Shown here one piece after another: positions 1-64,000 of a stretch of 64,000 nucleotides of DNA. Numbering within the stretch: the first letter of the stretch is position 1; each line of letters starts with the position of its first letter. Under the pieces are notes generated by a model. It saw only the letters and a list, made by a program, of their open reading frames with translations. It searched no databases and was not told where the DNA came from. Made by a program: the position numbers and the translations under genes. The stretch comes from a virus. The stretch lies in the IMG/VR virus record IMGVR_UViG_3300001200_000009, one strand, 5' to 3'.

Positions 1-349
1 TTGGCTTTTCTACGCGTGAAATCGCAATGAAGCCCTTCGACTTGGTAAGATTACCGTCGAAGCTGACTCGTGCATACGTTCCAGGACGCGCACCGATTTC
101 GGTATAGTTGAAAAGTTTGGCTGGTATGGTAAACCACACCCTCGTACCTTGTTCATGTTCACTTAATATTTCTCCATTCTGAGAGTATAATTGGCATGGG
201 GACTTCAGTCTAAACCCATTAGCATACTTGTAATTATCAACTTCAGTTGGCGCATAACAGGTCCGTAGACCGCCGCGTGCATAATGTTCGTTGAGCTTGG
301 TCGGAAAATTCATTGCAGAGAAAGCAGGACCAAAATCCTGATTACTCAT
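1..349 (-). CDS. Hypothetical protein, partial (runs off window start)
   Basis: Hand-translated ORF MSNQDFGPAF...RVEKP, open to position 1; AAGGA SD; early promoter at about 378-407. Confidence 0.7.
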   Translation of the reverse strand, partial: MSNQDFGPAFSAMNFPTKLNEHYARGGLRTCYAPTEVDNYKYANGFRLKSPCQLYSQNGEILSEHEQGTRVWFTIPAKLFNYTEIGARPGTYARVSFDGNLTKSKGFIAISRVEKP

Positions 350-377
350 TAACATTCCTTTGTTATCTTGTAGTTAT

Positions 378-416
378 ATTATAACATACTAAAACAAAGA
401 CGTAAACGTATAAATA
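378..416. promoter_or_regulatory. Back-to-back early promoter (minus: GTTTAC..TATAAT) and T4-type late promoter (plus: TATAAATA 409-416)
   Basis: gtaaac at 402-407, attata at 378-383, tataaata at 409-416. Confidence 0.75.
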
Positions 417-420
417 TTAG

Positions 421-924
421 GTGTTCATCGTATATCAGACAACAAATATGCTTAACGGCAAAATCTATGTAGGCGTCCATAAACTGGCAACAGATAGAAT
501 ATTTGACACTTATCTTGGGTCAGGTGTAGCTATTTCTGCTGCTATAGAATCTAAAGGCGTAGAGAACTTTAGACGAAAAACTCTATACGAGTTTGAAAAT
601 AGAGAAGATGCATATTCAAAAGAAGTCGAAATTGTGAATGAAGATTTTGTAGCTAGGCAAGACACATATAATCTAACTACTGGCGGTTTAGGAGGTCAGG
701 GTTGGTCTCAATTGACAGATACACATAAATCCAATATTTCAAAAGCTAGAACTGGAATGAAATTGTCTAAATCACATATAGCCAATATGTCTAAAGCTAA
801 ATTTCAACCTATTTCTATGGAAGGTGTTGTTCACGAATCTAAGAAGGCTGCAGCCACGTTTTATGGCGTTACTCCTCAAACTATTTCTAAATGGATTAGA
901 ACTAACAGCCCTAAAATCGATTAA
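421..924 (+). CDS. Free-standing GIY-YIG homing endonuclease (Seg-like)
   Basis: IVYQTTN..NGKIYVG, YLGSG, NUMOD3-like and HTH-like tail; antisense to neighbours. Confidence 0.9.
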   Translation: MFIVYQTTNMLNGKIYVGVHKLATDRIFDTYLGSGVAISAAIESKGVENFRRKTLYEFENREDAYSKEVEIVNEDFVARQDTYNLTTGGLGGQGWSQLTDTHKSNISKARTGMKLSKSHIANMSKAKFQPISMEGVVHESKKAAATFYGVTPQTISKWIRTNSPKID

Positions 925-1079
925 AATGAGTTCAAAAACCTCGCCAATTCTTCAGCTTCGGACTTGGTTCTGTCCCGAATCATGATTTGGTTGCCCATAA
1001 CTACTGCATAGGCATCGGTCATTATTTTACCGCCATTGGTAGTTTCCATATGACCCTGAACGACTCTTGCTTTGCTCAT
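921..1079 (-). CDS. Hypothetical protein (likely start MSKARV)
   Basis: ORF; ATGA overlap with an upstream 52-aa ORF at about 1076-1234. Confidence 0.55.
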   Translation of the reverse strand: MSKARVVQGHMETTNGGKIMTDAYAVVMGNQIMIRDRTKSEAEELARFLNSF

Positions 1080-1230
1080 TTCTTTTTCTTCATTATGATA
1101 TTCAGCCACTGCTCATATGTGTATTCTTCCTTGAAGCGGCTATTCTCATAGCATGTTCTCATATAGGATTCCTCACGAGCAACAGCTTTGGCATTTTCTT
1201 TTCGCATTACCCATGCACAGAGTCGTTTAA

Positions 1231-1875
1231 TCATGCGAAATCCTTATTGCATTCCATGTTGCGGACGTCATCTCTATTTGCCATGTCCCAATCGTAATTG
1301 AGCATGTAGTTATGCGAGTTACCATCGAGATTATATCGCTCTTTGGAACAAGAGACCTTAACAAAAGTCCGCATTCCCTCATACTCATGGTCTTGGTTGG
1401 TGCGATGGACTTCTTTGGCTTGTAATCTTAAGAGTGAATGATTGGGGAATAGATGAATCGATTTCTCTTGAACCTGTTCGTTCATGTCAATTAGAGACTG
1501 CGCATCATCGTCTGACAAGTCGAAAAATTGAAGAGCAAACTGAGTTGGACAATGAGAGTACCAAATATAGTTGATGTCATCAGTGCCAAACCCATCGATG
1601 TGCCAGCCTGGTCGTTGAGTCATCGAAGATGGAGTCACATAGGTATGCTTGACCGTTAGGTAAACATATCGACCTTTGACATCTTCTTCTCGTATCTGAG
1701 CCAAAAGAGGCTTGAGAAATTCCAGTCGAAGCGGTAAATTCAGGTCTCGCCAATCAGTTCCATCGTGTTCGGGAAATTTAACCGGTAAATACATGTAAAT
1801 CATCATCTCTTGACAATCTAACTGAATGTCTGGGCCGACAATTTCAGGCCATGAAGATGTTTCGGTGATAATCAT
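1231..1875 (-). CDS. Putative 2OG-Fe(II) oxygenase-like protein
   Basis: RPGWHIDG (HxD), distal EVHR His, and R-x-F-x-K in a beta-rich C-terminus. Confidence 0.5.
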   Translation of the reverse strand: MIITETSSWPEIVGPDIQLDCQEMMIYMYLPVKFPEHDGTDWRDLNLPLRLEFLKPLLAQIREEDVKGRYVYLTVKHTYVTPSSMTQRPGWHIDGFGTDDINYIWYSHCPTQFALQFFDLSDDDAQSLIDMNEQVQEKSIHLFPNHSLLRLQAKEVHRTNQDHEYEGMRTFVKVSCSKERYNLDGNSHNYMLNYDWDMANRDDVRNMECNKDFA

Positions 1876-2279
1876 TTTAGACCACGCTTTACTGCAACTC
1901 GATGATAACGACGATAATGGTCGTGAATTCTTCCGCGAGCGTCTGATGCGCTCATATGGAAAGGAAGATAGCTAGTGTTATCTAGCGCCGACTTTTCGCT
2001 TTCAAAAGCTTTAAGAATTTCATCATCGCTAAGATGAGCGATTGTAGCGTCTTCAGCATCGATGTTTGCCTGTTTTCTACGCTCTTCTTTAAGTTTGTAG
2101 ACGATATCGGCATACATTGCTTCAACATAATGGTCTTCGGGAATGGTGCCATATGAAGGACGTTTTCGTCCATATCCGTCTATCCAATTCTCTTGAATGC
2201 GGTTCATAACCTGACCAAACAACCACCAAGGATTAACATCGCTTGGGACGTCAACTGGCTTTCCATAATATGTCATCAT
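1872..2279 (-). CDS. Hypothetical protein (start MMTYYG)
   Basis: GGAG SD and early promoter (gtaaac 2321-2326). Confidence 0.65.
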   Translation of the reverse strand: MMTYYGKPVDVPSDVNPWWLFGQVMNRIQENWIDGYGRKRPSYGTIPEDHYVEAMYADIVYKLKEERRKQANIDAEDATIAHLSDDEILKAFESEKSALDNTSYLPFHMSASDARGRIHDHYRRYHRVAVKRGLK

Positions 2280-2369
2280 AATAAATCTCCTATTGACAGT
2301 ATATACTATTGGACAGAAATGTAAACATAAAAATGCACTGAAAATCAAAAGAAATTCAGTGCATTTATT

Positions 2370-2446
2370 TGGAACCCATGGATGGATTCTAACCACCTTC
2401 ATCCCCGTAGCATGGGGACGTTCTAATTGACATAAACTACACGGGC
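2370..2446 (-). tRNA. Atypical tRNA-like gene, anticodon GCT (Ser), short variable loop, T-loop TTAGAAT
   Basis: GCCCGTG/CATGGGT acceptor, TCCCC-ATGCTAC-GGGGA arm, encoded CCA. Confidence 0.55.
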
Positions 2447-2462
2447 ATAATTTTGTCTAATT

Positions 2463-2618
2463 TGGTAGGGCTGGCAAGGATTCTAACCTCCGTCCTCTAC
2501 AAGATACATTCTAGCTTATTCAAATAGTGGTTTTGGTGGTCTCCGGAAACTCCAACAACATATAGGCTTCTACTAGAGGTAGGGCTCATAGCGCTCTAAC
2601 TGACTGAGCTACAGCCCC
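2463..2618 (-). ncRNA. 156-nt tRNA-like RNA with enlarged anticodon domain
   Basis: GGGGCTG/CAGCCCT-ACCA, D arm GCTC/GAGC, T-loop TTAGAAT, CCTCTA/TAGAGG enclosing about 70 nt. Confidence 0.6.
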
Positions 2619-3152
2619 TCATAAAACTTCTTCTGGGTCAGCCCCAAGAAGGACCTTCATTTGATTTGCGTATTTTGTGTAACGCTTGAGATTACCTTCC
2701 TTGATGCAGTTTTCCATGTTGAATAGCATGTCTGCTTTTTTGACGCGTAGAGCCATTTCGTTTTCTCGTATGGCTACCAGATACACGTCGATGATTGTGT
2801 CTTCGGTCTTTGTAAGATATGCAACCGCGATAACGATGTCCTCGTCAAAGCCTAATTCTCTAAGGCCTTCAAAGGTTAGTTCGTCCGAATCTTCGACAGC
2901 GTCGTGAAGGTAAGCGACTGCTTGACATTTTAGGTCTTGTTGGGCTCTGATAAAATCATTGGCTACCCACCCGCGAAGAATTGGACGAGATGTCATAAAT
3001 GAGTCTATCGTCTTTTGAACAACTCCTTCCACATGGTAACCAAAATAATCGAAGTCACCATATTTCTGGTCCTTATGAACATATCGAGCAACATGCTCTG
3101 CTAATTTGATTTGTGTGTTTGTGCGAATCTCTTCTACTGAAACTGAAAGCAT
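2619..3152 (-). CDS. HD-domain hydrolase (RelA/SpoT HD-like)
   Basis: YFGYHV, AYLHDAVED, VKKADMLFN motifs. Confidence 0.8.
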   Translation of the reverse strand: MLSVSVEEIRTNTQIKLAEHVARYVHKDQKYGDFDYFGYHVEGVVQKTIDSFMTSRPILRGWVANDFIRAQQDLKCQAVAYLHDAVEDSDELTFEGLRELGFDEDIVIAVAYLTKTEDTIIDVYLVAIRENEMALRVKKADMLFNMENCIKEGNLKRYTKYANQMKVLLGADPEEVL

Positions 3153-3160
3153 AACGTCTC

Positions 3161-3406
3161 CTAACTAATATCTTCTGTCGTTAACACGGTCCTAAACTCA
3201 TCAGTTGCGCCGGAAAAAATATTCACAGACGATATAGAGTTTTTTCTAAGTATTCCTAAAGCATCTGCTTCTGATAAGGCAACTTCTATTGTGCCTTGAC
3301 TATCACAGATATTCCATCCAGGATAAGTGAATTTATGTAAGAATTCTTTTATGTGAAGGGTTCCATTCTTCGAGGCCTGTCGTATAATAATGTCTTGTGC
3401 GTTCAT
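3161..3406 (-). CDS. Hypothetical protein
   Basis: GGAG SD, early promoter (gtaaac 3449-3454). Confidence 0.6.
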   Translation of the reverse strand: MNAQDIIIRQASKNGTLHIKEFLHKFTYPGWNICDSQGTIEVALSEADALGILRKNSISSVNIFSGATDEFRTVLTTEDIS

Positions 3407-3465
3407 AATAAATCTCCTATTGATAGTATATACTATTCAAGAAGCAATGTAAACGATTAAATGAT

Positions 3466-3539
3466 TGGTTGACCCCGGAGGAATCGAACCTCCATCTTCT
3501 GGCTCAAAACCAGACGTACCTCCATTAAACTACGGGTCA
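3466..3539 (-). tRNA. tRNA-Gln(TTG)
   Basis: Cloverleaf, TCTGG-TTTTGAG-CCAGA, CCA. Confidence 0.93.
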
Positions 3540-3540
3540 A

Positions 3541-3614
3541 TGGAGGTACGTATGGGATTCGAACCCACGTAACTGGATTTGCAATCCAGCGCGTCACCAC
3601 TCCGCCAACGTACC
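3541..3614 (-). tRNA. tRNA-Cys(GCA)
   Basis: CTGGA-TTGCAAA-TCCAG, CCA. Confidence 0.93.
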
Positions 3615-3628
3615 TATAAGAAACCTAT

Positions 3629-3703
3629 TGGCTCAGGTGGTTGGATTCGAACCAACGACACACCGGTTAACAGCCGGATGCTCTACCACTGAGCTACACC
3701 TAA
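3629..3703 (-). tRNA. tRNA-Asn(GTT)
   Basis: CCGG-CTGTTAA-CCGG, CCA. Confidence 0.93.
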
Positions 3704-3843
3704 GCGAATAGGTTTCTAGTTAAGACTAGTTTTGTTGTCGGAAATTTTGACAAGGAGACAGATTGCTATTTGAAGCATTACTATGAGATACAGTATTTGT
3801 CATCGACTTGTCCTTTCGAATTTAGAGTCTCGCGACTATTGAT

Positions 3844-3919
3844 TGGTTGCGGGTCTTGGATTTGAACCAAGGGTTCGGGGTAATGAACCCCGCGTGTTAC
3901 CAGACTACACTAACCCGCG
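3844..3919 (-). tRNA. Initiator tRNA-fMet(CAT)
   Basis: C1:A72 mismatch, consecutive G-C pairs in the anticodon stem CGGGG/CCCCG. Confidence 0.88.
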
Positions 3920-4332
3920 ACAGTAATTTATTTATATGATTTCTTCGGTGTTTTCCAAAGCTTTTTCAATTTCAGGATGAAGAGGTTTCGCGTTCCATGT
4001 CCCTATTGCGACAGCAATTGAAGCTAAAGCTCCGAGTAACATAACAATTTGAATCATTCTTCATCCTTTATTCTGTTTATAGTATCACACCGGTCTGAAA
4101 TGTAAACGACTAATGTGATAATTTTTCAAGCTCTGCGCGAATGTATTCTCGAAGAGTATAGTTCCCAATCATGACTCGCTTAGGAGCTTGACGAGGATAT
4201 TGCTCCAAGTCTTTCCCTCTCGCTGGTCTGAAAACGATTTGACCTCGCTTGGGTCGCATTCAAATTCTGTACCACAAGAGCTACAGGTACCGATATAGAC
4301 CTGTTTTGTCGCTACTCCAGCTTTGAGTATTC

Positions 4333-4572
4333 TCATTGGAATTGCTTCCTGACTTCGGCTAAAGAAGGACCATCAAGAATAAGACATCTTTCGCCGTAAC
4401 TAATCTTACCACGTCTAGTAGAAACACCATCCCAATCAGGAGGAGTTACAACAATTTGCTTATCGCCATGAACTTCCATAACCATTCGTAGTCCGCCAAA
4501 TCCCCAAGCACTAGAGCCTGAATAGATAATGATATCGCCGGGTTGAATGTCTCGGTCTAAATAGTCTTTCAT
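4333..4572 (-). CDS. Hypothetical protein
   Basis: MKDYLDRDIQPGD phage-type N-terminus; coupled to nadV. Confidence 0.65.
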   Translation of the reverse strand: MKDYLDRDIQPGDIIIYSGSSAWGFGGLRMVMEVHGDKQIVVTPPDWDGVSTRRGKISYGERCLILDGPSLAEVRKQFQ

Positions 4573-6002
4573 TAGTATGTCCTATCAGCTAGGGCTCTAA
4601 CATCAGCAAACTTTGGTTCGTACGCTGGAGTTAATCGCCGCTTGTTGTACGCGTAGATTGTCGTAAAGATATTGTATGGAACATCAGCCGTTTGGGTTAG
4701 CATTCCAACCGTTGGCTTTACTTGATGCTCGCCTTTGGCATTGACGAAGAAGATATGACCTTTCTTAGAGGTTTTCTTTCCGCTTGCTGGATTCTTGAAG
4801 ACATCAATCCAAGTTTTTCCATCTCGACTCCATGCATTACATTTCATCGCGAATTTTAGAGTGTCTCGATTGACCTTCTGTAGAAGACCGCCACCCATAC
4901 CGAATACGATATTTGACGCCGCAAATTTAAGGTCCTTAAGCATTTCGAGTATCATTGCAAGGTCGTTTGAGTCGATTCCATCTCCTTGCAGGACGCGAAT
5001 GTAATCGGGTAGAACCTTGTAACCTTGTTCGTTGGTCGTAGTACCGAATTTGTCGGCTAAGATTTCAACCATTTGAACTGGAACCAAGATTGGGTCGCCA
5101 GAGTCAGGACGAGCTACGAATCTAGAACCACGGTCTCCAAGAGCAATGACCTTATCTTTGAGATGGGTGCCAATATATTCAGACACAGCTCTTACGTCGT
5201 TATAACTGTCGATAACGCATGACGTAATGGCTCCATCCGGACATTGGTCAATCATTTTCTCAAGGAAGTCGCGTTCACCATCTTCGCCATTGATTGTTGT
5301 AGTACTATGCTCGGTAGCGATAACACTAAAGGCTGCCATATCCTCGCCATAATACTCTTTGGCGTATTCGAGAGCAACGAAAGTGTCGGTACCCATAAAG
5401 CCTGCTGCTAAATGAGCCATACCACCAATTGCAGCTGACTCGTTAGATGAAACACCACGAGCTCCAAAATCATGAAGCATGAATTGCGCGCCTTCGGTAG
5501 AACCGGTAGTTTCAAGGAGATATTTCTCGATTGTTTTACGGTCGCGAAGGGACTTGGAGGCGATTGTGGTTGGGTACCAAATTGCTCTAAGTAGGGCAGT
5601 TTCGATATAGCTTACAAGCCATGGAACCATTGGGTCGGTGTTAACGACTTGGAAGAGTGGAGTACCAAGCGGTACGACCTGGCCTTCAGGAATTGCTTTG
5701 ATTACAATTGGAAGGTAGCCATTATGCTCTTCAACGATGTATTTCCAACCATCATAATTGAACGGTACGCCATGAGCTTCAACTCGTTTCTTGGCATATT
5801 CTACATCTCGCATAGTAATCTGAATTGACAGAACATCGCGAACATAGACTCGCATGCCGAAGTTCATGACACGAGTTAGTTTAGGGTCTGAAGTCCCTCG
5901 AGCTTCGCCATAGGACGAAATGTATTTTGCGTCAGCCGGATACTGGAGAAAATGCCCCATTTTGTAGCTGTCCGCATTTAGGATGGGATGGTGAATGTTC
6001 AT
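4572..6002 (-). CDS. nadV: Nicotinamide phosphoribosyltransferase
   Basis: ADSYKMGH, LHDFGARG, ATEHS, RPDSGDP, LQGDG, FGMGGGLLQ motifs. Confidence 0.95.
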   Translation of the reverse strand: MNIHHPILNADSYKMGHFLQYPADAKYISSYGEARGTSDPKLTRVMNFGMRVYVRDVLSIQITMRDVEYAKKRVEAHGVPFNYDGWKYIVEEHNGYLPIVIKAIPEGQVVPLGTPLFQVVNTDPMVPWLVSYIETALLRAIWYPTTIASKSLRDRKTIEKYLLETTGSTEGAQFMLHDFGARGVSSNESAAIGGMAHLAAGFMGTDTFVALEYAKEYYGEDMAAFSVIATEHSTTTINGEDGERDFLEKMIDQCPDGAITSCVIDSYNDVRAVSEYIGTHLKDKVIALGDRGSRFVARPDSGDPILVPVQMVEILADKFGTTTNEQGYKVLPDYIRVLQGDGIDSNDLAMILEMLKDLKFAASNIVFGMGGGLLQKVNRDTLKFAMKCNAWSRDGKTWIDVFKNPASGKKTSKKGHIFFVNAKGEHQVKPTVGMLTQTADVPYNIFTTIYAYNKRRLTPAYEPKFADVRALADRTY

Positions 6003-6090
6003 AAATTTTCCTTATTTGTTGCATTATATACTAGTTCTACAGCTTTGTAAATATAAATATTTGTATAATGTGATAAAGGTCTCTAAGTAA

Positions 6091-6663
6091 ATGTATTTTC
6101 TTTACGTAACAACAAATAATATCAACGGCAAAAAATACGTGGGGCTATGCTCTATGAAAAAGAAAAATTGGAAAACCTACTTAGGGTCTGGTAAAATCTT
6201 AAAAAGAGCCATATCAAAATATGGAAGAAAATCTTTTTCCAGAGAAATTATAAGCTATTACGATAACCTAGAAAATGTAATAAGTGCGGAGAAAAATTTT
6301 ATATTAGAAAATTCATGCCATCTACGAGACGATTGGTATAATATAGCAGTGTCTTTTACAACGCAAGGATTCAAAGGTAAAAAGCAGTCAGAGTACCATA
6401 AAGAAGTTATGCAAACCCTCTTAACTGGAGTAAAACGTTCTAAAGAAAGCATAAGAAAACAAAAGAAAACAAGGCTAGAAAGAGCAAATGATTACTCATA
6501 TCAAAATCATAGTCCAGAGCAGCGTTTAGCTGCAAGTAAGGTTGGCAAATCCAATAAAGGTAGAAAGCACCTTAAAAAATTATGTGAGCACTGTGGAAAT
6601 CATTACGGGCCTGCGCCTTTTGCAAGATTTCACGGAAATAATTGCAAACAGAAGCCTACTTAA
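6091..6663 (+). CDS. Free-standing GIY-YIG homing endonuclease
   Basis: FLYVTTNNINGKKYVG, YLGSG, C-terminal CEHC; TATAAATA at 6052-6059. Confidence 0.9.
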   Translation: MYFLYVTTNNINGKKYVGLCSMKKKNWKTYLGSGKILKRAISKYGRKSFSREIISYYDNLENVISAEKNFILENSCHLRDDWYNIAVSFTTQGFKGKKQSEYHKEVMQTLLTGVKRSKESIRKQKKTRLERANDYSYQNHSPEQRLAASKVGKSNKGRKHLKKLCEHCGNHYGPAPFARFHGNNCKQKPT

Positions 6664-7912
6664 GCATTTCTTGAATTATAAAATAATGGTCTTCGAAAAA
6701 TTCGGTTGGGTTCATGTCGTCAACATGCATCCAAATGCAGTTAGAAGCGTCGTCGGCCGCTTTGACGTATGGTAACTTGCGATTAGCTGGTAGCTTGTCA
6801 TCCCATAAAGAGAATTCCGAAACTTGAGTATACATTCGTCCTCTTAATGAACGACCGGGATAATCAAAGGTGCGAGTCTTATATTTAATTTGGGCATTGT
6901 CTAACTCTGCGTCAGTTAAACGTATTCCAGTTTCTTCTCTTAGCTCTCGAATGGTAGCCTTTGCAAGAGTTTCATGCGCATCGACATAGCCACCAGGCAG
7001 AGCAAGTAATCCTTTACCAGGAGCATTTGCTCTTTCGACTAGTAGGACATTTTTGCCAGCACGAACAAGAGCATCGACTGTTTGGAAGGTTGGAGGATAG
7101 GGAGCCTTCTCCCATGATTTCTTGTGACCTTCGTAGAAGTCATACTCGTCCCGCATTGGCTTAAAGAGTTTGCCAGCCATGAAACGCTGAATTTGCAACC
7201 AACTTCCTTCTGGAACCTGCTTAAGGAACCGTTCTGATTGTGCTTTGAATTCTTTTTCAGACGTTTTTAGACCATATCCTGCAAACATCATCTCACGAAT
7301 TCCAGTTGCATGCATGCCATCGTTGAGTTCGCCACAGTCGACAAAATCAAATGGTAGCAAGTCAAGGTAATAAGAAGATATGTCAGATTTGTGACCAACG
7401 AGAACAATATCTTCGGGAGCTTCAAACGCTTGAGCCGCCTTAACTATTTGGTCTACCCAATCTGAATCGCTGTATGGACTATCAACGATTGGTTGAATGG
7501 TTACAACGTTTTCATCGCCAGGATGTAGGCAATTTTCAATCATCATTTTACGCTCTTCGAACGTAAATGGATTTTTTGGAGTTCTAGCTGAATCGGTAGA
7601 ACCAACAAGAACTAAGACTTTTTCAGCCTTAGCTTGGGCAGTAAAGATAATAGACAGATGCCCTCTATGAAAGGGCTGGAATCGACCTATTACGACCGCT
7701 AATTTGTGGCAAACTTCTTCGTCATGTCCAGAGTCCTCTTTGACGGCTGATAGGCGTTCGGCAATTTCTTCTTCATCGAACCCAAGAAATTTCATTTGAG
7801 CTGCATAGAGCTCGTCGTTAAATTGAGTATCGCTGACCAGTGGATTACCATACAGCCATTCGTTTTCGATTCGTTCGACTTGGTCTTCCCAAAGTCTCTT
7901 TGACTTGCTCAT
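6656..7912 (-). CDS. Bifunctional NMN adenylyltransferase / Nudix hydrolase (NadM-Nudix, NatV-like)
   Basis: GRFQPFHRGH, KNPF, Nudix box GGYVDAHETLAKATIRELREETG. Confidence 0.93.
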   Translation of the reverse strand: MSKSKRLWEDQVERIENEWLYGNPLVSDTQFNDELYAAQMKFLGFDEEEIAERLSAVKEDSGHDEEVCHKLAVVIGRFQPFHRGHLSIIFTAQAKAEKVLVLVGSTDSARTPKNPFTFEERKMMIENCLHPGDENVVTIQPIVDSPYSDSDWVDQIVKAAQAFEAPEDIVLVGHKSDISSYYLDLLPFDFVDCGELNDGMHATGIREMMFAGYGLKTSEKEFKAQSERFLKQVPEGSWLQIQRFMAGKLFKPMRDEYDFYEGHKKSWEKAPYPPTFQTVDALVRAGKNVLLVERANAPGKGLLALPGGYVDAHETLAKATIRELREETGIRLTDAELDNAQIKYKTRTFDYPGRSLRGRMYTQVSEFSLWDDKLPANRKLPYVKAADDASNCIWMHVDDMNPTEFFEDHYFIIQEMLK

Positions 7913-7920
7913 GAAGTCTC

Positions 7921-8205
7921 CTATGCGTTCATTGGTTCAGGCATGGCCGACACTACAGATAAACCAGCATCGAAAGCTGCCTGCATAGCATCGTCTTCGT
8001 CACGGAAGTTTCCGCCACGACGGATTTGAGCTACATCAGTCTGAAGACCAGTACGTGTGTTTGATTTGAAATCGCCGACAAAGAGATAGGAAAACTTCCG
8101 ATTCTCACCTTGCGAGATAAACAAGTCGCCAAAGAAGTAATGCTTTTTGTTAGCAGCCTCAAGGGTCAGCATAGCTGAATGGCGAAATGATGTGATTTTT
8201 TCCAT
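7921..8205 (-). CDS. Hypothetical protein
   Basis: GGAG SD, early promoter (gtaaac 8250-8255). Confidence 0.6.
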   Translation of the reverse strand: MEKITSFRHSAMLTLEAANKKHYFFGDLFISQGENRKFSYLFVGDFKSNTRTGLQTDVAQIRRGGNFRDEDDAMQAAFDAGLSVVSAMPEPMNA

Positions 8206-8258
8206 AGTAATCTCCGTTATGGGTACTTTATATCATACCGGTCGGCAATGTAAACGAT

Positions 8259-8885
8259 TTATTTTAATTTTCTTCCTTTGAACCAACCATCTGGAATATC
8301 GCCTTTCCACTTTTTGGCTTCAATTCCATTGTTAATCCATATAGTTCCAAATGAAGGATTATTGTTCCCTAAGTTTTTGGATTTTCTCATTTTAGCTTTT
8401 GTTTCTTCTGTATGGGTTTTACCTTTAAACCCATTAACAAACGTTCCATTTTTTAGTCTATCGTTTTGACGCTTTAAAAGCCTTTTGTAGTTTTCTAATC
8501 TGTATTTTTTATCGTTTTTTATTCTATTGGCATGAATTTTGCCTGCCTGCTTACCAGCCGCGAGAGCTATACTAGAATCGTTGAATCCTTTTGCTAATCC
8601 GTTTTGATTAACATAACCCCAACCCCCTTTGCCTCCAGGACAAAGATTATATGTGTCTTCTCTAAGACAATATTCTTCAGTTACTATTTCGGCTTCTTTG
8701 GCATTCATTTCTTCTTCGGTATTAAACACAAACAATATTTCTTTTGAGAAGGCTTCTAACCCATGCTTTGCTATAGCCCTTTTTAGATATTTGCCTGAGC
8801 CCATATATCCATCATCAAGACATAAAGTTTGATGCTTCCCAATATATTCCTTGGGTCCTTTAATTTTATAGACAGTATAATGAAT
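8259..8885 (-). CDS. GIY-YIG homing endonuclease (SegB-like), probable ATT start
   Basis: In-frame HYTVYKIK..YIGKH..YMGSG extends upstream of the called Met; GGAGG 5 nt before ATT; in-frame TAG upstream. Confidence 0.82.
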   Translation of the reverse strand: MHYTVYKIKGPKEYIGKHQTLCLDDGYMGSGKYLKRAIAKHGLEAFSKEILFVFNTEEEMNAKEAEIVTEEYCLREDTYNLCPGGKGGWGYVNQNGLAKGFNDSSIALAAGKQAGKIHANRIKNDKKYRLENYKRLLKRQNDRLKNGTFVNGFKGKTHTEETKAKMRKSKNLGNNNPSFGTIWINNGIEAKKWKGDIPDGWFKGRKLK

Positions 8886-8889
8886 TGTG

Positions 8890-8945
8890 GCCTCCAGATT
8901 ATAAACTAGTCTTATGGTCTGCTAGTATTTATAATCTGGAGGCCC
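8890..8945 (-). promoter_or_regulatory. RBS-sequestering hairpin containing a TATAAATA late promoter
   Basis: Inverted repeat CCTCCAGATTATAAA..CTAG / CTAG..TTTATAATCTGGAGG. Confidence 0.8.
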
Positions 8946-8949
8946 TATG

Positions 8950-9024
8950 TAGACCCGGGTGGATTTGAACCACCGCAAGACGCCGGTTATCAGCCGACCG
9001 CTCTAACCACTGAGCTACGGGTCT
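8950..9024 (-). tRNA. tRNA-Ile(GAT), no encoded CCA
   Basis: GTCGG-CTGATAA-CCGGC. Confidence 0.9.
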
Positions 9025-9028
9025 ATAT

Positions 9029-9121
9029 TGGCATATCAGGCTGGAATCGAACCAGCAAAGAGATTAACTCATGAGTACTCGGGCCCAGTCTCATTGAACT
9101 TACCATTAGTTCAACTGATAT
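9029..9121 (-). ncRNA. 93-nt atypical tRNA-like RNA, anticodon not assignable
   Basis: ATATCAG/CTGATAT-GCCA, D arm GAAC/GTTC, T arm GCTGG-TTCGATT-CCAGC; irregular anticodon arm. Confidence 0.6.
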
Positions 9122-9122
9122 A

Positions 9123-9199
9123 TGGTAGTGGAGGGCAGGTTCGAACTGCCGACCTCAGAATTATGAGTTCTGCGCTCTCACCAACTGAGCTACTCCACT
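9123..9199 (-). tRNA. tRNA-Met/Ile2(CAT)
   Basis: CAGAA-CTCATAA-TTCTG, CCA. Confidence 0.88.
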
Positions 9200-9207
9200 C
9201 TGGGTTT

Positions 9208-9297
9208 GGTAGGGGCACCGGGATTCGAACCCGGATAAACCGCTAATCTGGCGCTACGGGATATAAATCCGCTGCTTTACCCTTAAGCTATACCCCC
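9208..9297 (-). tRNA. tRNA with TAT anticodon (Ile-AUA) and long variable arm
   Basis: GCGGA-TTTATAT-CCCGT, class II variable arm, canonical T arm, CCA. Confidence 0.7.
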
Positions 9298-9311
9298 GAA
9301 GGGTTACAGCT

Positions 9312-9683
9312 TTATATGTCTGTCAAGTCTTTAAACTTGGCGAGAACTTTACGAGCTTGCTCTGCTTCGGAGTTAAGGTCTGCCTTTAGTCGCTCATTTG
9401 CGGCTTCAGCATCCTTAGCCTTGGCGTCTGCTGCAGAGTCAACTGCGTCGCGTTTTGCCTTGATTTTAGCTTCTTTTGCGGCTAAGGCATCAGCTTTACG
9501 GGCGCGTTGAGCTTCGGTTTTTGCAATAGAAGCCTCTAGAATAGCATCAGCGGCGTCTTGCTCTTCATCGATTTGACGAAGGTTTTCGGCAAGTTCATCT
9601 GAAATCTTGAGGAAAACTTCAATCACTTTGTTTGTCGCTCGACGACGGCGTAGCCGTAGTTTCCGCAGGATTAGGTCTAGCAT
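9312..9683 (-). CDS. Ala-rich coiled-coil hypothetical protein
   Basis: ORF with AGGA SD. Confidence 0.7.
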   Translation of the reverse strand: MLDLILRKLRLRRRRATNKVIEVFLKISDELAENLRQIDEEQDAADAILEASIAKTEAQRARKADALAAKEAKIKAKRDAVDSAADAKAKDAEAANERLKADLNSEAEQARKVLAKFKDLTDI

Positions 9684-9695
9684 AATGTATTCCTG

Positions 9696-10079
9696 TTATC
9701 TGTAAGATTTATACTTACGTTTACCATTGCCGATATTTTTAGCTCTATGTGTGTCCGTTTGACAATGACAGTTAGGACAAACAAATTCTGTGTTTTCTAT
9801 ACAGTTGTTGAGTGCATCACCATCAATATGATTAACCTCTAAAACTAATGGCTTTCCTTGCCAAATACCTGGATTAAAACATACTGAACACGAATATCCT
9901 TTATGTTCTATTAGCAGATTTCTGGTCCACTCTCCAGTTCTATAGAATAATGATTTCCCTACATATTTTCCGTTAAGATAATTTTCTCTTTTCGTAGCAC
10001 TTTGAAATGCCTGTTGACATTTGTTGCTACAATAAGAAGAATTAGTAGTTTCTTCATTACAAAATTTACAATTATTCAT
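9696..10079 (-). CDS. HNH endonuclease
   Basis: CSVC, LEVNHIDGDALNN, VCPNCH; TATAAATA just upstream. Confidence 0.88.
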   Translation of the reverse strand: MNNCKFCNEETTNSSYCSNKCQQAFQSATKRENYLNGKYVGKSLFYRTGEWTRNLLIEHKGYSCSVCFNPGIWQGKPLVLEVNHIDGDALNNCIENTEFVCPNCHCQTDTHRAKNIGNGKRKYKSYR

Positions 10080-10123
10080 GCTTATATTTATAAGCTACCG
10101 ATTGTAAATCGTTTGGTTTAAGT

Positions 10124-10200
10124 TGGTAAGCACGGTGGGATTCGAACCCACGATCAGGGATTAAAAGTCCCCCGCTTTAGACCAACTAAGCTACGGGCCT
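10124..10200 (-). tRNA. tRNA-Lys(TTT)
   Basis: GGGGA-CTTTTAA-TCCCT, CCA. Confidence 0.9.
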
Positions 10201-10204
10201 GTAG

Positions 10205-10516
10205 CTAGCGTTTTAACTTTTCGCAGGAAACGGTTCCAGCTTCGTAATTGCTCAGATATGACGTGTCTGACGTATAGAAGCGATACTGAGTATAAGTCGA
10301 GCCGTTTTCAGTCTTACAAGTGAAAACTTCTGGTTCAACTGTCGCCATAATTCGTTCTGCGCGAGCGATAGATTCCTGTGTAGGTGCATTTTCCCGAGCT
10401 TGAACCAAAGATTCGGCATAGGCTGGATTATCTGCACTAATCGCTGTTTGAGCCATGGCTGGAGCCGCAGCTCCGCATGACGCGATAAATAAAGCGGCTA
10501 AGAGAGTTTTTCTCAT
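10205..10516 (-). CDS. Secreted/periplasmic hypothetical protein
   Basis: N-terminal signal peptide MRKTLLAALFIA..AMA. Confidence 0.7.
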   Translation of the reverse strand: MRKTLLAALFIASCGAAAPAMAQTAISADNPAYAESLVQARENAPTQESIARAERIMATVEPEVFTCKTENGSTYTQYRFYTSDTSYLSNYEAGTVSCEKLKR

Positions 10517-10604
10517 TGTGTGTCCTGTTAGTGAAAGTTGTTTTAATTGATAGGTCGATTATATACTAAACGAACGGTAATGTAAACAACTAATGTGAAT
10601 TTAT

Positions 10605-11660
10605 TTATAAGAAATTTGCGAGTGTATTTGAAGTTTTTGCTCTAGCCACTCTTCGTTTCTGGCTACGTTTCTCATCATCTCGTATCTGCATATAGACTCC
10701 GAACTGACAACAGAGAACTTCGGTGCCATAATACTTCAGACTGTCTTGAGGGTCTTTGAAAAGTCCCTTACCTTCATGCATGATATTATAGGCGTCTGGA
10801 TGAAACTTTACCCCGTCTGTAAGACCTACTGCGTCAGCATTTTCTCGAAGAAAATACACAGCTTCGGCTAGATGTTTGTTTGGCACATCAGGCCAGAGTT
10901 GTTTGATGGTCCATACGGCACCAGGTCCAGGAGCCACAAAGCGTTGGTCGTGATGATACTTTAGCTGGGGAAGGACAGACGTCGAGGTCGCTGCGTGAAA
11001 GCCATAATAATCGCCGATACCAGGCAACTTCTTAAGAATTTTATATGTCTCATTGAGGTGGTCCGAATCTAAGAGGCCCTGAACAGTTCCATTATCTTCG
11101 AAACTTGCGACCCATTCAATGACGTCAATAGTGTTAAACGGCCTATTGGGGTCTGCATATTTACTTCGACAAAAGTTTCGTGAAGCGGTTTGGATAGAGG
11201 TATGAAGCTCAGTTGTTCCCCATATTGGCTGGCCGCTTGCCTTAGCTTTGAGCACGTTTCGTCGAAGTTCATCGAGATATTTGGGTTCGGAAAGAGCCCT
11301 ATCGAAATCAACAAATCCATTTGGGGTTTGGGTGATGGCTTCATGAACTCCACGAGCTCCATAAAAATGGGATATGAGCGTATTGCCAAGAATTGACAGA
11401 AAGCTCATATCCAGTTGTGAGATTACGGTCCCGATAAACCGCATTCGGTCGTCGAGTGTAATCGTCGGATGGAAATATTCGACATCTTCATGTAAGCCAA
11501 AGCAGTTGGACCCATCCCTACGGACAGATTCGTATTCTTCGGTAATGAAAGACCGCTCTATGCAGGCACGTTGGTTAATCTTGCGAAGGAACCAATTGAA
11601 TTCCAGCATAAGGTCTTTGTCGTATTTCCACCAGTCGTAGTTGTAGCTAGGGGAATTCAT
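10605..11660 (-). CDS. aGPT-pyrophosphorylase / amino acid:DNA transferase-like HhH protein (DNA hypermodification)
   Basis: HhH LKKLPGIGDYYGF, VAPGPGA motif, C-terminal EVLCCQF. Confidence 0.65.
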   Translation of the reverse strand: MNSPSYNYDWWKYDKDLMLEFNWFLRKINQRACIERSFITEEYESVRRDGSNCFGLHEDVEYFHPTITLDDRMRFIGTVISQLDMSFLSILGNTLISHFYGARGVHEAITQTPNGFVDFDRALSEPKYLDELRRNVLKAKASGQPIWGTTELHTSIQTASRNFCRSKYADPNRPFNTIDVIEWVASFEDNGTVQGLLDSDHLNETYKILKKLPGIGDYYGFHAATSTSVLPQLKYHHDQRFVAPGPGAVWTIKQLWPDVPNKHLAEAVYFLRENADAVGLTDGVKFHPDAYNIMHEGKGLFKDPQDSLKYYGTEVLCCQFGVYMQIRDDEKRSQKRRVARAKTSNTLANFL

Positions 11661-12039
11661 GCCTTACGTTTTCTTTCTCAACAAGGTCTGAAATCACCAT
11701 AATGACTTCAATCCATGGACATTCTTGCTTGATGATTTCGCCTTGAACTGGGTCATCTTCGTAATGGACAACCAACTCTGGATATCCGGCGTTTACAAGC
11801 TCATTTAGAATTTTGGCTTTGTGGTAACCCGAAGACTCTCTAGTCTTCTCTTCGAAATATACTGGGTTCATCCACATAGGATTATAAATGCCTTTAGACT
11901 CTAGCATTCGTCGAGTTTCAGTTTTCTCTTGGAATGAACGACCAGTGATGATAATATCTTGAGGGCGGGGCTTTAAACCAGGGACACGAGGCCCCTGATA
12001 AATTACGCCGTCAATATCATATGAGGCTACTACATCCAT
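11647..12039 (-). CDS. Small HAD-superfamily phosphatase
   Basis: YDIDG, ITGRS, K, EDD motifs. Confidence 0.8.
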   Translation of the reverse strand: MDVVASYDIDGVIYQGPRVPGLKPRPQDIIITGRSFQEKTETRRMLESKGIYNPMWMNPVYFEEKTRESSGYHKAKILNELVNAGYPELVVHYEDDPVQGEIIKQECPWIEVIMVISDLVEKENVRHEFP

Positions 12040-13253
12040 TATGGATGGGCCGATTCATGAACGTACTGGACTTTACCATTGATTTTGGTAATTGAATAGC
12101 CAGTAGGAATTTCGCCGTTTGCAAGCATTTCGCATTCGTTATAGGCTTGACCTGGACGCATATCGACTGGAGGTGTCTTTTGAGTCCAAGCTGATGGACC
12201 AATCAGAGGTCCAACGATATCCAAGTCTCTAGCGGCCATCACGTAACGAATAGCATCGATTACAACCCCAGCTGAATTCGGCGAGTCTTGGCAAGATAAG
12301 TCAGCCGTGAATTCGAACGGTGCACCGCCGAATATGGTCCCTTTGATAAGCCACGAAGCACGTTTATTATCTCCCAAGGCTGGGAAGTATTTGGCTGGTC
12401 CTGCTGCGAGGGAATTTGGTTTCGTTTCGACATCGGCAATCTCATTCTGTTTTCGAATTACGTTCTCTTTCGAGATTTTCTTTGACGCCAACCGTGATTG
12501 GTCTTGCATGTTCAAGAAGTCTGTGTTACCACCAACGTTGTCTTGGTAATGGACATCAACAGTCCCACCACGTTTAATGAACAGCTCTTGTAGAACAGCC
12601 GAGATAATCGAAGCGCCAATTTGAGAACGCATATCATCACCAATCGCTGGAATTCCAGCTTTGATAAGCTTTTGCTGATATTCTGGATTAGACACAATGA
12701 ATTCTGGAATACAGTTAACGAATGGTACCTTTGCTTCGATACAAGCGTCTAGATAGAATCGAGTTGCGTCATGAGAACCGACCGGAAGGTAGTTGAGAAC
12801 AACATCAACCTTATTGTCTTTGAGCTCTTGGATGAATTCTTTTTGACGGCGAGATTGCTCTTCGTCTCCGGTAATGTAGGCTCCTGTTGATAAAGCGAAA
12901 GACTCATCATCAGGATAAGAACCGTCTACCATGTGTTTACCTACACCATCAAGAGCTGGACCACAGATAACATTTACGTCTGTTGTGCAAACGTTTACGA
13001 TATCATCGGTGTTAACACCAAGGTCAATAGCGCAGTTTGGTTTCATGTAGATTGCATCGGCCAGAGGTTGACCAACTTTGCGAGCATCAATATCATATGC
13101 AAGAACGAATCGAATATCCGTTGGAGCATATCCTGAGATTTTTTCAAATCCAAGACCTTGAAGCGGGGTCTTATGAGAAAGCGCAACACCCTCGACAAGA
13201 GACTTTGCGCAGTTTCCGACGCCAATGATGGCGACATTAATGAGTTTTGACAT
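12039..13253 (-). CDS. ino1: myo-Inositol-1-phosphate synthase
   Basis: IGVGNCA, NYLPVGS, GDDMRSQIG, NVGGNTDFLNM, DSPNSAG. Confidence 0.95.
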   Translation of the reverse strand: MSKLINVAIIGVGNCAKSLVEGVALSHKTPLQGLGFEKISGYAPTDIRFVLAYDIDARKVGQPLADAIYMKPNCAIDLGVNTDDIVNVCTTDVNVICGPALDGVGKHMVDGSYPDDESFALSTGAYITGDEEQSRRQKEFIQELKDNKVDVVLNYLPVGSHDATRFYLDACIEAKVPFVNCIPEFIVSNPEYQQKLIKAGIPAIGDDMRSQIGASIISAVLQELFIKRGGTVDVHYQDNVGGNTDFLNMQDQSRLASKKISKENVIRKQNEIADVETKPNSLAAGPAKYFPALGDNKRASWLIKGTIFGGAPFEFTADLSCQDSPNSAGVVIDAIRYVMAARDLDIVGPLIGPSAWTQKTPPVDMRPGQAYNECEMLANGEIPTGYSITKINGKVQYVHESAHP

Positions 13254-13423
13254 TATTTTCCTTATATCAGTTGGTTTATAGTGGCAAATTTGTCTGGAAT
13301 AGAGTAGGCCACTTTTTACTATTTTATCACAATTTTATCAATAAGTAAACTGATAAAATATAAATAATTTGTCGACCACGATAGTACTATATCTGCCGAC
13401 ACTAAGCTAACTAGGAGCATCAG

Positions 13424-13951
13424 GTGATTTATTTATATCTCAAAACCCACAACAAAACCGGCCTAAAATATCTAGGCAAAACAACTAGTAAGGACCCGTT
13501 CAAGTATAGAGGTTCGGGTCTTTATTGGAAGCAGCATTTATCAAAACATGGTAATGATGTAGATACCAAAATATTAGGTGAATTCGATTCTGTTAAAGAA
13601 GCCAGAAAAGAAGGAATAAGGCTTTCTAGATTATGGAATATTATAGATTCCGATGAGTTTGCAAATCTTATGGAAGAAACTTGTGATGGAACTGTGGGTA
13701 AGGGGCGTAAAATGACTTCAGAGCATAAAGCCAAATTGTCTAAATCTCATTCTGGAGAAATTCATACCGAAGAAAGAAAAACAAATGTCTCTAGAGCCTT
13801 AAAGGGCAAGAAGAAATCTGAAGCTCATAAAAATCTTATGAAAGAAGGAATGAGATTGGCAAAGCTAAATCCGTTACCAGACAAATGCCCTAAATGCGGA
13901 TTTCAAACTAAGTGGACAACCTCGTTAAGGAGACACTTAAAGCGATGTTAG
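13424..13951 (+). CDS. Free-standing GIY-YIG homing endonuclease
   Basis: YLYLKTH..GLKYLGKT, YRGSG, NUMOD3-like repeats; TATAAATA 13359-13366. Confidence 0.88.
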   Translation: MIYLYLKTHNKTGLKYLGKTTSKDPFKYRGSGLYWKQHLSKHGNDVDTKILGEFDSVKEARKEGIRLSRLWNIIDSDEFANLMEETCDGTVGKGRKMTSEHKAKLSKSHSGEIHTEERKTNVSRALKGKKKSEAHKNLMKEGMRLAKLNPLPDKCPKCGFQTKWTTSLRRHLKRC

Positions 13952-14000
13952 TCCAGGCGGAGCGCTACACAAAGATTTACATCATCTTCGGTTGCTTCCA

Positions 14001-14414
14001 TCATGCTGTAGCAGAAACTCGTGCATCGACTTGGTCTAAGAAGACCACGCGCTTTGAAGGTAGAGTAGCTGATAGGCCAGTGGATTCTCGTTCGGCATTC
14101 ATCGACTGAGATTGAGTATCAAGCGCTTGGACAGACATCGCATTTTTCCATGCGTTGTTATAGCCGAAGCCTTGAAGTTTAAACCCGACGCCAGATTGGG
14201 CAAGTTCTTGACCCCAAATGGTACGAGTATGGTAGGTGTAGCCCGGTTGGGCATAGAAGAACATTCCAAGGAAGAATGCAATCGCTGTAGCAACGCCCAC
14301 CGGAATACGGATAAGCTTGAACAGGTTTTGCTGAGAAGTATTAGAACTCTTCTTGGCTAGGAACGTCAGGGCGAAGATTGCAACAATCCCCGCAATCACT
14401 ATAAACAATGACAT
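14001..14414 (-). pseudogene. N-terminal fragment of an SPFH/band-7 membrane protein
   Basis: Two TM helices then YAQPGY..RTIWG..FLDQVDA; stops where the SPFH core should continue; no continuation in other frames. Confidence 0.45.
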
Positions 14415-15136
14415 AGGTTTTCCTTAAGTTTGTGGTGCCGGAATGGCGTGTTTAGTATAATCTATTCGGTGGTGGTTGTAAACGTTTAATTCACTTTTTA
14501 ATCTCCCTCTTCATTCCAAAGCATTTCAAGTATTTGTTCTTCGATGTCCGCCTCGGATAGACCATCAAAGTGTTCTGGATGTTCTCGTGCCGCCTTCAGG
14601 TAGCTTGCAATTGCTTTTTCGAGAGCGTTTTCGATTTGGCGTTTAGCCTCTTGTATTTTACGTTCGAGACTCATTAGTCGCACCCATAAGTTTCTACCGA
14701 GTCGTTCGCAACGATTTCACAATTGTCATGAATTTTCTCGACGCTATAGTTTGGATAAGCCTGTATCATATTTGATGTGCAGGCTTTGTAGGTCATTTGT
14801 GCCATCGGACATTCGGAATCGATTGTCATTGTTTTGGCTTCAAGGTTGATGATAACCTCTTCAACAGGCGGGACGACAGGCTCAGCGCAGGCTGTAAGGG
14901 CCAATAGTCCCAATGATAGAAATGCTAGTCTCATGCTGGACTCCAGTGTGTTAGCGTGCCCTTTGATAGATAGCGATAAACACCATCCGGGTCGGTGTAG
15001 CGATGGACAAAGCCAAGAACGGCGTCTGTCTTTATCACGTTCTGATAACGAATTGGACCTTGTGGAGACACCTGCCATCCAGTAAACGGTGATGGCGTCT
15101 TCTTATTGATAGGCAACAATTCAATCTCAGTGGCCA

Positions 15137-15769
15137 TTAGTATTTCTCTTGAAGAGCAAAAGCAAGCTCATGGTATTGACCATCGAGCGTAGATGCCTTT
15201 GAGAAATTGCGAATGTCAAGGAAGTCCTTTGCAGTCATCTTTGAGACGTAGTCGAGCTTTTGAATAGCTTGACGCGCAATAGCATCCCGAGATGAATAAA
15301 CCTGTTCAAAGAACGACTTAAACTTAGAGTCCGCATGAACCGCTTCGTTGTTACGACGAGCATAGGCGTAACGAAGCCATGGAATACCAAGCCATTGAGC
15401 ACGAGAAACTGCGCCGTTACGTGAGCCACAGTCATAGAAGTTTACACCACGAAGAGCAGCATCAATTAGAAATTGATAGTCCGTCTCAACGATAAAACGC
15501 CATAATAGTTTTTGCTCAAGATGGGTGGATTGCATTCTCACAAGGCGAGGGTCATCGACTTCGTCAATAAACTCTAAACCATTCGTAAGGTTTAGATAAG
15601 GGACGCGCTCGATTTCTGCTCTCTCGTCGAGAGGGAAGAGGTCTTTGTCTTCGATTTTAGTTGTGGTAGGGGCAGCTTCTTTTGAGAGAAGTGCGGCTAG
15701 TTCAGGCAGGATTTGGTCCCTACTTACTAGTCTAAGTTCACCGTTGGGGTGTAGTTCGTAGATTTGCAT
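15137..15769 (-). CDS. Hypothetical protein
   Basis: 210-aa ORF, GGAG SD. Confidence 0.7.
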   Translation of the reverse strand: MQIYELHPNGELRLVSRDQILPELAALLSKEAAPTTTKIEDKDLFPLDERAEIERVPYLNLTNGLEFIDEVDDPRLVRMQSTHLEQKLLWRFIVETDYQFLIDAALRGVNFYDCGSRNGAVSRAQWLGIPWLRYAYARRNNEAVHADSKFKSFFEQVYSSRDAIARQAIQKLDYVSKMTAKDFLDIRNFSKASTLDGQYHELAFALQEKY

Positions 15770-16059
15770 GCTCGACTCCTAAATTGGCAAATAGCAACAG
15801 AAGATGCAGAACTGGAACCAAAACCATTTGACTTTATGTTTCATAATATTCTCCATTCATAATAAGCTTATATACTATTGGAGCGTATTTGTAAACGATT
15901 AGTTTCGAGTTTTGATGAATTCTTTTGCTTCAATTTCGGTGTCGAAGTCTTTTTGGAAATGGTCTGGATACGTACGTGAGAAGACTCTCCAGACTACCTT
16001 GCCTGGAGAGAGTGTAGAACCTTTAAGGAGCTTGTAGTGAAATTCGGGTAATTCAGCCA

Positions 16060-17142
16060 TTAGTACTCCCAGCGTGTTTCACCGAACATTTCGGCAAGTT
16101 CATCCACGCGGTCTTGTTTGATAAGACGCTTGTTCATGTAGTCCATTATGACCTGCATCGGAGAATAATTTCCTCGCTCTCGCATTTTGAACCAAAGTCC
16201 TTGAAGGGGCTTTGCTACTTCCTTGAGTACGAACATCGCAAAGTCCTTTTGACTCAATAGAGCATACATATCGCAGTCGGTGTCAGCTTCGATAGCCACA
16301 CGACTCATGACTTCATGGAAGCCTTTGATGTATTCCTTCAATCGCTCGCGGTCTTCTTCGTTTACCGACGCCACAAGGTCATCCACCACGCCTTCGAAGA
16401 TGCAACGAATCACATTGATTTCGCGTTCAAGCATAGCCTTTGCGCGATGAAGGGTAACGTACTCATCGGCCTTAATTTTGATACGGTGACCGTTAGGCCA
16501 AACAACTACGACACCTTCGTCTCCTTTTAGAGCTTTAACCCGTTCAAGAAGTTCTTGTGGGGTTTCATTCATACCTTGCCAGTCAAGACCAATATATTCG
16601 CCTGTTTTCATATGTCGAACAGCTAATAATTGCAATTGTGGCTTTTCATATTTTACTACAATCCTATTATTTGGAGAAACGAATTCATACAGCGGAGTAT
16701 ATCCGTTAAGAATATAGCTTAGCATTTCAGCTTCAAGATTTGGCGTCATTGCGGTGTCATAAGCTAATTGAGCTTGTTCAGAAAATCCTGCCCTAGTCAT
16801 AAGTCTTATTTGTTTTGGACCGTATGGTAATAAAACTGGATGAATCATTGAGCCATCCCATTTCGTCTCTACTGAAGCAACTATGTCCCAATCAAGTTCG
16901 TCGATTCCTTGCTTCTCAAAGAGATTAAAGAACTTGTGGAATGGTCGAGCGATGATGTTACCATCGAGGTCGAATTTAATGCCACGAGCTTCAAGCGCTT
17001 CCGGAATATCGAAAGTTGTTGGTGTCACGAATTGATAATTGATGACTTGGAAGCCTTCTTCCTCTTTGACATTAAGAGTAATTCCCTCAACGTCTTGGAC
17101 AAATGGCCAAATATCGTCGATGTGATTGATGACTTTAAACAT
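16060..17142 (-). CDS. RNA ligase 1 (T4 RnlA-like)
   Basis: EARGIKF, KFFNL, TKWDGS, LYEF..NRIVV, EGVVV, IKIKADEY. Confidence 0.9.
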   Translation of the reverse strand: MFKVINHIDDIWPFVQDVEGITLNVKEEEGFQVINYQFVTPTTFDIPEALEARGIKFDLDGNIIARPFHKFFNLFEKQGIDELDWDIVASVETKWDGSMIHPVLLPYGPKQIRLMTRAGFSEQAQLAYDTAMTPNLEAEMLSYILNGYTPLYEFVSPNNRIVVKYEKPQLQLLAVRHMKTGEYIGLDWQGMNETPQELLERVKALKGDEGVVVVWPNGHRIKIKADEYVTLHRAKAMLEREINVIRCIFEGVVDDLVASVNEEDRERLKEYIKGFHEVMSRVAIEADTDCDMYALLSQKDFAMFVLKEVAKPLQGLWFKMRERGNYSPMQVIMDYMNKRLIKQDRVDELAEMFGETRWEY

Positions 17143-17575
17143 TGCGCATCTCCTTTTGCATGCGGTCATATAGAACTACGTTAACACACGAAGCGAGGTT
17201 CATGCAAAACGATGTAGGTATTTGCACGACATGGTCGGCAGGTCTAAGAATTTTAGGTCCAAGTGTTCCATCTTCAGGTCCAAAGATATAAAGAGCGCGT
17301 TCTGGATGGACGAAATCAACCAATGAGACCGAGTCAGGGACTATATCAATGGCTACCAAAGATACACCGAGCGGTTTCGAATAGATGATGTCTTCGACCC
17401 ACATTGTGTTCGTGTCTTTCCACGAATTTCTAGTGTCAGTTCGCATTTTGTTGCGGGCAAATCTATCGCCCGAAAACATTACTAAATCAGCATCATAACA
17501 TCCAGCAGCTCGGAGAATACCTCCCGCGTTGGATGGAAACTTGATGTCTTTCGCGGCTATTCCACAAAATCCCAT
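17135..17575 (-). CDS. SpoU/TrmH-family RNA methyltransferase
   Basis: NAGGILRA, YIFGPEDG, IPTSFCMNLA SPOUT motifs. Confidence 0.85.
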   Translation of the reverse strand: MGFCGIAAKDIKFPSNAGGILRAAGCYDADLVMFSGDRFARNKMRTDTRNSWKDTNTMWVEDIIYSKPLGVSLVAIDIVPDSVSLVDFVHPERALYIFGPEDGTLGPKILRPADHVVQIPTSFCMNLASCVNVVLYDRMQKEMRNV

Positions 17576-17760
17576 AATATAATCTCCATTATGGAATTCT
17601 TATATCATAGTCGGGTAGAATTGTAAACGACTAAATCACCAAATCCGAAATAGCATTAACGACTCTAAGCGCGTCATTATGATTTACGTCGTCATTGTCT
17701 ACAAAGACTCGAACATCGCCTATCCATATGACTATGCGCTTATCCCATTCGTTAAAGGGT

Positions 17761-18135
17761 TCAACTAGAGGTTTCGTCATTTTCTTCCCTTGGGCGCATT
17801 GCATAGGCAATTGTTATGCAACACAGTATGAATATCGTAACTGGCCAAGCAATATAAGCTAAAACAGACGCGACAGCTAGTCCAAATAAGCAAGCCGCCA
17901 GAAATAATATCAAGCTTATCAGTTTCCAAGTAGACCAAGCTAGATTAACATTTGTTGGAGCGAAATCCAATTTGTAGAGCTTTAGAAATTCAAATGGATA
18001 AAATCCAGAGGTACTTCGGATTGAATTATCGTAACTTCGTCTAGTCACCTTATTCCGAAATAATCCCATTCGAAGATTATAACAAAGGTCTTCTATTTTC
18101 GATGGTTCTTCGGCTACTACGGCAGGTTCAATCAT
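17761..18135 (-). CDS. Membrane protein
   Basis: Two hydrophobic segments. Confidence 0.6.
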   Translation of the reverse strand: MIEPAVVAEEPSKIEDLCYNLRMGLFRNKVTRRSYDNSIRSTSGFYPFEFLKLYKLDFAPTNVNLAWSTWKLISLILFLAACLFGLAVASVLAYIAWPVTIFILCCITIAYAMRPREENDETSS

Positions 18136-18581
18136 GGCTTAAGTCTCATATGTTGGGTTACAGTTGACAGAATTTTGTTGCTCTTCATGCCGAAGATATA
18201 GAAGGCCGTGACCTCTTCTCGAAGCATAAGCTCGTTTGTGATTGGATTAAACCATGGGTAGGTTGGGTCTGTCACTCGAGAATAGGTGATACCGTGGTCA
18301 CCATCAGTATGGTTATTGAGGTAATGTTCGATTGCAATGATGTCTTCAAGAGACCCATCAAGGTTAATCTGAGTACCAAATCCATCAGCTGCCTTTAGCC
18401 ATTCATCAACTTTCTTTGTCGGTTTCTTCACACCAACTGCAGTATCATACACAAACTTCGAAGCAGCGTGACCTGAGTGTGCCTCTGCCTTGCCTGAATT
18501 CATTGATGGAATGTCGTTACGAACGATTACAAAGAGAACTGGATAATCGTTCTCAGTAGGGTCAATATATTCAATTGCCAT
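18132..18581 (-). CDS. Peptidyl-tRNA hydrolase 2 (PTH2)-like
   Basis: VIVRNDIPSMNSGKAEAHSGHA resembles the PTH2 R-x-D..M..GK...Q..HA motif. Confidence 0.6.
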   Translation of the reverse strand: MAIEYIDPTENDYPVLFVIVRNDIPSMNSGKAEAHSGHAASKFVYDTAVGVKKPTKKVDEWLKAADGFGTQINLDGSLEDIIAIEHYLNNHTDGDHGITYSRVTDPTYPWFNPITNELMLREEVTAFYIFGMKSNKILSTVTQHMRLKP

Positions 18582-18927
18582 TTGTTTTATCCAGTGCGGT
18601 TGTAAACAGTTGAGCCATATCAGCGCCCATACGAGCTCGTAGTTGGCCAAACTCGTAGACATGTATCATCACGACCGAGCCGTCTTCATGCTCTTCGTCG
18701 AAGGCATTGATTTGGACGTTTCTGCCAAAGAAGTTGTCTCCTTCTCGCAAAAACGTTTGAAGGTCAACTAGTGCGTGTTCACTTAGCGCACCATAGATAG
18801 TGTTATTGTAGGTCAGATGATATTGCATCTCATCCCACTCGTCAATACCAGGACGGCGAGTCGTGTAAGCCGCAAGCTTGATGCCTGCTGCCAATAACTT
18901 AAATGGATTTCTAAACGTTTCAGCCAT
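18571..18927 (-). CDS. Hypothetical protein
   Basis: ORF with AGGA SD. Confidence 0.6.
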   Translation of the reverse strand: MAETFRNPFKLLAAGIKLAAYTTRRPGIDEWDEMQYHLTYNNTIYGALSEHALVDLQTFLREGDNFFGRNVQINAFDEEHEDGSVVMIHVYEFGQLRARMGADMAQLFTTALDKTNGN

Positions 18928-19674
18928 TTGAATTTCCTGTGAATTTGTCGATTTCTTTTACGACACCTTCGGTAATCGTCTTACCAATTTTGGCGTAATG
19001 AAACGGTGGCATTTTAATAATTGTCATCTTTCCACAACATCCTTAAGTTATGAGCAGAGCTCATTTGTCGGTTAAGGCAAGCTTAACCTCCAATTTCAAA
19101 ATTTTTGTTTTGACGATTTTCTTAAGTCGCCATTATTAGCCATTATAACAAAATTTACAATATCTGTAAACGATTAAACCTCAATTTACCCATTATAATG
19201 TCTTCATGTCGAAACGGCATTCAACGATTTCAAACTCAAAGCTTGAAGCAAATCGAAGATTGTTGTAATGCTGTTTAATTGCAATAGCCTCTGGAAGAGT
19301 ATCATAAAGAAATGGCTGGCCTTTTCTTGAAAAGCTTATAGCTCCAGGGTGACAGAACTTACCTTCATTTTTAATAGCATATGCAATCATGTCGAAGCCA
19401 ATATGCAATCATTTACAGAATAACCTTGCATAATTGCTGCAAGAAGCAAAACCATAAGAGGTTCGCTATTACCAATATGAGTTCTAGCGTGGGTGGCAAT
19501 TTTAGTTCTATCTGATGTTGAGAACTGAGTTCCTCTGGCCGTCATCATAATACGGTGTAATTGTCTAATCGTAATTAACATAGTAAATCTCCATTTTACT
19601 ATTATAGCATATACTATCGGGCCGGAAAGTAAACAATAAAATGCACCAGAACTAAAAATAATTCTGGTGCAGGT

Positions 19675-19740
19675 ATTGCGTAATCATACACTCACAACTA
19701 TTCATGTGTGAGCCAGGGTGAATCTCGCAGCCGGAGTGTA
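19675..19740. ncRNA. Repeated structured RNA candidate, copy 1
   Basis: ATTGCGTAATCATACACT..AGGGTGAATCTCGCA..GGAGTGTA shared with 63301-63375. Confidence 0.6.
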
Positions 19741-19753
19741 CGAATCACCAGTG

Positions 19754-20059
19754 CTAAGTGGTTGATTTAGTGTAACTTTTCCATGACGCTAAAAGATGTT
19801 GACGAACTGAGCTAATAGAATCATTAACGATATCAGTCGCCGCTCTTAAGTCAAGGTCAGTTTCATCACCATATTCTGCTGTGTACGTGATATTAGAGTC
19901 AATAGGATAACCGTCTTTTACCAATATCATTTTGATTTCTCGCTTAACAGTCTTCTCAAATGTGTTGGTGGTTTCATAAACTCTTGAAATGCTCACTAAA
20001 GTTTGCAGGTCTATACACGCTATAGAGTCTTCATCGTAATCCCAAATTTGCTCGGCCAT
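19754..20059 (-). CDS. Hypothetical protein
   Basis: ORF coupled to its neighbour. Confidence 0.6.
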   Translation of the reverse strand: MAEQIWDYDEDSIACIDLQTLVSISRVYETTNTFEKTVKREIKMILVKDGYPIDSNITYTAEYGDETDLDLRAATDIVNDSISSVRQHLLASWKSYTKSTT

Positions 20060-20445
20060 TAGAATAAATTCCCAAAGTTTTCGGCGTTGGTTGTTGGAAC
20101 ATCCGGCAAATACTCTTTACAGAAGTCTCTAAGCATATCCCAGTCTACCCAACGAGAGGTAGGTTCGGCAAATAGAATTTTCTTGCCATTGATTTGAGCC
20201 GTCCAAAATGTGAACATTACGATTCGACCCTTCTTAGGTTTCCCAATATAGCCAAGGCATCGGCCTATTCCGCTATTGTTGGACTTCCAATCGTAACCGA
20301 ATTCCTTGGTGCATGTTAACCAAAGAGCGCTCTTCTCGTATGACGTAGTTTCACAGACTCCTTCAACGCCCTCCAAAAATCTTTTGAAGTTGATTTCGTC
20401 TTGTTCTGCGTATGCAGCCGCGAGACTCATGTCTTTAGAATACAA
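20059..20445 (-). CDS. Hypothetical protein
   Basis: ORF in operon. Confidence 0.6.
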   Translation of the reverse strand: MYSKDMSLAAAYAEQDEINFKRFLEGVEGVCETTSYEKSALWLTCTKEFGYDWKSNNSGIGRCLGYIGKPKKGRIVMFTFWTAQINGKKILFAEPTSRWVDWDMLRDFCKEYLPDVPTTNAENFGNLF

Positions 20446-20678
20446 GCAGCACCGACGATTTCAATGAATTCGCCTGACTTGTCTACAAATTGAACGCCAG
20501 CCGGAAGAGCTTCGACCATTCCAGTTGATTGACCCTTATAGATGAGTTCGCCGCCAGAGTAGCATTCAACGGTTCGACTATCACCAAAGGAACCAAAGTT
20601 CGCGCGAGTCGTGTCCGTACAGGCTGATACGGATAGAGCGGCTAGAATAGCCAAGCCTGTCAATAGTTGAGTTTTCAT
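20427..20678 (-). CDS. Putative lipoprotein
   Basis: Lipobox-like SVSAC. Confidence 0.7.
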   Translation of the reverse strand: MKTQLLTGLAILAALSVSACTDTTRANFGSFGDSRTVECYSGGELIYKGQSTGMVEALPAGVQFVDKSGEFIEIVGAACILKT

Positions 20679-20958
20679 AATGTAGTCCTTCTTTGGTTGG
20701 TGGTATTATTCTGAGACTAGTTCTTCTTCTAGTCCTTTGAAATCTTGTGGTAGAATGTCGTGTTCATAGTCTTCTACATGGATAGAGTGTGTGGCACTTC
20801 CGCCATCAGATGAGGTGTTGATGACTGTTTTTGAAATGAACCATCCATTAACAGTGCGTATAACAAGTGTGGTGGATGTATATCCATATCCGCGTTTTTT
20901 GAATAGCCATCTCATGATGTTGCTCCACTTTTAGAATTATATACTTATAAATAACTTC

Positions 20959-21576
20959 ATGAGCATAATATACCAAACTACTAATAATGTAAACAACAAA
21001 ATTTATATAGGCGTCCACAGTGGAAATGACCCATCTTATTTGGGTTCAGGAAAATTGCTAAAACAAGCTATTAGAAAATATGGCAAAGCTGCGTTTACAC
21101 GAACAGTTCTCTATGAATTCGATACAATTGAACAGGCATTCGCTAAAGAGGCTGAAATAGTCAATGAAAATTTCATAGCCAGAGACGATGTTTATAACAT
21201 AATGCCAGGCGGAAAAGGAATGGTTGCTGGACCTCTAAATCCTAATTATGGCAAAAGGCAGTCAGCTGACTGGATAGCGCGTAGAACTGCTTGCCATAAA
21301 AATAAAGTAGTAACCGAAAGGCAAAAGCAAAAACAATCTCTTGCCATGACCGGCAAAATAAGAAGCAAAAAGTCTAGAGCAAAACAAAGTTCTTCGATAT
21401 CAGGAAAACATCACTGGAATTATGGCCAAACACACTCCGAAGACACTTTAAAAAAGATGAGGGCTTCAGCATTAAGACAAAAGAAAATCACCTGTCCTCA
21501 CTGTAAGAAAACAGGTGATAAAGCAAATATGAAGAGATGGCACTTTGATAATTGTAAGTCTATTTTTCGACCTTGA
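20959..21576 (+). CDS. Free-standing GIY-YIG homing endonuclease
   Basis: IIYQTTN..KIYIG, YLGSG, CPHC; TATAAATA 20946-20953. Confidence 0.9.
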   Translation: MSIIYQTTNNVNNKIYIGVHSGNDPSYLGSGKLLKQAIRKYGKAAFTRTVLYEFDTIEQAFAKEAEIVNENFIARDDVYNIMPGGKGMVAGPLNPNYGKRQSADWIARRTACHKNKVVTERQKQKQSLAMTGKIRSKKSRAKQSSSISGKHHWNYGQTHSEDTLKKMRASALRQKKITCPHCKKTGDKANMKRWHFDNCKSIFRP

Positions 21577-22660
21577 GTATCAAATAATGTGGCGCGAAGC
21601 GGAATGAGCATTCGCCGGCCTTGGTTGTCAGAGCTTTCCAAGCCTTATCGCGACTGATGGATGAGCCCTTCGTAAATTTGCCAACATCTTGCTCTGGCTT
21701 CCGAAGCTTTTTCTTCTCGCCTTTGGCAACATTGATAAGCGATGCACCTTTCGCAGAGAAGCCACCAGCTTTAGCCGTGAAGCACATGATTTCGCGATAT
21801 TTGGTACTATACACCCAGATTTTTGGTGCACCGACGATTTCGACAGGGTGAAGGCTTCGTAGCTTAAGGTCTTTGTCTTCCGCCTGAAAGCGAATTGACT
21901 TGACGACTTTATCAGCAGCTGGAGCCTTTTTTGCTCGCTTGGTTCGGTTTGCGGCTTTTTTGGCGGTCGACTCGAAGACGATGTCGTTGTAAATCTCATG
22001 CATAATGGTGTAGTAACCTTTATGGTTCTTGATATGAGAATATCCTTCGCGAAGGTCCGCAGTTTTCTTGAACACCAGCTCATGAAGCTCGTCGATAAGA
22101 GGTTTGAGCTCTGATACAAGAGTCTTCATGTCATCGTCTGAAAGACCATGACGAGCCTTTAGGCTTTTGGCAGAAAATCCATGTTTGCCGCGTTTTTCGA
22201 TGCAGCGCCATTGTAGCTCTTCAATTTCGTCGGAGGCAAGTTGCATTGCAGCTTCATGTTTTGCAGCTTTTTGACGAGCCGAACGGGCTTTTTCTTCATC
22301 TGAAGCCGAAACTTTTTGATGCTTCGGAGCGTATTTGAGAAATTCAGCGCGAAGAGCTCTGAAGTGGTCCATTGAATGGGTTGGGAAAACACATTTGCGA
22401 GTTAGTTGGCGACAATATTGTCCAAAGGCTGGAACGACATAGTTCTTATCCATCTTTTCGATGAGCGCAAGAACTGCAGTATCGTTTTCGTCTTTTGCCC
22501 ACTTCTTGACCCACTTGACGATGTTGTCCATTGAGAGATGATAAGCATACCACGAACGGGCCCAACGACGCGCTTGAGGATTTTCAATATAATTCGTACC
22601 TACGGGGACTTCGTCGCCATAGCCTTGTTTGTCAAGGATTTTGTTTGATTTTTTAGCCAT
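21560..22660 (-). CDS. Basic hypothetical protein
   Basis: 366-aa Lys-rich ORF. Confidence 0.75.
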   Translation of the reverse strand: MAKKSNKILDKQGYGDEVPVGTNYIENPQARRWARSWYAYHLSMDNIVKWVKKWAKDENDTAVLALIEKMDKNYVVPAFGQYCRQLTRKCVFPTHSMDHFRALRAEFLKYAPKHQKVSASDEEKARSARQKAAKHEAAMQLASDEIEELQWRCIEKRGKHGFSAKSLKARHGLSDDDMKTLVSELKPLIDELHELVFKKTADLREGYSHIKNHKGYYTIMHEIYNDIVFESTAKKAANRTKRAKKAPAADKVVKSIRFQAEDKDLKLRSLHPVEIVGAPKIWVYSTKYREIMCFTAKAGGFSAKGASLINVAKGEKKKLRKPEQDVGKFTKGSSISRDKAWKALTTKAGECSFRFAPHYLILKVEK

Positions 22661-23015
22661 TATTTTGTCTCCATAAGGTCTGCTAGAGTAAAATGTTCGC
22701 CATTACCAAAAGGCCGAATTTTAGTTTCTGGGTCCGTTAGAATGACATAGTTAGACATAAAGATAGCTATGTAACCATAAGAGCATTTCCATACACACGC
22801 ATAGCGAACTTTAGAGTCAGGAATGACTAATGCTCCAATAGGTTCACTACTTGTAGCAATCTTTTCGATTTCTTCTTCAGTAATATTCATTGTAAATCTC
22901 CATTTTACATATCTAGTCTATACTATTTTATCGCGTTTGTAAACATAAAAATGCACCCCGACGAAAATAAATTCATCGAGGCGCACGAGCGCTTTAATGG
23001 AGATTTATGCGCACT

Positions 23016-23678
23016 CTATTCGGGAGTTTCAGTAAGCAATTGAGCATTGCCTGTTGGTTCACCAAAAGCTTCGGTAAGAACCTTACGACCTTTAAGTTCT
23101 TTTATCGCCATTTTAGACTTAGTGTCTACACCAACCACTCGAGCCATATCATTACCATCAACAAGGATTATATCGCCTTTGTCGACCTCGCCCTCTTTAG
23201 AGATATATGAATATTTGCTGCTGTTTCGGTCAGTAACAAATTTGATGTCAACAGTATATGGTACGACTTCAGTTAAATCGGCAGATTCAAAAAAGACGAT
23301 TTCACCGGTTCCGCTGATTTCAAAAACGACTTTACCTTCGCGGTTTAGTCCGATTTTGGTACCAACTCTAGGCTTGTCTTCGTTGGTTTGAAATAGTGTT
23401 TTAGTCATAGTAGTCTCCGTTGTGTATTCTTGATAATTGTTTCTTTGAATGCCTAGATTTTCTCTTAAGAGAACATTAAGGCCTTCTTTTTGAGTTCTGT
23501 TCAATGGGCCAGTAAATGGTTTGAACGCGTTAACCGGTCGGTGTTGGATATTTTTAGTGGTACAATATTTTCCATAAAGCCAACCACCGCTACCACGTCC
23601 ATTTATCTCTAAAACTAGAATCGGTGATTTACCACCAACTCTGCGAACTAAGTCACCGACCTTGAATTGTGTCGCCAT
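23016..23678 (-). CDS. Hypothetical protein
   Basis: 220-aa ORF, FKVGDLV start. Confidence 0.7.
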   Translation of the reverse strand: MATQFKVGDLVRRVGGKSPILVLEINGRGSGGWLYGKYCTTKNIQHRPVNAFKPFTGPLNRTQKEGLNVLLRENLGIQRNNYQEYTTETTMTKTLFQTNEDKPRVGTKIGLNREGKVVFEISGTGEIVFFESADLTEVVPYTVDIKFVTDRNSSKYSYISKEGEVDKGDIILVDGNDMARVVGVDTKSKMAIKELKGRKVLTEAFGEPTGNAQLLTETPE

Positions 23679-24700
23679 TAAGTTTTCCTTAAGTCAATTA
23701 CTTTAACGAAGTCAAAGCCATCCCCGTTTAGAGCATGTTTCTTTGACGCATTAAAGGTGTTGTGATGCTTCGTAATGATAGCCTCAGATGTGCGCCCAGG
23801 TTCACTAAGTTTTGGACCTTTGTGGAAGCTATCAATCTTGTCAATCAGAGGACGGTCAATAATGACGTATTCGACATCGACATTACCATCTTCAGCTCCG
23901 ATTGACTTTAAGATACCAACACGGTCAGCGCGCTTAATATTCGTGGCGTCATAGATAACATCTAATCCACCCGCAATATGAGCCTTAGCAATGTTAGTCG
24001 CGGTCAAATGAGTCGAACGAATTCCAGAATGAGTGTACGCTTGACGGTCACACCATTCGGTTTCAGAAGGATATTGAGCTTGGCGAATTTCGTCAGTTGA
24101 CACTCGAGTACCTCCACGAGCGCCATTTAATTGATACCACAACGTTTTACCAGCTCCCGAAGGACCAATCAACATAGTCAACTTTGGTTTACGAGGAGCA
24201 GTAGCTTTTGGCTTATCGAAATCTCCTGGAGCGATTTGAGCGCAAACAACTCCATTACGTCTCCACATGTCAACGACCTTTTGACGGTCATCGAAAATCA
24301 TGTCAGGTTGGACATCTTCAGCATCCAACCATTGGCGCTTAAGAATATCGTCTGGAATGTAATTGCCTTGTGGACGCATATTGACCAAGAATTTATTCAT
24401 ATCATGACGAACATCTCCGCCAATTCCGCCTTCAGAAGCGTAATCTAGCAATGGAAGAATATGAAGTTTCATCCATTCGATTGTCATATCATAGGAAATA
24501 GCCGAAGCGCCGCTCCAAATTTCTACACGGTGGCCAGCATTTACAAGGTCAGCAAAAACTTGAATGACTGGCCAGACTGGTTCGTCCTTATCACAAGACA
24601 AGAAGAACTTATCCCATTGATTGGCTCCATCAGCCACAAGAGGACGACGATGCGTGATGTCACGAAGAGTTCCATCTAAATCAAAAACGTAATAGCTCAT
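23678..24700 (-). CDS. Polynucleotide 3'-phosphatase / 5'-kinase (PseT-like, phosphatase first)
   Basis: FDLDGTL and MIFDDR (HAD), then LIGPSGAGKT and DATN (P-loop kinase). Confidence 0.85.
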   Translation of the reverse strand: MSYYVFDLDGTLRDITHRRPLVADGANQWDKFFLSCDKDEPVWPVIQVFADLVNAGHRVEIWSGASAISYDMTIEWMKLHILPLLDYASEGGIGGDVRHDMNKFLVNMRPQGNYIPDDILKRQWLDAEDVQPDMIFDDRQKVVDMWRRNGVVCAQIAPGDFDKPKATAPRKPKLTMLIGPSGAGKTLWYQLNGARGGTRVSTDEIRQAQYPSETEWCDRQAYTHSGIRSTHLTATNIAKAHIAGGLDVIYDATNIKRADRVGILKSIGAEDGNVDVEYVIIDRPLIDKIDSFHKGPKLSEPGRTSEAIITKHHNTFNASKKHALNGDGFDFVKVIDLRKT

Positions 24701-24799
24701 TTGAATTCCTTATTTCTATTCTTTATATACTATTGGGTAGCAGAGTAAACGATAAAATTCACTTTTAATGAATTATTTTTGAGTATTCACTTTTAATGA

Positions 24800-25342
24800 C
24801 TACCACTTAGTTTCAGTTGGACCAAGATGAGTCATGTCGATAGTCTCATACTTATCCCGTATCCAATCACGCTTTTCTTTGTTTGTTAAAGCGTTAAATA
24901 TCTCTACGTCTGGTCCAGAAATACCAACAATTTCTTTATCTCTATAAAGAGTGTCACCTAAATACAAGAAGTCTTTATCAGAAAAATTGACCTTAAAGGT
25001 TTCAACAGCTGGACCGGCAATATCCTTCTTATCGAAGAATCGACCAGTTAATTGACCCTTTTCGAAATCTCGAAATCTATGGTCATGCTCCTTTTTATTG
25101 AGCAAAGCCGCTTGACGAGCAGTAAGTTCGTATTGAACATCAATATTTTCCGGTGTATACAATGATGTAGAACTTATAGAACTTACTGTACCACGCTTAG
25201 CACTCATGTAGTTAACATGCTTCGAACAGACTTCAAGTTTAGCATACCAATGTTCAGCCTCGACTGAAAATCCCATAAATGTCGATATTTTTAATCTTAC
25301 AGCCCAAGGACCCTTAACTTCGATAGCATCTAAATCTATCAT
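24800..25342 (-). CDS. Hypothetical protein
   Basis: 180-aa ORF, GGAG SD. Confidence 0.65.
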   Translation of the reverse strand: MIDLDAIEVKGPWAVRLKISTFMGFSVEAEHWYAKLEVCSKHVNYMSAKRGTVSSISSTSLYTPENIDVQYELTARQAALLNKKEHDHRFRDFEKGQLTGRFFDKKDIAGPAVETFKVNFSDKDFLYLGDTLYRDKEIVGISGPDVEIFNALTNKEKRDWIRDKYETIDMTHLGPTETKW

Positions 25343-25577
25343 TGTGAATTCTCCATGTCGTCGATAGCTTTTTGAAGAGCTACGCCTTCAGAACTTGTAC
25401 TTACGAATTCGCAATCATGCCGCTCTGGGTCATCGCTAAAAAAGCCGCACTCTTTTAATAGCTCTTTTGCGGCTTTAAGAAGGGCTTGTGTTTTGGCTTC
25501 ATTTGTCATAATAATCTCCAAGTGTATCATGTATTGAACAACTGGGTGCTCTAATGTTCAATACATGATACATATTT

Positions 25578-26231
25578 CTAGTTAACGAGGTACACGAGAC
25601 CTTGCTTAACATCATAGTCGCAATCAGCTTGTGTGTAAGCCGTGTTCTTGAGAACGAACTCAAGAGTTGGTGAGCGACCTTTTTTCTTACGCGGCTCGCA
25701 GAAGTCATAAGCCTCTTGACGACGGTCATATTTTGGACCGCTTCGACCAGTTGGACGACGACGAAATACGATGCGATTTCCACCAGCATCCGCAACTTCT
25801 GGTGCGTTAAGAATTTCGTGTAAGGAATGGACGAATGCTTTTGTCTTACCGCGACGTGAGTTAACGTCGATGATGACTCCATCACGCATTACAAAGGCGT
25901 GAGATTCGATTGTGACAAAGAAGGTTCCAACCGGATATTCATCGCGAATATTGGCAAGAGTTTTACCTTTACGGCGGTAGGATTCGACCATATCGCCCGT
26001 AATACGACATTTACGTTCGCATTTGACGTGTTCCATCGGGACTTTAACTTCTTTGAGCTGAAGTCCGAGGTCTTGAGCGGCTTGGGTCCATTTATAGTTG
26101 GCCATGCCTTTGTTGTCGACATAACCATTAGCGTCGAACGCTTTGAAAATGTCTTCATCAGGAAGTTGGGTAATAAGCTGAACTGCAACGAGCGTGCAAT
26201 TCTTTTTCATTGATTTGATAGTTCGTTTCAT
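25578..26231 (-). CDS. Hypothetical protein
   Basis: Start MKRTIK after ATGGAGATT; early promoter 26278-26283. Confidence 0.7.
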   Translation of the reverse strand: MKRTIKSMKKNCTLVAVQLITQLPDEDIFKAFDANGYVDNKGMANYKWTQAAQDLGLQLKEVKVPMEHVKCERKCRITGDMVESYRRKGKTLANIRDEYPVGTFFVTIESHAFVMRDGVIIDVNSRRGKTKAFVHSLHEILNAPEVADAGGNRIVFRRRPTGRSGPKYDRRQEAYDFCEPRKKKGRSPTLEFVLKNTAYTQADCDYDVKQGLVYLVN

Positions 26232-26825
26232 AATAATCTCCATTTAATAAGGAGACTATATACTATCCGGCAGAAATGTAAACAGCTAAATTCAATTTAA
26301 TTTGTCGAGAATCCACATGGCAACTTCAAGTGCATGCTCTTTGTTTTTTAGAATTTTGTTTGCGCATAATCTTCGAGATTCATTTTCTACTAGAAGGCCT
26401 CGAACCTCAAACATTTCTGGAGGCTCCCCGCCTGCATGGCCTTCTTCAAATACTTTGTTAAGATTACCAAAATACGTGTCATTGTCAGACTTAGAAGTCA
26501 TGTGAGCTGCTCTAGAATCCATGATGCAAGAGCAAGGGCCTCTTCAGGGCGGTCTTTAACTTCGCTCTGAGAAATAGAGAATATGGCACCATTAAATGTT
26601 TCTTCCGCAAGCATTAACTCATGGTTCGGATATTCTTCAATCCATGGAGCCCATATAGGAAGTTCGGCAGCCTTTTCGTTTATTACATCTATGGTCGACT
26701 TGTCTTCTTCGTCTTCATCCCAAGTAGTCGTTATTCCGGCATCTTCCATGTATTGTTTAACTGTAGACATATCGATAGTACCGCGATTCTGCATGTCTAC
26801 CAATTGTCTTAATTTATCGAGGTCA

Positions 26826-27266
26826 TCATTTTCCATCGAGCTCATTTCTCCAAAATTCTTTTATATCTAATCGAGCTGCAGCGCAAAGAGCCTCAAAGAT
26901 TGGTTCTTTGAGGACTTCTGGCATCTCACCTGTATCGTCCCATATTTCTGCTTGGTCCATCCACCAGTTGATATGCCCAGGAACCGTCCTATAGCAAAAG
27001 GCATCAAAGAAACTTTGAATGTCTCCATGATAGGCCTTATAGCATAATTCTACGGTTTCACGAGTTGTATTTTCTTTGAAGAATCCACGTTCCCATGATT
27101 TTGGCTTATCATGAACGTTGGGATATTTTTCTCGATATTCTTCAAAGGACATAGGCTCATAAAAATAGTTGTGTATTTCTTCTGAATAATATCGCACAAA
27201 CCCATCGTCTAATCGGTCTTGAACTCTAGCTCTTATTCTAGGATTAAGCACGCGCTTATTAAACAT
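26826..27266 (-). CDS. Hypothetical protein
   Basis: ORF in operon. Confidence 0.6.
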   Translation of the reverse strand: MFNKRVLNPRIRARVQDRLDDGFVRYYSEEIHNYFYEPMSFEEYREKYPNVHDKPKSWERGFFKENTTRETVELCYKAYHGDIQSFFDAFCYRTVPGHINWWMDQAEIWDDTGEMPEVLKEPIFEALCAAARLDIKEFWRNELDGK

Positions 27267-27714
27267 GCTTCACACGAATTTCATCAGGTATGTATTCGTC
27301 CCATGGAGTATAGTTTAAGTCAAAATCGTAATAACCCCAATCTCCGTCGGATTCTCCAAAGAAGAACCAAGTCCAACACCATGGACTCCAATATTCTACT
27401 CGATGAATTACAGATTTATCCATCGTAAATGTTTGACCAAATCTATGGGTGATAGACCTAGAATGAGATTTCCAAATATCAGGCCAAGCGCTCTTATAAA
27501 GACGCTGTTCTCTATAGCTTCCGGTTAATACGAAACTTCGCATAGTTTTCCATCTATGCTTATGAAACATACCTAGCGGTTCCGGTTTTAAGAAATGGTG
27601 GAGGTATGAATTCTTTGTGACTCGTATTTGCTGAAGTAGAATTCCACCGTCCATAGCGGGAATTTCACGACATCTATCAGGAAAGAGTTTTTCAACTAGA
27701 CTGTAAAAGCTCAT
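27259..27714 (-). CDS. Cupin-like hypothetical protein
   Basis: HKH..W..SFVLTGSYRE, IHRV..WTWFFFG. Confidence 0.55.
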   Translation of the reverse strand: MSFYSLVEKLFPDRCREIPAMDGGILLQQIRVTKNSYLHHFLKPEPLGMFHKHRWKTMRSFVLTGSYREQRLYKSAWPDIWKSHSRSITHRFGQTFTMDKSVIHRVEYWSPWCWTWFFFGESDGDWGYYDFDLNYTPWDEYIPDEIRVKHV

Positions 27715-28073
27715 AATCTTCTCTTGGCACGATTACAACTTCCATTGTTTGGAGCTTATAATCTTTGAAGCGGTTGAATTGTGAATTTATATTGGCCTTA
27801 GCTCCTTGCAAAGAGAATATCTTTGCCGACTCTAGAAATATTGTGAACACATTCTTTGACTTGCTAAGGTAAAATCTTTTGCCACTAGCATCATTGTCGT
27901 AATATATGACACAATTACTCAATTGATTTTATGCTTCTCTATTCGCCAGCCTTCACTACTAGGCTTACCTCTAATATAGTCTTCAGCGTCTTTTTTCTTT
28001 TTAAATGTAGTGATATGCACAGCATAATCATAATATCGGTTTGGGTTACCGTAAACCATAAACATCTTTGCCA

Positions 28074-28799
28074 TTATATTTCAATTACCTTTAATTCATA
28101 TGGGCCATTCATTCTGTCCATGACGGCTCTCTCATGACGATATCCATAGGGGTTAGCAACGACTCGAGTGTCACCAATCATATAGTCGACCGGATTATGG
28201 ATGTGTCCATGTCCCCATAGGGCTGGCTTCTTCTCACGAATAAATTCATCAAGATTTGAGTGGAAGCAACAGTTAAGTTGGTCGCCAATGAATTGCTGGA
28301 CTACGCCTTTAAAAGAGGGAGAATGATGGGTAAATACGAGGTCGCCTTCTCGGACAACATCTCTTAACCATTCCATAGTGGTTAGATATTCATCAAGTGC
28401 TCGACCAGAATTCCAGTCTGCTATCCATCGAACATCATTAAGATAGAGGTCGTAGAGGTTTCGGTGATGAGGAAGGGTAAGGTCTGTCCATAAGGTTGCT
28501 AGATGAACCTTATATCCATTGACCTCAATCGTGTCTCGATTGTAACAGGACCCTTCACCATCAAAGATGTCGACATTCACGACATCGAAATCATGCTTGT
28601 AATACTCGTGATTACCAGGAATATAGGCAATTTTTTCGTATCCATAGGTCCCATTATCAATTTTCTTCTTGATTTTGTATGGGTCACCAATATCTCCGGC
28701 CATAACATAAAGGTCGACCGGGTCATCTTGAGGACTAATTGGGACTAGGGTTCCTGTGTCGCTATGGACATCAGACGTAAGAGCTATTTTCACCAGCAC
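28074..28799 (-). CDS. Calcineurin-like metallophosphoesterase
   Basis: SDVH, AGDI, PGNHE, THH, GHIH. Confidence 0.9.
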   Translation of the reverse strand: MLVKIALTSDVHSDTGTLVPISPQDDPVDLYVMAGDIGDPYKIKKKIDNGTYGYEKIAYIPGNHEYYKHDFDVVNVDIFDGEGSCYNRDTIEVNGYKVHLATLWTDLTLPHHRNLYDLYLNDVRWIADWNSGRALDEYLTTMEWLRDVVREGDLVFTHHSPSFKGVVQQFIGDQLNCCFHSNLDEFIREKKPALWGHGHIHNPVDYMIGDTRVVANPYGYRHERAVMDRMNGPYELKVIEI

Positions 28800-29122
28800 C
28801 TCGTTGTCGGTTTTTCAGAAATACGCTTCCGACGAATACGCGTCTTACCGTCTTCAAATGTCTCTTTCACGTCTTGATAGGTAATCTTTACATATTGGTC
28901 TCCACGACAGAAGAGAGAAAAAGTGTCTCTTTGACGAGGGTCATATCGGTAATATTTGGAATAGCGATAATTTCGATTGAATTGATTGTCGCAATATCCT
29001 CGATAGGTGCAGTGCTGAACTTCGGTTCGAGTGTATGTCTCACCAACCGGTTCTTGACTTATCGGAGATACTGTAGCGCAGGCAGCCAAAAATCCTGCAG
29101 TTATGGCTAAGAGAGTTTTTCT
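28790..29122 (-). CDS. Putative lipoprotein
   Basis: Lipobox FLAAC. Confidence 0.65.
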   Translation of the reverse strand, partial: RKTLLAITAGFLAACATVSPISQEPVGETYTRTEVQHCTYRGYCDNQFNRNYRYSKYYRYDPRQRDTFSLFCRGDQYVKITYQDVKETFEDGKTRIRRKRISEKPTTRCW

Positions 29123-29466
29123 CATTTTTTCCATCCATGACGTGTAGCATTAGCTAGACACTGTTTCTTTGTAGACCATTTGCGGTGGGATTTTTGAAAG
29201 ACTTTATTGTCGCGGAATACCGTCCATTGCCACTCACCGCCAATTGAGACGATTTGCCAATCAAATGGTTTACGTTTTCCGTTAAGGCCAAAGACGCTAG
29301 CGTGGTTTTCGCACCAAGCTTTTCGAGCAAATGTCTTATAAGACTTGCCGACCATGACGCCTCCACGAGTGCGCCTAACCCAAATCCAACCGTTCCAATC
29401 TTGGGAACGTTCGAAGGTCCATTTATCCTTAAGCCCATCTTTCCAATGGTTTCTATTCCAGAACAT
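29122..29466 (-). CDS. Tandem YegP/DUF1508-like repeat protein
   Basis: Two W-x-W..S...Y/W..K..C..(N/H)A repeats. Confidence 0.45.
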   Translation of the reverse strand: MFWNRNHWKDGLKDKWTFERSQDWNGWIWVRRTRGGVMVGKSYKTFARKAWCENHASVFGLNGKRKPFDWQIVSIGGEWQWTVFRDNKVFQKSHRKWSTKKQCLANATRHGWKK

Positions 29467-29514
29467 AAAGTCCTCCTATAGTCTTATATCATAATATGAG
29501 TCAGATGTAAACGA

Positions 29515-30756
29515 TTAAGTGTCTCTTTTTTCACCATAAAAATGCTTGGTGACGCCAAAGCGAGGGATGCCATCAGGAGTAAGCTCTTGGTATTTAATCG
29601 TGACAGGCTGTCCGATGTATTTCTCTTTGTTCGCTAGAAGGTCAGCGCAGTATTCCATCGTACCGGTAATTCCAGCTCCGGCTGTTGTGTCGCCCACTTT
29701 AAAGGTTACTCGTTTGGCTTTGCCTGTCCAGTTGCCTTTACCTTCGACGATATCGACAACTTCGTATTCTTCATCATAGCATTTCTTGACCTTCCAAAGA
29801 GAGCGTGAACGCTTCTGTTCGTACGGAGATTTTTGGAATCTAACCATGATGCCTTCATAGCCATCTTCGAGAGCTCCATCTAATTTAGCCATTAGTTTAT
29901 CGTAATTTTTATGCACTACAGTCGTGTCTACAACAACAATCGGATGACCAATATCCTGGATGAGAGGGAAGTATCGATGAAATCTATCGTAAAAAGACAA
30001 TTCAGGAGCATCACCGTCAAAGAAGTCATACACATGAATTTGTAGAATTTCAGCGGCTTCATCAAGGTCGGCTTGTTCAGGTTTTGACTTTTTAGCTAAA
30101 CTAATTATTTTATTAAATCCTACTGGTGTAGATTGCATTTCTGGTGGGAGCTTAGCCATCAATGCATCAAACTCTTTATCTGTTTCTAACTCTATTTTTT
30201 CAGCAGCTAGCATAACTTCATGATTATAAAGTTCGCCATCAATCACCAGATTTGGATGAGATGTAAAGATATGTTTGACAGCCTCGTAAAGGTGAGCCGA
30301 GGTGTGGAATGGTTTACCGCTACGAGCAAATACGCCCTCTTTACGGATGATACAGCGAAGACCATCGAACTTGGGTTGAATGATTACTTCGTCCTCGTCT
30401 TTGAGATATTTCTTATACCACTTTGCACGCTCTTCTTCATCATCTGGGTCTGCCGGAAATCCATTAGCCAACATAGGTTTAAAGGCACGAGTCTTTGGGT
30501 CTTCAGCAGTATCTGCCCAATCTCTGTCACGCTTAGAGTCGTATTTAGATTTGGCCTCGGCTATAGCCTGTTCGTGAGGTGTAGTAGCATTGGCACGACC
30601 AACATTTTTAGCTTCACAGGTCGTCCATTCGGAAATCATTTCCTTACCGCCTTCGATGCCTGTATGAGAGCGAAATTTGCCATCTTCATGGATTTCTAGA
30701 AAATAGAAGCGCTTACGACCCTTAGAGTCGATTTTGTAAAGTGTTTGCATATTCAT
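29515..30756 (-). CDS. ATP-dependent DNA ligase (T4 gp30-like)
   Basis: KPMLA, QPKFDGLRC, DGELY, YEGIMVR, LWKVK. Confidence 0.93.
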   Translation of the reverse strand: MNMQTLYKIDSKGRKRFYFLEIHEDGKFRSHTGIEGGKEMISEWTTCEAKNVGRANATTPHEQAIAEAKSKYDSKRDRDWADTAEDPKTRAFKPMLANGFPADPDDEEERAKWYKKYLKDEDEVIIQPKFDGLRCIIRKEGVFARSGKPFHTSAHLYEAVKHIFTSHPNLVIDGELYNHEVMLAAEKIELETDKEFDALMAKLPPEMQSTPVGFNKIISLAKKSKPEQADLDEAAEILQIHVYDFFDGDAPELSFYDRFHRYFPLIQDIGHPIVVVDTTVVHKNYDKLMAKLDGALEDGYEGIMVRFQKSPYEQKRSRSLWKVKKCYDEEYEVVDIVEGKGNWTGKAKRVTFKVGDTTAGAGITGTMEYCADLLANKEKYIGQPVTIKYQELTPDGIPRFGVTKHFYGEKRDT

Positions 30757-30949
30757 AGTGTCAAAGCCTTTGCCATTGTTAGTTTGTGATTGAGGTCATC
30801 TAACTCTTCGTCGAATGACCAATCTATTAGTAGTTGAGCCAAATCTCTTATTGCATCACCCGCCATATGAAGTTGAGCCTGCAGAACAGAAATATCTTGC
30901 TTTAGATTATCGTTTTCAGCTTTGACCTTACCAAGCTTCGTGTCATTCA

Positions 30950-31258
30950 TTAAAGAAAATCTTCCAATTTAGCTTCGGAATTACCTTCATGCCAAGCCCA
31001 AAACAATTTATATTTTGCATTGGAGCGATTAGCCATTCGTTCTCCGTCAAGATTTTCAGCAGTACTTGAAAAGAAAATTAAAGCCGCTAAAACATCGGCA
31101 ACTTCTTCTTCTTCAATACCAGCTTTAAGGCTACGGTTTCCCCAATAATCATATGACCCTTTTGTCATAGTAAGTTTAGACAACTCTACACCAAGCTCAT
31201 TCATTTCTTCTTGAAGCTTGGCTAGGCCAGGAAATTTATCATCGCCAATAGCAAACAT
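30950..31258 (-). CDS. MazG-like NTP pyrophosphohydrolase
   Basis: KLQEEMNEL, EEEVADV. Confidence 0.75.
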   Translation of the reverse strand: MFAIGDDKFPGLAKLQEEMNELGVELSKLTMTKGSYDYWGNRSLKAGIEEEEVADVLAALIFFSSTAENLDGERMANRSNAKYKLFWAWHEGNSEAKLEDFL

Positions 31259-32379
31259 TAGACTGCGGTAACTTCTTTAGCGTATTTTGCGACTTGAGCA
31301 GAGATGATTTTAGAAGCCTTTTTCCAATCGACACCAAGCTCTTCGATGTCGTTGACACCTTCCTTCTTAATGTCTTGAAGCATCCAAACAACCAGTTGTC
31401 CAATTTGCTTGCGCTCAAGTTCTCCGCCATTCGTGAGCTCGTGGACACCTTGCTCAAGTCGAGGAGTAGTAACATATGCATTTGCGAAATCCTTGTCTAC
31501 CTTATTTGGAGGGTCGTATTTCTTCGGCATCTTAGACTTGTTCACGACAGCATGCTCTTCGGTCTTTGCTTTGAACATGAATTTTGAGGACTGACCAAGA
31601 AGTGTCAGAGTACCGGAAGCTTTAACGACTTGAACACCATAGAAGACCAGACCTTCTCCACAACCTTCGACACCAAATTTCTCTTTGATATAAGGGTCGC
31701 ATTTGCCAATAGGTTTAATGCGCTCGATGATGAGGTCAGTTGCCTCTGCTGCTTGGTCATTGTCAGTCCAATCGACTGTTAAGCCTTGAGTCCCGTACCA
31801 TGGAAGAACATTCATTCGCGCAGGAAAGGAAATGACCTCATTGCCACGGAGAGACAGCATTGCGGTGATAAAGTCTGGGTCGATAATCCACTGGAATTCG
31901 TTGTAGACCCCACCAATGATAGGAGACTGAGGATGAGGGTCGGCAGCCATCATACCACGACAGCCGAAGATAAAGAATTGTTTCTCAGGAATGGATGAAA
32001 CTGCATCCGATTTCTGAATTCCAGGACCAGCCCACTCGCCGTAGACATAGAAATCCGCAACGTCAGTAGCATATTGAGCCAGCCCAGCAAAGAATTCTTC
32101 GTTTGCTTTGACCCACAGTTCAAATCCGAAGTGACTAGACCCTTCGAGAGGGACATCGCTTTTTCGTTTTTGTGCAACCACAGTACCGTCTTTGGAGATA
32201 CGGACACACGCATTGGTACCATGCAGCTTGATTTTAGCCATGAAAGAAACTGGACCGACTTCCCATTTCATTCGGTCTACCGATTTTCGAGTGTCTCGAA
32301 TTTGACCTACCGATGGAAAGGCAAGAAAGCCCTTTGGTCTAAAGTTTTTTGGCGCTGTGCCGTCTTTGGTTTCAACCAT
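31258..32379 (-). CDS. RNA ligase, Rnl2-like family
   Basis: KIKLHGTN, YGEWAG, EGLVF, FKAK. Confidence 0.8.
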   Translation of the reverse strand: MVETKDGTAPKNFRPKGFLAFPSVGQIRDTRKSVDRMKWEVGPVSFMAKIKLHGTNACVRISKDGTVVAQKRKSDVPLEGSSHFGFELWVKANEEFFAGLAQYATDVADFYVYGEWAGPGIQKSDAVSSIPEKQFFIFGCRGMMAADPHPQSPIIGGVYNEFQWIIDPDFITAMLSLRGNEVISFPARMNVLPWYGTQGLTVDWTDNDQAAEATDLIIERIKPIGKCDPYIKEKFGVEGCGEGLVFYGVQVVKASGTLTLLGQSSKFMFKAKTEEHAVVNKSKMPKKYDPPNKVDKDFANAYVTTPRLEQGVHELTNGGELERKQIGQLVVWMLQDIKKEGVNDIEELGVDWKKASKIISAQVAKYAKEVTAV

Positions 32380-33039
32380 TGTGTTTCCTTATTGCTGTGT
32401 TGTAGCCATCAACGAAATCTCTTGCGCTTCGACCTTCGTTGATATCAAATGTTCGGATGACTTCATCGCCAACCACTATTTCAAAATCAAGGTTGCTATA
32501 ACCTTTATGCTTAGTCTCGATACGAGCGAGAAGTGTTTTATCCATCTTAATTTGGTCCACTGTTCTTGTTCATTTCTTCTACTGCCTCGCAGAACTCGAT
32601 GAGATGTTCAAGTTCTTCTACTCGGCCAACCAGTTCAGAAAGTCTAGCTGTGAGACCAAATGGCCTGTTTTCTTCACACAACTTTCGAGTGTTTTTAAGT
32701 CTAGTTCGAAGTTCGTCGACAAAATAGTCGGGAATGGGTTGTATCATTTTGAACTCATTGGCTTGTAGACGTGGATTGCAGGACCGTCGACAGACTCCAT
32801 ATAAGAATTGATGTCCATTTGAGAATGAAGGTGAAGGAGATATCCGCCTTCGTCATTGTGAATGATTACAATATCACCTTGAGTATTGACTCGAATGATA
32901 ACGTCTTTGCCATCATGAGTCGTATTCCAGGTTTGAAAATTACCTTTTTCGCTTGTTAATTCCATATCAATATCTCCATTTGATAGGTAGACTATATACT
33001 ATTCGGACAGATTTGTAAACAACAAAATCACCACCTGAA

Positions 33040-33325
33040 AAAGAAAAAGCCCAGCAACCGAAGTCACTGAGCACAATTCACGTCTGAATAGCGAAGAGCC
33101 TAGAAAGTCCTCATTTCTCCATATCCTTACGAGATACAGTCAAACTGACAATTTGATAAGACCGCTGCAGACGGCCAGGATTCATTTTCTCGAAATACTA
33201 CAACGCATTTCTCGTACATGCTGACATTATCTCGATAGAGGTCAGCGTTACGTACGGATTTCATATCCACTGCAGATTACAGGCGCAATGACTGTTCTGG
33301 TCTATGCAGACATTTCCTCTATAAA
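33040..33325 (-). ncRNA. Stand-alone structured RNA of about 280 nt (own early promoter and terminator)
   Basis: Promoter gtaaac 33351-33356; terminator GCTCAGTGAC-TTCG-GTTGCTGGGC-TTTTT; several internal helices; no ORF with a good SD. Confidence 0.5.
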
Positions 33326-33358
33326 GACTATATCATATTGGGATAGGTTTGTAAACGA

Positions 33359-33943
33359 CTAAACAAATAAATCTGTTTGAGCGCCTAGATGTTCGTTAAG
33401 AGCGTAATTGAGGGCTACAAAGTCAAGAGATTCGTCTTGAATATCGTCTCCATCTAGAGTGGCCGGAGAGTTACGATGAACTGTGACGCCAATTGGACCC
33501 CACTTCATTGTCTCTTTGTCCTTACCAAGAACCATACCGCCCGACATACCAACAACGACTGGCTCGGCTGGCGTTTTGATAGCCCCAATCCATAGACCTT
33601 CTTCGCGTTCCATATGAACCCAACCATGCCGAACTTCAAGATTACGCGAACCTGCCGGATATCCAAGACAGACAATTTCTTGACCAACATAAGGCTCAAT
33701 CAGAGCAGGACAAAGGTTGTCGAATCCATAAGATGAGATGTCCATGCCCTTCATGCGATGTTGCCATTTGTCGAAATGAGGAGTATCAGGCGGAGTATTT
33801 TGGGCACATTCATTTAGACAATGAGCTGCCGTGAAATAGCCTCCCCATCCCTTCCAATAAGAAATGAACGTTTGCTGAGTTTTTGAGTTATAGAATAGAC
33901 GCTTAACGTCTGGTTTGAAATCTTCCCAGTTGCTTTTTAACAT
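33359..33943 (-). CDS. Trypsin-like (S1) serine protease
   Basis: FTAAHC and GMSGG catalytic motifs. Confidence 0.8.
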   Translation of the reverse strand: MLKSNWEDFKPDVKRLFYNSKTQQTFISYWKGWGGYFTAAHCLNECAQNTPPDTPHFDKWQHRMKGMDISSYGFDNLCPALIEPYVGQEIVCLGYPAGSRNLEVRHGWVHMEREEGLWIGAIKTPAEPVVVGMSGGMVLGKDKETMKWGPIGVTVHRNSPATLDGDDIQDESLDFVALNYALNEHLGAQTDLFV

Positions 33944-34204
33944 GGTAGTAATTCTCCTTCGAATGCGGTAATCATGTCTACCGTAAAATCAGACGGTAAT
34001 GATGCAGAGGCTCTTGTTGGATAGAACACGACTTCCGGATAGTTGACTGTTGCGGGATGAGTGTCGACCATAATGGCGGTTTCAAGTCTGGCAAATGACA
34101 GACCTGGGTCAGCTAACGGTTCATCATACTCTACCGTAGCTCGACGAACCTTATCGCGTAAACGCGCGAAGGCGACCTTACGGTCTAATGTAGCAATGGG
34201 AGTT

Positions 34205-34561
34205 CTAGACATCAGCCGATGTAACGGCTTTTTCTACTGGCCAGTCCCAATCTCCAGGAATCTTACGCTTCGAACCACCATTTTCGTGGACGAAGTCGAA
34301 GAATACTTTTTGCGATGTAATGAGCGCGGTTTCGGCTTGAGTCAGTTCAATGGTTAGAACATTAGCCACCCATTCGATTCCAGCACCAGTTGTCTTACGA
34401 GCAATAAGATTTGAATTCACTGACTTACGTTCTCTGAAATCGGCTCTTAGGGTACCGCTCTGCATATCATGAGCGTCGATAAATTCTTGGGTATATTCGA
34501 TTTCGATTGTGCTATCGAAGCCAACGACCACAGGATTTACTTCAAAGGTTTTTGTTGACAT
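34205..34561 (-). CDS. Late hypothetical protein (possibly structural)
   Basis: TATAAATA at about 34581-34588; beta-rich. Confidence 0.6.
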   Translation of the reverse strand: MSTKTFEVNPVVVGFDSTIEIEYTQEFIDAHDMQSGTLRADFRERKSVNSNLIARKTTGAGIEWVANVLTIELTQAETALITSQKVFFDFVHENGGSKRKIPGDWDWPVEKAVTSADV

Positions 34562-34722
34562 TGTTACTCCGTTTCAGGAGTATTTATACGGATGGGACGC
34601 AAAGAAAACCCTCCTGTTCGATTGCTACTAACAATCTAGCAAGAGGTTTCTAAGCTAGCTACACTTAGGTGGAATCATTGCAATGACTCCTCATTCTTCT
34701 ATTATCTGGGACTCCTACTTCG

Positions 34723-34793
34723 CCAGCCCGCTTTACCACTAAGCTATAACCCCGGAATGCGGAATTAGGAAGAATCGAACTCCCGACGGCCAG
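34723..34793 (-). ncRNA. Circularly permuted tRNA-like module (YrlA-like topology)
   Basis: Order: T arm, TAATTCC-loop-GGGGTTA acceptor, D arm; closed by CTGGCC/GGCTGG. Confidence 0.75.
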
Positions 34794-34850
34794 TTTTTCA
34801 GAACCATTTAACTATTCTGTTATATACTACCGGTCTGGGTTGTAAACGAC

Positions 34851-35240
34851 TTATTTTATCTTTTTTCCATCAAAGCCAAATATCATCCATGGCTTACCCA
34901 AATTTTCCATCTGCTCAATCATATTACGAGTGCCGCCGGATTTGCCATCCCAGAATGTTATGAGTCCATCAGCGTATCGAGCCATGTCTTTATTTCTCAT
35001 ATGTCCAGCTGTATAGGGATTTCGTTCCCAATCTTCATTGGTTACCGGAAAGAATTTGAGAAATACTCGTGGGGTACGACGCGTGTCCATGAAAACTACC
35101 GGAGCTTGGTCAGCTCCTTTAGCTCCACCTGAAACGAATTGAATTTTACCGGGAATTTCATCTACTAGTTTAGTTAAGACTTCGTTAGACACATCGAAAT
35201 CTCGAAAATGCCTAGAGCCAGCAACTATGAGTTTAAACAT
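34851..35240 (-). CDS. SLOG-family protein (YspA/DUF2493-like)
   Basis: IVAGSR, SGGAKGAD, AGHMRN..MA, FWDGKSGGT. Confidence 0.85.
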   Translation of the reverse strand: MFKLIVAGSRHFRDFDVSNEVLTKLVDEIPGKIQFVSGGAKGADQAPVVFMDTRRTPRVFLKFFPVTNEDWERNPYTAGHMRNKDMARYADGLITFWDGKSGGTRNMIEQMENLGKPWMIFGFDGKKIK

Positions 35241-35754
35241 CTTCGTTGATATACAATTCGCTAGGAGGGTCAAGCAATAGCTGACGTTCTTCATCAGTTA
35301 GAGGTTCTATGTCTCCATAGCTCAATAGGTCGACAAAATCAAGAGCTCTATCGACTTCAACAAAAATTTCGGTTGGGATGTCTTTCATCTCAATCCAAGG
35401 ACTGTCACCACTAACGCCTGGAGCTAGAAAGCCTAGAACATAACAAGTACCATGGTAGGATTTTCTAAATGTAGCGGCAATTTCTTTCATTGCTCTTGCG
35501 CCATCATAGTCCTTATTTTTACCAAGGACTTTTTGAATATTGAGCATATGCTGCCAATTTTGGGATAGGTCTCGTCTACGCTCTATAAGAGCATCAATCA
35601 TTTCAGGAGTTACATCATAACTCGGAAACGCGTCGATGTCATATCGCCAAGACCAGTCAGACAGTTTCGTGTGGTGACTACCTGCCGTACAGTTTAACTT
35701 ACACCGTCCTGGTGGTCTTGGATTTGCATCAAGAAATCTTTGGCGATTACTCAT
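35233..35754 (-). CDS. Hypothetical protein (start MSNRQR)
   Basis: ORF coupled to the HD gene. Confidence 0.6.
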   Translation of the reverse strand: MSNRQRFLDANPRPPGRCKLNCTAGSHHTKLSDWSWRYDIDAFPSYDVTPEMIDALIERRRDLSQNWQHMLNIQKVLGKNKDYDGARAMKEIAATFRKSYHGTCYVLGFLAPGVSGDSPWIEMKDIPTEIFVEVDRALDFVDLLSYGDIEPLTDEERQLLLDPPSELYINEDV

Positions 35755-36298
35755 CAAACAATTCGTAATACTTAGACAAGAAGAGATGCTTAGCAGCTTG
35801 TGGGCTAAGACATTTGATTTCAACACCAAGGGCATCGAGCGCATCAGCTGCCCATACATTGCCGGAATCACTGAGAAGCACAGCTTTCTCATCGACAATA
35901 ATTCTACCATCCAGCAATTTAAGGTGAGGTAAGAGAGGCAATCGCAGACCGAATCTCTTGGCAACCACTTGTTCGATATGATTTTCGATTTCCTTGAACC
36001 GTGGTAGAATTTTCTTCAGTGGTGTAGGACAATCGCCCGTGTAAGCTTCACCAGCATCGTGTAGTAATAGGTCACGAAGGTCTTGAAGTGAATAGCCATT
36101 CATCGCTGCCCATATAACTAGGATAACACAATGTTCAGCAACAGAATAGAACCTATTGGTGTGGCCGTTGTATCGACACTGTTTGGATAGAGCGTTCGCA
36201 ATATCCTCGATGAGTATCATTTCTTCGGTAGGGTCGAGAAGGTCGAACTTTAGTCCGCTTCCAGTCTCAATCCAGTCGTTAGATTTAAGGTCTTTCAT
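35747..36298 (-). CDS. HD-domain 5'-deoxynucleotidase-like (YfbR/YfdR family)
   Basis: DIANALS..CRYNGH, YSVAEH, LLHDAGEAYTGD. Confidence 0.85.
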   Translation of the reverse strand: MKDLKSNDWIETGSGLKFDLLDPTEEMILIEDIANALSKQCRYNGHTNRFYSVAEHCVILVIWAAMNGYSLQDLRDLLLHDAGEAYTGDCPTPLKKILPRFKEIENHIEQVVAKRFGLRLPLLPHLKLLDGRIIVDEKAVLLSDSGNVWAADALDALGVEIKCLSPQAAKHLFLSKYYELFDE

Positions 36299-36464
36299 TA
36301 AGAATTCCATATCGCTGATAGCATAAAAATACACAGCAAGGTTATAGGAGATATTGGGCTTCCAAACCAATGTTCCATAAGTGTTGTAGATGCTGGCTTA
36401 TATTTACTATATAGGCCGCAATCAATTAAAAATAAGACTATGAGAACGATAATCCAAAAGATTG

Positions 36465-36848
36465 TCATACTTCAATCCAATCATAATTTTTCATGCCAAT
36501 TTTATTCTTGGCTACCCAAGCCTCTTGCATAGATTTTGGAGCTTTCTCGTAAATTACTGAGTTTGAAACTCTAAAGGCCATGATAGCCAATTGCTCGTAA
36601 TGGTCCATTGTCATTTGGACTATTTCTTCGGCTTGCTCTTCGGTACAAACAATTCTAACTGGAATCATTCGTTCGGCATATTCAATGCCTTTAGTTGAAG
36701 CCCATTTGCCGTAAGAAGGCTTCATGATGGTCAACCCACCCGAAATCTCCATGACTTTCTTGTCCCATTCGCGATGATAGGCGACCTTAACAGGCCGCCC
36801 GTCATTGAACATTGTTGGAACTAAAACTTCCCATAGCTGCTTAGTCAT
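36465..36848 (-). CDS. Hypothetical protein
   Basis: GGAG SD; early promoter 36892-36897. Confidence 0.7.
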   Translation of the reverse strand: MTKQLWEVLVPTMFNDGRPVKVAYHREWDKKVMEISGGLTIMKPSYGKWASTKGIEYAERMIPVRIVCTEEQAEEIVQMTMDHYEQLAIMAFRVSNSVIYEKAPKSMQEAWVAKNKIGMKNYDWIEV

Positions 36849-36902
36849 AATCTTTCTCCGTTAAGGGATTATAACATACCCATGGGAAATTGTAAACGTT
36901 TC

Positions 36903-37280
36903 TTATGCGCCTCGGATTTGACGTGCAAGGATAACTGAATCGCCTGGATTTAGCACTGTATCGCCAGAAACTTCATTTGGTCCGTTAAGACGAATGCTGT
37001 AACCAGCCGGGTTAATTTCAGCGGCTTCAAGAGTATCGAAAATTGTCATGCCAGGCTCAAGTGGAACATCAACGGTTTTACCCATTTCCGAGACTGTTAC
37101 GATTTCAATCGTATCGCTGCTTGAAGAACTTGCTTCAGTTTCAGGTGTTGGACCACCTTCAGTTGGCGCGGCATCTTCAATCATATCGGCAATTGTGTTA
37201 CCGCCAGAAGGTTGGTCTTGTAAGTCCATAATAGCTCCTAAGCTAGATGGTGCTTCGCGTGTTAGAGTTGGTGTCGTCAT
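36903..37280 (-). CDS. Ubiquitin-like (ThiS/MoaD beta-grasp) protein with acidic N-terminal extension
   Basis: PGMTIFDTLE..IRLNG..DTVLNPGDSVILARQIRGA; C-terminal RGA. Confidence 0.75.
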   Translation of the reverse strand: MTTPTLTREAPSSLGAIMDLQDQPSGGNTIADMIEDAAPTEGGPTPETEASSSSSDTIEIVTVSEMGKTVDVPLEPGMTIFDTLEAAEINPAGYSIRLNGPNEVSGDTVLNPGDSVILARQIRGA

Positions 37281-37289
37281 GTTGTTCTC

Positions 37290-37982
37290 CTAAGATGTTA
37301 AGACGAATAGCGGGTTTAGCGCCAAGATTTGCTCAAAGTGTGGAGCGTCGCCATCAGGCTTTTCGTTCCACTTTACACCCTGCATAAATCGAGTAACAGC
37401 TAGCGAGGATGTCATTCCAGCCGTTGCTCCAACAGTTGTCTTAGCACTACAAGCGCTTTCAACGGTTTCTTTATCATCAACCAATGTGTTGGTCCATCGT
37501 TTGATGTCTTCACGCTTGCAAGGATTAAATCCATACACTCGTAATTCTTCAATGCCCATCCGAACTTCGACGACGATTTCAGTCGTGAAGTTGTTCTTAA
37601 GCGAGTCTTCAAAAATTTCTTTTCGAGCCTTCATAGTGTCAACCGCAAGGAATACAAATTCACCAAGCTCGACGCCTTCGGTAATGTATTCGTTATGGGC
37701 AGTTACAGAAATGCCGGTCGCTTCTTTGATGCGAGCTTTCATAGCCGTAACCTTGGGTTTGCCTATGTCGCCAAGATAGAAATCTTGGTTGGCAATATTA
37801 TGCGATTCGACTTCATCGCCGTCCCATAGATGGATATTCTTAATGCCAAGTTTGGCTAATTCCATCGCAATCTTGGAGCCTACAGCTCCTACGCCGATTA
37901 CATCTACTCGCTTTTTCTTCATAAGGAACGCGGTATCAAAATGCAATACGTGGCGAGACGTATCTAATCTAGGCTTTGTCAT
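37290..37982 (-). CDS. E1-like ThiF/MoeB adenylase
   Basis: IGVGAVGS, WDGDEVESHNIANQ, GKPKV, LAVD, RM, ESAC. Confidence 0.9.
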   Translation of the reverse strand: MTKPRLDTSRHVLHFDTAFLMKKKRVDVIGVGAVGSKIAMELAKLGIKNIHLWDGDEVESHNIANQDFYLGDIGKPKVTAMKARIKEATGISVTAHNEYITEGVELGEFVFLAVDTMKARKEIFEDSLKNNFTTEIVVEVRMGIEELRVYGFNPCKREDIKRWTNTLVDDKETVESACSAKTTVGATAGMTSSLAVTRFMQGVKWNEKPDGDAPHFEQILALNPLFVLTS

Positions 37983-38904
37983 CTTTAACTTCTCCATTAG
38001 TTGATTTGACAGTTTCAGGTTTAGCATCAACAATTGGTTCTTCAACTGTTTCAGCTGGCTCTTCAAGAATAGCATCGATGATGTCATCAATGGATTCTTC
38101 TGACGGTCCGTCTTTTGGCGTAATCACAGTGGTTTTGCGACCACCCCAAGACCATACCCGTTTCTTGACTTTCTTATCAATCTCGGTTTTAGCCCACTCA
38201 GTGAACTCATTATTTTCATAAGGAGCGCCTTCGACTTCGATATCTGGATGATGAAGTATCTGACGAACAACTCCGCCTTTACCAAGAATATAGACGTGGC
38301 AAGACATGTCAGCGCGTTTGTTACCAATCACACGAATAAAGAATGAGTCAAGGCGTTCGATGAATTCATCTGTTTGGTTCTCATCAACACCACTCGGTGA
38401 AACGCCCATATTTACGTGAGAATGACCCCAGCATTTAAGCTTATTGATTTCTTTATGCCGACCAGTTTCAAGCATCTCATTGATAAGTAATGCAACACCA
38501 TCGATAGTCATGTCAGTCGTAGTCCCTGAACACTCTTGCTCTGGGACAAAAACATCTTCAATCACAAAATTGCCATCGTCCATCATGTCGCATGTAGCCA
38601 TCCAAGATACTTCGATTGAGCATTCTGCAATAAGAGCTTTCATTTTCAGAAATGCGTCTTTCTTGATTATGACTTTTGGCCCTTTACCAGGAAAACTTTC
38701 AATTCTGAAATACTCTCGTGAAGGACGCTTGAACACTCGCGGTTTCGTCACTAATTTAGGTAGATGAGGAACGATTGAGCGTTTTAGATTTTTTTCGGCT
38801 AGCGCCTCTATAGGAGTAACTACAGCTTCTGGTTCAGCAACTACCGGTTTGGTAGTCTCTGGAGGCGGAGGAGTCACAGCTAAATTTGGTGGTATAACTT
38901 TCAT
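37969..38904 (-). CDS. JAB/MPN metalloprotease (prokaryotic)
   Basis: CSIEVSW (E) and WGHSHVNMGVSPSGVD (HSH-x6-S-x2-D). Confidence 0.85.
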   Translation of the reverse strand: MKVIPPNLAVTPPPPETTKPVVAEPEAVVTPIEALAEKNLKRSIVPHLPKLVTKPRVFKRPSREYFRIESFPGKGPKVIIKKDAFLKMKALIAECSIEVSWMATCDMMDDGNFVIEDVFVPEQECSGTTTDMTIDGVALLINEMLETGRHKEINKLKCWGHSHVNMGVSPSGVDENQTDEFIERLDSFFIRVIGNKRADMSCHVYILGKGGVVRQILHHPDIEVEGAPYENNEFTEWAKTEIDKKVKKRVWSWGGRKTTVITPKDGPSEESIDDIIDAILEEPAETVEEPIVDAKPETVKSTNGEVKDDKA

Positions 38905-38908
38905 AATA

Positions 38909-40285
38909 TTAAGCCCTTGGGAAGTTGGAAATTCTTGCGCCCCATTGGTCGTCGGAGTCACAGCCTTTTTCAAAGAATGCTAAAATCAAGGTAAAGGCAG
39001 CCATGATTTCATAGTTAGATAAGTAAGCGGCAAGTTCATCTTGGATATTGCCTTGACAGATGTTGGTACCGCCTTCAAAGCTTCGACCACGACAATGCGG
39101 TAGAGTTGCATTATAATCCAAAGACTTGGCATAAACAACTCTATTTCCACCAAAGCCTAATTTGATTTCCAAACTACCAAGGTCATAATTTCTACGACGC
39201 TTGCGGTCATTGCCGGTTATTCTCTTTGTATGGATGGTTAGAACATCGTCTTTTATACTGACTGACCGCACCTTCGACGATTTTGTAATCTTGTCATAAT
39301 CATTCATAAAGCCAGCAACCGCATTTTCCGAGTCGCCAGACAATTCGAAGTTGGCTAGCTCTCTACGTTGTTTGAAGAGTTTAGCTTCGGCCTTACTAAT
39401 ATTGTTACGCAATTTGTCGGCCATTTTACCGCTTCGGACCACTCGTTGGGCAATGGCATTCTCAACGAATTTTCTAAGATTGAGCTTACGAGTGTTTTCG
39501 ATTCGACGCCTACGAGCTATTTCATCAGCTCTAGCTTTGGCTTCTGCAGCTTTTTTCTTAGCGGCTCTAGCTTTCAACTCAGCTTTATGTCTACGTTCAG
39601 CTTCCCGCATAGCTTCTTCTTCGGCTATACGTTGGCGCTCGGCAGCTTCTCTTTGAGCTTTCTTACGAGCACGTTCTTTGCGTTGCTTCTCGCGAATATT
39701 ATCGTTGGCTAATTTTACCCAATCGATATCGTCATTTAGATAATCACCAGCTTCTTGTAAAGCATCGATAAGAGCAGCAAGAGGAATATTTCCGTTAAGG
39801 ATAATGACACCATCACGAACAACTCCAGCTTTATTTTCAAGCGGATAATCGTGAACACTGAGGGATTTAATTTTATCGCGAATTAGACATAGTTGAATAG
39901 CATCGGGCGATTTTTCGACATCAATACGAGTTGACCATGTTTCTTGGCTGGTGAAGATGTCTACATCGCGCTCAACGATAGGCGTCAGATAAGAACTAAC
40001 AAGCCATTCAAAACGAGAGTCTTCGCTTTCAAGATTTGTTACTCTATGACGTAAAGAGATAGGATTAACGTCACAATCGTCAAGAGCAGCGTCAAGTTCA
40101 AAATATGCGGTAAGATGAGAGTCGCCATCTTTATCAACGTCGACCTTAATAAAGTCACGATTACAGACGCTGATGAATTCCAAAATCTGCGCTTCGGTCA
40201 AATCAGTCGAGCTGATATCGAAGTCAAACTTTTGCCGATAAATGGCTTTTGCCACACAGCTTATTCCGTAGGTCAAATCAGTCAT
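38909..40285 (-). CDS. Coiled-coil protein with C-terminal prokaryotic E2-like domain
   Basis: LPH..G..NICQGN resembles the E2 HPN..G.IC active site; first gene of the operon. Confidence 0.55.
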   Translation of the reverse strand: MTDLTYGISCVAKAIYRQKFDFDISSTDLTEAQILEFISVCNRDFIKVDVDKDGDSHLTAYFELDAALDDCDVNPISLRHRVTNLESEDSRFEWLVSSYLTPIVERDVDIFTSQETWSTRIDVEKSPDAIQLCLIRDKIKSLSVHDYPLENKAGVVRDGVIILNGNIPLAALIDALQEAGDYLNDDIDWVKLANDNIREKQRKERARKKAQREAAERQRIAEEEAMREAERRHKAELKARAAKKKAAEAKARADEIARRRRIENTRKLNLRKFVENAIAQRVVRSGKMADKLRNNISKAEAKLFKQRRELANFELSGDSENAVAGFMNDYDKITKSSKVRSVSIKDDVLTIHTKRITGNDRKRRRNYDLGSLEIKLGFGGNRVVYAKSLDYNATLPHCRGRSFEGGTNICQGNIQDELAAYLSNYEIMAAFTLILAFFEKGCDSDDQWGARISNFPRA

Positions 40286-40344
40286 GAGTGTCCTTGTTCA
40301 TAATAAAGTTATAACATATCGGTCGGTAAAGTAAACGACTAATT

Positions 40345-40686
40345 TTACTTTTTTATCCAACCTATGCTCAACACCCAACGAGTCTTTTTGCCCCAAATTT
40401 GGCTAACAGAATGAGTGTCTCTGTCTGGTCTAAAGAGTTTAAGTCTAGGCCAGTCAATTAGTATATTGTCGCAAATAAAGTCTCCACCAGATATAGGCTT
40501 ACGAAGAATGATATTTGCTCGATAGTGTTTGAATCCAGGGACAGGGTCTCGATGATTTCCAATGTAAGAGTCTTCCGGGAATTTCATTATCCAAACATCA
40601 AATGGAAGCTTAGGCGTCATGATTATCGGAAGCTTGAAGTAGCCTCCACCTTGTCTACCTTCTTGCCATGGAAGCTTAATCATGAT
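40345..40686 (-). CDS. 2OG-Fe(II) oxygenase-like protein
   Basis: HRD, GGDF, FRPD..THSV, RWVLS. Confidence 0.7.
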   Translation of the reverse strand: MMIKLPWQEGRQGGGYFKLPIIMTPKLPFDVWIMKFPEDSYIGNHRDPVPGFKHYRANIILRKPISGGDFICDNILIDWPRLKLFRPDRDTHSVSQIWGKKTRWVLSIGWIKK

Positions 40687-40845
40687 AGTCTGTTCTGCCC
40701 TGCTCGGCAAATGAAGCTGCTCTAGAATGAATTTCGCTTTCGCTTAACTTCGAGTCACTAAGATATTTTACCCATCGACGATAAAGCTTAGCCTCACGTT
40801 TTGTAGGTTGACGCGTATTTCTAAGAAACGAAAAATCGACTGACA

Positions 40846-41886
40846 TTACACTTTAACCGCGGTTTTGACTACTGTTAGAGGTGCCCAAGAATTTACCGAG
40901 CTGTCTCCACGTACGTTCCAATGATAGCTATGATTATGTCTCCATCCGTAATTCCAAGACCTTTCGAATCCGTGTTCGCTCAAAGCTTCAATCATTTTTC
41001 CAACTTTGCCGGGAATAGCATTGCCGTATCCAGACAGATGGTATTTACGAGTCATAATAGCTTGGTAGACAACATCTGGGTCAATGGTAAACTTTTCGCT
41101 CTCAAGAAGAATCATCTTTGGAGTCAGTTTGTTTTCCATGCGGTCGTATTTGATTTCACCTTCTTGAGAGATGTACGCAAAGCAATAGACCTTTTGCTTA
41201 TCAGAAGTTACGTCAACAATTTTAACTGGCGTGCAGTCATAGTCAGCAGTGTTACCCACGCCTTTGATATGATAGACATCTGACGTCTGAGAATGCTTAT
41301 AGACTGTGCCGGTTGTATGGTAATCCATCTCGTAACGACCAAGATAGACATATTGATTACCATGAGCATCGCGCAAATGGTCACCGATTTTCATCTTAGA
41401 GCCAGTAATCATTTGATTCCGCATTTCGGTCTCATTGGACATAGCCTCTTCATAGGGTTCTGAACCCTTTGGTAGGAGGATATGGTTGTTACCATCACGA
41501 CCCCATACGCACTCGTCTTGGATGATGCCGTTGACGACAGTTGTATAATTGAGAAGAGTGGAAATGTTGCCGGTGGGCACCTCAACCATGAAGCCACGAG
41601 GGTCCTTTACACGGAAGAGTTTATTCTGAGTAGACCATCGAGAGACAGAATCTCCGATAACGAAGCCCGTTGTTGGCTTATTGTCCAGCGAGAGTTCTTT
41701 TAGAGGTTCATCGAACTCTAGGTAGGTTCGAGTTTTGTTACACCATTTGCGGTATCCATCAGCCCATTTTCGACCAGTCGCTTTGCGCTTTTCAGTCGCT
41801 GCTTTTGGACCTTCATAGGTCATATACGCCAAGTTTTCTTCGCGATTACGACCGATTACTACCCAAAGCTTATCGTGTACTCTCAT
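40846..41886 (-). CDS. Hypothetical protein
   Basis: 346-aa ORF with AGGA SD. Confidence 0.75.
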   Translation of the reverse strand: MRVHDKLWVVIGRNREENLAYMTYEGPKAATEKRKATGRKWADGYRKWCNKTRTYLEFDEPLKELSLDNKPTTGFVIGDSVSRWSTQNKLFRVKDPRGFMVEVPTGNISTLLNYTTVVNGIIQDECVWGRDGNNHILLPKGSEPYEEAMSNETEMRNQMITGSKMKIGDHLRDAHGNQYVYLGRYEMDYHTTGTVYKHSQTSDVYHIKGVGNTADYDCTPVKIVDVTSDKQKVYCFAYISQEGEIKYDRMENKLTPKMILLESEKFTIDPDVVYQAIMTRKYHLSGYGNAIPGKVGKMIEALSEHGFERSWNYGWRHNHSYHWNVRGDSSVNSWAPLTVVKTAVKV

Positions 41887-41903
41887 AATATAAGTCCTAT
41901 GTT

Positions 41904-41980
41904 TGGCGTACCGAGAAGGATTCGAACCCTCGACACCTGGCTTCGTAGGCCAGTGCTCTGTCCAGCTGAGCTACCGGTAC
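41904..41980 (-). tRNA. tRNA-Arg(ACG)
   Basis: CTGGC-CTACGAA-GCCAG, CCA. Confidence 0.93.
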
Positions 41981-42036
41981 TAAATTCCTAATGCAGTATA
42001 TACTATTGGAGATGCTTTGTAAACGAAGTATAAAAT

Positions 42037-42522
42037 TTATTGGATATATTCGAAATTGGGGTCAACTCTTTGAATCCATGGCACTATTTTTTGTGAAGAT
42101 ATTCCAATAACTTTAGACGCTCTTGATTTCCAACCCCATTCACCAAATCTAATTTCTTTATTATTTTTGGCTATAGCCCATGCGGCCTTATCCTGTTTTA
42201 ACTTCTCAACATAGAAGTTAACCGTTGGTTTATGAGGCTTGAAATATTTTCTCTTACCTTTAGACCCTTTTCCTGCATAAGTATCGGTTTGGCTATGACA
42301 ATTTGGACAAAGAAATCTTAAATTCTCGATACGATGGTCAGTATGGGTGCCGTTAATATGGTCAAGCTGTAGTGAAAGCTTTTTTCCATTGTGCTCTCCT
42401 AAATTAGAACATTCCCCGCATTCATATGGAATAAGGCTATCTTCTATACATCTTTTTTTTATGTGGTGACGAGCATAATAGCTATTTTTAACAAATACTT
42501 CTTCGTTAGTATATTTTCTCAT
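42037..42522 (-). CDS. HNH endonuclease
   Basis: CGEC, LQLDHING...NLRFLCPNCH; TATAAATA upstream. Confidence 0.9.
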   Translation of the reverse strand: MRKYTNEEVFVKNSYYARHHIKKRCIEDSLIPYECGECSNLGEHNGKKLSLQLDHINGTHTDHRIENLRFLCPNCHSQTDTYAGKGSKGKRKYFKPHKPTVNFYVEKLKQDKAAWAIAKNNKEIRFGEWGWKSRASKVIGISSQKIVPWIQRVDPNFEYIQ

Positions 42523-42562
42523 TTGAACCTCTTTATTTTATTTATAAGGTTCAAATTCTAAA

Positions 42563-42638
42563 TGGCAAAGGAGGAGGGATTCGAACCCCCGACACTCGGA
42601 TTTGGAATCCGATGCTCTGACCACTGAGCTACTCCAAT
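42563..42638 (-). tRNA. tRNA-Trp(CCA), two U-U mismatches in acceptor stem
   Basis: TCGGA-TTCCAAA-TCCGA. Confidence 0.85.
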
Positions 42639-42741
42639 AAATTGGTTATTTGCGGAGGACCAGCGTTTGGCTTTATCAGTGCCGCGCTCTGTTCTTTATA
42701 ACGGAATCTTATATGGCTAACAGGCCTACCGTCTCCAATTT

Positions 42742-42837
42742 TGGTAGCAAAAGCTAAGAACCTGAGTGGGGTCCAACAGTTTTATAGACTCTCCAGCCTA
42801 TTCGTGTGCTCAAGGCTGACACGCCCGCCTTTTACTA
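42742..42837 (-). ncRNA. CCA-ending tRNA-like RNA with 8-9 bp acceptor stem
   Basis: AGTAAAAG/CTTTTGCT-ACCA; CAGCCT/AGGCTG hairpin; no canonical T-loop. Confidence 0.5.
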
Positions 42838-42841
42838 ATTT

Positions 42842-42916
42842 TGGTAGCCAATGAGGGATTCGAACCCCCGACGCAGACCGTGTAAAGGTCCCGCTCTTCC
42901 ACTGAGCTAATCGGCT
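42842..42916 (-). tRNA. tRNA-Val(TAC)
   Basis: GGACC-TTTACAC-GGTCT, CCA. Confidence 0.92.
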
Positions 42917-42924
42917 TTATTTTA

Positions 42925-43069
42925 TAGAGAGGACTACTTGAACGACGTCTTCTTCAAGGTTTCCTGTTACTAAGAGTAAAGAGTGGGAATCGAACCCACC
43001 TCGCTTCACGCACAGCTTTTGACTGCAGAGTGTCCACTTCTCAATATCTTTAGACTCCCTTAGTCTCTA
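42925..43069 (-). ncRNA. tRNA-like core embedded in a long closing stem (no CCA)
   Basis: T arm GGTGGG-TTCGATT-CCCACT; TGCAG-TCAAAAG-CTGTG; ACTAAG/TTAGT and TAGAGA/TCTCTA closing stems. Confidence 0.55.
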
Positions 43070-43072
43070 ATT

Positions 43073-43636
43073 CTAGTACGCCCACAACATCAAAGGATTT
43101 TTGTGAACCAAGCCGCTCATAACATGCCACTCATGTTTAACATGACATGGAGTTATCATAACGTGACGACCGTTTTTAGTTGCATATTCATATGGCGGCT
43201 TAACGTGGTCGTATTTGTTATATTGGGCATCTTCAAAATGTTTCCAAGCTTGATATTCTTCTTCGGTGTCGCAGTCAACTAACCAAAGCTTTTCATCTTT
43301 AACAGCATTTGACTTCTGCATAAGAGCAGTCGTCCAACGATTCTCAAGATGGGTGTAGAACCTCAAAGGGTCTTGGTCATATTCAGAATTAAGTTGAGCT
43401 AGTCGAAACGAACGAACAGCCTTTACAAGGTCTCTTGGTTCGGCCGAAACGTAAAGTCTCTGATTGTCACCCTTACGTTTCAAAAGACTTTCAAGCTGGC
43501 GGTCGAATTCCTCGACGTTGTTCGAAACTCTTAAGATTGTAGGCGCTCGTTCAGCCTCATCTTTGTTACGAGATAGAAGGTGAAGGACTCTAACGCCTTC
43601 CTTAAAAGACTGTGGATGTTCAAGTACTGTTGTCAT
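43073..43636 (-). CDS. Hypothetical protein
   Basis: LLSRNKD..WLVDCDT..TKNGRH; early promoter upstream. Confidence 0.7.
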   Translation of the reverse strand: MTTVLEHPQSFKEGVRVLHLLSRNKDEAERAPTILRVSNNVEEFDRQLESLLKRKGDNQRLYVSAEPRDLVKAVRSFRLAQLNSEYDQDPLRFYTHLENRWTTALMQKSNAVKDEKLWLVDCDTEEEYQAWKHFEDAQYNKYDHVKPPYEYATKNGRHVMITPCHVKHEWHVMSGLVHKNPLMLWAY

Positions 43637-43838
43637 AATGTCTCTTATATCATAGTTCGTTTAGGATGTAAACGATTTATTTATCCTAATCCTAAATATC
43701 CTTTAAGGTAAGAAATTCTTCTTTTTATTTTTGGGCACTCAGGGCAAATATGACTATCCCAACCTCCACATCGAGAGCAGTCAGTTTTTTCTAATCGTCT
43801 TAACTCATAAAAGGCTTGTAATTTTTCTGTGTCTGAAC

Positions 43839-44426
43839 TCATAATTTTCTTCCTTTGAACCAACCATTCGGAATATCGCCTTTCCACTTCTTGGCCTTAA
43901 TTCCATTGTTAATCCAAATAGTTCCAAATTGAGAATTTTTGGAACCCTGATTTTTTGATTTTCTTAATTTTTCTTTTGTCTCTTCACGATGTTGGCGTCC
44001 TGTCCAACCGTTATTTTTAGTCAAAGGCATTTTACCTTCTTCCCAAGTTTTCTTTAATCTATTCGAACTGGCTTTACGTTTTAAATCTGTTGAATTAGCT
44101 GCTAAAGCCCCTAGACTATGCCCGCTTAAACCGTTTTGGTTGATATAGCCCCAACCCCCTTTACCTCCTGGACAAAGATTATAGGTGTGGTTACTTTTAC
44201 AATATTCTTCTGTTACAAGCTGAGCTTCCTTGGTGTTCATGTCTTCTTCAGAATTCAACTTGTATAAAATCGTCTTCTCGAAATTTTCTATTCCATGCTT
44301 CTTAATTGCTCGCTTTATTAGTTTACCCGAGCCCATATATCCATCATCAAGGTCTTGTGTTTGATGCTTACCTATGTAAACTTTGCCATTGATTTTATTC
44401 TTGATTCTGTAGATAATGTAGTAAAT
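43839..44426 (-). CDS. GIY-YIG homing endonuclease, paralog of 8259-8885, probable ATT start
   Basis: YYIIYRIKNKINGKVYIGKH..YMGSG upstream of the called Met; GGAG 6 nt before ATT. Confidence 0.82.
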   Translation of the reverse strand: MYYIIYRIKNKINGKVYIGKHQTQDLDDGYMGSGKLIKRAIKKHGIENFEKTILYKLNSEEDMNTKEAQLVTEEYCKSNHTYNLCPGGKGGWGYINQNGLSGHSLGALAANSTDLKRKASSNRLKKTWEEGKMPLTKNNGWTGRQHREETKEKLRKSKNQGSKNSQFGTIWINNGIKAKKWKGDIPNGWFKGRKL

Positions 44427-44430
44427 TATA

Positions 44431-44485
44431 GTCTCCAGATTATAAACTAGTCTTATTGTCTGCTAGTATTTATAATCTGGAGACT
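44431..44485 (-). promoter_or_regulatory. RBS-sequestering hairpin with TATAAATA, near-identical to 8890-8945
   Basis: GTCTCCAGATTATAAA..CTAG / CTAG..TTTATAATCTGGAGAC. Confidence 0.8.
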
Positions 44486-44490
44486 CTATG

Positions 44491-44567
44491 CGCGGATAGC
44501 CGGACTCGAACCGGCGCTAAATACAGAGGGTGGAAGCCTCCAGCTCTACCAACTGAGCTATATCCGC
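44491..44567 (-). tRNA. tRNA-Gly(TCC), no encoded CCA
   Basis: GGAGG-CTTCCAC-CCTCT. Confidence 0.85.
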
Positions 44568-44977
44568 TTAATTTTGATGTCGTGATAAAAATCCATGGCA
44601 CCTGGCCCAAGAATACTCATCACATGATTTTCGTTGTTTGCTTCGATGACTTTATATTCCCATACTCCGTTGTAAAATAATTCAACTTGATATGCTCTGA
44701 GCCTGTCATTTCGATTCTTACCGAGATGGTATTTACCGCATCGTGGACAAACATAAGGAGAGAAATGGTTTCCGTATTTTCTCTGCATCGAAGCTGCCGC
44801 TTTAGTCGAAGTTTCAAGAGTGTTGTACCCAACCTTCTCTCTACCAGAATAGGTGTAATGTGCTCGCTCTGAGAACATACCCCATGCGTTTCCGGTAATA
44901 AAGAAGTTCTTGATGAACCTCTTAGGAGGGCCCTGAGATTTCAGAGCCCTCCACAAATATCGTGGTTTAATTTTCAC
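44558..44977 (-). CDS. Hypothetical protein
   Basis: YVCPRCGKYHLG motif. Confidence 0.6.
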   Translation of the reverse strand: MKIKPRYLWRALKSQGPPKRFIKNFFITGNAWGMFSERAHYTYSGREKVGYNTLETSTKAAASMQRKYGNHFSPYVCPRCGKYHLGKNRNDRLRAYQVELFYNGVWEYKVIEANNENHVMSILGPGAMDFYHDIKIKRI

Positions 44978-45362
44978 GTGCGATTTGAGATGCGAGCTTC
45001 ATATCAGCTCTAGCACCAAACTCTCGTTTTACGGCACCCATAATGTTACCAATTGGGCCAGGCGTGTTTGCGATGTACGCTCGCAATTCTTCTTCAGAGA
45101 CCATTTGGGGTCTTAACGATTGGAGAAATTCGTTTTCTGCTTTTGCAACTGGAGCTAGTTTTCTTTGAGAAATGACTATTTCGTTCGACGCAATAAGCTT
45201 CTTAATGACTGACTGAACTTCATCTTCGGTAGACTCTCGATTTCCTTCTCGTTTGCCAACCTTTTCACATTCGGCAATGACAAAAGAAAAGAATGATGTA
45301 GGTTCCTTTGCTCTTCGAGCAGAGTCTAATTCCATTCTAAGCGATAAAAGAGTTGTTGACAT
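44967..45362 (-). CDS. GatB/YqeY-domain protein
   Basis: EDEVQSVIKKL, LRPQMVSEEEL, GNIMGAVK...ADMKLAS. Confidence 0.75.
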   Translation of the reverse strand: MSTTLLSLRMELDSARRAKEPTSFFSFVIAECEKVGKREGNRESTEDEVQSVIKKLIASNEIVISQRKLAPVAKAENEFLQSLRPQMVSEEELRAYIANTPGPIGNIMGAVKREFGARADMKLASQIAREN

Positions 45363-45365
45363 AAT

Positions 45366-45744
45366 TTATTCCTTGGTTGCCTTGTAGGCGTTGATTGTAC
45401 CGTTGAGTTTTCGTTCGAATTTTCTTGAACCACCATTAGTATCAGGATGATATTTCTTTAGCAGTTGATTGTATCTCTTTTTGATAGTCTTGTCATCTGC
45501 ATTAAGGGGTAGACGCAAGTATTTTAAAGCTCGTTGCCTTCTTGTCAGCTTAGAATTTACAGGTTTTTGCTTTTCGTTTTCTCTGGGTTTGTCGTCTTTC
45601 AGCTCTTTGTTCGCTTCTAGCCCTTCTTCGTAAATGCTCTTTATGTCTTCGCATATGTTCGGCGTTGACGACGAAGGAATCTATACTAAAGATATCGTAC
45701 TCTTTGCTGTAAAGCAAATCATCTTTATGTGTAGAGACAACCAT
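45366..45744 (-). pseudogene. Frameshifted DnaJ-domain gene (J-domain in the +1 frame)
   Basis: Hand translation RALKYLRL..IKKRYNQLLKKYHPDTNGG..INAYK; no start codon in that frame upstream of the J-domain. Confidence 0.65.
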
Positions 45745-45789
45745 TGTTCTATTCTATCATAATTTCATGGCTTTGTAAACGATTTATTT

Positions 45790-45864
45790 TGGCGCTAAAG
45801 GATGGACTCGAACCACCGACTTCCGCGCTCCAAACGCGGAGCTCTACCACTGAGCTACACCCTG
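45790..45864 (-). tRNA. tRNA-Pro(TGG) with largely unpaired acceptor stem (possibly pseudo)
   Basis: CCGCG-TTTGGAG-CGCGG; CAGGGTG versus CTTTAGC. Confidence 0.7.
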
Positions 45865-45869
45865 TTGTA

Positions 45870-45944
45870 TGGTCCTAGGCAAGAGATTTGAACTCAATCC
45901 TCCAGATTCACAGTCTGGCCGTCAACCATCGACATCTACCTAGG
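45870..45944 (-). tRNA. tRNA-His(GTG), A73, no encoded G-1
   Basis: CCAGA-CTGTGAA-TCTGG. Confidence 0.88.
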
Positions 45945-45949
45945 ATATT

Positions 45950-46025
45950 TGGTGGACCTAGTCGGATTCGAACCGACAACCTTCTCCGTGCAAGGGAGTT
46001 GCTCTACCGTTGGAGCTACAGGCCC
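45950..46025 (-). tRNA. tRNA-Ala(TGC)
   Basis: G3:U70; loop CTTGCAC. Confidence 0.92.
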
Positions 46026-46035
46026 GTATATTATT

Positions 46036-46128
46036 TGGCAGAGAGTATGGGATTCGAACCCATGAGACCCCGATTGAGGTCCTCTAAGTTAGCAACCTAG
46101 CGCCTTAAACCACTCGAGCCAACTCTCT
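46036..46128 (-). tRNA. tRNA-Ser(GCT)
   Basis: CTAGG-TTGCTAA-CTTAG, long variable arm, G73. Confidence 0.92.
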
Positions 46129-46140
46129 GCGAAATAATAA

Positions 46141-46214
46141 TGGCGACTCATAAGGGACTCAAACCCTTTTCTCCGACTAGACAGGCCGGGGTAATATCCA
46201 TATACGAATGAGCC
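46141..46214 (-). tRNA. tRNA-Asp(GTC)
   Basis: CCGGC-CTGTCTA-GTCGG, CCA. Confidence 0.88.
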
Positions 46215-46248
46215 AAATTACTGATGCCCAGCGGAAGCGGTACGATAA

Positions 46249-46342
46249 TGGCGGAACCGGAGAGATTCGAACTCTCATACCTCTAGGGCCTACTGTTTTC
46301 AAGACAGCTGCCGTTACCCAGAATCTTTCGGCTTACGGTTCC
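46249..46342 (-). tRNA. tRNA-Ser(TGA)
   Basis: GCTGT-CTTGAAA-ACAGT, long variable arm. Confidence 0.9.
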
Positions 46343-46616
46343 TTGATTTATATGTTGGTAGTTGACTATCACAGTTGCTACAAACGAATCTTAAATTGTT
46401 TAGTCTATTATCATTATTGATTCCATTTATATGGTCTAAAATGAGCGGCATTTTCATACCTCTCCATATAGGTCCCAAATTACATATAGCACATTCATAC
46501 ACGATAAGCGCTTGCTTTATAATTCTTTCCTTTAATCGATGACGAGGATAAGTGCTTTCTGCGACAAAAACCTCTTCATCTGTTTTTCTAGCTCCATATT
46601 GATTTACCTTTTTCAT
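46314..46616 (-). CDS. HNH endonuclease (start MKKVNQ)
   Basis: CAIC, LILDHING..NLRFVCSNC; TATAAATA and AGGAG upstream. Confidence 0.85.
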   Translation of the reverse strand: MKKVNQYGARKTDEEVFVAESTYPRHRLKERIIKQALIVYECAICNLGPIWRGMKMPLILDHINGINNDNRLNNLRFVCSNCDSQLPTYKSRNRKPKDSG

Positions 46617-46866
46617 ATAACGTCTCCTTAGATTCGTTATATTTATAGGAAGCGGTTTCTGGTACCGCTTCCGCAAAGACATCAGTATTGGTTAGTGCTG
46701 TGAAGGGTTGCCCTCCGCTGTCGCAACACTACGACTTTGCATAAGGACCTACACGGTCCTCGGACTTATATTATTCACGATGTAAAAATAGCGGTTAGAG
46801 GTTAATAAAAAAGCGACTTAGAGATGACTCTAGCCGCACGAAATGAGATATGCAATAGAGTCTACA

Positions 46867-46957
46867 TGGTATGGAAGCCCGAATCGAACGCACGCGGGTC
46901 AGTTCCTGTGGCTGGTGACCACGAACTAAAGACTGTATGTGACGTTACGTTTTGCAT
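46867..46957 (-). ncRNA. Degenerate CCA-ending tRNA-like RNA behind a late promoter
   Basis: TATAAATA 46964-46971; TTCGATT loop; TTCCAT-ACCA end; terminator at about 46807-46836. Confidence 0.4.
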
Positions 46958-47173
46958 TACTTTTATTTATACTCCGTTTCTGGACAATTCCAAATTATTT
47001 TAACTCAACCTCGTGGATATGTAAATCCTCTTGGCTGTTGAACTCATATGCTTCGAAGGCCTCTTTAGCCTCTTCACGAGACTTATAGACCCCAAGTATT
47101 TCGTTAGGACCTGAAAGCTGGTCATAATGGTTGACCATTTGTGCAACAAAAACTTTCATGTCCATCTCCAATT

Positions 47174-47445
47174 TGGTGGGCGGTGTCAGATTCGAACTGA
47201 CCGCTCTAGAAGCCGTCGTACCTGCGTTAACGGACCATCCCATAATTTAAGTGAGGGGCCATTCAGAGCAAACTCTTCGTGGGTCCTAGACCGTAGCCGT
47301 TTGGCCGGAATTTCTTCCGATTACCTCTATTTCTTTTAGGGGAAGTTAAAGCTCCGGGAGACCCATGATGTGCCTATGCATTCGAGGTTTTACGTTTTCG
47401 CTACCCTGCTACCGAGTCGACGGATTCAAGATAATCTGACCGCCT
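47174..47445 (-). ncRNA. tRNA-Leu(CAG)-like halves separated by a 190-nt structured insert
   Basis: AGGCGGT/ACCGCCC-ACCA, D stem GATT/AATC, GTCG/CGAC, T arm GTCAG-TTCGAAT-CTGAC; joining gives CT-CAG-GT. Confidence 0.55.
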
Positions 47446-47666
47446 CTTATTACTTTAACTTCGCCTAAAAGAAACATATGAGTAAAAGCTCAAAGTTAAC
47501 GATAACCAATCGAAGCTTATTCTCGGGATGGTTAATCCCTACCTTAGCTCTCTGAAACTTTACTAATATGTTTCCTTTATTCTCTATTAGTATAAACTAT
47601 TGAGAATGCTTTGTAAACAAAAAAATCACCACAAAGTGAAAAAGTTTTGTGGTGATTGAATTTAGC

Positions 47667-47762
47667 GAGACAAATCCTAAAGCTGGAGCTTTAATATGTG
47701 GGCATCGAGTTTGACGTCGTAGCCCACGGACGTGTTAGAAGTAAGCGTTTAGATAGCGTCTC
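47667..47762 (-). ncRNA. GCUAU/GAUUU motif RNA, copy C
   Basis: GAGAC/GTCTC, GCTAT/GATTT loop, CTAAA/TTTAG, CGCTTACTTCTA. Confidence 0.7.
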
Positions 47763-47770
47763 TATGGGGG

Positions 47771-47962
47771 TTATGAACAGGTCTTTACAGTCCCGTCAGG
47801 ATTATACATTACGCTAGCTCCATTACGAAACTGAACGTACTTGACGCCTTCAACGCAGTGATATGATTCACCAGTTACGCTAGCATCGATTGAAGCTCCT
47901 ACACCGCAACCAGATAATAGCAATGCTGAGCCAATCATGGCCGCTGTTAGTAATTTTTTCAT
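47771..47962 (-). CDS. Small lipoprotein
   Basis: Lipobox LSGC. Confidence 0.7.
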   Translation of the reverse strand: MKKLLTAAMIGSALLLSGCGVGASIDASVTGESYHCVEGVKYVQFRNGASVMYNPDGTVKTCS

Positions 47963-47964
47963 GA

Positions 47965-50139
47965 TTAGTCCTCAATATGGTCGATGTATTTATCCATGAA
48001 CTCATCGACGTTAGTGTCAAAGTCGAATACTACATCTGCATTCGAACGCTCATCTACTTGCTGTGAACCGCTTCCAAGTACTACCATTTCAGCAATCCAA
48101 CCTAGAGTTGGCTTCTTGTCAGGCATTCCAAGGAATAGCTCGGCATATTGCTTAAGGGTTTCGATATTACCCTCAATGTTACGAGAACCTTCACCAGACG
48201 AGTCAAGGTAGATGATTTTCTCATTCACCAAGTCGAAGATGAGTGGCATAACATTCCGAACTGGTTGGTCAAGAACGAACTTGGACTCAACAGTCGCTGG
48301 TTCAAAAAGTTCTCCCGAACCTAGCTTAGCTCGTTTCATGAAGCCTGCAAAGCAATTCATTGTGCTGAATGGCTCTCCAGAATATGAAAGGATTTGTGGA
48401 ACTACATAACGAGCTCCGCCTTTCAGAAACTTCGAAACGTTAAAGTCGATATATTCGGTAGCTCCATTCCAGCCAGACGTAATGTCTCCAGAATGGACAG
48501 CTTCGAATTCGCCGCGAAGATTGGTGTATGACACTTGAACAACTTGGTTCCAGTTCTCGTCGTAAGCTGCCATAGAAAGGTCAACATCACGAGCTTTCGA
48601 CCAGTGGACGAATAAACGAACCACTTCTTTATGGTCAAACGGAATCGCGCTACCTTTTTCGATAGGTGTAGACGAATCGGAGTCTCCACGCTTGTTGTAT
48701 GGAAGAACACGACCAAACAGGTCAGGGTCAATCCAGACTTTACCTAGTGAAGGCATCTTGGCGTATTGAGATAGCAAATGTCCATAAATTCGATTGCAAA
48801 CTGAGTCGCAGATTCGTTGAGCAATTGGAGCTCGATAATCTTCCGCGAACTTTACCGAATTACGAGTGCCCTTAGGAATAAAGAAGCGTTTGTCATCCGA
48901 ATTCCGATTACGGAAGTGGTAATACAATTGCATCAGAACTCGGTTCTTTACGTCTGGCATAATTTCATAGAATGCCGAAAGAACTTTGTCTGGGTCGCTA
49001 GAGTGATGAGTTGCCTCAAATCCAGCTTTCATCATTTCATCGCCAAATTTCGAACCAGTAGCTTTTGGAGGTTTTGGACCTCGAACAAGAGCGTCAAGAT
49101 GGCGAGCAAATAGGGTTGGACGCGACTTCATTAGTTTTGCGTCAAAGGGCTTAGTGCCTTCTAACATACCATGAAGTTGACGATTGAATGTCCATACAGA
49201 CTTAGGCGCGTTACGAAGAACGTGATACGCTTGAGCAGTTTTTGGATAGCGTGATGAACGACGTGGAGATGCAGGATGGATGTTCTCGCCAAGACGTAAG
49301 AACTTCTCACGATGACGAAGCAAATCTTCTTCGATGTTACTCATGCTTTCGAGCAATTCAAACACTAAACGACGTTGAGGCGATTTCAATTTGAATCGAA
49401 CCTTTGTCGACAGCGAAGTGTCAGCCTTGTTGTCGGTTAGATAGGCCGCGATGCGTAGAACATCAACCGCTCCAGACATTTGAGTCTGTAGGATTGCAGA
49501 AATTCGAGGGACTGGCCACTTCGAATCGAACAAGAGACCAGCAACAATCGGCAAGTTCTCTTTGTAGATTAGGCCTTTGATATCGGCCGCCCCAATTTTA
49601 TCAAGCGTATCGCGAACTAGAATTTTTTCTTTGCGCGATAGCGATGTTTGGGAATTCAACTTTTCGTTGATAACTTTCGCCATATCGTCTTCAGTAAAGA
49701 AGGTAAGGACCTTAAGGTCTACTGGCTCGTTGAAGGTAATTCCAGAGCTTGGAGGTACGACACCACGGTCTGACACGAATGTCCACTTGTTAGTTTGGGT
49801 ATTGAAGCCCATTCCAATACCTAGTCCAAGACCATAAGTCTCGGTAAGCGCGTACGAATACATGTCTGGAATATCGTTGGGGAAAGTTGGGAATAGAATA
49901 TTGTGGGCTACATCAGCACCAGTTAATTCTTTGGCAGTCTCAACAAAGTTAGCGTAGAACGAAAGTAGTTGAGATTGGTCTGATAGGAACAATGCGGAAA
50001 TCAGCTTTCCGTCTGGCTTATAGCCAAATTCGACCATCTGAGATACGATAGCACCAATCAAGCCTGTATTGCTTTTGTCGTAGACCTTTAAGGCTGGAAT
50101 AAAGAATACTCCGCCTAGTAGCGAAATCGTATTTTTCAT
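47965..50139 (-). CDS. Large Ter-system-type protein: alpha-helical N-region plus C-terminal TerD-like domain
   Basis: RPTLFARHLDALVR; FVHW..DVDLS..HSGDITS..ATEYIDF TerD-like motifs. Confidence 0.65.
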   Translation of the reverse strand: MKNTISLLGGVFFIPALKVYDKSNTGLIGAIVSQMVEFGYKPDGKLISALFLSDQSQLLSFYANFVETAKELTGADVAHNILFPTFPNDIPDMYSYALTETYGLGLGIGMGFNTQTNKWTFVSDRGVVPPSSGITFNEPVDLKVLTFFTEDDMAKVINEKLNSQTSLSRKEKILVRDTLDKIGAADIKGLIYKENLPIVAGLLFDSKWPVPRISAILQTQMSGAVDVLRIAAYLTDNKADTSLSTKVRFKLKSPQRRLVFELLESMSNIEEDLLRHREKFLRLGENIHPASPRRSSRYPKTAQAYHVLRNAPKSVWTFNRQLHGMLEGTKPFDAKLMKSRPTLFARHLDALVRGPKPPKATGSKFGDEMMKAGFEATHHSSDPDKVLSAFYEIMPDVKNRVLMQLYYHFRNRNSDDKRFFIPKGTRNSVKFAEDYRAPIAQRICDSVCNRIYGHLLSQYAKMPSLGKVWIDPDLFGRVLPYNKRGDSDSSTPIEKGSAIPFDHKEVVRLFVHWSKARDVDLSMAAYDENWNQVVQVSYTNLRGEFEAVHSGDITSGWNGATEYIDFNVSKFLKGGARYVVPQILSYSGEPFSTMNCFAGFMKRAKLGSGELFEPATVESKFVLDQPVRNVMPLIFDLVNEKIIYLDSSGEGSRNIEGNIETLKQYAELFLGMPDKKPTLGWIAEMVVLGSGSQQVDERSNADVVFDFDTNVDEFMDKYIDHIED

Positions 50140-50162
50140 GATAATCTCCATCATAATATTAA

Positions 50163-50230
50163 AGCGTCAAATCCTAAAACTGAGTTTTTTCAGAATAAAA
50201 GTTAGAAGGAAGTGTTTAGATAGCGACGCT
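50163..50230 (-). ncRNA. GCUAU/GAUUU motif RNA, copy D (5' leader of the TerD-like gene)
   Basis: AGCGTC/GACGCT, GCTAT/GATTT, CTAAA/TTTAG; early promoter 50271-50276. Confidence 0.7.
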
Positions 50231-50294
50231 ATTCTGTATTTGAGATTATAATATCATACCGGTCTGGCATGTAAACGATTAAATTCATTTTTGG

Positions 50295-50372
50295 TTAAAA
50301 TAGTTTGATAAGCGCTGTGTTGTTCAGAACTCGTCTAGCACGTCTACGACGGCGTCTCATAAGTGTTGACAT
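50295..50372 (-). CDS. 25-aa arginine-rich peptide MSTLMRRRRRRARRVLNNTALIKLF
   Basis: AAGGAG SD 5 nt before ATG; fills the gap between genes. Confidence 0.6.
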   Translation of the reverse strand: MSTLMRRRRRRARRVLNNTALIKLF

Positions 50373-50472
50373 TGATTACTCCTTTTAGTCAATAGAGTAA
50401 TAATTTATCACAATTATGAGTGAAAGTGAATATCCATTTGGGTATAGCTCATATGACCAAATGGACTAGCTC

Positions 50473-50832
50473 TTATTTCTGTATTAGAATTGCGTTAGTT
50501 CCGTTTTTAGAGACCACGTATGACCCTGCTAAAATGGTTACAGCGCTTGGAGCAAAATCTGGGTCAACTGCCCCAGACGAATATGAAGTAATACCCGCGC
50601 CTGTAGCTCCAATTGCAGACTGCAAATCGCCAACAGTCTCTAAACCATTGGTGTTAAAGGCAATTACATTGTTTGGATGAGCTCCTAGAAATTGAGTTGC
50701 AGTCTGACCACCTGGCAAATTCAAATTTCCAAAATTAGAAATTTGAGGCTGGACTGCATTTACTGTTTGTCCCTCTGGAGCCGCAGTAGTCGGAGCTGTA
50801 AAGAATCCTGAGTTAAAGAAAAAATTAGACAT
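50473..50832 (-). CDS. Late hypothetical protein (Gly/Ala/Thr-rich)
   Basis: Coupled to 50832-51152. Confidence 0.65.
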   Translation of the reverse strand: MSNFFFNSGFFTAPTTAAPEGQTVNAVQPQISNFGNLNLPGGQTATQFLGAHPNNVIAFNTNGLETVGDLQSAIGATGAGITSYSSGAVDPDFAPSAVTILAGSYVVSKNGTNAILIQK

Positions 50833-51152
50833 TAGTAAAGCAGTTCTGCATCTACCGCGCCAGCAGTTGACACTAATCTAATTGCCGAAACTTTTGCAGG
50901 AATAACGTCCATTGAATTTACGGTTACGTCTCCTTTACCCCAAGGTAACCAAACTGCAGTATCTGCAGCGATTTTTTCCGGGCTAGAAATTGTAAATTCA
51001 ATTCTTCCAGTAGCAGCTGTGGCTGGATAAACCCCAACTGAGACGTAGCTTAATTGATTTTCTTGAAATTGCCAAGGCTCTGATGTCCCTGGAGCGGCTA
51101 AGTCGATAGTTACATATCTATTACCGCTAGATTGGCTTGTTGTAATTGGCAT
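50832..51152 (-). CDS. Late hypothetical beta-rich protein
   Basis: TATAAATA at about 51172-51179. Confidence 0.65.
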   Translation of the reverse strand: MPITTSQSSGNRYVTIDLAAPGTSEPWQFQENQLSYVSVGVYPATAATGRIEFTISSPEKIAADTAVWLPWGKGDVTVNSMDVIPAKVSAIRLVSTAGAVDAELLY

Positions 51153-51189
51153 TGGTACCCCTTAAAGGGATATTTATACCCTGTTATTA

Positions 51190-51522
51190 CTAGTTGGCCA
51201 ATGTTATGACTCTATCCAGCCCAATCGCAATTTCTGCTACTAAAGTTTCTGGTTTATAGTCTGTTCGAATAGAGCACGAAGCCATTTCCATGACTGTTTT
51301 TGGATGTTCAAACTTGAGTTGCTCCTCCCATGATACTGCCGAAACAGCTCTGGCAGCTGGAATACCACCATCGTTCATGTGGAGAGGAGCAAGCTCGCCT
51401 AAAAATGTAAGAGATGGGTCTTCGAGATTTACAAGACCAAATGAAATCATATTGTAGTCGAGAGGATGAGGTCCATCCGATTCAACGTCAAGTACGAAAT
51501 GTCGAGACCAATCTTGCGGCAT
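51190..51522 (-). pseudogene. Truncated DnaQ-like 3'-5' exonuclease
   Basis: ExoI motif LDVESDGP..MISFG; ExoII/III motifs not seen. Confidence 0.5.
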
Positions 51523-51801
51523 TAGACTGTTTTAGCTGTCGTGCCGTAGAAATTATCTAGGCGTTTGGAAAAAGCTTCAACGTCAGCGCTAAGAGCGTTA
51601 AGGTCGAACCGGTCGTTTTCAAGGTCAGCTTCTAAGCGAAGAAGGTCTGATTGGAGGTCTTCATAAGTATCAGTTTGCATTGTATAGTCCTAATAAGAGT
51701 GAAAGATGAGATGAGCAGAGGCTCCTCTATGATGGATATGACCGCGAGGGAATCCCATATAACCCATCAAGGCGTGCTCATCTCTTATTATGGACTATAT
51801 A

Positions 51802-52278
51802 CTATTCGGTAAGGTTTGTAAACTGATAATTTTCAAAAAGGTGAAATAATCTGTTCTCTATTTTACAGACTTCGAGGGCAAGGTCTCTTAGTTCGACGGC
51901 TCGATTGTCTGAATCATGGGTGTTGTCTACATAGTGGGCTATCTCGTGTATGAACCCGTAATCGCCAAGAACTTCGTCTACCGTCAGTACTCCAGACTTG
52001 AGGCCAATAAACCCAAGAAATGTTGCAGCATGAAGAGCCTTATCGATTTCGTCGTCTAGCAGATATCTCCACACGCAAATGGGTTTAAACGAATCTTTGG
52101 CTCCATATCCATCGTACTTTTCATCAAGCCCTCTTTTCTCTATCATCTCTTCGACATCTTCGTCGTTTGAAACGAATCCAGACCCAAACCAATGAGTGTC
52201 TCCTCTAGCGTCAACTTGAGGGTATTTGCAGATGTGATACTTAGCTGACATCGAATTCCTCAAAGCTTCGCTTATCAT
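51802..52278 (-). CDS. Hypothetical protein
   Basis: 158-aa ORF. Confidence 0.6.
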   Translation of the reverse strand: MISEALRNSMSAKYHICKYPQVDARGDTHWFGSGFVSNDEDVEEMIEKRGLDEKYDGYGAKDSFKPICVWRYLLDDEIDKALHAATFLGFIGLKSGVLTVDEVLGDYGFIHEIAHYVDNTHDSDNRAVELRDLALEVCKIENRLFHLFENYQFTNLTE

Positions 52279-53992
52279 TTTCAGACTTGAATTCGTTCTC
52301 TACCTCGGCTAAAACTCCTTGTGCAGAGTCAAGTTCATAGAGTCGCATGGTAGGTTTGTCGACCCCAATCATGAACCTCAATTTCTCGTTCATGTCTTTG
52401 TATCTATTTTTCAGCTGCTTACAGAGATACTGGCCTTGCGCCGCGAGTTCTTCGGTTTGCATAACCGCAAGGAAAAAGTCAGACGTGGCCGGTAGTCCGA
52501 ACGATTCGGATGTATTGGCCAAATCGATATCGCTGTTGTTGTAACCATCACGGTTTGTCTGAGTGGCTGACACGATTGGAAGCCAGAATTCAACACCAAG
52601 TCCGCGAAGTTCTTCGGCAATAGATTTTACCATCTCGTACGTGGACGCTCCAGCGCGTAGGCGCGTAGATGACATAAGGTTAAGGTAGTCCACAAATATG
52701 ATTTTTGGAACGAAGTTTTTCTTGAGCTTCAAATCCTGTAGGAGAGCTCGAAAGTGATTGACTCCAGCGGCGCCAGCTGGATATTGTTTGATGATAAGGT
52801 CACCATTGGTCTTGGACTGGAGGCCTCCAACCTTGTGGGTAAGCGCTTCGATTTCATGGTCATCAAAATCGTTGAGGTTAATTCCCAATAGGTTTGCATC
52901 GATACGCTGGGCGATTTTGTGTTCAGCCATCTCAAGAGTAATGTAAAGGACATCATGTCCCATCGATAAAGCGGCGGCAGCCATGTGGGACATGATTAGG
53001 GATTTACCAACCCCAGTATTATGAGAGACAATACCATCAGTGTAGTATTTTTTTGACTCGCCTTCGATGCGAACATCGACAATCGGAATTTCTTCGCCAG
53101 TTTTATGGACTGTCGTCTTAGACCAGCCAGCAATAGTCATCACATGCATTTCGCCAAGCATTTCGATAGTCTGTGCCGATTGCCAGCCTGTCGTTGTCAT
53201 GACCAAATGGTCTTTGTTGCATGAGAGTTGAATACCATTGGCCGTAGTCATGACATATTCTTCATAACGACCAAGCTCGAGATATTCTTCAACGAGCTTG
53301 AACCCGTCTGGTCCTTCGACACGAACTTCATATCCGTTTTCTATGAAGGTGGGAACTTCGGCAATGATAGCAACAAATGGGTCTTCATCGTTGAGTTTGA
53401 TTTTGACCTTCGTAATTGGCGAAACGCATGAAGCCATAATGACATTCAATGAACCGGGCTCGAACCCGCCACCAGTAATTTTATTGAAGACTTCGAGGTC
53501 GAATGGTAGTTTATCCACCTGTTCTCTTAGCATTTTGAAGCGCTCTTCGGCGTCTTTAAAGTAATCATGTCCGATTGAAGCATCGAAGGTTACGCCGAGC
53601 GCGTCTTGAAGCAGTCCTGGAATGGAACCCTTCGAACGCTTAGTGTCTTTACCAAGAATGATATTGTAGGATTGGGCAATCGCAATTTCGATGGCTCGTG
53701 ATTGGCACCACGATTCGGTCTTGTCCATAATCCAATCGGCATCGGAAGTTACGTCAATAGTGAACACATCATGCAGAATGCTTGTGTCAGCGCCTACTTC
53801 TTCAAGTTCAATTCTAAGGGCGTTTTGCGATGGGAGTGCATTGAATTTCTGAACATAGTCGACGACACGCTCAAAGGTGTCTCTTGCTTCATTGTTAAAA
53901 TATGATTTGCGAATAAATGGGATGACTTTTCGCATATAGTCATCGTTTCTTAGCAAATTCGCTAAGATGGTAATCTCTAGGTTGTCTGTCAT
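52241..53992 (-). CDS. 41: Replicative DNA helicase (T4 gp41-like) with a mini-intein
   Basis: Spliced Walker A MAS|TGVGKS, ITLEMAE, IFVDYL, SATQTNR, QLKNRY. Confidence 0.93.
   Translation of the reverse strand: MTDNLEITILANLLRNDDYMRKVIPFIRKSYFNNEARDTFERVVDYVQKFNALPSQNALRIELEEVGADTSILHDVFTIDVTSDADWIMDKTESWCQSRAIEIAIAQSYNIILGKDTKRSKGSIPGLLQDALGVTFDASIGHDYFKDAEERFKMLREQVDKLPFDLEVFNKITGGGFEPGSLNVIMASCVSPITKVKIKLNDEDPFVAIIAEVPTFIENGYEVRVEGPDGFKLVEEYLELGRYEEYVMTTANGIQLSCNKDHLVMTTTGWQSAQTIEMLGEMHVMTIAGWSKTTVHKTGEEIPIVDVRIEGESKKYYTDGIVSHNTGVGKSLIMSHMAAAALSMGHDVLYITLEMAEHKIAQRIDANLLGINLNDFDDHEIEALTHKVGGLQSKTNGDLIIKQYPAGAAGVNHFRALLQDLKLKKNFVPKIIFVDYLNLMSSTRLRAGASTYEMVKSIAEELRGLGVEFWLPIVSATQTNRDGYNNSDIDLANTSESFGLPATSDFFLAVMQTEELAAQGQYLCKQLKNRYKDMNEKLRFMIGVDKPTMRLYELDSAQGVLAEVENEFKSENDKRSFEEFDVS
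53018..53428 (-). mobile_element. 137-aa mini-intein (no endonuclease)
   Basis: Starts CVSPIT, block B SCNKDH, ends VSHN before Thr. Confidence 0.9.
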
Positions 53993-54026
53993 GTTATATT
54001 ATATCATTGTTGGACGCGAATGTAAA

Positions 54027-54317
54027 CTAAGAAGATAGAGTAAAGAACTCTTCGGTTAGAATTTCGCGTAGGACCCGTTCGAAGTCAGCTATGTCGGTAA
54101 CTTCGCCATAAGGGTCTTCTAGGATATTGTAGGTGAACGTAAGGTCTGGCCTTCGTAGCAGCCTCTTCTTAAGCTGAAGAGTGTCATAACGGAATACTAC
54201 CGAGCTGTATTTGCCCGATAGTATTCTAATGTTGTAATGATGGTCTGTGTAAGAAGGCTCTAGAATATAGTCTTCTTTAGCTTTCATCTTCTGCCTCGGC
54301 AGCTTCCATGATTTCAC
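54027..54317 (-). CDS. Hypothetical protein in the T4 gp40 position
   Basis: Lies between uvsX and 41. Confidence 0.5.
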   Translation of the reverse strand: MKSWKLPRQKMKAKEDYILEPSYTDHHYNIRILSGKYSSVVFRYDTLQLKKRLLRRPDLTFTYNILEDPYGEVTDIADFERVLREILTEEFFTLSS

Positions 54318-55386
54318 GAGCAGCCATTAAAGCTTTTGAGTCAAGTTTGAATTTACGCTTGATAGCCTCATTGAAATCCGTGTCACGGAAGATGTCTTCC
54401 CAAAACTCTGGATTTTCAGTTGCTGAACGACGGAAGTTTTTACCATTCGGATGGTCCGAGTCTAGTACTTCTCCGGTCTCCATGTCGACCTTACAGAACC
54501 AGCCGTTTTTAGGCTTAGCGCAGTAGCCAAGTTCGAGTGCGATATCCAACAGCCCTGAATGGGTCATTACACCGCCATCAAAGGTAACGATAATCGGAAT
54601 TTTAACTTTCTCTTTGATGTAACGTGACTTCTCGAGACGAATGTTAAAGCTATAACCAGCGACCAGGTCTGTAGACTTGGTGTCATCTTTGATTTGTGAA
54701 CGTGTGATATTCCAAATGATGTCAGGCGAGAATGTAGCTTTCTTACCACCACCAATATTTAGGCTGTAGGAGTTTCCTGGACCGTCATAAGCATGGTTGA
54801 TAATCCACATTGGGATGCCGAAATTTTTGACGTAAGGCGTAATCGAACGGAACCATGAAGTTACGGCTTTAGCACGACGACCGGCATCTGCTTTCAATTC
54901 ACCATTTTCTCCGGCAGTTACTTCTTCTTTAGACGCAAGGTTACCAAGCGAGTCGACTCCAACGAAGATATTGTCTTCCGCGAAGTTGAGCTTTGTAAAG
55001 ATAGACATCGATTCAAGATGAAGCTCTTCGACATTCATGACTGGAATATGGAAGAATCGTGTCTTGTCGATTCCTGCATTGTCCAGCATCTCTTCGGTCG
55101 CGCCGTTTTCTGAGTCAAAGAATACAAAAATAGCTTCCGGATATTCACGTTGCCAAGCAGCACCGGCCATAAGAAGGAAGTTAGTCTTAAATGTACGAGA
55201 GTCACCAACAAGCATTACCATATCGGTACCTACTCCACCTTCAAGGGCATCGCCTCTTAAGGCAATATTGAGTTCAGGAGAGTCAGTGACGGCGACTCCT
55301 TCACGTCTTACGATTTTTGCTTCGCCAAATGCTCCACCACGGGAGTTCTTATGCGAAGCTTTTTTGAGTCTGCTAATTGCTGACAT
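54277..55386 (-). CDS. uvsX: RecA-like recombinase UvsX
   Basis: GDSRTFKTN, FFDSENG, DSLGNLASKEE, KSRYIKEK. Confidence 0.93.
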   Translation of the reverse strand: MSAISRLKKASHKNSRGGAFGEAKIVRREGVAVTDSPELNIALRGDALEGGVGTDMVMLVGDSRTFKTNFLLMAGAAWQREYPEAIFVFFDSENGATEEMLDNAGIDKTRFFHIPVMNVEELHLESMSIFTKLNFAEDNIFVGVDSLGNLASKEEVTAGENGELKADAGRRAKAVTSWFRSITPYVKNFGIPMWIINHAYDGPGNSYSLNIGGGKKATFSPDIIWNITRSQIKDDTKSTDLVAGYSFNIRLEKSRYIKEKVKIPIIVTFDGGVMTHSGLLDIALELGYCAKPKNGWFCKVDMETGEVLDSDHPNGKNFRRSATENPEFWEDIFRDTDFNEAIKRKFKLDSKALMAAREIMEAAEAEDES

Positions 55387-55388
55387 TA

Positions 55389-56459
55389 TTACTCCAAAAA
55401 TGCAGAAAGGTCATTTGCTTTAGGCTCACCTGTCCAATAAGGATATGCAGCACGCGCTAAATGAACGCTTCTTGGTTTTTCCATATATTCGAAGGACAAT
55501 TCCTTCTTCTCATTGATATAGTGTTCCCATGGATTCACAAACTTTATCCGTGGGTTATTCGCTGCGGCATTCTCAAGCGCTTGGTTGAAAACGTCTTTAA
55601 TATGATTTCGTTCTTCCCATGTGCCCCAATATGGTTCACCTTCGTAATAGCCAGATTTAGGCAATTTACGGGATACGTCTTCAATAGGAAGAGCTGCAAT
55701 GAGTGTTACATTGCAATCTTGTTCTTCGATAATTTGAGCCGCTAGTTTTGCATAGGCTTGAGTCAGCTTTAAAGTCTTGACTGTTCGTTCGTCTTTCGAC
55801 TTCGTATCTCGAGCTAAGTGGTGCCGAATGTCGATATTGCCAAAATAGAGTTCAACTTCTTGGATAGGCGCACATGATTTTTCACGATACTCTTTGACAA
55901 GCTCGGACAAATTCTTTGAATTGTCCTTCATAGAACCAAATAGAGTACGGAATGGAACTTGCCATACAGTCCAACCAGGTCGATAGAGAGATATTGAGTG
56001 CGAATCACCAAGGACCAGTTTGTTCTTTGCGAATGGGGTCCAAGGCTCGGGAATGGTTTTCATTGTTCGAATAGACTCCCAATTTTCATAGTCTATTCCA
56101 GCAAGGTTGGGATGATTTTGGTCGCCTTTGGCGCGGTCTAATAATTGACCGACATAGTCAGGCATCTTCATCTCAAGAGAGATGATATTGTCAGGGTCGC
56201 AACGCGACAAAGAGGCTATTGAATGGGGTTTAAAGGCGGTAATCCCGCCGAATAAATTAAGTCCTCCGCTATAATCGCCATGATAAACAACAACAAGGTC
56301 ATATTCTGTTAACTCCAGTTTTGAGCCCACATCGATGTCGACTTGCGCTTCAGGATAACCCTCACGAAAAACTTCAGCATAAATGTAGGCCTTTGCAGAA
56401 CGATGAGAATAAGGTGATTTGGTAATGCCCTGCATAGGGGCGGTAACTACGATTTTCAT
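55389..56459 (-). CDS. Unknown 356-aa enzyme in the T4 beta-gt position (SGNH-like C-half)
   Basis: VLGDSH, YFGNID, terminal SVH; directly upstream of uvsX. Confidence 0.55.
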   Translation of the reverse strand: MKIVVTAPMQGITKSPYSHRSAKAYIYAEVFREGYPEAQVDIDVGSKLELTEYDLVVVYHGDYSGGLNLFGGITAFKPHSIASLSRCDPDNIISLEMKMPDYVGQLLDRAKGDQNHPNLAGIDYENWESIRTMKTIPEPWTPFAKNKLVLGDSHSISLYRPGWTVWQVPFRTLFGSMKDNSKNLSELVKEYREKSCAPIQEVELYFGNIDIRHHLARDTKSKDERTVKTLKLTQAYAKLAAQIIEEQDCNVTLIAALPIEDVSRKLPKSGYYEGEPYWGTWEERNHIKDVFNQALENAAANNPRIKFVNPWEHYINEKKELSFEYMEKPRSVHLARAAYPYWTGEPKANDLSAFLE

Positions 56460-56959
56460 TTGGCTAAAATGTACTCCATAATAAATTTGACGCCATCGTT
56501 ATCGCCAGTCGTTTCTTGGAACTCATAGTCACCAAGCATATTGCGGATGTCGTCGTCAAGTTTCTTAGACTGTTCTTCGTCATGAACCCGTCCATAGGTA
56601 GCAAACGGCTTGGTACGATTCAAAAAGAAGTTGATGTTATCAGAAGAGCGGGCTTGGAAATCTCCATGAATCGCTCTTCTGAGGATGATATTGTCCGTGT
56701 ATGCCGCGCAAAGGAGGGTTGGACAATCGGTGATGATGTAATCGACTTTGCCGATAAGACGCTGAATTCTCCATGTTTGAACACCCCACACATATGAAGG
56801 ACATTTGAGCGCTTCAGGATTGGAGTATGCAAGGTCCTTCGCGAATTCGGTTACGAGTTCACATTGTTCTGCATGGTCTTTAAAGGAGGCGAATAATTTA
56901 GAAGCAGTAGTCGATTTGCCAGCCCCAGGGCCAGCGAATAGGTTGATTATTTTCGTCAT
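56456..56959 (-). CDS. P-loop kinase (NadR/AAA_28-like)
   Basis: FAGPGAGKST, EFAK, ITDCP. Confidence 0.75.
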   Translation of the reverse strand: MTKIINLFAGPGAGKSTTASKLFASFKDHAEQCELVTEFAKDLAYSNPEALKCPSYVWGVQTWRIQRLIGKVDYIITDCPTLLCAAYTDNIILRRAIHGDFQARSSDNINFFLNRTKPFATYGRVHDEEQSKKLDDDIRNMLGDYEFQETTGDNDGVKFIMEYILAK

Positions 56960-56997
56960 TGATATATTATAACATCTCTGTTTGTGGAAGTAAACGC

Positions 56998-57357
56998 TTA
57001 TTTTTGAATGTGGCGATTATTTTCAATCTCGTTCTTAATCCACTTAGCATCGCCGTCGTGGTCAACGCTAACGATTTCCTTAAAGCCTGTCATAAGGATG
57101 TGAATTTCAGCCTTGTCTGGAAAGTAGAAATAACCAGATTGGGTGATAATCATATCACCGTTTTCGAAAGCCTCAACATAGGTTTCCCAGAAATCATCGT
57201 AGGTCGATTTCATTTCTTCACGGTTTTCGCATTCAAAAACCGGTTTGTTGTCGACGAGCTTAAAGGTAATCTTATGGCTTTTCAAGCGATTGCCAAAGGG
57301 CTTCTTCTTATTGACGATAAACCAGTCTTGGCTAAGAAGGATTCTATCCTGGGTTGG
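56998..57357 (-). CDS. Hypothetical protein
   Basis: Probable start MPTQDR. Confidence 0.55.
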   Translation of the reverse strand, partial: PTQDRILLSQDWFIVNKKKPFGNRLKSHKITFKLVDNKPVFECENREEMKSTYDDFWETYVEAFENGDMIITQSGYFYFPDKAEIHILMTGFKEIVSVDHDGDAKWIKNEIENNRHIQK

Positions 57358-58108
57358 CATTATATCTCTTACGTTGGCGCTCTTTCCAGTCATCTGGGAC
57401 TTCTTCCTCTTCGTTATCTCCAATTCGCCAATCAAACATCGCATCGTCAACGTCGTTGTGAGGAGGACTATAAAATTGACCCAGTCCTCTTGGTTCTACG
57501 CTAAACACCGTTGGAATATTTATGGTCTTGGGGATAAATGGATGTCTATAAGGATGTGCATGCTCTGGATGTCCGCAAGCATTACAAATAGCAGTAGGCG
57601 TAGACGCTGGAGATTTAAGAGTCTCTTTAAAGCTTTCAACGAATTCATCTATCGTAGATTGGTCTGGCGTTTCGGCATATTCAGTCATGATGACTCCACC
57701 ATATTCAAAGATTTTTTCAGACTTTCGCTGAGACTCTTCCCATCTAGGGTCATCATGAATATCCATAAAGACGACATGCTCAACACCCGCGTTCACGAGT
57801 TTTCCAGCGCATGAAGAGCAAGGAGCTAGCCCATAAATATAGACAGTCGAACCTTCAAGCGATACACCATTTTTGGCAGCATTGATGATTACGTTTTCTT
57901 CGGCATGAATAATGTGAACATACTTGACTTCACGATTATCGAGATATTCAGCTGTATCGGGCAATCCTTTCGGAAGTCCATTATATCCTTGTGCCAGAAT
58001 ACGACGGTCTTTTACAGCAACCGCTCCAATTTGTTTTGAAGGGTCTTTAGACCAAGTTGAGATGAGTTCGGCCATCTCCATAAACCGTATGTCCCATTTG
58101 TTAAGCAA
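57344..58108 (-). CDS. dCMP deaminase with C-terminal extension
   Basis: SKDPS, GYNG, HAEEN, APCSSC. Confidence 0.88.
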   Translation of the reverse strand: MLNKWDIRFMEMAELISTWSKDPSKQIGAVAVKDRRILAQGYNGLPKGLPDTAEYLDNREVKYVHIIHAEENVIINAAKNGVSLEGSTVYIYGLAPCSSCAGKLVNAGVEHVVFMDIHDDPRWEESQRKSEKIFEYGGVIMTEYAETPDQSTIDEFVESFKETLKSPASTPTAICNACGHPEHAHPYRHPFIPKTINIPTVFSVEPRGLGQFYSPPHNDVDDAMFDWRIGDNEEEEVPDDWKERQRKRYNANPG

Positions 58109-58496
58109 CTCGTACTCTCCCGTTTGTTAGTGTTGTGTGACCAAGTTTTTCGGTCCATTCGCGCCATGTGTCAATCCATGGACCTCTAAAGGATAAGACC
58201 CAGCTTGACCCGATTGAACGAACCTTATGCATCTTTTCTCTTGGTGTATAGATAGGTTTCCAAGATGGTCTATATCTCCGTTCAAATCTGGGAAATTTGA
58301 AATCCTCTTCCATCAACGAATGGCCTTTGAGATACCAAGAGATGGCATTAAAGGCGTGGGTATGAAATGCTTCTCTAGACCCGTGATGAAAATTCAGAAG
58401 CACAATCGAAAATGCTGGTTTCAGCTCGATTAGGAAATATCCATCAACACACGAATCTTTACCGCCGTCTTTTGCTTTCTGAAAAAATCTAGCCAT
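58101..58496 (-). CDS. Cupin-like hypothetical protein
   Basis: FHTHAF..MHKV..SWVLSFRGP. Confidence 0.6.
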   Translation of the reverse strand: MARFFQKAKDGGKDSCVDGYFLIELKPAFSIVLLNFHHGSREAFHTHAFNAISWYLKGHSLMEEDFKFPRFERRYRPSWKPIYTPREKMHKVRSIGSSWVLSFRGPWIDTWREWTEKLGHTTLTNGRVRVA

Positions 58497-58702
58497 TAAA
58501 CCGCAGCTCTTACGAAGCAGTCTTTTGCTTCAAGAAGTTTTTGAAGACCTAGGGCAGCTTGTTCGGCTTGAGCGCCAGAAGAGCCCTTGAAATTACTATA
58601 CATCCGATTAGCAAGTTCGCCAAAAGGCTGGCTAATAGTCTTAAGATGCGGTGGAAGATGTTCATAAGCGAAAAATTCTATTGGTGTTGTTAGCGTAGCC
58701 AT
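58496..58702 (-). CDS. Small helical protein (FxYxHLP..KLLEAKD..VRA)
   Basis: Start MATLTT, coupled to the gp42-like gene. Confidence 0.7.
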   Translation of the reverse strand: MATLTTPIEFFAYEHLPPHLKTISQPFGELANRMYSNFKGSSGAQAEQAALGLQKLLEAKDCFVRAAV

Positions 58703-59358
58703 TAAGCTTCCTTTACTAAATTGAAGTGGCGTTCGTAGACATGAAGGGAACCGACTTGCCAAAAGATTTCTCCTTGTTCGACTCCAAGGTCAGCGCAAAG
58801 GTCTTTATGAACATGGTCTGCCCATGCAAAGTCGTTTTTATATCCGAAAATGGCGTCATTTGACCGCATTTGAACAATAGCATCGAGGCTTTGCCCATTC
58901 CATAGATATTGATGAGCATTGGTGCAAACAAAATCATTCATGCCGTTTTCAAAAGCATCGACATGCATGGTTGGTCTTTGATAAATCATAATCGCCCGAC
59001 GAGAGTCGATATTGTCTTCAAGGGCATTTAGCGCTGCCGTGTACTGGTGTCCGTTCTCTTTAGAGTAAATACACCATCCGTAATTTGAATTGATTTTGCC
59101 GTCTTTATCCGCAACGCTCTCCCAAATTGCTGGTGTTTTACCTGGAATATCGGCGACTTGTCTAGATTTGGACAGATACCATTGGAGTTCTCGTTCGATA
59201 TATTCATTGGGCTTCCCGAAGATTGTGTTTTCATCAGCAATAAATGAGGCGCCTGGAATTTCAAGCATCTTACAGCCAGTTTTATCTGTCTTAAATTGCT
59301 CATCTTCTAGCATAGCTATAAACGTATCGCGAATGTTATGTACTGATGGCTTAAACAT
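58702..59358 (-). CDS. Thymidylate-synthase-fold dCMP hydroxymethylase/hydroxylase (T4 gp42-like)
   Basis: NSNYG, SRRAI, VCT, MRSNDAIFGYKND (Asp at the TS Asn177 position), GSLHVYERH. Confidence 0.8.
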   Translation of the reverse strand: MFKPSVHNIRDTFIAMLEDEQFKTDKTGCKMLEIPGASFIADENTIFGKPNEYIERELQWYLSKSRQVADIPGKTPAIWESVADKDGKINSNYGWCIYSKENGHQYTAALNALEDNIDSRRAIMIYQRPTMHVDAFENGMNDFVCTNAHQYLWNGQSLDAIVQMRSNDAIFGYKNDFAWADHVHKDLCADLGVEQGEIFWQVGSLHVYERHFNLVKEA

Positions 59359-59938
59359 TGGTGAACTCCACAAACTTTGCGACTTCAACATAAAGGTCTT
59401 CGAGCGACCCATTGTTGTCTATGAAATATCCAGCATAGGTCTTTGGAATATCGAAACTGGATTTCGGTTCGAGCTCATGGCGGTCAGAAGCATCGACCCA
59501 TACGATGTAATCAAATAATCCTTGCTTGATACACTCTTGAAGTTCAGCAAGTCGTCTCATTCCGCAATAGATGTCTCCACCGCGTAGAACGTTTTTAGCG
59601 TGCGCGCAAGGGTCGTCTTTGTTAAATGTTGCGATGGCTTCGAACCAAGTTGGGCGATGCCTGCCGCGGTCTTCGAAGCAGTCCATCGCAGACTTATAGC
59701 CTTCGTTTGGAAGATAATTTTTCCAAATCCATTCAGCAATTAGAATGCTAGAAGGATTAAATGCGAAGTCGTGCTTGTCTCTAAGAATTTCGCTGACTGT
59801 ATCTTTACCATGTCGGGCATGGCCAAGGATTAGAATTTTGGGTTTTGAAGAGCGTTCGTCATAAACGATATGCTCCGGATAATCGGTTGGGACATCAATT
59901 GTCAATCGCTCAACCGTAAGCGTTGTGTAGTCTATCAT
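59351..59938 (-). CDS. Deoxynucleoside monophosphate kinase-like
   Basis: ILGHARHGKDTV, GMRR..E, IDNNGSLEDL; early promoter 59991-59996. Confidence 0.75.
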   Translation of the reverse strand: MIDYTTLTVERLTIDVPTDYPEHIVYDERSSKPKILILGHARHGKDTVSEILRDKHDFAFNPSSILIAEWIWKNYLPNEGYKSAMDCFEDRGRHRPTWFEAIATFNKDDPCAHAKNVLRGGDIYCGMRRLAELQECIKQGLFDYIVWVDASDRHELEPKSSFDIPKTYAGYFIDNNGSLEDLYVEVAKFVEFTNV

Positions 59939-60063
59939 TAGAACCTTAATATTGGGGTATAGACCTATTATATCATTTTTCGTTAGTGATGTAAACATAT
60001 AAATAAAAATGCGTCCACGATGTGCAACCATCCGACGCTCTAATACTAAAGGGAGTAATCAGC

Positions 60064-60525
60064 ATGGTTATTTATACCGTCTACAAGACCACCAATCTCA
60101 TCAATAATAAAACCTATATCGGTGTTCATAAAACAATGGACCCTAATGACTCGTATTTAGGGTCCGGCGAAGCTATCAAAGCTGCAATAAAGAAATATGG
60201 AAGACATAATTTCTCTAAAGAAGTTTTGTTCTCGTTCGATAATTCTGCCGATATGTTGGCCAAAGAGGCCGAGTTGGTAGAAATCAATGAGAATACATAT
60301 AACCTAATCAAAGGCGGCGGAAGTTATAGCGAAACTTCCTATAAAATTACTGAATCACATCGTAAAAATCTTTCTAAAAGTCTAACCGGTAGAAAGCTCT
60401 CAGAAGAGACTAAAGCTAAAATGAGGGCTTCAGCTGGTCATAGAAGAGGTAAGAAGAATTCTATTGAACACAATCTTAAAATTTCTAAGACCTTAAAAGA
60501 GAAGGCAAAGCATTCCAATTTTTAG
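60064..60525 (+). CDS. Free-standing GIY-YIG homing endonuclease
   Basis: YTVYKTTN..TYIG, YLGSG, NUMOD3; TATAAATA 59998-60005. Confidence 0.9.
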   Translation: MVIYTVYKTTNLINNKTYIGVHKTMDPNDSYLGSGEAIKAAIKKYGRHNFSKEVLFSFDNSADMLAKEAELVEINENTYNLIKGGGSYSETSYKITESHRKNLSKSLTGRKLSEETKAKMRASAGHRRGKKNSIEHNLKISKTLKEKAKHSNF

Positions 60526-61033
60526 CTGTTGGATGAAATGAAGTTAAGACCTTGGCAATCGTTGAGTTATCCAATATTCCGTATTGCTGCACTTGTGTAA
60601 ACGAGTAATTTAAGACACTGCCGTAAGCGGTTTCTTTCAGTTGAAACATTCGTCTCTGGTCTTGGGGTACTTCGTATACCCTTATTGTCGATTGGTCTGA
60701 GGCAGGAACCCGAACGATGATTAGCCTATCTACCGATGTAATTTTACGCTCTTGACTGGCTTCGATTGAATAGACTCTTTCCTTCATGAATGGGAAAATA
60801 GTCTTGACCTCGTAAGTTTGCCCTTGGACTGTGCCGTCTTTTTCAGAGTCCCACCAATCTTCGGTCATTTGGACATCGCCATCATATTCATGCCAAAGCA
60901 TTTCAAAGGCGATTGCCTCTCCAATAATACCTTGTTTAAGAATGTCGCCCTTACGACCCGTGGGCTTAACTTCCTGTAAAGCTCGGGTTAATTCTTTTAG
61001 TGTCTCATCGCGGACAGTCGTAAGCTTAATCAT
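60485..61033 (-). CDS. Putative PD-(D/E)xK nuclease
   Basis: GIIGEAIA..KDG..YEVKT. Confidence 0.5.
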   Translation of the reverse strand: MIKLTTVRDETLKELTRALQEVKPTGRKGDILKQGIIGEAIAFEMLWHEYDGDVQMTEDWWDSEKDGTVQGQTYEVKTIFPFMKERVYSIEASQERKITSVDRLIIVRVPASDQSTIRVYEVPQDQRRMFQLKETAYGSVLNYSFTQVQQYGILDNSTIAKVLTSFHPTAKNWNALPSLLRS

Positions 61034-61424
61034 TATTAAGGAAGCTCAAATCGATTTCATCTTCGTCAAAATCTCCAGATTCTACTCTAGCTTGGGCTCT
61101 TTCTCTAGCTTTTCTAAGAACTGTCATCTCAGAGCTAATGCTCATCAAAGCTTTGAGGTGAACTTCGGTCACCTTATGCCTATATGATTTCGCGATTTTG
61201 GTGTGTATAAACATATGGCAAAACTTGCAAAGCGTCACTCCATTGCTTACTGTAAATCTAAGAAGAGGATGATATTTGGCGCTTCGAATATGATGGGCTT
61301 CGCGTGTCTGTCGGTCTCCACAGCATTTACATACTCCGTCTCGACGGATAACGTAAATTTTCCAAAGCCTATAAGCCTTAGTTCTGCGCCAGTGTTTAGT
61401 TATAGGGGGAAGAGTGATAGTCAT
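61026..61424 (-). CDS. HNH endonuclease
   Basis: CKCC, EAHHI..SNGVTLCKFCH. Confidence 0.85.
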   Translation of the reverse strand: MTITLPPITKHWRRTKAYRLWKIYVIRRDGVCKCCGDRQTREAHHIRSAKYHPLLRFTVSNGVTLCKFCHMFIHTKIAKSYRHKVTEVHLKALMSISSEMTVLRKARERAQARVESGDFDEDEIDLSFLNND

Positions 61425-62353
61425 TACATATTGCCGTATACGAATTCGAGTGCTCGATTCGCTTCTTTAATTATTGGTCTTGTTTTGAACCGATTTTTCT
61501 GATAACGCTGGTCAATTTGGCGGACCAGAGTTTCGAGTTCTTCAGCAGTAATCGGATAGCCCTTTTTGACCGCAATGCCGGCGATTGAACACATCAACTG
61601 GAATAAGAATCGGTAACGTCCATCATTGAGCGCTGCATATTCCATCACCAATTCTTCGCGTACGAACGGACAGTCACGATAGTCTGTCCATTGGAACGTT
61701 TTAGTAAGAGTAGCTTTACGCTGATTGAGAATTTCTTCTTTCAGCTGTGGCGGTAGATTGTCAAAAAAGTTAGATGCGGTTGGAGTATATTCGTGACGAC
61801 TCATTAACTCTTTAGGGTCTAAGATTGGACCTTTATTTGTGAAGATGAAATTGTAGGCGTCTGGATATTGACCTGGAATGTAATACATCCGTGAAAGGTC
61901 TTTTGTCGATTCGTCTCCTTCTCCCAAATACTCTTGATTGAGTGCGAACCAAAAATGACTGATGTCATCACGATGGACAGGTTCGGTAAGAGGAAATACT
62001 AGTCTGAATTTAGGATGTTCTTTGGTTGAAGAAGCAGTTGAATAGCAGACGTAGTAGTTGTCTTGAATTCCTGCTATGAGCTCGTCGTATGAGCATTCAT
62101 AGTCATCAACATCGAGCGCGGCCCAACTACACCATTCCATGACATTACGATTTGCTCGAGTAGTCCCTTCCTCATAGGATGCAGGACTTATTAGAGGAGC
62201 ATCGCCCTTTGAAGGCTTCTCGCCCTTTGGAGTTTTGCGGGTCCTCTTCTTATGAAGGGAATAGAGTAAATCCTCGAGTCCTTGAAAGTCCTCAAAGAGC
62301 ATGGTCTTATGCGTCTTATTGTCGAAGATGTTTTTGAATATGGTGAGTTGCAT
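61424..62353 (-). CDS. Primase-polymerase (AEP)-like protein
   Basis: LISPA, ALDVDD, YSTASS..PKFRLVFPL. Confidence 0.7.
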   Translation of the reverse strand: MQLTIFKNIFDNKTHKTMLFEDFQGLEDLLYSLHKKRTRKTPKGEKPSKGDAPLISPASYEEGTTRANRNVMEWCSWAALDVDDYECSYDELIAGIQDNYYVCYSTASSTKEHPKFRLVFPLTEPVHRDDISHFWFALNQEYLGEGDESTKDLSRMYYIPGQYPDAYNFIFTNKGPILDPKELMSRHEYTPTASNFFDNLPPQLKEEILNQRKATLTKTFQWTDYRDCPFVREELVMEYAALNDGRYRFLFQLMCSIAGIAVKKGYPITAEELETLVRQIDQRYQKNRFKTRPIIKEANRALEFVYGNM

Positions 62354-62602
62354 TGAAGTCCAAAAAGGCTAGGTCCGAAGACCTAGCAAGTTTAAGGGGA
62401 GAATGTGCAAAATCGACTTCCGCACTTGTATATTATAATCTATTTCGAATGGAATGTAAATACGAAAAATCCTCCTAATCAAATGAATTAGGAGGACTTA
62501 ACGGAGGATAACCAATGGAGATGATTTCCTCAAGGCCACCTTACGGCGACTCCACCATCCGACTTTTGGGAGATAAGAGGTGTCGGAGGACCTCTATTTT
62601 GA

Positions 62603-62734
62603 AGAGTCAAATCACGCTGCTAAAAAGGCGCTCTACCACTGAGCTATCCTCCCATAAAGGTGGGAGGAGTGGGATTCGAACCCACGACCCGCTGCTCCGA
62701 ATGCAATAGAAGTAAGCGAACATATAGCGACTCT
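62603..62734 (-). ncRNA. GCUAU/GAUUU motif RNA, copy B, with permuted tRNA module (62628-62692)
   Basis: AGAGTC/GACTCT; T arm, TCCTCCC-loop-GGGAGGA, D arm. Confidence 0.8.
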
Positions 62735-62741
62735 ATTTTAA

Positions 62742-62880
62742 AGGACTAAATCATACAGCTAAAAAGGCTCGGTGCGTTTACCATTTCGCCACCCTCCGCA
62801 TGGTTAGCCGAGGGGCAGGACTCGAACCTGCAAATACCGAGTTTGACAATATTAGAAGTAAACGTGTATATAGCAATCCT
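62742..62880 (-). ncRNA. GCUAU/GAUUU motif RNA, copy A, with permuted tRNA module (62768-62841)
   Basis: AGGATT/AGTCCT; CTCGG, T arm, CCCTCGG-loop-CGGAGGG, D arm, CCGAG. Confidence 0.8.
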
Positions 62881-63064
62881 ATTCTTTATATCCTAAATAA
62901 ACTTTAGCATGCCATTCGATAAATTCTTCGATTTCATTGCCGCTTTTGATGAATGTTTGAAGCTCATCATAGTCCCAGAATTCACCTAAAGTTTCAGGAA
63001 TAGTAAACTCATTATCTCTCATAAGAGTCAAAAAAGCTTTAAATCTTTCTGTTTTGATAGCCAT
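62879..63064 (-). CDS. Hypothetical protein
   Basis: Small ORF immediately upstream of copy A. Confidence 0.55.
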   Translation of the reverse strand: MAIKTERFKAFLTLMRDNEFTIPETLGEFWDYDELQTFIKSGNEIEEFIEWHAKVYLGYKE

Positions 63065-63300
63065 TAGAACAAATCCATTTCAGCGAAAAACATGTCGCCA
63101 TGGAATTCAGAAACTTCAAATTCCTTATCAGCTCCCATAAAGTGAACCGTAAATTTGTCACCAACTTTAGTTGCTTGACCCGAAATAATGTCTTTTTGAA
63201 AGAATTTGATAGGCATGTAATATCTCCATTTTACTATTCTAGTATATACTATGGAGCTAGAATGTAAACAACAAAATGCATTTTATTTCTGGAGACATTG

Positions 63301-63375
63301 ATTGCGTAATCATACACTTCAAATAAATCTGCTTAAGCTGAGGGTGAATCTCGCACCCGGATGCATCGGAGTGTA
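63301..63375. ncRNA. Repeated structured RNA candidate, copy 2
   Basis: Same conserved blocks as 19675-19740. Confidence 0.6.
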
Positions 63376-63393
63376 TAGGCTAAATGATTGAAA

Positions 63394-63828
63394 CTACACC
63401 CTTTTATTTGACTTAGTTTCCATCTCTTTAAACAGTCCTAGATTGTCAAGATGGCTCGGACCTACCCAGCCCTCTGGTTTCGTTAGGTCAGGCAATCCAA
63501 GAGGATTTGGTCGACCTTCCTTGATGCCAACTTCCTTTGAGTTGTTGGCTTTATGGACAGCATCCCAAGCCTTTTGAGAGTCTACGCCAAAATGGTCCAG
63601 AGTACCAGCTGCAACCACAATAAGGTCAATCAGCCCGTCTACAACCTCGTCAGCATTAAACTCTAAGCCTCCATACCCAGTAGCCAATTCAGTTTCATTA
63701 AGCTCTTCCTTGAGTAAGTCAATTCTGAAATCCAAAAGGTCTAGTTTGGTGTCGAAATCCATTTTCTCGATGGACTCATTGAAGCCGTACTTGTCGTACA
63801 TAAGGGCAATGTCAGTAAAAATCGTCAT
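63394..63828 (-). CDS. MazG/PRA-PH-like dNTP pyrophosphohydrolase
   Basis: LLKEELNE, EVVDGLIDL, VHKANNSK, KPEGW. Confidence 0.85.
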   Translation of the reverse strand: MTIFTDIALMYDKYGFNESIEKMDFDTKLDLLDFRIDLLKEELNETELATGYGGLEFNADEVVDGLIDLIVVAAGTLDHFGVDSQKAWDAVHKANNSKEVGIKEGRPNPLGLPDLTKPEGWVGPSHLDNLGLFKEMETKSNKRV

Positions 63829-63893
63829 TAAATTTCCTTGTTATGTAATATTATATCATTTCTTTTAAGGGCTGTAAACTGATAAATATTATT

Positions 63894-64000
63894 ATGTTAT
63901 ACACAGTTTATAAGACCACTAATTTGGTTAACGGTAAGATTTATGTAGGTGTTCATAAAACGAACAATCCTAATGATTCATATTTAGGGTCTGGTAAAGC
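63894..64000 (+). CDS. GIY-YIG homing endonuclease, partial
   Basis: MLYTVYKTTNLVNGKIYVGVHKT..YLGSGK. Confidence 0.85.
   Translation, partial: MLYTVYKTTNLVNGKIYVGVHKTNNPNDSYLGSGK

What the first reader, a model, noticed from the sequence alone, without database searches (positions are those of the whole stretch)
47667..62880. Four-copy covarying RNA motif (GCUAU/GAUUU internal loop) linked to a TerD-domain gene
Seen (minus strand) at 47667-47762, 50163-50230, 62603-62734 and 62742-62880. P1 differs in each copy yet always pairs (GAGAC/GTCTC, AGCGTC/GACGCT, AGAGTC/GACTCT, AGGATT/AGTCCT). An invariant GCTAT x GATTT internal loop follows, then a covarying P2 (CTAAA/TTTAG twice, ATGTT/AGCGT, ATACA/TGTAT), a conserved C(G/A)YTT(A/C)CTTCTA strand, and an interchangeable payload (a small hairpin or a whole permuted tRNA module). 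One copy is the 5' leader of the 729-aa TerD-like gene and one follows that operon. Inference: a protein-binding handle analogous to the Ro60-binding stem of Y RNAs, with the 729-aa protein as cognate binder that autoregulates via copy D and loads tRNA-mimic RNAs. This may be an undescribed phage RNP system.
Basis: partly seen in the sequence, partly recalled or inferred. Interest (0 to 1): 0.9.

Follow-up and report, generated by a model that had tools for sequence, protein, structure and literature searches.

The report
Phage Y-RNA-like RNAs with TerD-fused Ro60-like protein
A large phage carries four small structured RNAs, two of them tRNA look-alikes, that share one conserved stem "handle" and always travel with a gene for a Ro60-shaped protein. 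This points to an undescribed relative of the Ro60/Y-RNA particles known from bacteria and humans.

Summary
Four minus-strand copies sit at the stated coordinates and nowhere else in the 159-kb phage genome.

They belong to a large RNA family with this consensus: P1 ending in GG, a CUA bulge, a 9-10-bp P2, an invariant single strand U(C/A)CUUCUA, a variable payload, P2', an NUUU bulge, then CC-P1'.

- **Linkage:** a covariance model found 120 copies in 49 of 55 related phage loci. All are on the strand of one protein gene. In five whole phage genomes there were no copies away from that gene.
- **Covariation:** across 118 distinct sequences it is strong (88% of cells paired against 54% in shuffles).
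- **Payloads:** these are hairpins or permuted tRNA bodies of YrlA design.
- **Protein (724 aa):** it has a TerD-fold C-terminal domain. Its helical body's best solved-structure matches are the Ro60 proteins. It has no TROVE sequence signature.

Best reading: a Ro60/Y-RNA-type particle built from a different protein lineage (TerD in place of vWA) and a new RNA handle. Binding, RNA processing and autoregulation through the leader copy are untested.

No paper describing this system was found. Earlier notes of this scan (e1-3475769, e1-2864872) describe what seems to be the same kind of system on other DNA.

The parts
47667..47762 (-). RNA copy A. Handle (P1 GAGAC/GUCUC, GCUA x AUUU loop, P2 U-CUAAA-[C]-GCU / AGC-UUUAG-G, strand UACUUCUA) with a hairpin payload of about 48 nt. 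It lies in the 3' UTR of the two-gene operon.
   Evidence: R1 covariance model gives 24.4 bits, E 4e-4.
50163..50230 (-). RNA copy D. Handle with a short hairpin payload (about 22 nt). It is in the 5' leader of the protein gene and ends 24 nt before the ATG and about 15 nt before the GGAG ribosome-binding site.
   Evidence: R1 gives 40.5 bits, but copy D was one of the sequences the model was built from.
62603..62734 (-). RNA copy B. Handle carrying a circularly permuted tRNA body: T arm, loop-closed acceptor stem, then D arm.
   Evidence: Partial Rfam YrlA match of 35.7 bits covering model positions 27-81.
62742..62880 (-). RNA copy C. Handle carrying a second permuted tRNA body with an anticodon-stem-like CUCGG/CCGAG connector. 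It sits 7 nt upstream of copy B.
   Evidence: Partial Rfam YrlA match of 21.3 bits.
47965..50139 (-). Gene for the 724-aa partner protein. Residues 1-150 form a small alpha/beta part, about 150-470 a helical repeat body, and about 500-700 a TerD-fold beta-sandwich.
   Evidence: AF2 model with pLDDT 86. TerD matches at Z 15.2 and 13.8. Ro60 structures are the best matches to the helical body. NCBIfam NF041916 at 292 bits, below its cut-off. 2258 relatives in the representative library.
47771..47962 (-). 63-aa ORF with a lipoprotein-like signal (LLSGC). Its start overlaps the stop of the protein gene, so it is part of the same transcript.
   Evidence: PHROG 7772, function unknown. Whether it belongs to the system is unknown.
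50248..50275 (-). Promoter-like site (TTTACA, 16-nt spacer, TG-TATTAT) just upstream of copy D.
   Evidence: This is a consensus match only.
47619..47654 (-). 10-bp hairpin followed by a run of seven U: a terminator-like end of the operon right after copy A.
   Evidence: Read. The scan tool did not list it because its loop is longer than 8 nt.
62467..62499 (-). Terminator-like hairpin that ends the transcript carrying copies C and B.

Best explanation
The four elements are genes or transcript segments for small non-coding RNAs of one family. The 724-aa protein is their cognate binding partner, and together they form a Ro60/Y-RNA-type ribonucleoprotein.

The handle is the likely protein-recognition module. 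It consists of P1, the CUA x NUUU internal loop, P2 and the single strand U(C/A)CUUCUA. The payload is an exchangeable effector module presented by the particle: a hairpin, a T-arm mini-helix or a whole permuted tRNA body.

By analogy with Ro60/Y RNA, including phage phiLo Ro60, the particle probably recruits or sequesters RNA-handling enzymes. Candidates are exoribonucleases such as PNPase, or tRNA-recognising enzymes. This would act during infection, in the setting of the phage's tRNA island and RNA repair or conflict with the host.

**Shown:** the RNA family, its structure, the gene linkage and the protein folds.
**Inferred:** binding, processing out of the UTRs, and the downstream partners.
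For: **RNA family and structure**
- Four copies against 0.03 expected, and none elsewhere in the genome.
- In 44 MAFFT-aligned copies, 84% of cells are paired, against 53.5% in shuffles and 40-48% in slid controls. 16 of 18 pairs change on both sides.
- In 118 distinct model hits, 87.7% are paired against 54.4% in shuffles.
- U27, C29, U30, U31 and C32 of the single strand are about 100% conserved.

**Linkage to the protein gene**
- 120 hits at E<=0.01 in 49 of 55 loci that encode a homologue. All 120 are on the gene's strand, and nearly all lie within about 1 kb of the gene.
- In five whole phage genomes (1.28 Mb) all 12 hits abut the gene.
- Phage Bxz1, which has a canonical Ro60, and phage Felix O1, which lacks the protein, have no hit.
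- The loop sequence is uniform within a phage and differs between phages: window GCUA/AUUU; Weasels2 UUAAG/GCUCA; RcXuper CGCAUG/CGCUC; GC-rich phages CCA. This is what co-evolution with one binder would give.

**Payloads**
- YrlA-type permuted tRNA payloads occur here and beside homologues in Weasels2, RcXuper, L032 and L065.

**Protein**
- The TerD fold matches at Z 15.2.
- The helical body alone has phage phiLo Ro60 (Z 10.3, 234 residues aligned) and D. radiodurans Rsr (Z 9.5, 225 residues) as its top two of 48,161 chains. The next unrelated match is at Z 7.1.
- With the full-length model, all three Ro60 structures rank 3-5, directly behind the TerD matches, with alignments of 306-332 residues spanning the chain.

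**Context**
- tRNA genes lie within 3 kb on the same strand in about 29 of 53 loci. RtcB, a nucleotidyltransferase or a tmRNA is nearby in some.
Against: - There is no direct evidence of binding or of discrete transcripts. No RNA-seq run holds this sequence.
- No sequence-level relation to TROVE was found: Pfam TROVE is absent and hhalign against a TROVE profile gives probability 0.14%.
- Foldseek did not retrieve Ro60.
- VIA-align Z of about 10 lies within the range that helical repeat proteins can reach by common arrangement alone, as one search's own notes say.
- The YrlA model matches only the tRNA-like part and stays below its gathering score. The Rsr-binding motif GNCGAAN0-1G is absent from the handle.
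- Six of 55 homologue loci show no handle within 3 kb.
- The sequences used for the covariation counts were picked by scanners that reward pairing.
Confidence: 0.7

Rival explanations
1. The elements are purely cis-acting UTR elements. They would set the translation or stability of the mRNAs they sit in, for example through autoregulation by the protein at its own leader. There would be no trans-acting RNP and no role for the payloads.
For: - Copy D ends 24 nt before the start codon and about 15 nt before the ribosome-binding site.
- In many relatives the last upstream copy ends roughly 10-40 nt before the estimated start.
- Copies lie in 5' or 3' UTR positions.
Against: - Copies B and C lie 12.5 kb from the gene in another transcript.
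- Arrays of 2-7 tandem units with different payloads, including whole tRNA-like bodies, are not what a simple operator looks like.
- Many loci have copies only downstream of the gene.
Confidence: 0.12
2. This is a type III toxin-antitoxin-like pair. A tandem RNA array next to the gene would be processed into units that bind and neutralise the protein.
For: Tandem RNA units sit directly upstream or downstream of one protein gene on the same strand, in many mobile genomes.
Against: - The units are not near-identical repeats. They differ and covary.
- The protein has no endoribonuclease-like fold.
- PADLOC defence models give no hit.
- The tRNA-like payloads are left unexplained.
Confidence: 0.05
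3. The RNAs are decoys or substrates for host factors, such as anticodon nucleases, tRNA-modifying or tRNA-processing enzymes, or ribosome-related factors. The neighbouring protein would be only a chaperone or unrelated cargo of the tRNA island.
For: - The tRNA-like payloads and the position at the edge of phage tRNA clusters.
- The pyrimidine strand UCCUUCUA is complementary to purine-rich Shine-Dalgarno-like sequences. This is my own reading and was not tested.
Against: - Most copies carry only a short hairpin and no tRNA-like part.
- The handle, not the payload, is the conserved part, and it tracks the protein gene genome-wide.
- The loop sequence varies by phage in step with the protein.
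Confidence: 0.1
4. The elements are repeated palindromic junk or decayed tRNA genes, with no function of their own.
For: They are AT-rich intergenic repeats near tRNA genes, and ARAGORN does not call them as tRNAs.
Against: - Invariant unpaired motifs and compensatory changes are kept across phages of actinobacteria, alphaproteobacteria and uncultured hosts.
- The strand bias is strict: 120 of 120 hits on the gene's strand.
Confidence: 0.02

Closest known systems
YrlA / YrlB bacterial and phage Y RNAs with Rsr (Ro60), Rfam RF02553 (Chen et al. 2014, PMC4201824)
   Same: - Small RNAs encoded beside, and on the strand of, their protein partner.
- A terminal stem with an internal loop serves as the protein handle.
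- One class carries a tRNA-like domain in permuted order (T arm, closed acceptor-like stem, D arm). A second class carries only a hairpin.
- There are several different RNAs per genome.
- The system is associated with RNA-repair genes and tRNA biology.
   Different: - The handle sequence is different: CUA x NUUU loop plus U(C/A)CUUCUA, and no GNCGAA motif.
- The Rfam model matches only the tRNA-like part, at 35.7 and 21.3 bits against a gathering score of 69.
- The partner protein has no TROVE signature and carries TerD instead of vWA.
- Copy number is often higher (2-7, in tandem).
Ro60 / Rsr proteins, including Thermus phage phiLo Ro60 (PDB 9L5Y/9KOP, PMC12135203; 2NVO; 1YVP)
   Same: - A helical-repeat body followed by a C-terminal globular domain.
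- Ro60 structures are the best solved-structure matches to the helical body.
- The gene is encoded beside its small-RNA partners in phages.
   Different: - No detectable sequence homology (Pfam, hhalign).
- The C-terminal domain is a TerD beta-sandwich, not a vWA/MIDAS domain.
- An extra N-terminal alpha/beta part of about 150 residues is present.
- A ring shape and RNA binding have not been shown.
NCBIfam NF041916, MXAN_6230/SCO0854 family RING domain-containing proteins (bacteria; function unknown)
   Same: Clear sequence homology over the helical body and the TerD domain (E 1e-86, residues 136-653).
   Different: - The score is below the family cut-off (292 against 600 bits).
- The phage protein lacks the RING finger.
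- Whether the bacterial proteins have RNA partners was not tested. One member with a faint RING hit (L080) has a weak handle match just upstream.
ZorC (EH-signature domain protein of the Zorya defence system, PMC11946911)
   Same: An AlphaFold DB cluster named 'ZorC EH domain-containing protein' is the nearest non-family predicted structure to the N-terminal 485 residues (E 5e-19, 23% identity). ZorC binds nucleic acid through its helical core.
   Different: - No PADLOC or Pfam ZorC/EH hit.
- The solved ZorC chain is not among the top 50 PDB matches, whereas the Ro60 structures are.
- There is no ZorAB or ZorD context.

Membership tests
YrlA (Rfam RF02553) | Covariance-model score at or above the gathering score (69 bits) | tested here: not met
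   35.7 bits (copy B, model positions 27-81) and 21.3 bits (copy C).
YrlA (Rfam RF02553) | tRNA-like domain in permuted order: T arm, loop-closed acceptor-like stem, D arm, joined to a terminal stem | tested here: met
   Copies B and C. The same design is found beside homologues in L013, L015, L032 and L065. Copies A and D lack it and are YrlB-like.
YrlA (Rfam RF02553) | 5' Rsr-binding motif GNCGAAN0-1G in the stem or internal loop (PMC4201824) | tested here: not met
   The motif is absent from the handles of all four copies, read. CGAA occurs only in the T loops.
YrlA (Rfam RF02553) | Encoded within about 4 kb of, and on the same strand as, a TROVE-domain Ro60 ortholog | tested here: not met
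   No Pfam TROVE match in the whole genome, nor in five other genomes that carry the system. The neighbour is the TerD-type protein instead.
Ro60 / TROVE proteins | Sequence match to Pfam TROVE (PF05731), or profile-level homology | tested here: not met
   Pfam gives no hit at E<=1. hhalign of the N-terminal profile against a 20-sequence TROVE profile gives probability 0.14%.
Ro60 / TROVE proteins | HEAT-repeat ring fold like the solved Ro60 structures | tested here: inconclusive
   9l5y_B at Z 10.3 and 2nvo_A at Z 9.5 are the top two of 48,161 chains for the helical body. 2nvo, 1yvp and 9l5y rank 3-5 for the full model. However, Z stays below 13 for a helical protein, and Foldseek finds none of them.
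Ro60 / TROVE proteins | C-terminal vWA domain with a MIDAS site | tested here: not met
   The C-terminal domain has the TerD fold (3ibz, 2kxt, 2qz7; Z up to 15.2).
TerD domain | TerD beta-sandwich fold | tested here: met
   Foldseek probability 1.0 to 3ibz and 2kxt. VIA-align Z 15.2 and 13.8 with 150 residues aligned at rmsd 2.3-2.6. Pfam TerD itself hits only 1 of 39 family members.
NF041916 RING_SCO0854 | Score over the curated cut-off (600 bits), and an N-terminal RING finger | tested here: not met
   291.8 bits. The RING is absent from the window's protein, and Prok-RING_4 hits only 4 of 39 relatives. It is a homologue, not a member.
ZorC / EH-signature | Match to ZorC or EH_Signature models | tested here: not met
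   No PADLOC hit and no Pfam hit. The only link is a predicted-structure neighbour carrying that automatic name.
Type III toxin-antitoxin (ToxIN-like) | Near-identical tandem RNA repeats, and an endoribonuclease toxin | tested here: not met
   The units differ in P1, P2 and payload and covary. The protein folds are TerD and a helical repeat.

The most novel reading that the evidence does not exclude
A second lineage of Ro60-shaped RNA-binding proteins exists that cannot be recognised by sequence. It has TerD in place of vWA, and it has its own large family of Y-like RNAs, with a new handle and swappable tRNA-mimic or hairpin payloads. The lineage is spread through hundreds of large phages and is homologous to the bacterial RING-TerD proteins of the SCO0854/MXAN_6230 family. 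If true, Ro/Y-type particles are far more common in phage-host conflict than the TROVE signature suggests, and the enigmatic TerD domain gains an RNA-linked role.
Probability: 0.5. Interest if true: 0.85.

Novelty: new variant of a known kind. Interest (0 to 1): 0.75.

Why it matters
Ro60/Y-RNA particles are a classic RNA-surveillance system, and their bacterial and phage roles are still poorly understood. This finding offers four things.
- **A new RNA family.** It is large, well defined and absent from Rfam.
- **A partner for an uncharacterised protein family.** That family has more than 2000 clusters at the 50% identity level.
- **A natural experiment.** The vWA domain is replaced by TerD and the RNA handle is rewritten, while the tRNA-mimic payload is kept. 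The payload and the ring-plus-handle logic therefore look like the selected features.
- **A first molecular lead** for stand-alone phage TerD proteins and for the bacterial RING-TerD proteins.

Culturable phages that carry the system (Weasels2, RcXuper, RpAliso, XacN1, Xoo-sp13) make it directly testable.

Tried and rejected
- **Rfam, window:** the gathering and E<=10 scans find nothing for the handle, only tRNA and partial YrlA matches on the payloads.
- **Nucleotide search in phages:** a DNA search of the locus against the phage collection found nothing.
- **PDB sequence searches:** the full protein and the N-terminal profile gave nothing useful. The only signal was weak 50-residue matches to designed PPR proteins.
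- **Foldseek on the N-terminal model against PDB:** nothing below E 0.03.
- **hhalign against TROVE:** negative.
- **PADLOC:** negative.
- **Genome-contig scan for bacterial homologues:** The bacterial range therefore rests only on the names and taxa of AlphaFold DB and Atlas clusters.
- **Expression:** only DNA runs from one algae metagenome hold the sequence, so no reads were laid.
- **Felix O1:** this phage has neither the protein family nor the RNA model. The Felix O1-type systems in earlier scan notes therefore do not match these models, so they are a different or more distant family.
- **AUAG motif:** the AUAG that precedes every copy in the window is not conserved in other phages.
- **Long-payload copies:** the R1 model mis-terminates on B and C. 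I did not build a second model for them.
- **Homologue loci without a handle:** six loci (L014, L055, L060, L062, L067, L068) show no handle even at E<=10.

Full report
**Observation**

The window is part of a 159-kb IMG/VR phage record that is rich in tRNA genes. A pattern built from the shared core matches four times against 0.03 expected by chance. It matches nowhere else in the genome.

Each copy folds with the proposed outer stem, internal loop and inner stem. Their contexts are:
- **Copy D** lies between a promoter-like site and the ribosome-binding site of the 724-aa ORF. The start codon is at 50139, preceded by GGAG.
- **Copy A** follows a translationally coupled 63-aa ORF and precedes a hairpin plus U7 terminator.
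- **Copies C and B** are 7 nt apart in the 3' part of another transcript, 12.5 kb away, which ends at a terminator-like hairpin.

**The RNA is a large family**

Homologues of the protein were collected from public phage records and from 59 IMG/VR loci. In Rhodococcus phage Weasels2 four copies fill the 390-nt gap just after the gene. In Rhodobacter phage RcXuper four copies precede it. In each phage one copy carries a permuted tRNA body.

A structure-aware scan and a MAFFT alignment of 44 short copies gave this consensus: P1 ending in GG, CUA, U plus a 9-bp P2 ending in CU, then U(C/A)CUUCUA, the payload, AG plus P2', (A/C)UUU, and CC plus P1'.

- **MAFFT alignment:** 84% of cells pair, against 53.5% in shuffles and 40-48% when partners are slid. 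16 of 18 pairs change on both sides.
- **Covariance model R1:** it found 120 matches at E<=0.01 in 49 of 55 non-redundant loci, all on the gene's strand.
- **Those matches:** 87.7% of cells pair against 54.4% in shuffles, and all four Watson-Crick pair types occur at most variable pair positions.
- **Single strand:** it is essentially invariant.

One caveat applies. Both scanners reward pairing, so these numbers lean towards the structure. The slid controls and the sheer diversity of the stems argue that the structure is real.

The loop is CUA x NUUU, flanked by a G.U pair (end of P1) and a U.G pair (start of P2). P2 runs on past a bulged C into the first bases of the 'conserved strand'.

**Linkage to the protein**

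In five whole phage genomes (1.28 Mb, both strands) all 12 R1 matches abut the protein gene. Mycobacteriophage Bxz1, which has a canonical Ro60, has no match. Felix O1 has neither an R1 match nor the protein. A relative with a faint RING hit has a weak match in the gap just upstream of its gene.

The internal-loop sequence is the same in all copies within a phage but differs between phages. That is the pattern expected if a single protein in each phage reads it.

**Payloads**

Copies B and C match the tRNA-like core of Rfam YrlA at 35.7 and 21.3 bits, below the gathering score of 69. The same holds for the copies beside the Weasels2 and RcXuper genes. Other loci carry full permuted tRNA bodies or T-arm mini-helices. 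Most copies carry a hairpin of about 20 nt. This mirrors the YrlA/YrlB split described for Ro60 partners (PMC4201824). The Rsr-binding motif of YrlA is absent.

**The protein**

Pfam finds nothing and PHROGs gives only an unnamed family. The family is large, with 2258 representative clusters at E<=1e-3. NCBIfam relates it to the RING-containing MXAN_6230/SCO0854 family at 292 bits, below the cut-off, and without the RING finger.

- **AF2 model:** confident, with pLDDT 86 and pTM 0.82.
- **C-terminal domain:** a TerD fold.
- **Helical body folded alone:** its two best matches among 48,161 PDB representatives are Ro60 of Thermus phage phiLo (Z 10.3, 234 residues aligned) and D. radiodurans Rsr (Z 9.5, 225 residues). 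The next, unrelated match is at Z 7.1.
- **Full-length model:** the three Ro60 structures rank 3-5, directly behind the TerD matches, with alignments of 306-332 residues running across both parts.

Against homology, the evidence is:
- Foldseek does not find Ro60.
- hhalign against a TROVE profile is negative.
- None of six genomes with the system has a Pfam TROVE match.
- The tool's own caution about Z values for helical proteins applies.

The nearest predicted-structure neighbour outside the family carries the automatic name 'ZorC EH domain', but ZorC models do not match. I therefore read the protein as Ro60-like in architecture, with TerD where Ro60 has vWA. Common descent remains open.

**Context**

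tRNA genes lie within 3 kb on the same strand in about 29 of 53 loci. A tmRNA lies nearby in two loci, RtcB in Weasels2 and a nucleotidyltransferase in RcXuper.

**Mechanism**

The most likely reading is that the protein binds the handle and the payload acts as an adaptor. This follows the way Y RNA tethers Ro60 to PNPase, and the way phiLo Ro60 with its Yrl RNAs engages host PNPase (PMC12135203). Binding, processing and the identity of the partners are inferred. Autoregulation through copy D is possible but not needed to explain its position.

**Novelty**

Literature searches found no description of this pairing. A review of jumbo phages lists stand-alone phage TerD genes only as parts of the Ter system (PMC7824862). 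Earlier notes of this scan describe similar systems on other DNA. By my test, the Felix O1-type systems among them match neither the protein profile nor the RNA model of this family.

Noticed in passing
window 62500-62600 (-): A further segment of about 100 nt lies between copy B and the terminator and folds unusually well (z -4.3 for 62462-62604, which includes the terminator hairpin). It starts with the same AAAAUAGAG as copy B but lacks the handle motifs. It may be a third kind of RNA in the same transcript.
   Followed up: partly
window, the 4 nt before each copy (47766-47763, 50234-50231, 62738-62735, 62884-62881) and 62598-62595: AUAG directly precedes P1 of all four copies and also the extra structured segment. 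It does not pair with the 3' flank and is not conserved in other phages. It could be a processing signal specific to this phage.
   Followed up: partly
window 47771-47962 (-): A 63-aa ORF with a lipoprotein signal (LLSGC) is translationally coupled to the TerD-type gene. It matches PHROG 7772, of unknown function. I did not check whether it is conserved beside homologues.
   Followed up: no
window 47965-50139 (-) and 36903-40285: Bacterial relatives of the protein carry a RING finger (NF041916; Prok-RING_4 in 4 of 39 relatives). According to another first-reader note, this same window holds an E2-JAB-E1-Ubl operon. A functional link between the two was not examined.
   Followed up: no
L015 2401-2837 (RcXuper); L012 808-1105 (MT835874): Phage-encoded tmRNA genes sit just upstream of the RNA array and the TerD-type gene in two homologue loci (a permuted alpha-type tmRNA in RcXuper).
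   Followed up: no
all handle copies, single strand U(C/A)CUUCUA: The invariant pyrimidine strand is complementary to purine-rich Shine-Dalgarno-like sequences. From memory, it resembles the 3' tail of Firmicute 16S rRNA. This is an untested idea.
   Followed up: no
L034 2418-2494; L050 2358-2429; L032 403-491; L046 927-1010; L036 617-691; L054 9-81: ARAGORN reports odd tRNAs beside the system in several phages: suppressor-type anticodons (tta, cta) and tRNAs with irregular anticodon loops.
   Followed up: no

What the first reader, a model, noticed from the sequence alone, without database searches (positions are those of the whole stretch)
47965..50139. 729-aa TerD-domain protein as a candidate Ro60/TROVE analog
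Seen: a long basic helical region (RHREKFLRLGE, RPTLFARHLDALVR) followed by TerD-like motifs; no vWA/MIDAS motif recognised; flanked by two copies of the RNA motif. From memory, Ter-associated helical proteins have been proposed as TROVE-related RNA binders. That assignment is unverified inference here.
Basis: inference. Interest (0 to 1): 0.65.

Follow-up and report, generated by a model that had tools for sequence, protein, structure and literature searches.

The report
Ro60-like TerD protein with partner RNAs
A phage gene encodes a protein whose helical core is shaped like the RNA-binding ring of Ro60 but which carries a TerD domain instead of Ro60's usual end domain, and its gene is tightly linked, in well over a hundred phage and bacterial loci, to a previously uncatalogued structured RNA that sometimes carries a tRNA mimic, which points to an undescribed cousin of the Ro60/Y-RNA particle.

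Summary
An ORF on the minus strand (47965-50139, 724 aa; 729 aa from the upstream ATG at 50154) has a long arginine-rich helical region followed by a TerD beta-sandwich. It has no vWA/MIDAS domain, and a repeated RNA motif lies on both sides.

- **Sequence.** Pfam TROVE and a profile-profile comparison are negative. The protein is therefore an analogue or a very remote relative of Ro60, not a demonstrated TROVE member.
- **RNA.** The flanking motif is a covarying stem-loop "handle": P1, a GCUAU/GAUUU internal loop, P2, then CUUCCUUCUA. A covariance model finds it on the gene strand beside 43 of 52 phage loci and all 7 bacterial loci searched. In the reverse test, 86 of 116 loci fetched by the RNA pattern alone encode the protein.
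- **This phage.** It has four handles, and two of them carry YrlA-type tRNA mimics.
- **No canonical Ro60.** None was found in 43 phage records that carry the protein.

RNA binding itself is untested. Another follow-up in this scan reached a like view from the RNA side of this same genome.

The parts
47965..50139 (-). CDS of the Ro60-like/TerD protein (724 aa; 729 aa if read from the ATG at 50154)
   Evidence: ORF. GGAG lies 6 nt before the ATG at 50139. The 724-aa form is on record. NCBIfam NF041916 matches at E 1e-86. There are 2,257 homologous 50%-identity clusters.
49696..50154 (-). N-terminal alpha/beta region (residues 1-153). Residues 100-141 are disordered and lack the zinc knuckle that about half of the homologues carry here.
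   Evidence: Model secondary structure and pLDDT. The knuckle CGHVID..CPIC is present in 43 of 94 homologues and absent here.
48760..49692 (-). Helical-repeat domain (residues ~155-465) with a Ro60/TROVE-like fold and many invariant arginines
48190..48657 (-). TerD beta-sandwich domain (residues ~500-655)
50161..50232 (-). Handle RNA copy B, in the 5' leader of the gene
   Evidence: Covariance model R1: 41 bits, E 1e-7. Fold. A promoter-like site lies just upstream.
50248..50275 (-). Promoter-like site TTTACA-16-TATTAT (with TG), which would start the transcript about 10 nt before copy B
   Evidence: This is a consensus match only; the same TTTACA..TATAxT type recurs at 47617, 62460 and 63268.
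47771..47962 (-). 63-aa lipoprotein-like ORF (MKKLL..LSGC), whose ATG lies 2 nt after the gene's TAA stop codon; probably co-transcribed
   Evidence: Read from the sequence. Not searched further.
47664..47765 (-). Handle RNA copy A, in the 3' UTR, with a 48-nt hairpin insert
   Evidence: R1: 19.3 bits, E 0.01-0.07. P1 differs from copy B by two compensatory pairs (GCGUC/GACGC versus GAGAC/GUCUC). Fold z-score -3.3.
47619..47657 (-). Intrinsic terminator (12-bp stem followed by a T run) that closes the transcription unit
   Evidence: Sequence. The stem appears in the fold of 47610-47755.
62603..62734 (-). Handle RNA D2, carrying a YrlA-type permuted tRNA mimic (T-arm, closed acceptor stem, D-arm)
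   Evidence: R1: 21.2 bits. Rfam YrlA: 35.7 bits, E 3e-6, model positions 27-81 only. Sequence.
62743..62879 (-). Handle RNA D1, in tandem with D2, also with a tRNA mimic
   Evidence: Pattern match. Rfam YrlA: 21.3 bits, E 0.045. Sequence. P1 GGAUUG/UAGUCC pairs 6 of 6.

Best explanation
The gene encodes an RNA-binding protein built like Ro60. A helical-repeat domain with the shape of the TROVE ring is followed by a metal-binding TerD sandwich where Ro60 has its vWA/MIDAS domain.

Its partners are small RNAs that share a conserved 'handle': stem P1, an internal loop GCUAU/GAUUU (consensus GG-CUAU ... GNUUU-CC), stem P2, then the single-stranded CUUCCUUCUA. The top of the handle carries a variable module. 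I propose that the protein docks on the handle as Ro60 docks on the Y-RNA stem.

This phage has four handles. Two bracket the protein's own transcript (5' leader and 3' UTR). They would allow feedback on, or protection and processing of, its own mRNA. Two lie in tandem 12.5 kb away and carry YrlA-type tRNA mimics. They would bring tRNA-recognising enzymes to the particle or act as decoys for them. This fits the gene's habitual place inside phage tRNA clusters.

Shown: the fold similarity, the RNA structure, and the two-way genomic linkage. Inferred: binding, the role of the TerD domain (metal-dependent contact or switch), and the biological purpose (tRNA or RNA quality control, or counter-defence during infection).
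For: Protein:
- The full model has pLDDT 86. In the whole-protein search the three Ro60 chains rank directly after TerD.

RNA:
- 97 covariance-model hits are 92% paired, against 51% after shuffling and 40-50% after sliding. All 13 pairs covary.
- G.U pairs outnumber A.C mismatches 43 to 3, so the structure belongs to the gene strand.

Linkage:
- The motif lies beside 43 of 52 phage loci and 7 of 7 bacterial loci, always on the gene strand.
- In whole genomes of 133-461 kb, all significant hits lie within about 3 kb of the gene.
- 86 of 116 loci fetched by the RNA pattern alone encode the protein, at a median distance of 171 nt and always on the same strand.
- No protein-coding neighbour is conserved.

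Y-RNA likeness:
- The variable module matches Rfam YrlA in its tRNA-like part only.
- No Pfam TROVE protein is present in this genome or in 42 other phage records that carry the family.
- tRNA genes lie within 3 kb, nearly always on the gene's strand, in 21 of 49 loci.
Against: - No sequence homology to TROVE: no Pfam hit, and hhalign between the family and a TROVE alignment gives probability 0.14%.
- Foldseek gives no significant match for the helical domain.
- Ring closure and surface charge could not be measured, because no coordinates were available to scripts.
- Two of the four handles lie in the gene's own UTRs, which would also fit a purely cis-acting element.
- The cellular relatives are named as RING-domain proteins, which hints at a protein-directed activity.
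- No RtcB was found in the phage, and no binding data exist.
Confidence: 0.68

Rival explanations
1. The handle is only a cis-regulatory or processing element of the gene's mRNA, such as a leader/3'UTR stabiliser, an RNase site or an attenuator. The protein has a non-RNA role typical of TerD proteins, such as calcium-linked stress response or superinfection exclusion.
For: In the window, copies A and B sit in the 5' leader and the 3' UTR of the gene's transcript, between a promoter-like site and a terminator. In many loci the copies lie directly before the start codon or after the stop codon. In the wider fold of copy B, a helix pairs the GGAG with an upstream AAUCUC.
Against: Copies come in tandem arrays of up to 6 and on either side of the gene. 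Two copies in this phage lie 12.5 kb away behind other small ORFs and carry tRNA mimics. A cis element does not explain the Ro60-like fold of the protein. Nor does it explain the interchangeable cargo modules on the handle.
Confidence: 0.15
2. The protein is a RING/TerD conflict-system component (an E3-like or Ter-type sensor). Its helical domain is a generic alpha-solenoid scaffold, and the Ro60 resemblance is the common arrangement of helical repeats.
Against: Ro60/TROVE structures are the top hits among 48,161 chains and align over about 2-3 times more residues than any other solenoid. The zinc knuckle is missing from this protein, from its closest relative and from half the family, so it is not the core of the function. 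This reading does not explain the tight two-way link to a structured RNA.
Confidence: 0.1
3. The repeats are DNA-level boundaries of a mobile gene cassette (attC-like or homing-associated) that moves the gene between phage tRNA regions.
For: Direct repeats bracket the gene. The gene has no conserved neighbours and sits in variable tRNA regions with HNH endonucleases nearby.
Against: The pairing is strand-specific, with 43 G.U pairs against 3 A.C mismatches. Many loci have copies on one side only or in arrays. Some copies hold YrlA-like tRNA mimics. All copies follow the direction of transcription.
Confidence: 0.04

Closest known systems
Ro60 (Rsr) with Y RNAs / YrlA (Deinococcus 2nvo, Xenopus 1yvp, Salmonella and Mycobacterium YrlA; Chen et al. 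2014, PMC4201824)
   Different: There is no sequence similarity to TROVE. The C-terminal domain is a TerD beta-sandwich, not vWA/MIDAS. There is an extra N-terminal domain of about 150 residues. The handle sequence and loop are different, and the Rsr-binding part of the YrlA model is not matched. No RtcB or RtcA lies nearby.
Phage Ro60 of Thermus phage phiLo (9l5y; PMC12135203) and the TROVE-domain entry 9kop
   Different: phiLo Ro60 is a canonical TROVE protein. The present family has only 11% identity in the structural alignment and carries TerD in place of the vWA domain of canonical Ro60.
NCBIfam NF041916, MXAN_6230/SCO0854 family RING domain-containing protein (uncharacterised)
   Same: A true sequence relative: E 1e-86 over residues 141-658. 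The helical-plus-TerD architecture is shared (ESM Atlas structure rows).
   Different: The score of 291.7 bits is below the 600-bit equivalog cut-off. The window protein lacks the zinc/RING module. No function or RNA partner is recorded for the family in the sources at hand.
TerD proteins of the tellurite-resistance (Ter) system (Klebsiella TerD 2kxt; Streptomyces 2qz7, 3ibz)
   Different: Stand-alone TerD proteins are about 190 aa and sit in ter operons. Here the domain is one module of a 724-aa protein with no Ter genes beside it.

Membership tests
Ro60 / TROVE (Pfam PF05731) | Sequence match to the TROVE profile | tested here: not met
   No Pfam hit at E<=1. No TROVE match anywhere in the phage genome. 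hhalign of the family alignment A1 against a 26-sequence TROVE alignment A5 gives probability 0.14%.
Ro60 / TROVE (Pfam PF05731) | Helical-repeat ring fold of the TROVE module | tested here: met
Ro60 / TROVE (Pfam PF05731) | C-terminal vWA domain with MIDAS motif | tested here: not met
   Residues 507-674 form a TerD sandwich. No vWA match was found by Pfam.
Ro60 / TROVE (Pfam PF05731) | Y-RNA genes encoded next to the protein gene | tested here: met
   Handle RNAs lie beside the gene in 43 of 52 phage loci and 7 of 7 bacterial loci. The reverse test gives 86 of 116. A YrlA-like module is present in some copies. The handle is not the known Rsr-binding stem.
Ro60 / TROVE (Pfam PF05731) | Binds the Y-RNA stem on the outer surface and single-stranded RNA ends in the central hole | not testable with these tools
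   Needs binding assays or a complex structure.
TerD domain (Pfam PF02342) | TerD beta-sandwich fold | tested here: met
TerD domain (Pfam PF02342) | Match to the Pfam TerD profile | tested here: inconclusive
   No hit for the window protein. One of 39 homologues hits at E 2.7e-6.
NCBIfam NF041916 (MXAN_6230/SCO0854 RING family) | Score over the equivalog cut-off (600 bits) | tested here: not met
   291.7 bits, E 1.1e-86, residues 141-658. A homologue, not an equivalog.
NCBIfam NF041916 (MXAN_6230/SCO0854 RING family) | N-terminal RING / zinc-binding module | tested here: not met
   There is no Cys in the first 230 residues, and residues 100-141 are disordered. 43 of 94 homologues have CGHVID..CPIC.
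YrlA RNA (Rfam RF02553), for RNAs D1 and D2 | tRNA-like module (T-arm, closed acceptor stem, D-arm) | tested here: met
   D2: 35.7 bits, E 3e-6, model positions 27-81. D1: 21.3 bits, E 0.045. Both are below the gathering score of 69.
YrlA RNA (Rfam RF02553), for RNAs D1 and D2 | Rsr-binding closing stem of the model (positions 1-22 and 87-114) | tested here: not met
   Those model positions are unmatched in all four YrlA hits. The family-specific handle takes their place.

The most novel reading that the evidence does not exclude
There is a second, widespread Ro-type ribonucleoprotein lineage in phages and bacteria. It consists of a TROVE-shaped ring fused to a calcium-binding TerD domain, which reads a dedicated RNA handle. 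Interchangeable cargo modules are mounted on the handle, including sealed, permuted tRNA mimics. Large phages use the particle to engage or decoy host enzymes that act on tRNA, for example anticodon nucleases or repair and modification enzymes, possibly under metal control through the TerD domain.
Probability: 0.45. Interest if true: 0.9.

Novelty: new variant of a known kind. Interest (0 to 1): 0.8.

Why it matters
Ro60 and its Y RNAs are a long-studied particle whose purpose in bacteria and phages is still unclear. They have been traced so far only through the TROVE sequence signature.

This family has about 2,250 clusters at 50% identity and is annotated only as 'hypothetical' or 'RING domain' protein. 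It would be a parallel system that sequence searches for TROVE cannot see. It has its own RNA handle, which is absent from Rfam 15, and it shares the tRNA-mimic cargo of YrlA.

It offers a natural comparison for three questions:
- what the ring, the metal-binding domain and the tRNA mimic each contribute;
- why large phages keep such particles inside their tRNA gene clusters;
- whether tRNA mimicry is used against host tRNA-directed defences.

Cultured phages carry both parts (Lactobacillus phage LpeD, Rhodobacter phage RcXuper, Rhodococcus phage Weasels2), so the hypothesis can be tested directly.

Tried and rejected
Protein searches that found nothing useful:
- Pfam on the protein: no hit.
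- PDB by sequence and by profile: only chance PPR-like matches.
- Foldseek on the helical domain: nothing significant. TROVE entries appear only at E 0.13-0.32.
- The long botulinum-toxin rows in the whole-model Foldseek list have rmsd 26-30 and probability 0.2 or less, and are noise.
- hhalign against a TROVE alignment: negative.

Genomic context:
- A search for conserved protein-coding neighbours across 60 loci (59 viral loci plus the window) found none. The only recurring ORFs are antisense shadows inside the gene.
- RtcB is absent from the phage genome, which is estimated 88% complete.
- An exact search for the window's own 24-nt box in viral contigs gave 0 hits. The link to other loci appeared only through the shorter core CTTCCTTCTA.

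Alternative readings of the repeats:
- A promoter reading is rejected. The boxes pair with each other with compensatory changes, and the promoter-like hexamers lie upstream of them.
- An attC or cassette-boundary reading is rejected on strand-specific G.U pairing.

Rfam 15:
- No family matches the handle at gathering threshold, at E<=5 around copies A and B in the window, or at E<=10 in two loci with canonical copies.

Tools and papers that were unavailable:
- Relatives cannot be drawn for a virus record.
- Burroughs et al. 2011 (PMC5938088), on prokaryotic RING families, is not held. The Burroughs and Aravind 2016 RNA-repair paper did not turn up in the search made for it. Whether either mentions this architecture is unknown.

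Full report
**Setting.** The window is part of a 159-kb record of an uncultured T4-like phage, estimated 88% complete. Nearly all genes are on the minus strand. There are 16 ARAGORN tRNA genes, a UvsX-type recombinase and a DnaB-like helicase.

**Observation.** The ORF at 47965..50154 on the minus strand is 729 aa.
It gives the 724-aa form on record.
- Both quoted peptides are there.
- The direct repeats on both sides are real.

**What the protein is by sequence.**
- Pfam finds nothing. PHROGs finds a family of unknown function, phrog_33734, at E 7e-51. PDB sequence searches find nothing.
- The family is nevertheless large: 2,257 clusters at 50% identity with E<=1e-3, most about 700 aa.
- Members occur in cultured phages: Salicola SCTP-2, Rhodococcus Weasels2, Xanthomonas XacN1 and Xoo-sp13, Rhodobacter RcXuper, Ruegeria RpAliso, Lactobacillus LpeD and Mycobacterium WXIN.
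- Members also occur in bacterial chromosomes: Asticcacaulis, Mesorhizobium, Variovorax, Planctomycetota, a gammaproteobacterium and Myxococcota.
- NCBIfam calls the cellular relatives 'MXAN_6230/SCO0854 family RING domain-containing protein'. NF041916 hits the window protein at E 1e-86, which at 291.7 bits is below the 600-bit cut-off.
- The small zinc knuckle behind that name (CGHVID...CPIC) is present in 43 of 94 homologues. It is absent from the window protein and from its closest relative.

**Fold.** The AlphaFold2 model is confident (pLDDT 86.3, pTM 0.84). It shows four parts:
- an N-terminal alpha/beta part (residues 1-153, with 100-141 disordered);
- helical repeats (about 155-465);
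- a beta-sandwich (about 500-655);
- C-terminal helices.

The sandwich is a TerD domain:
- Foldseek gives 3ibz E 1.5e-5 and 2kxt E 2.3e-4.

I then folded residues 143-500 alone with a 95-row alignment (pLDDT 90.2). Results for that model:

|---|---|---|---|
| VIA wide | 9l5y_B, Thermus phage phiLo Ro60 | 10.3 | 257 |
| VIA wide | 2nvo_A, Deinococcus Rsr | 9.4 | 281 |
| VIA wide | 1yvp_A, Xenopus Ro60 with RNAs | 8.3 | 282 |
| VIA wide | next best fold | 6.9 | 96 |
| VIA second look | 9kop, 'Trove domain' | 10.6 | 261 |

- Ro60 stands clear of every other helical-repeat protein, both in rank and in the length of the alignment.
- The counter-evidence is that Foldseek is not significant.
- In addition, a profile-profile comparison with a TROVE alignment built here gives probability 0.14%.
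- My conclusion is a Ro60-shaped domain without detectable sequence kinship, fused to TerD where Ro60 has vWA.

**The RNA motif.** The two flanking copies share a bipartite sequence whose halves pair.
- P1 differs between the copies by two compensatory pairs.
- Comparing the flanks of the 59 viral loci that encode a homologue showed the 10-mer CTTCCTTCTA in 33 of them. It is almost always on the gene strand, just before the start codon or just after the stop codon. Chance would give about 0.015 per locus.
- Aligning the instances gave this consensus: P1 (NNNNGG) - C[U/C]AU - P2 (7 bp) - CUUCCUUCUA - variable 13-110 nt ending in YAG - P2' - G[N]UUU - P1' (CCNNNN).
- The stems differ completely between instances yet stay complementary.
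- G.U pairs outnumber A.C mismatches 43 to 3, so the structure belongs to the transcript of the gene strand.

Statistics on the structure:
- On 21 compact seeds, 92.8% of cells pair, against 60.6% after shuffling and 41-47% after sliding. These seeds had been chosen for pairing.
- A covariance model (R1) then found 97 matches at E<=1e-3, every one on the gene strand.
- On those matches, 92.0% of cells pair against 50.9% shuffled. There are 581 cells with changes on both sides against 195 shuffled. All 13 pairs covary. This alignment is fitted to the model, which favours the structure, but the margin is very large.

**Linkage between gene and RNA.**
- 43 of 52 phage loci have a motif at E<0.01 within 3 kb. 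Two of five apparent exceptions have it a few kb further away.
- All 7 bacterial loci have it. One of them lies in a genome flagged unpublished, G047; without it the count is 6 of 6.
- In five whole phage genomes of 133-461 kb, all significant hits lie within about 3 kb of the gene.
- In the reverse direction, 116 viral loci were fetched only by the pattern GGCTAT-N7-CTTCCTTCTA. Of these, 86 encode the protein, always on the same strand and at a median of 171 nt. Most of the remainder are cut close to the motif.
- No protein-coding neighbour is conserved.
- tRNA genes lie within 3 kb, nearly always on the gene's strand, in 21 of 49 loci.
- LpeD, RcXuper and Weasels2 have the motif next to the gene.
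- Rfam 15 has no family for the handle.

**Y-RNA likeness.** In some copies the variable module is a permuted tRNA look-alike: T-arm, acceptor stem closed by a loop, then D-arm.
- Rfam's YrlA model matches that module and nothing else. L019 gives 42.3 bits, E 1.3e-6, model positions 23-85 of 114. Window D2 gives 35.7 bits, E 3e-6. Window D1 gives 21.3 bits.
- This is the topology that Chen et al. 2014 describe for the Ro60-bound YrlA RNAs (PMC4201824, read). Here the Rsr-binding stem is replaced by the new handle.
- Canonical TROVE proteins are absent from this phage and from all 42 other phage records with the family, 18 of them at least 90% complete.
- The TerD-fusion protein is therefore the only candidate partner for these RNAs.

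**Layout in the window.**
- A promoter-like site (50275-50248) precedes handle B (50232-50161).
- Then come the gene (50139-47965), a 63-aa lipoprotein-like ORF (47962-47771), handle A (47765-47664) and a terminator (47657-47619).
- Handles D1 and D2 (62879-62743 and 62734-62603) follow two small ORFs and precede a terminator.
- These four are the only copies in the genome.

**Mechanism.** I take the protein to bind the handle as Ro60 binds the Y-RNA stem, with cargo modules giving the particle its specificity. The copies on its own mRNA suggest feedback or end protection. Nothing about binding, the role of TerD, or the purpose in infection has been shown. The rival readings are a cis element only, a RING/Ter conflict protein with a generic solenoid, and cassette boundaries. 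Each is weighed in its own section.

**Earlier notes of this scan.** These were read. My tests agree with both.

**Literature.** No paper at hand links this family to TROVE or describes the handle. Two likely sources could not be read.

Noticed in passing
window 47174-47600 (-): About 400 nt without an ORF lie between a promoter-like site (47617-47589) and the next gene. The stretch has long inverted repeats (22 nt at 95% complementarity, 30 nt at 80%) and a tRNA 3'-half look-alike at 47171-47197. Rfam finds nothing there.
   Followed up: no
window 45800-46333 (-): Rfam's tRNA model hits three stretches that ARAGORN does not call: 45800-45858 (45.6 bits, partial), 45874-45943 (38.4 bits) and 46260-46333 (24.9 bits). 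They lie inside the Ala/Ser/Asp tRNA cluster just downstream of the gene's transcription unit.
   Followed up: no
window 50295-50371 (-): A tiny ORF, MSTLMRRRRRRARRVLNNTALIKLF (25 aa, very arginine-rich), has its own Shine-Dalgarno-like AAGGAG. It lies just upstream of the promoter-like site of the Ro60-like gene.
   Followed up: no
window 47771-47962 (-): A 63-aa ORF with a lipoprotein signal (MKKLLTAAMIGSALLLSGC) is translationally coupled to the end of the Ro60-like gene. It lies between that gene and handle copy A. It is not conserved next to homologues elsewhere.
   Followed up: partly
window 47589-47617, 50248-50275, 62432-62460, 63241-63268 (-): A recurring promoter-like pattern, TTTACA-16/17-TATAxT, sits in front of several minus-strand units. 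It looks like this phage's early promoter type.
   Followed up: no
L066:2992-5031 (Gammaproteobacteria bacterium 45_16_T64): The bacterial homologue is split into three overlapping ORFs, either by frameshifts or as a pseudogene. It keeps a handle RNA (46.3 bits) and a second handle with a full tRNA mimic upstream. A DEAD-box RNA helicase gene follows on the same strand, and an AlkB/Ada-type gene precedes it on the other strand.
   Followed up: partly
L077 (Rhodobacter phage RcXuper 4291-7947): The homologue (gp7) lies between tRNA-Met and tRNA-Tyr. It is followed by a gene annotated as nucleotidyl transferase (gp9), which could be a CCA-adding enzyme; this was not checked.
   Followed up: no
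G044 contig 2 (Mesorhizobium sp. SP-1A): L070 and L063: This bacterium has both a canonical TROVE/Ro60 gene (528-aa ORF) and the TerD-fusion family about 90 kb apart on one contig. The two systems can therefore coexist in one cell.
   Followed up: no
window 36903-40285 and homologues of the protein: The cellular relatives are named RING-domain proteins, and this phage carries a ubiquitin-like conjugation operon (earlier scan note). Whether the family co-occurs with such operons was not tested. The window protein has lost the zinc knuckle.
   Followed up: no

What the first reader, a model, noticed from the sequence alone, without database searches (positions are those of the whole stretch)
62603..62880. 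Tandem circularly permuted tRNA modules (YrlA/Y-RNA-like)
Seen: in both units the tRNA 3' half (variable loop, perfect T arm, 3' acceptor strand) lies upstream of the 5' half (5' acceptor strand, D arm). The acceptor stem is closed by a short loop and there is no anticodon loop. In copy A the anticodon stem (CTCGG/CCGAG) connects to the flanking motif. Established: this topology characterises bacterial YrlA Y RNAs. No recognisable canonical Ro60/TROVE gene is in the window. Inference: elbow-presenting tRNA mimics acting as decoys for tRNA-targeting defence nucleases or as tethers in RNA repair/decay.
Basis: partly seen in the sequence, partly recalled or inferred. Interest (0 to 1): 0.8.

Follow-up and report, generated by a model that had tools for sequence, protein, structure and literature searches.

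The report
Permuted tRNA mimics on Y-RNA-like handles
The two back-to-front tRNA look-alikes are real; each is the variable "cargo" of a small RNA whose conserved stem ("handle") recurs in many phages and bacteria beside the gene of a possibly Ro60-shaped TerD-domain protein, which suggests an undescribed cousin of the Ro60/Y-RNA particle.

Summary
Observation confirmed, on the minus strand. There are two tandem units (62881-62741 and 62735-62602). Each holds variable loop, T arm, hairpin-closed acceptor stem and D arm, with no anticodon loop.

Interpretation partly supported. The architecture is Y-RNA-like, but these are not demonstrable YrlA members:
- Rfam YrlA scores 35.7 and 21.3 bits against a cut-off of 69.
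- The genome has no TROVE gene.
- The GNCGAA motif is absent.

Instead, each module sits inside a conserved "handle": stem P1, a CUAU x RAUUU internal loop, stem P2, a CUUCCUU bulge, then CUA/UAG. Two more handle copies flank a 729-aa gene (47965-50154).

A covariance model built only from other phages finds all four window copies. It also finds 215 copies in 75 of 80 phage loci and 131 copies in 80 bacterial loci that encode this protein. All lie on the gene's strand, and almost all lie beside the gene. Rfam 15 has no such family.

The protein has a C-terminal TerD domain. For its helical domain, the best three of 48,161 PDB chains are Ro60 structures (Z 8.3-10.6), but there is no sequence similarity and Foldseek is not significant.

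Best reading (about 0.6): partner RNAs of a Ro60-like RNP that display a tRNA elbow. RNA-protein binding is untested.

Earlier scan notes on this same genome gave the handle and TerD leads. Nothing was found on other DNA.

The parts
62741..62881 (-). Unit B: a complete handle RNA. Layout: P1 AGGAUUG/UAGUCCU, CUAU x GAUUU loop, P2, (U)UUACUUCUA strand, tRNA-like cargo, UAG.
   Evidence: Model R1 matches end to end (positions 1-74) with an 80-nt apical insert: 14.5 bits, E 1.5e-3. The MFE fold shows the long closing stem.
62768..62841 (-). Unit B cargo: a circularly permuted tRNA-like module with closing stem CUCGG/CCGAG.
   Evidence: Sequence read directly. Rfam YrlA 21.3 bits over model 23-86. 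Module alignment and pair counts.
62602..62735 (-). Unit A: a complete handle RNA. Layout: P1 AGAGUCG/UGACUCU, CUAU x GAUUU loop, P2, CUUACUUCUA strand, tRNA-like cargo, UAG.
   Evidence: R1 positions 1-74 with a 77-nt insert: 16.7 bits, E 3.5e-4. Fold. P1 and P2 differ from unit B by compensatory changes.
62629..62701 (-). Unit A cargo: a permuted tRNA-like module with canonical U8, A14, G18 G19, the T-loop UUCGAAU and a G15:C48 equivalent. The 3' strand of the closing stem is missing.
   Evidence: Rfam YrlA 35.7 bits over model 27-81. blastn hits to unannotated permuted modules in phages Atuin, BRock and RcXuper.
62500..62601 (-). Structured tail of the same transcript, role unknown. It holds a P1-like hairpin (62598-62573) and a stretch complementary to the 5' acceptor strand of unit A.
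   Evidence: Folds. Weak P1-only R1 match.
62467..62499 (-). Intrinsic-terminator-like hairpin (14 pairs plus a U run) that ends the RNA locus.
63241..63268 (-). Nearest upstream promoter-like site (TTTACA-16-TATACT). The transcript would carry two small ORFs (63216-63064 and 63064-62879) and then units B and A.
   Evidence: Consensus match only.
50162..50231 (-). Handle RNA copy D, with a short cargo. It lies between a promoter-like TTTACA...TATAAT sequence read in the DNA and the start of the 729-aa gene.
   Evidence: R1 39.6 bits, E 1.2e-8 over the whole window. Sequence.
47965..50154 (-). Gene of the 729-aa protein P0001: a helical domain (about residues 141-500), possibly Ro60-like, plus a C-terminal TerD domain (about 507-674). 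It is the candidate protein partner of the handle RNAs.
47666..47763 (-). Handle RNA copy E. Its roughly 55-nt cargo is not tRNA-like. It lies downstream of the gene and a 63-aa ORF, ahead of a hairpin-plus-T-run read in the DNA.
   Evidence: R1 20.1 bits, E 0.004. Sequence.

Best explanation
What it is. The region encodes two tandem small non-coding RNAs on the minus strand. They are probably cut from one transcript that ends at the terminator at 62499-62467. Each RNA has two parts.

Part 1, the constant handle:
- stem P1, formed by the 5' and 3' ends
- an internal loop, CUAU opposite RAUUU
- stem P2
- an unpaired pyrimidine strand, CUU(A/C)CUU
- a short CUA/UAG closure

Part 2, the variable apical cargo. 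Here it is a circularly permuted tRNA body: closing (anticodon-like) stem, variable loop, T arm, hairpin-closed acceptor stem and D arm. This body can form the D-loop/T-loop elbow but cannot decode.

How I think it works (inferred):
- The handle is the binding site for the phage's 729-aa protein (47965-50154). That protein combines a helical domain that may be ring-like, as in Ro60, with a TerD domain. Its own gene is flanked by two further handle RNAs.
- The RNP then works like Ro60/Y RNA. The handle docks the RNA on the protein.
- The interchangeable cargo acts as adaptor or gate. The tRNA-like cargo would bring in, or compete for, enzymes that recognise the tRNA elbow or acceptor end: RNase P, CCA-adding enzyme, modification enzymes, RNA ligase or repair enzymes, and exonucleases.
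- This would happen during infection by a phage that carries about 20 tRNA genes and an Rnl1-type RNA ligase.

Shown here: the anatomy, the covariation, the family-wide gene linkage and the TerD fold.

Suggestive only: the resemblance of the helical domain to Ro60.

Inferred: RNA-protein binding, RNA processing and the cellular role.
For: Anatomy in the window:
- Each unit folds with a long closing stem. P1 and P2 differ between A and B by compensatory changes.

The handle is a family:
- Model R1 was built from 32 copies in other phages only. It finds all four window copies: 39.6 and 20.1 bits, and 16.7 and 14.5 bits for units A and B, end to end around the tRNA-like inserts.
- In 81 distinct bacterial copies not used for the model, 92% of cells pair, against 59% in shuffles and 42-52% when the partner is slid. 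P2 shows all four Watson-Crick pair types at every position. The phage training set gives the same picture.

Linkage to the protein gene:
- 215 R1 hits (E <= 0.01) in 80 phage loci that encode a P0001 relative. All are on the gene strand. Nearly all lie within about 1.3 kb upstream or 1 kb downstream. 75 of 80 loci have at least one.
- 131 hits in 80 bacterial loci follow the same rule.

tRNA-like cargo recurs:
- The same permuted tRNA cargo sits in handles next to the gene in at least 9 other phage loci and 4 bacterial MAG loci.
- One locus has a tRNA-like cargo in normal order, with UUCG in place of the anticodon loop.

Parallel with Ro60:
- Permuted modules like unit A lie next to true TROVE genes in phages Atuin and BRock.
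- One lies next to a P0001 homologue in RcXuper.

The protein:
- The AF2 model is confident (pLDDT 87).
- The C-terminal domain is TerD (Z 14.8; Foldseek E 1.4e-5).
- For the helical domain alone, the top three of 48,161 PDB chains are the three Ro60 structures. Z is 10.6, 9.5 and 8.3, with 265-282 of 360 residues aligned. The next hit has Z 7.1 over 147 residues.

Context and expression:
- One bacterial homologue sits beside RtcA and two RlaP genes.
- The phage has an Rnl1-type RNA ligase.
- In a Paenibacillus relative, contigs from RNA libraries cover the handle RNAs and the gene, with nothing upstream.
Against: - No experiment or RNA data exist for this phage. Only DNA runs hold it.
- RNA-protein binding is inferred from gene linkage alone.
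- Units A and B lie 12 kb from the protein gene, not beside it.
- The Ro60 resemblance is weak by other measures: no Pfam TROVE match, an hhalign probability of 0.13% against a TROVE alignment, no PDB sequence hit, and no significant Foldseek match for the helical domain (phiLo Ro60 at rank 41, E 0.47). The tool itself warns that Z below about 13 can be a generic arrangement for helical repeats.
- Unit A lacks the 3' strand of the closing stem, so its L-shape may be less stable.
- My phage training copies and tRNA modules were pre-selected for complementarity, which inflates the percent paired. The first permutation test was only modestly discriminating.
- Handles in the gene's leader could be purely cis-regulatory.
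Confidence: 0.6

Rival explanations
1. They are ordinary YrlA-type Y RNAs, bound by a canonical Ro60. That Ro60 would be encoded either in the missing roughly 12% of the phage genome or by the host.
For: Rfam YrlA matches both units over the tRNA-like domain. Unit A scores higher (35.7 bits) than modules that lie beside true TROVE genes in BRock and Atuin (31.7-32.8 bits), so a sub-threshold score does not exclude membership. The genome record is only 88% complete.
Against: No TROVE match in 159 kb at E <= 1. No GNCGAAN0-1G motif. The stems that would bind Ro60 are instead the handle shared with the RNAs that flank P0001 and with hundreds of copies beside P0001 relatives. Around the TROVE genes of BRock and Atuin, R1 gave only one chance-level match (9.5 bits, E 0.8, in BRock).
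Confidence: 0.1
2. The handle is mainly a cis-acting operator through which the TerD protein regulates its own mRNA. Units A and B are then titrating copies (sponges) or evolutionary by-products, and the tRNA-like cargo has no adaptor role.
For: Handle copies very often sit in the 5' leader, directly before the start codon of the gene: window copy D and many loci at 9,700-10,000. Most cargos are short hairpins, with a median of 19-28 nt.
Against: Arrays of 2-5 copies occur, and copies also lie downstream of the gene. Units A and B are 12 kb away, behind their own promoter and terminator. Elaborate, covarying tRNA-like cargos recur independently in phages and bacteria, which argues for selection on the cargo.
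Confidence: 0.12
3. They are free-standing tRNA mimics that act without a dedicated protein. They could be decoys for host nucleases or defence sensors that recognise the tRNA elbow or acceptor arm, or processing signals for RNase P and RNase Z.
For: The elbow nucleotides are canonical. Several homologous modules keep an ACCA after the acceptor 3' strand. M. smegmatis YrlA is cut by RNase P and gains CCA (PMC4201824, read). A third permuted module at 34793-34723 has no handle.
Against: This does not explain the conserved handle or its strict linkage to one protein family. With no anticodon loop, the RNAs cannot serve as decoys for anticodon nucleases.
Confidence: 0.1
4. It is a decayed or intron-containing tRNA array. 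The 5' half of unit B plus the 3' half of unit A would make one tRNA with a 65-nt insert. Alternatively, these are permuted tRNA or tmRNA genes matured into working molecules.
For: Rfam tRNA scores 36.3 bits (cut-off 29) over 62798-62661, with acceptor 6/7 and anticodon stem CCGAG/UUCGG 5/5. There are weak tmRNA_permuted and cyano_tmRNA hits.
Against: ARAGORN finds no tRNA or tmRNA. There is no anticodon loop. The 65-nt 'insert' is the 3' handle strand of B plus the 5' handle strand of A, both under covariation. Single, non-tandem permuted modules inside handles occur elsewhere, for example L125 and L109. The tmRNA scores are 16.6 bits, against cut-offs of 47 (tmRNA_permuted) and 70 (cyano_tmRNA), and there is no tag frame.
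Confidence: 0.03

Closest known systems
YrlA / bacterial Y RNAs with Ro60 (Rsr) (Rfam RF02553; Chen et al. 2014, PMC4201824)
   Same: - A stem formed by the 5' and 3' ends carries a tRNA-like domain: T arm, loop-closed acceptor stem and D arm, with the anticodon stem leading into the protein-binding stem.
- Several RNAs per locus, often in tandem, and often among tRNA genes.
- Modular logic: a constant protein-binding stem plus a variable effector module.
- Occurs in both bacteria and phages.
- The partner protein is predicted to have a helical domain most similar to Ro60.
   Different: - The handle sequence and structure are unrelated to the Ro60-binding GNCGAA/GGUCCGA helix.
- Rfam score is only 21-36 bits against a cut-off of 69.
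- There is no TROVE gene.
- The linked protein shows no sequence similarity to TROVE and carries TerD where Ro60 has a vWA domain.
- Most family members carry short hairpins rather than tRNA-like cargo.
Phage Ro60 homologues (e.g. Thermus phage phiLo Ro60, PDB 9l5y, PMC12135203; Ro-like genes of actinophages Atuin and BRock)
   Same: A phage-encoded protein, possibly ring-shaped, lies next to permuted tRNA-like RNAs inside tRNA gene clusters. phiLo Ro60 is the best structural match to the helical domain of P0001 (Z 10.6).
   Different: Those proteins are bona fide TROVE+vWA. Their flanking RNAs showed no significant handle match (best R1 hit 9.5 bits, E 0.8).
TerD-domain proteins of the Ter stress/phage-resistance system (PDB 3ibz, 2kxt, 2qz7)
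   Same: The C-terminal domain of P0001 has the TerD fold (Z 13.7-14.8). Some homologues match Pfam TerD.
   Different: Classical TerD proteins are about 190-aa stand-alone, Ca-binding proteins found in ter operons. Here TerD is fused to a 500-aa helical domain, the gene is not in a ter operon, and it is flanked by structured RNAs.
Permuted tRNA genes of Cyanidioschyzon merolae and two-piece (permuted) tmRNA genes
   Same: The same circular permutation: the 3' half (T arm, 3' acceptor strand) lies upstream of the 5' half, joined across the acceptor ends.
   Different: Those genes mature into working tRNA or tmRNA with an anticodon loop or a tag frame. Here there is neither, and the open end of the module continues into the handle.

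Membership tests
YrlA (Rfam RF02553) | Reaches the family's gathering score (69 bits) over the whole model, including the Ro60-binding stem | tested here: not met
   35.7 bits (model 27-81) and 21.3 bits (model 23-86); only the tRNA-like part matches. Caveat: modules beside true phage TROVE genes also reach only 31.7-32.8 bits.
YrlA (Rfam RF02553) | tRNA-like domain with T arm, loop-closed acceptor stem and D arm, and no anticodon loop | tested here: met
YrlA (Rfam RF02553) | Encoded within about 2 kb of a Ro60/TROVE (rsr) gene | tested here: not met
   No PF05731 match at E <= 1 in the 159-kb record (88% complete). Neighbouring ORFs have no TROVE domain.
YrlA (Rfam RF02553) | GNCGAAN0-1G motif near the 5' end (the proposed Rsr contact; PMC4201824) | tested here: not met
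   No match in 62900-62470. The strict motif is also absent from the BRock and Atuin intergenic regions, so the test has limited power.
YrlA (Rfam RF02553) | Bound by Ro60/Rsr in vivo | not testable with these tools
   Needs immunoprecipitation.
Handle RNA family defined here (model R1) | P1, CUAU x RNUUN loop, P2, CUU(C/A)CUU bulge, CUA...UAG, matched end to end by a model built from other genomes | tested here: met
   Unit A 16.7 bits (E 3.5e-4) and unit B 14.5 bits (E 1.5e-3), both over model 1-74, filters off, 601 nt searched. Copies D and E score 39.6 and 20.1 bits.
Handle RNA family defined here (model R1) | Lies on the same strand as, and directly beside, a gene of the P0001 (TerD plus helical domain) family | tested here: inconclusive
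   The strand is the same, but units A and B are 12 kb from the gene. Copies D and E do flank it. Elsewhere the rule holds for 215 of 215 phage hits and 131 of 131 bacterial hits as regards strand, and for nearly all as regards adjacency.
tRNA (RF00005) | Contiguous cloverleaf in canonical order with a 7-nt anticodon loop | tested here: not met
   ARAGORN makes no call. The 36.3-bit Rfam hit joins halves of two different units across 65 nt of handle sequence.
Permuted tmRNA (RF04321, RF01851) | Gathering score, a tag reading frame and an Ala-type acceptor | tested here: not met
   16.6 bits against a cut-off of 47. ARAGORN finds no tmRNA. Unit A has G3:C70.
Ro60 / TROVE (for the linked protein P0001) | Sequence match to the TROVE domain (PF05731) | tested here: not met
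   No Pfam hit at E <= 0.1. 0 of 39 homologues match TROVE. hhalign probability 0.13%. No PDB sequence hit.
Ro60 / TROVE (for the linked protein P0001) | Helical-repeat ring fold like Ro60 | tested here: inconclusive
   With VIA-align, the three Ro60 structures rank 1-3 of 48,161 chains, with Z 10.6, 9.5 and 8.3 over 265-282 residues. Foldseek is not significant (E 0.47), and these Z values lie within the range the tool flags as possible for generic helical repeats.
Ro60 / TROVE (for the linked protein P0001) | C-terminal vWA domain with a MIDAS motif | tested here: not met
   The C-terminal domain is TerD instead.

The most novel reading that the evidence does not exclude
A second system of the Ro60/Y-RNA kind, so far unnamed. 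A protein with a helical domain that may be ring-like (fold possibly related to TROVE, with TerD in place of vWA) works with its own family of modular 'handle' RNAs. The RNA cargos are swappable and include permuted tRNA mimics. The system is widespread in large phages and in bacteria such as Bacillus, Paenibacillus and Listeria. In this phage it would be used for tRNA or RNA surveillance or repair during infection.
Probability: 0.5. Interest if true: 0.9.

Novelty: new variant of a known kind. Interest (0 to 1): 0.78.

Why it matters
Ro60/Y-RNA particles are the only known case in which a ring protein uses small modular RNAs as adaptors. How the tRNA-like YrlA domain is used remains unclear.

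If the reading here is right, several things follow:
- Nature has built the same device at least twice, or TROVE has a relative diverged beyond sequence recognition, with TerD taking the place of vWA.
- A large protein family currently annotated as 'hypothetical' or 'TerD family' gains a concrete function. It has 2,257 cluster representatives at E <= 1e-3 and members in Bacillus, Paenibacillus, Listeria and many jumbo phages.
- Hundreds of unannotated structured RNAs, absent from Rfam 15, are defined.
- Because the same permuted tRNA mimic attaches to two different handle/protein systems, the tRNA elbow looks like the functional cargo. That makes the open question of what YrlA's tRNA domain recruits testable by comparison.
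- Cultured systems exist for experiments: Rhodobacter phage RcXuper, Rhodococcus phage Weasels2, Xanthomonas phages XacN1 and Xoo-sp13, Paenibacillus and Bacillus.

Tried and rejected
Searches that found nothing useful:
- Relatives found through the neighbouring ORF 61424-62353 (65 IMG/VR loci, about 50% identity) carry no permuted module upstream. Synteny at this spot was therefore uninformative.
- An exact-pattern scan of IMG/VR with the A/B flank consensus gave two chance hits inside coding sequence.
- TROVE was sought in the genome, by Pfam on P0001 and 39 homologues, by profile against PDB sequences and by hhalign against 21 Ro60 proteins. All were negative.
- Foldseek against the PDB found only the TerD domain for the whole model and nothing significant for the helical domain.
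- Rfam 15 at relaxed thresholds has no family on the handle copies of the window. At its gathering thresholds it has none on six phage and bacterial loci.
- An RlaP match in the phage's own genome was not significant (12.8 bits).

Tests that were weak or inconclusive:
- My first permutation test of the handle pairing was too permissive: mean 11.7 against 10.8 of 13 pairs. I replaced it with covariance-model searches and pair counts on an independent bacterial set.
- Expression: only three DNA runs from one algae-metagenome sample hold this phage, and no RNA run does. RNA-library contigs of a Paenibacillus relative show presence only, not level or ends.
- Conserved neighbours of the bacterial genes: none beyond the RNAs. 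The RtcA/RlaP context is a single contig.

Practical points:
- The search for related loci on genome contigs failed with the 39-sequence alignment and worked with a 12-sequence one.
- Complex prediction was not used, because it takes no RNA chain.

Readings rejected (see rival explanations): an intron-containing tRNA, a permuted tRNA gene and a permuted tmRNA.
Full report
**1. The observation**

All 16 tRNAs that ARAGORN calls in this window lie on the minus strand. The finding must be read on that strand too. Reading 5' to 3' there are two tandem units.

Unit B (62841-62768) runs:
- CUCGG, then a 5-nt variable loop
- T arm GCAGG-UUCGAGU-CCUGC
- 3' acceptor strand, a 9-nt loop, then the 5' acceptor strand
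- UG, then a 3-bp D arm with a GG-containing loop
- A, then CCGAG

Unit A (62701-62629) has the same order:
- T arm GUGGG-UUCGAAU-CCCAC
- a perfect 7-bp acceptor hairpin, UCCUCCC/GGGAGGA
- D arm GCUC-AGUGGUA-GAGC

Neither unit has an anticodon loop. The closing stem CUCGG/CCGAG is present in B. Unit A keeps UUCGG but has lost the partner strand, a 5-nt gap in the A/B alignment.

ARAGORN calls nothing here. Rfam's tRNA model gives 36.3 bits only by joining the 5' half of B to the 3' half of A across 65 nt. Rfam YrlA matches each unit over its tRNA-like part alone, at 35.7 and 21.3 bits against a cut-off of 69. A 44-nt pattern across the acceptor hairpin has zero expected chance matches. My scan of the whole 159-kb genome finds only three convincing modules of this topology: A, B and one at 34793-34723.

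**2. What surrounds the modules**

Folding each unit with its flanks gives a long stem made by its 5' and 3' ends:
- an outer helix: B AGGAUUG/UAGUCCU, A AGAGUCG/UGACUCU
- a conserved internal loop, CUA(U) opposite (G)AUU(U)
- an inner helix: B UAUACA/UGUAUG, A UAUGUU/AGCGUG

Both helices differ between A and B by compensatory changes, while the loop and a pyrimidine strand (C/U)UUACUUCUA stay constant.

Earlier notes of this scan on the same genome (unchecked AI notes) pointed to two more copies of this motif, flanking a 729-aa ORF. I checked them:
- Copy D (50231-50162) lies between a promoter-like TTTACA...TATAAT sequence and the ORF start.
- Copy E (47763-47666) follows the ORF and a small 63-aa ORF, ahead of a hairpin-plus-T-run.

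**3. The handle is a family**

I started from homologues of the 729-aa protein (P0001) and fetched 80 IMG/VR loci. Most show tandem copies of GGCUAU-N7-9-CUUCCUUCUA on the gene's strand, just before or after the gene.

I aligned 32 short copies from other phages (A3). They support this structure:
- P1 (7 bp)
- CUAU x RNUUN internal loop
- P2 (7 bp)
- CUUCCUU bulge
- CUA/UAG closure

In that alignment 91% of cells pair, against 59% in shuffles, and the covariation score is 0.85 against 0.19. Those copies had been pre-selected for complementarity, so I repeated the test on independent data (below).

A covariance model built from them (R1) contains no sequence from this window. Its results:
- Copy D: 39.6 bits, E 1e-8. 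Copy E: 20.1 bits.
- With filters off, unit A scores 16.7 bits and unit B 14.5 bits. Both match end to end, with the tRNA-like module as a 77-80-nt apical insert.
- Across the 80 phage loci (1.55 Mb, both strands) it gives 215 hits at E <= 0.01. Every one is on the gene's strand and almost all lie within about 1.3 kb of the gene. 75 of 80 loci have at least one.

The protein family is also common in bacterial genomes. At least 559 relatives were found, in Bacillus, Paenibacillus, Listeria, Niallia, Achromobacter, Verrucomicrobia, Acidobacteria and others. R1 finds 131 copies in 80 such loci, again all on the gene's strand and adjacent to the gene.

On 81 distinct bacterial copies that were not used to build the model:
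- 92% of cells pair, against 59% in shuffles and 42-52% when partners are slid.
- P2 is 98% paired, with all four Watson-Crick pair types at each position.

Rfam 15 has no family on these RNAs. My full-text searches found no paper linking TerD proteins to such RNAs or to TROVE.

**4. The cargo**

Most handles carry a short hairpin, with a median of 19-28 nt. A minority carry a tRNA-like body. The same permuted order, with a 4-5-bp closing stem, occurs in:
- phage loci L085, L104, L109, L116 (two), L123, L125, L136, L137 and L138
- bacterial MAG loci L194, L209, L226 and L228

Some acceptor stems are capped by UUCG, so these cannot be two adjacent tRNAs. In an 18-module alignment all helices covary. 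The closing stem, which played no part in selecting the modules, is 80.6% paired. One locus (L123, 3391-3525) carries a tRNA-like cargo in normal order, with UUCG replacing the anticodon loop. What stays constant across these cargos is the elbow-bearing body, not its connectivity.

**5. The protein**

P0001 has no Pfam match. Among its homologues, 4 of 39 match TerD and 10 of 39 match Prok-RING_4. The AF2 model is confident (pLDDT 87).
- Residues about 507-674 form a TerD domain (Foldseek 3ibz, E 1.4e-5; VIA Z 14.8).
- For the whole model, the next best PDB matches are the three Ro60 entries, with Z 7.3, 6.2 and 5.8 over about 300 residues.
- For the helical domain folded alone (residues 141-500, pLDDT 85), the same three Ro60 entries are ranks 1-3 of 48,161 chains:
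  - Thermus phage phiLo Ro60: Z 10.6
  - D. radiodurans Rsr: Z 9.5
  - Xenopus Ro60: Z 8.3
  - each with 265-282 residues aligned; the next hit has Z 7.1 over 147 residues

Against this:
- hhalign sees no similarity to a TROVE alignment (probability 0.13%).
- Foldseek is not significant for the helical domain (phiLo Ro60 at rank 41, E 0.47).
- AlphaFold DB clusters label structural relatives 'TerD family', 'ZorC EH domain' and 'DUF4132'.

I therefore treat 'Ro60-like ring' as suggestive, not established.

**6. The parallel with Ro60**

blastn with the region hit unannotated spots in three cultured phages.
- In Atuin and BRock these are pairs of permuted modules next to true TROVE genes.
- In RcXuper the module lies upstream of RCXUPER_7, which is a P0001 homologue (E 1e-48). 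Two divergent handle copies lie between them.

So the same kind of tRNA mimic is attached to two different protein and handle systems. The TROVE-linked phage modules also reach only 31.7-32.8 bits on Rfam YrlA, so the Rfam score alone cannot decide membership. The deciding features are the handle and the partner gene.

**7. Context**

- The genome has no TROVE gene.
- It has an Rnl1-type RNA ligase at window 16558-16992.
- The bacterial genes have no conserved neighbours apart from the RNAs.
- One MAG contig places a homologue beside RtcA, two RlaP genes and a DUF4132 protein. RlaP is an RNA-repair nucleotidyltransferase (bioRxiv 10.64898/2025.12.29.696909).
- No RNA data exist for this phage.
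- For a Paenibacillus relative, contigs from four RNA libraries cover the two handle RNAs and the gene from about position 2815 on. Nothing is covered upstream. This shows presence in RNA libraries, nothing more.

**8. Verdict**

The two modules are real. Each is the cargo domain of a member of a conserved, covarying and apparently undescribed RNA family that is genetically tied to a TerD-domain protein with a possibly Ro60-like helical domain.

The most likely mechanism is a Y-RNA-like RNP in which the handle docks on the protein and the tRNA-like cargo acts as adaptor or gate for enzymes that recognise the tRNA body. RNA-protein binding, RNA processing and the biological role are inferred.

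They work like YrlA but fail the testable membership criteria. I file them as a new variant of the Ro60/Y-RNA kind.

Noticed in passing
window 34723-34793 (-), transcript about 34815-34565: A third permuted tRNA-like module. It has a G3:U70-type acceptor, D arm GCUU/AAGC and closing stem GGCC/GGCU, and sits directly after a TTTACA-17-TATATA promoter. Rfam YrlA gives 22.8 bits. It has no handle. A GGCGAAG (GNCGAA-type) motif lies just 3' of it, and about 150 nt of further hairpins follow before ORF 34561-34205.
   Followed up: partly
window 62500-62601 (-): A structured tail between unit A and the terminator. It contains a P1-like hairpin (UAGAGG...CCUCUUA) that may be a vestigial third unit, and GGUUAUCCUCC, which is complementary to the 5' acceptor strand and U8-A9 of unit A. 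The whole-locus MFE fold pairs these two.
   Followed up: partly
window 62368-62460 (-): A promoter-like site (62460-62432) is followed within about 50 nt by a strong terminator-like hairpin (62387-62368), just upstream of ORF 62353-61424. This could be a very short transcript or an attenuator-like leader.
   Followed up: no
window 45800-45858 and 45874-45943 (-): Two Rfam tRNA hits (45.6 bits over model 7-64 only, and 38.4 bits) that ARAGORN does not call. They may be atypical or truncated tRNAs inside the tRNA cluster.
   Followed up: no
L136 8925-8940, L138 7035-7050, L104 9680-9695; window 62767-62759: The linker after the closing stem of the permuted modules looks like the 5' part of an anticodon loop: CUCAUAA in L136 and L138, CUUUUUA in L104, CCUUUUUAG in the window. 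This hints that the cargos arose from real tRNA genes opened at the anticodon loop.
   Followed up: no
L123 3391-3525: A handle RNA whose cargo is a tRNA-like body in normal (not permuted) order. It is attached through the acceptor stem, and UUCG replaces the anticodon loop.
   Followed up: partly
L238 1-233 (Rhodobacter phage RcXuper, record 3400-3632): An alpha-proteobacterial-type permuted tmRNA (Rfam 64.2 bits, above its cut-off) lies immediately upstream of the permuted tRNA-like module and the P0001 homologue.
   Followed up: no
window 16558-16992 (-) (G000:C1:90631-91065): An Rnl1-type RNA ligase (PF09511, 46.3 bits) within a 371-aa open frame. The phage has tRNA-repair-type chemistry available.
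   Followed up: no
L232 176-7424: In one bacterial MAG contig, the P0001 homologue lies beside RtcA, two RlaP nucleotidyltransferases and an 830-aa DUF4132/DUF7737 protein. DUF4132 proteins are also structural neighbours of the P0001 helical region.
   Followed up: partly
alignment A1; L167 1696-4962: Some homologues carry extra modules: Prok-RING_4 in 10 of 39, and an N-terminal ankyrin-repeat fusion in one cyanobacteria-like (Sericytochromatia) MAG.
   Followed up: no
window 47700-47712 and 62852-62840 (-): Copy E and unit B share the linker GUCAAACUCG after the CUUCUA strand, although their cargos differ. This suggests cargo exchange within a shared frame.
   Followed up: no
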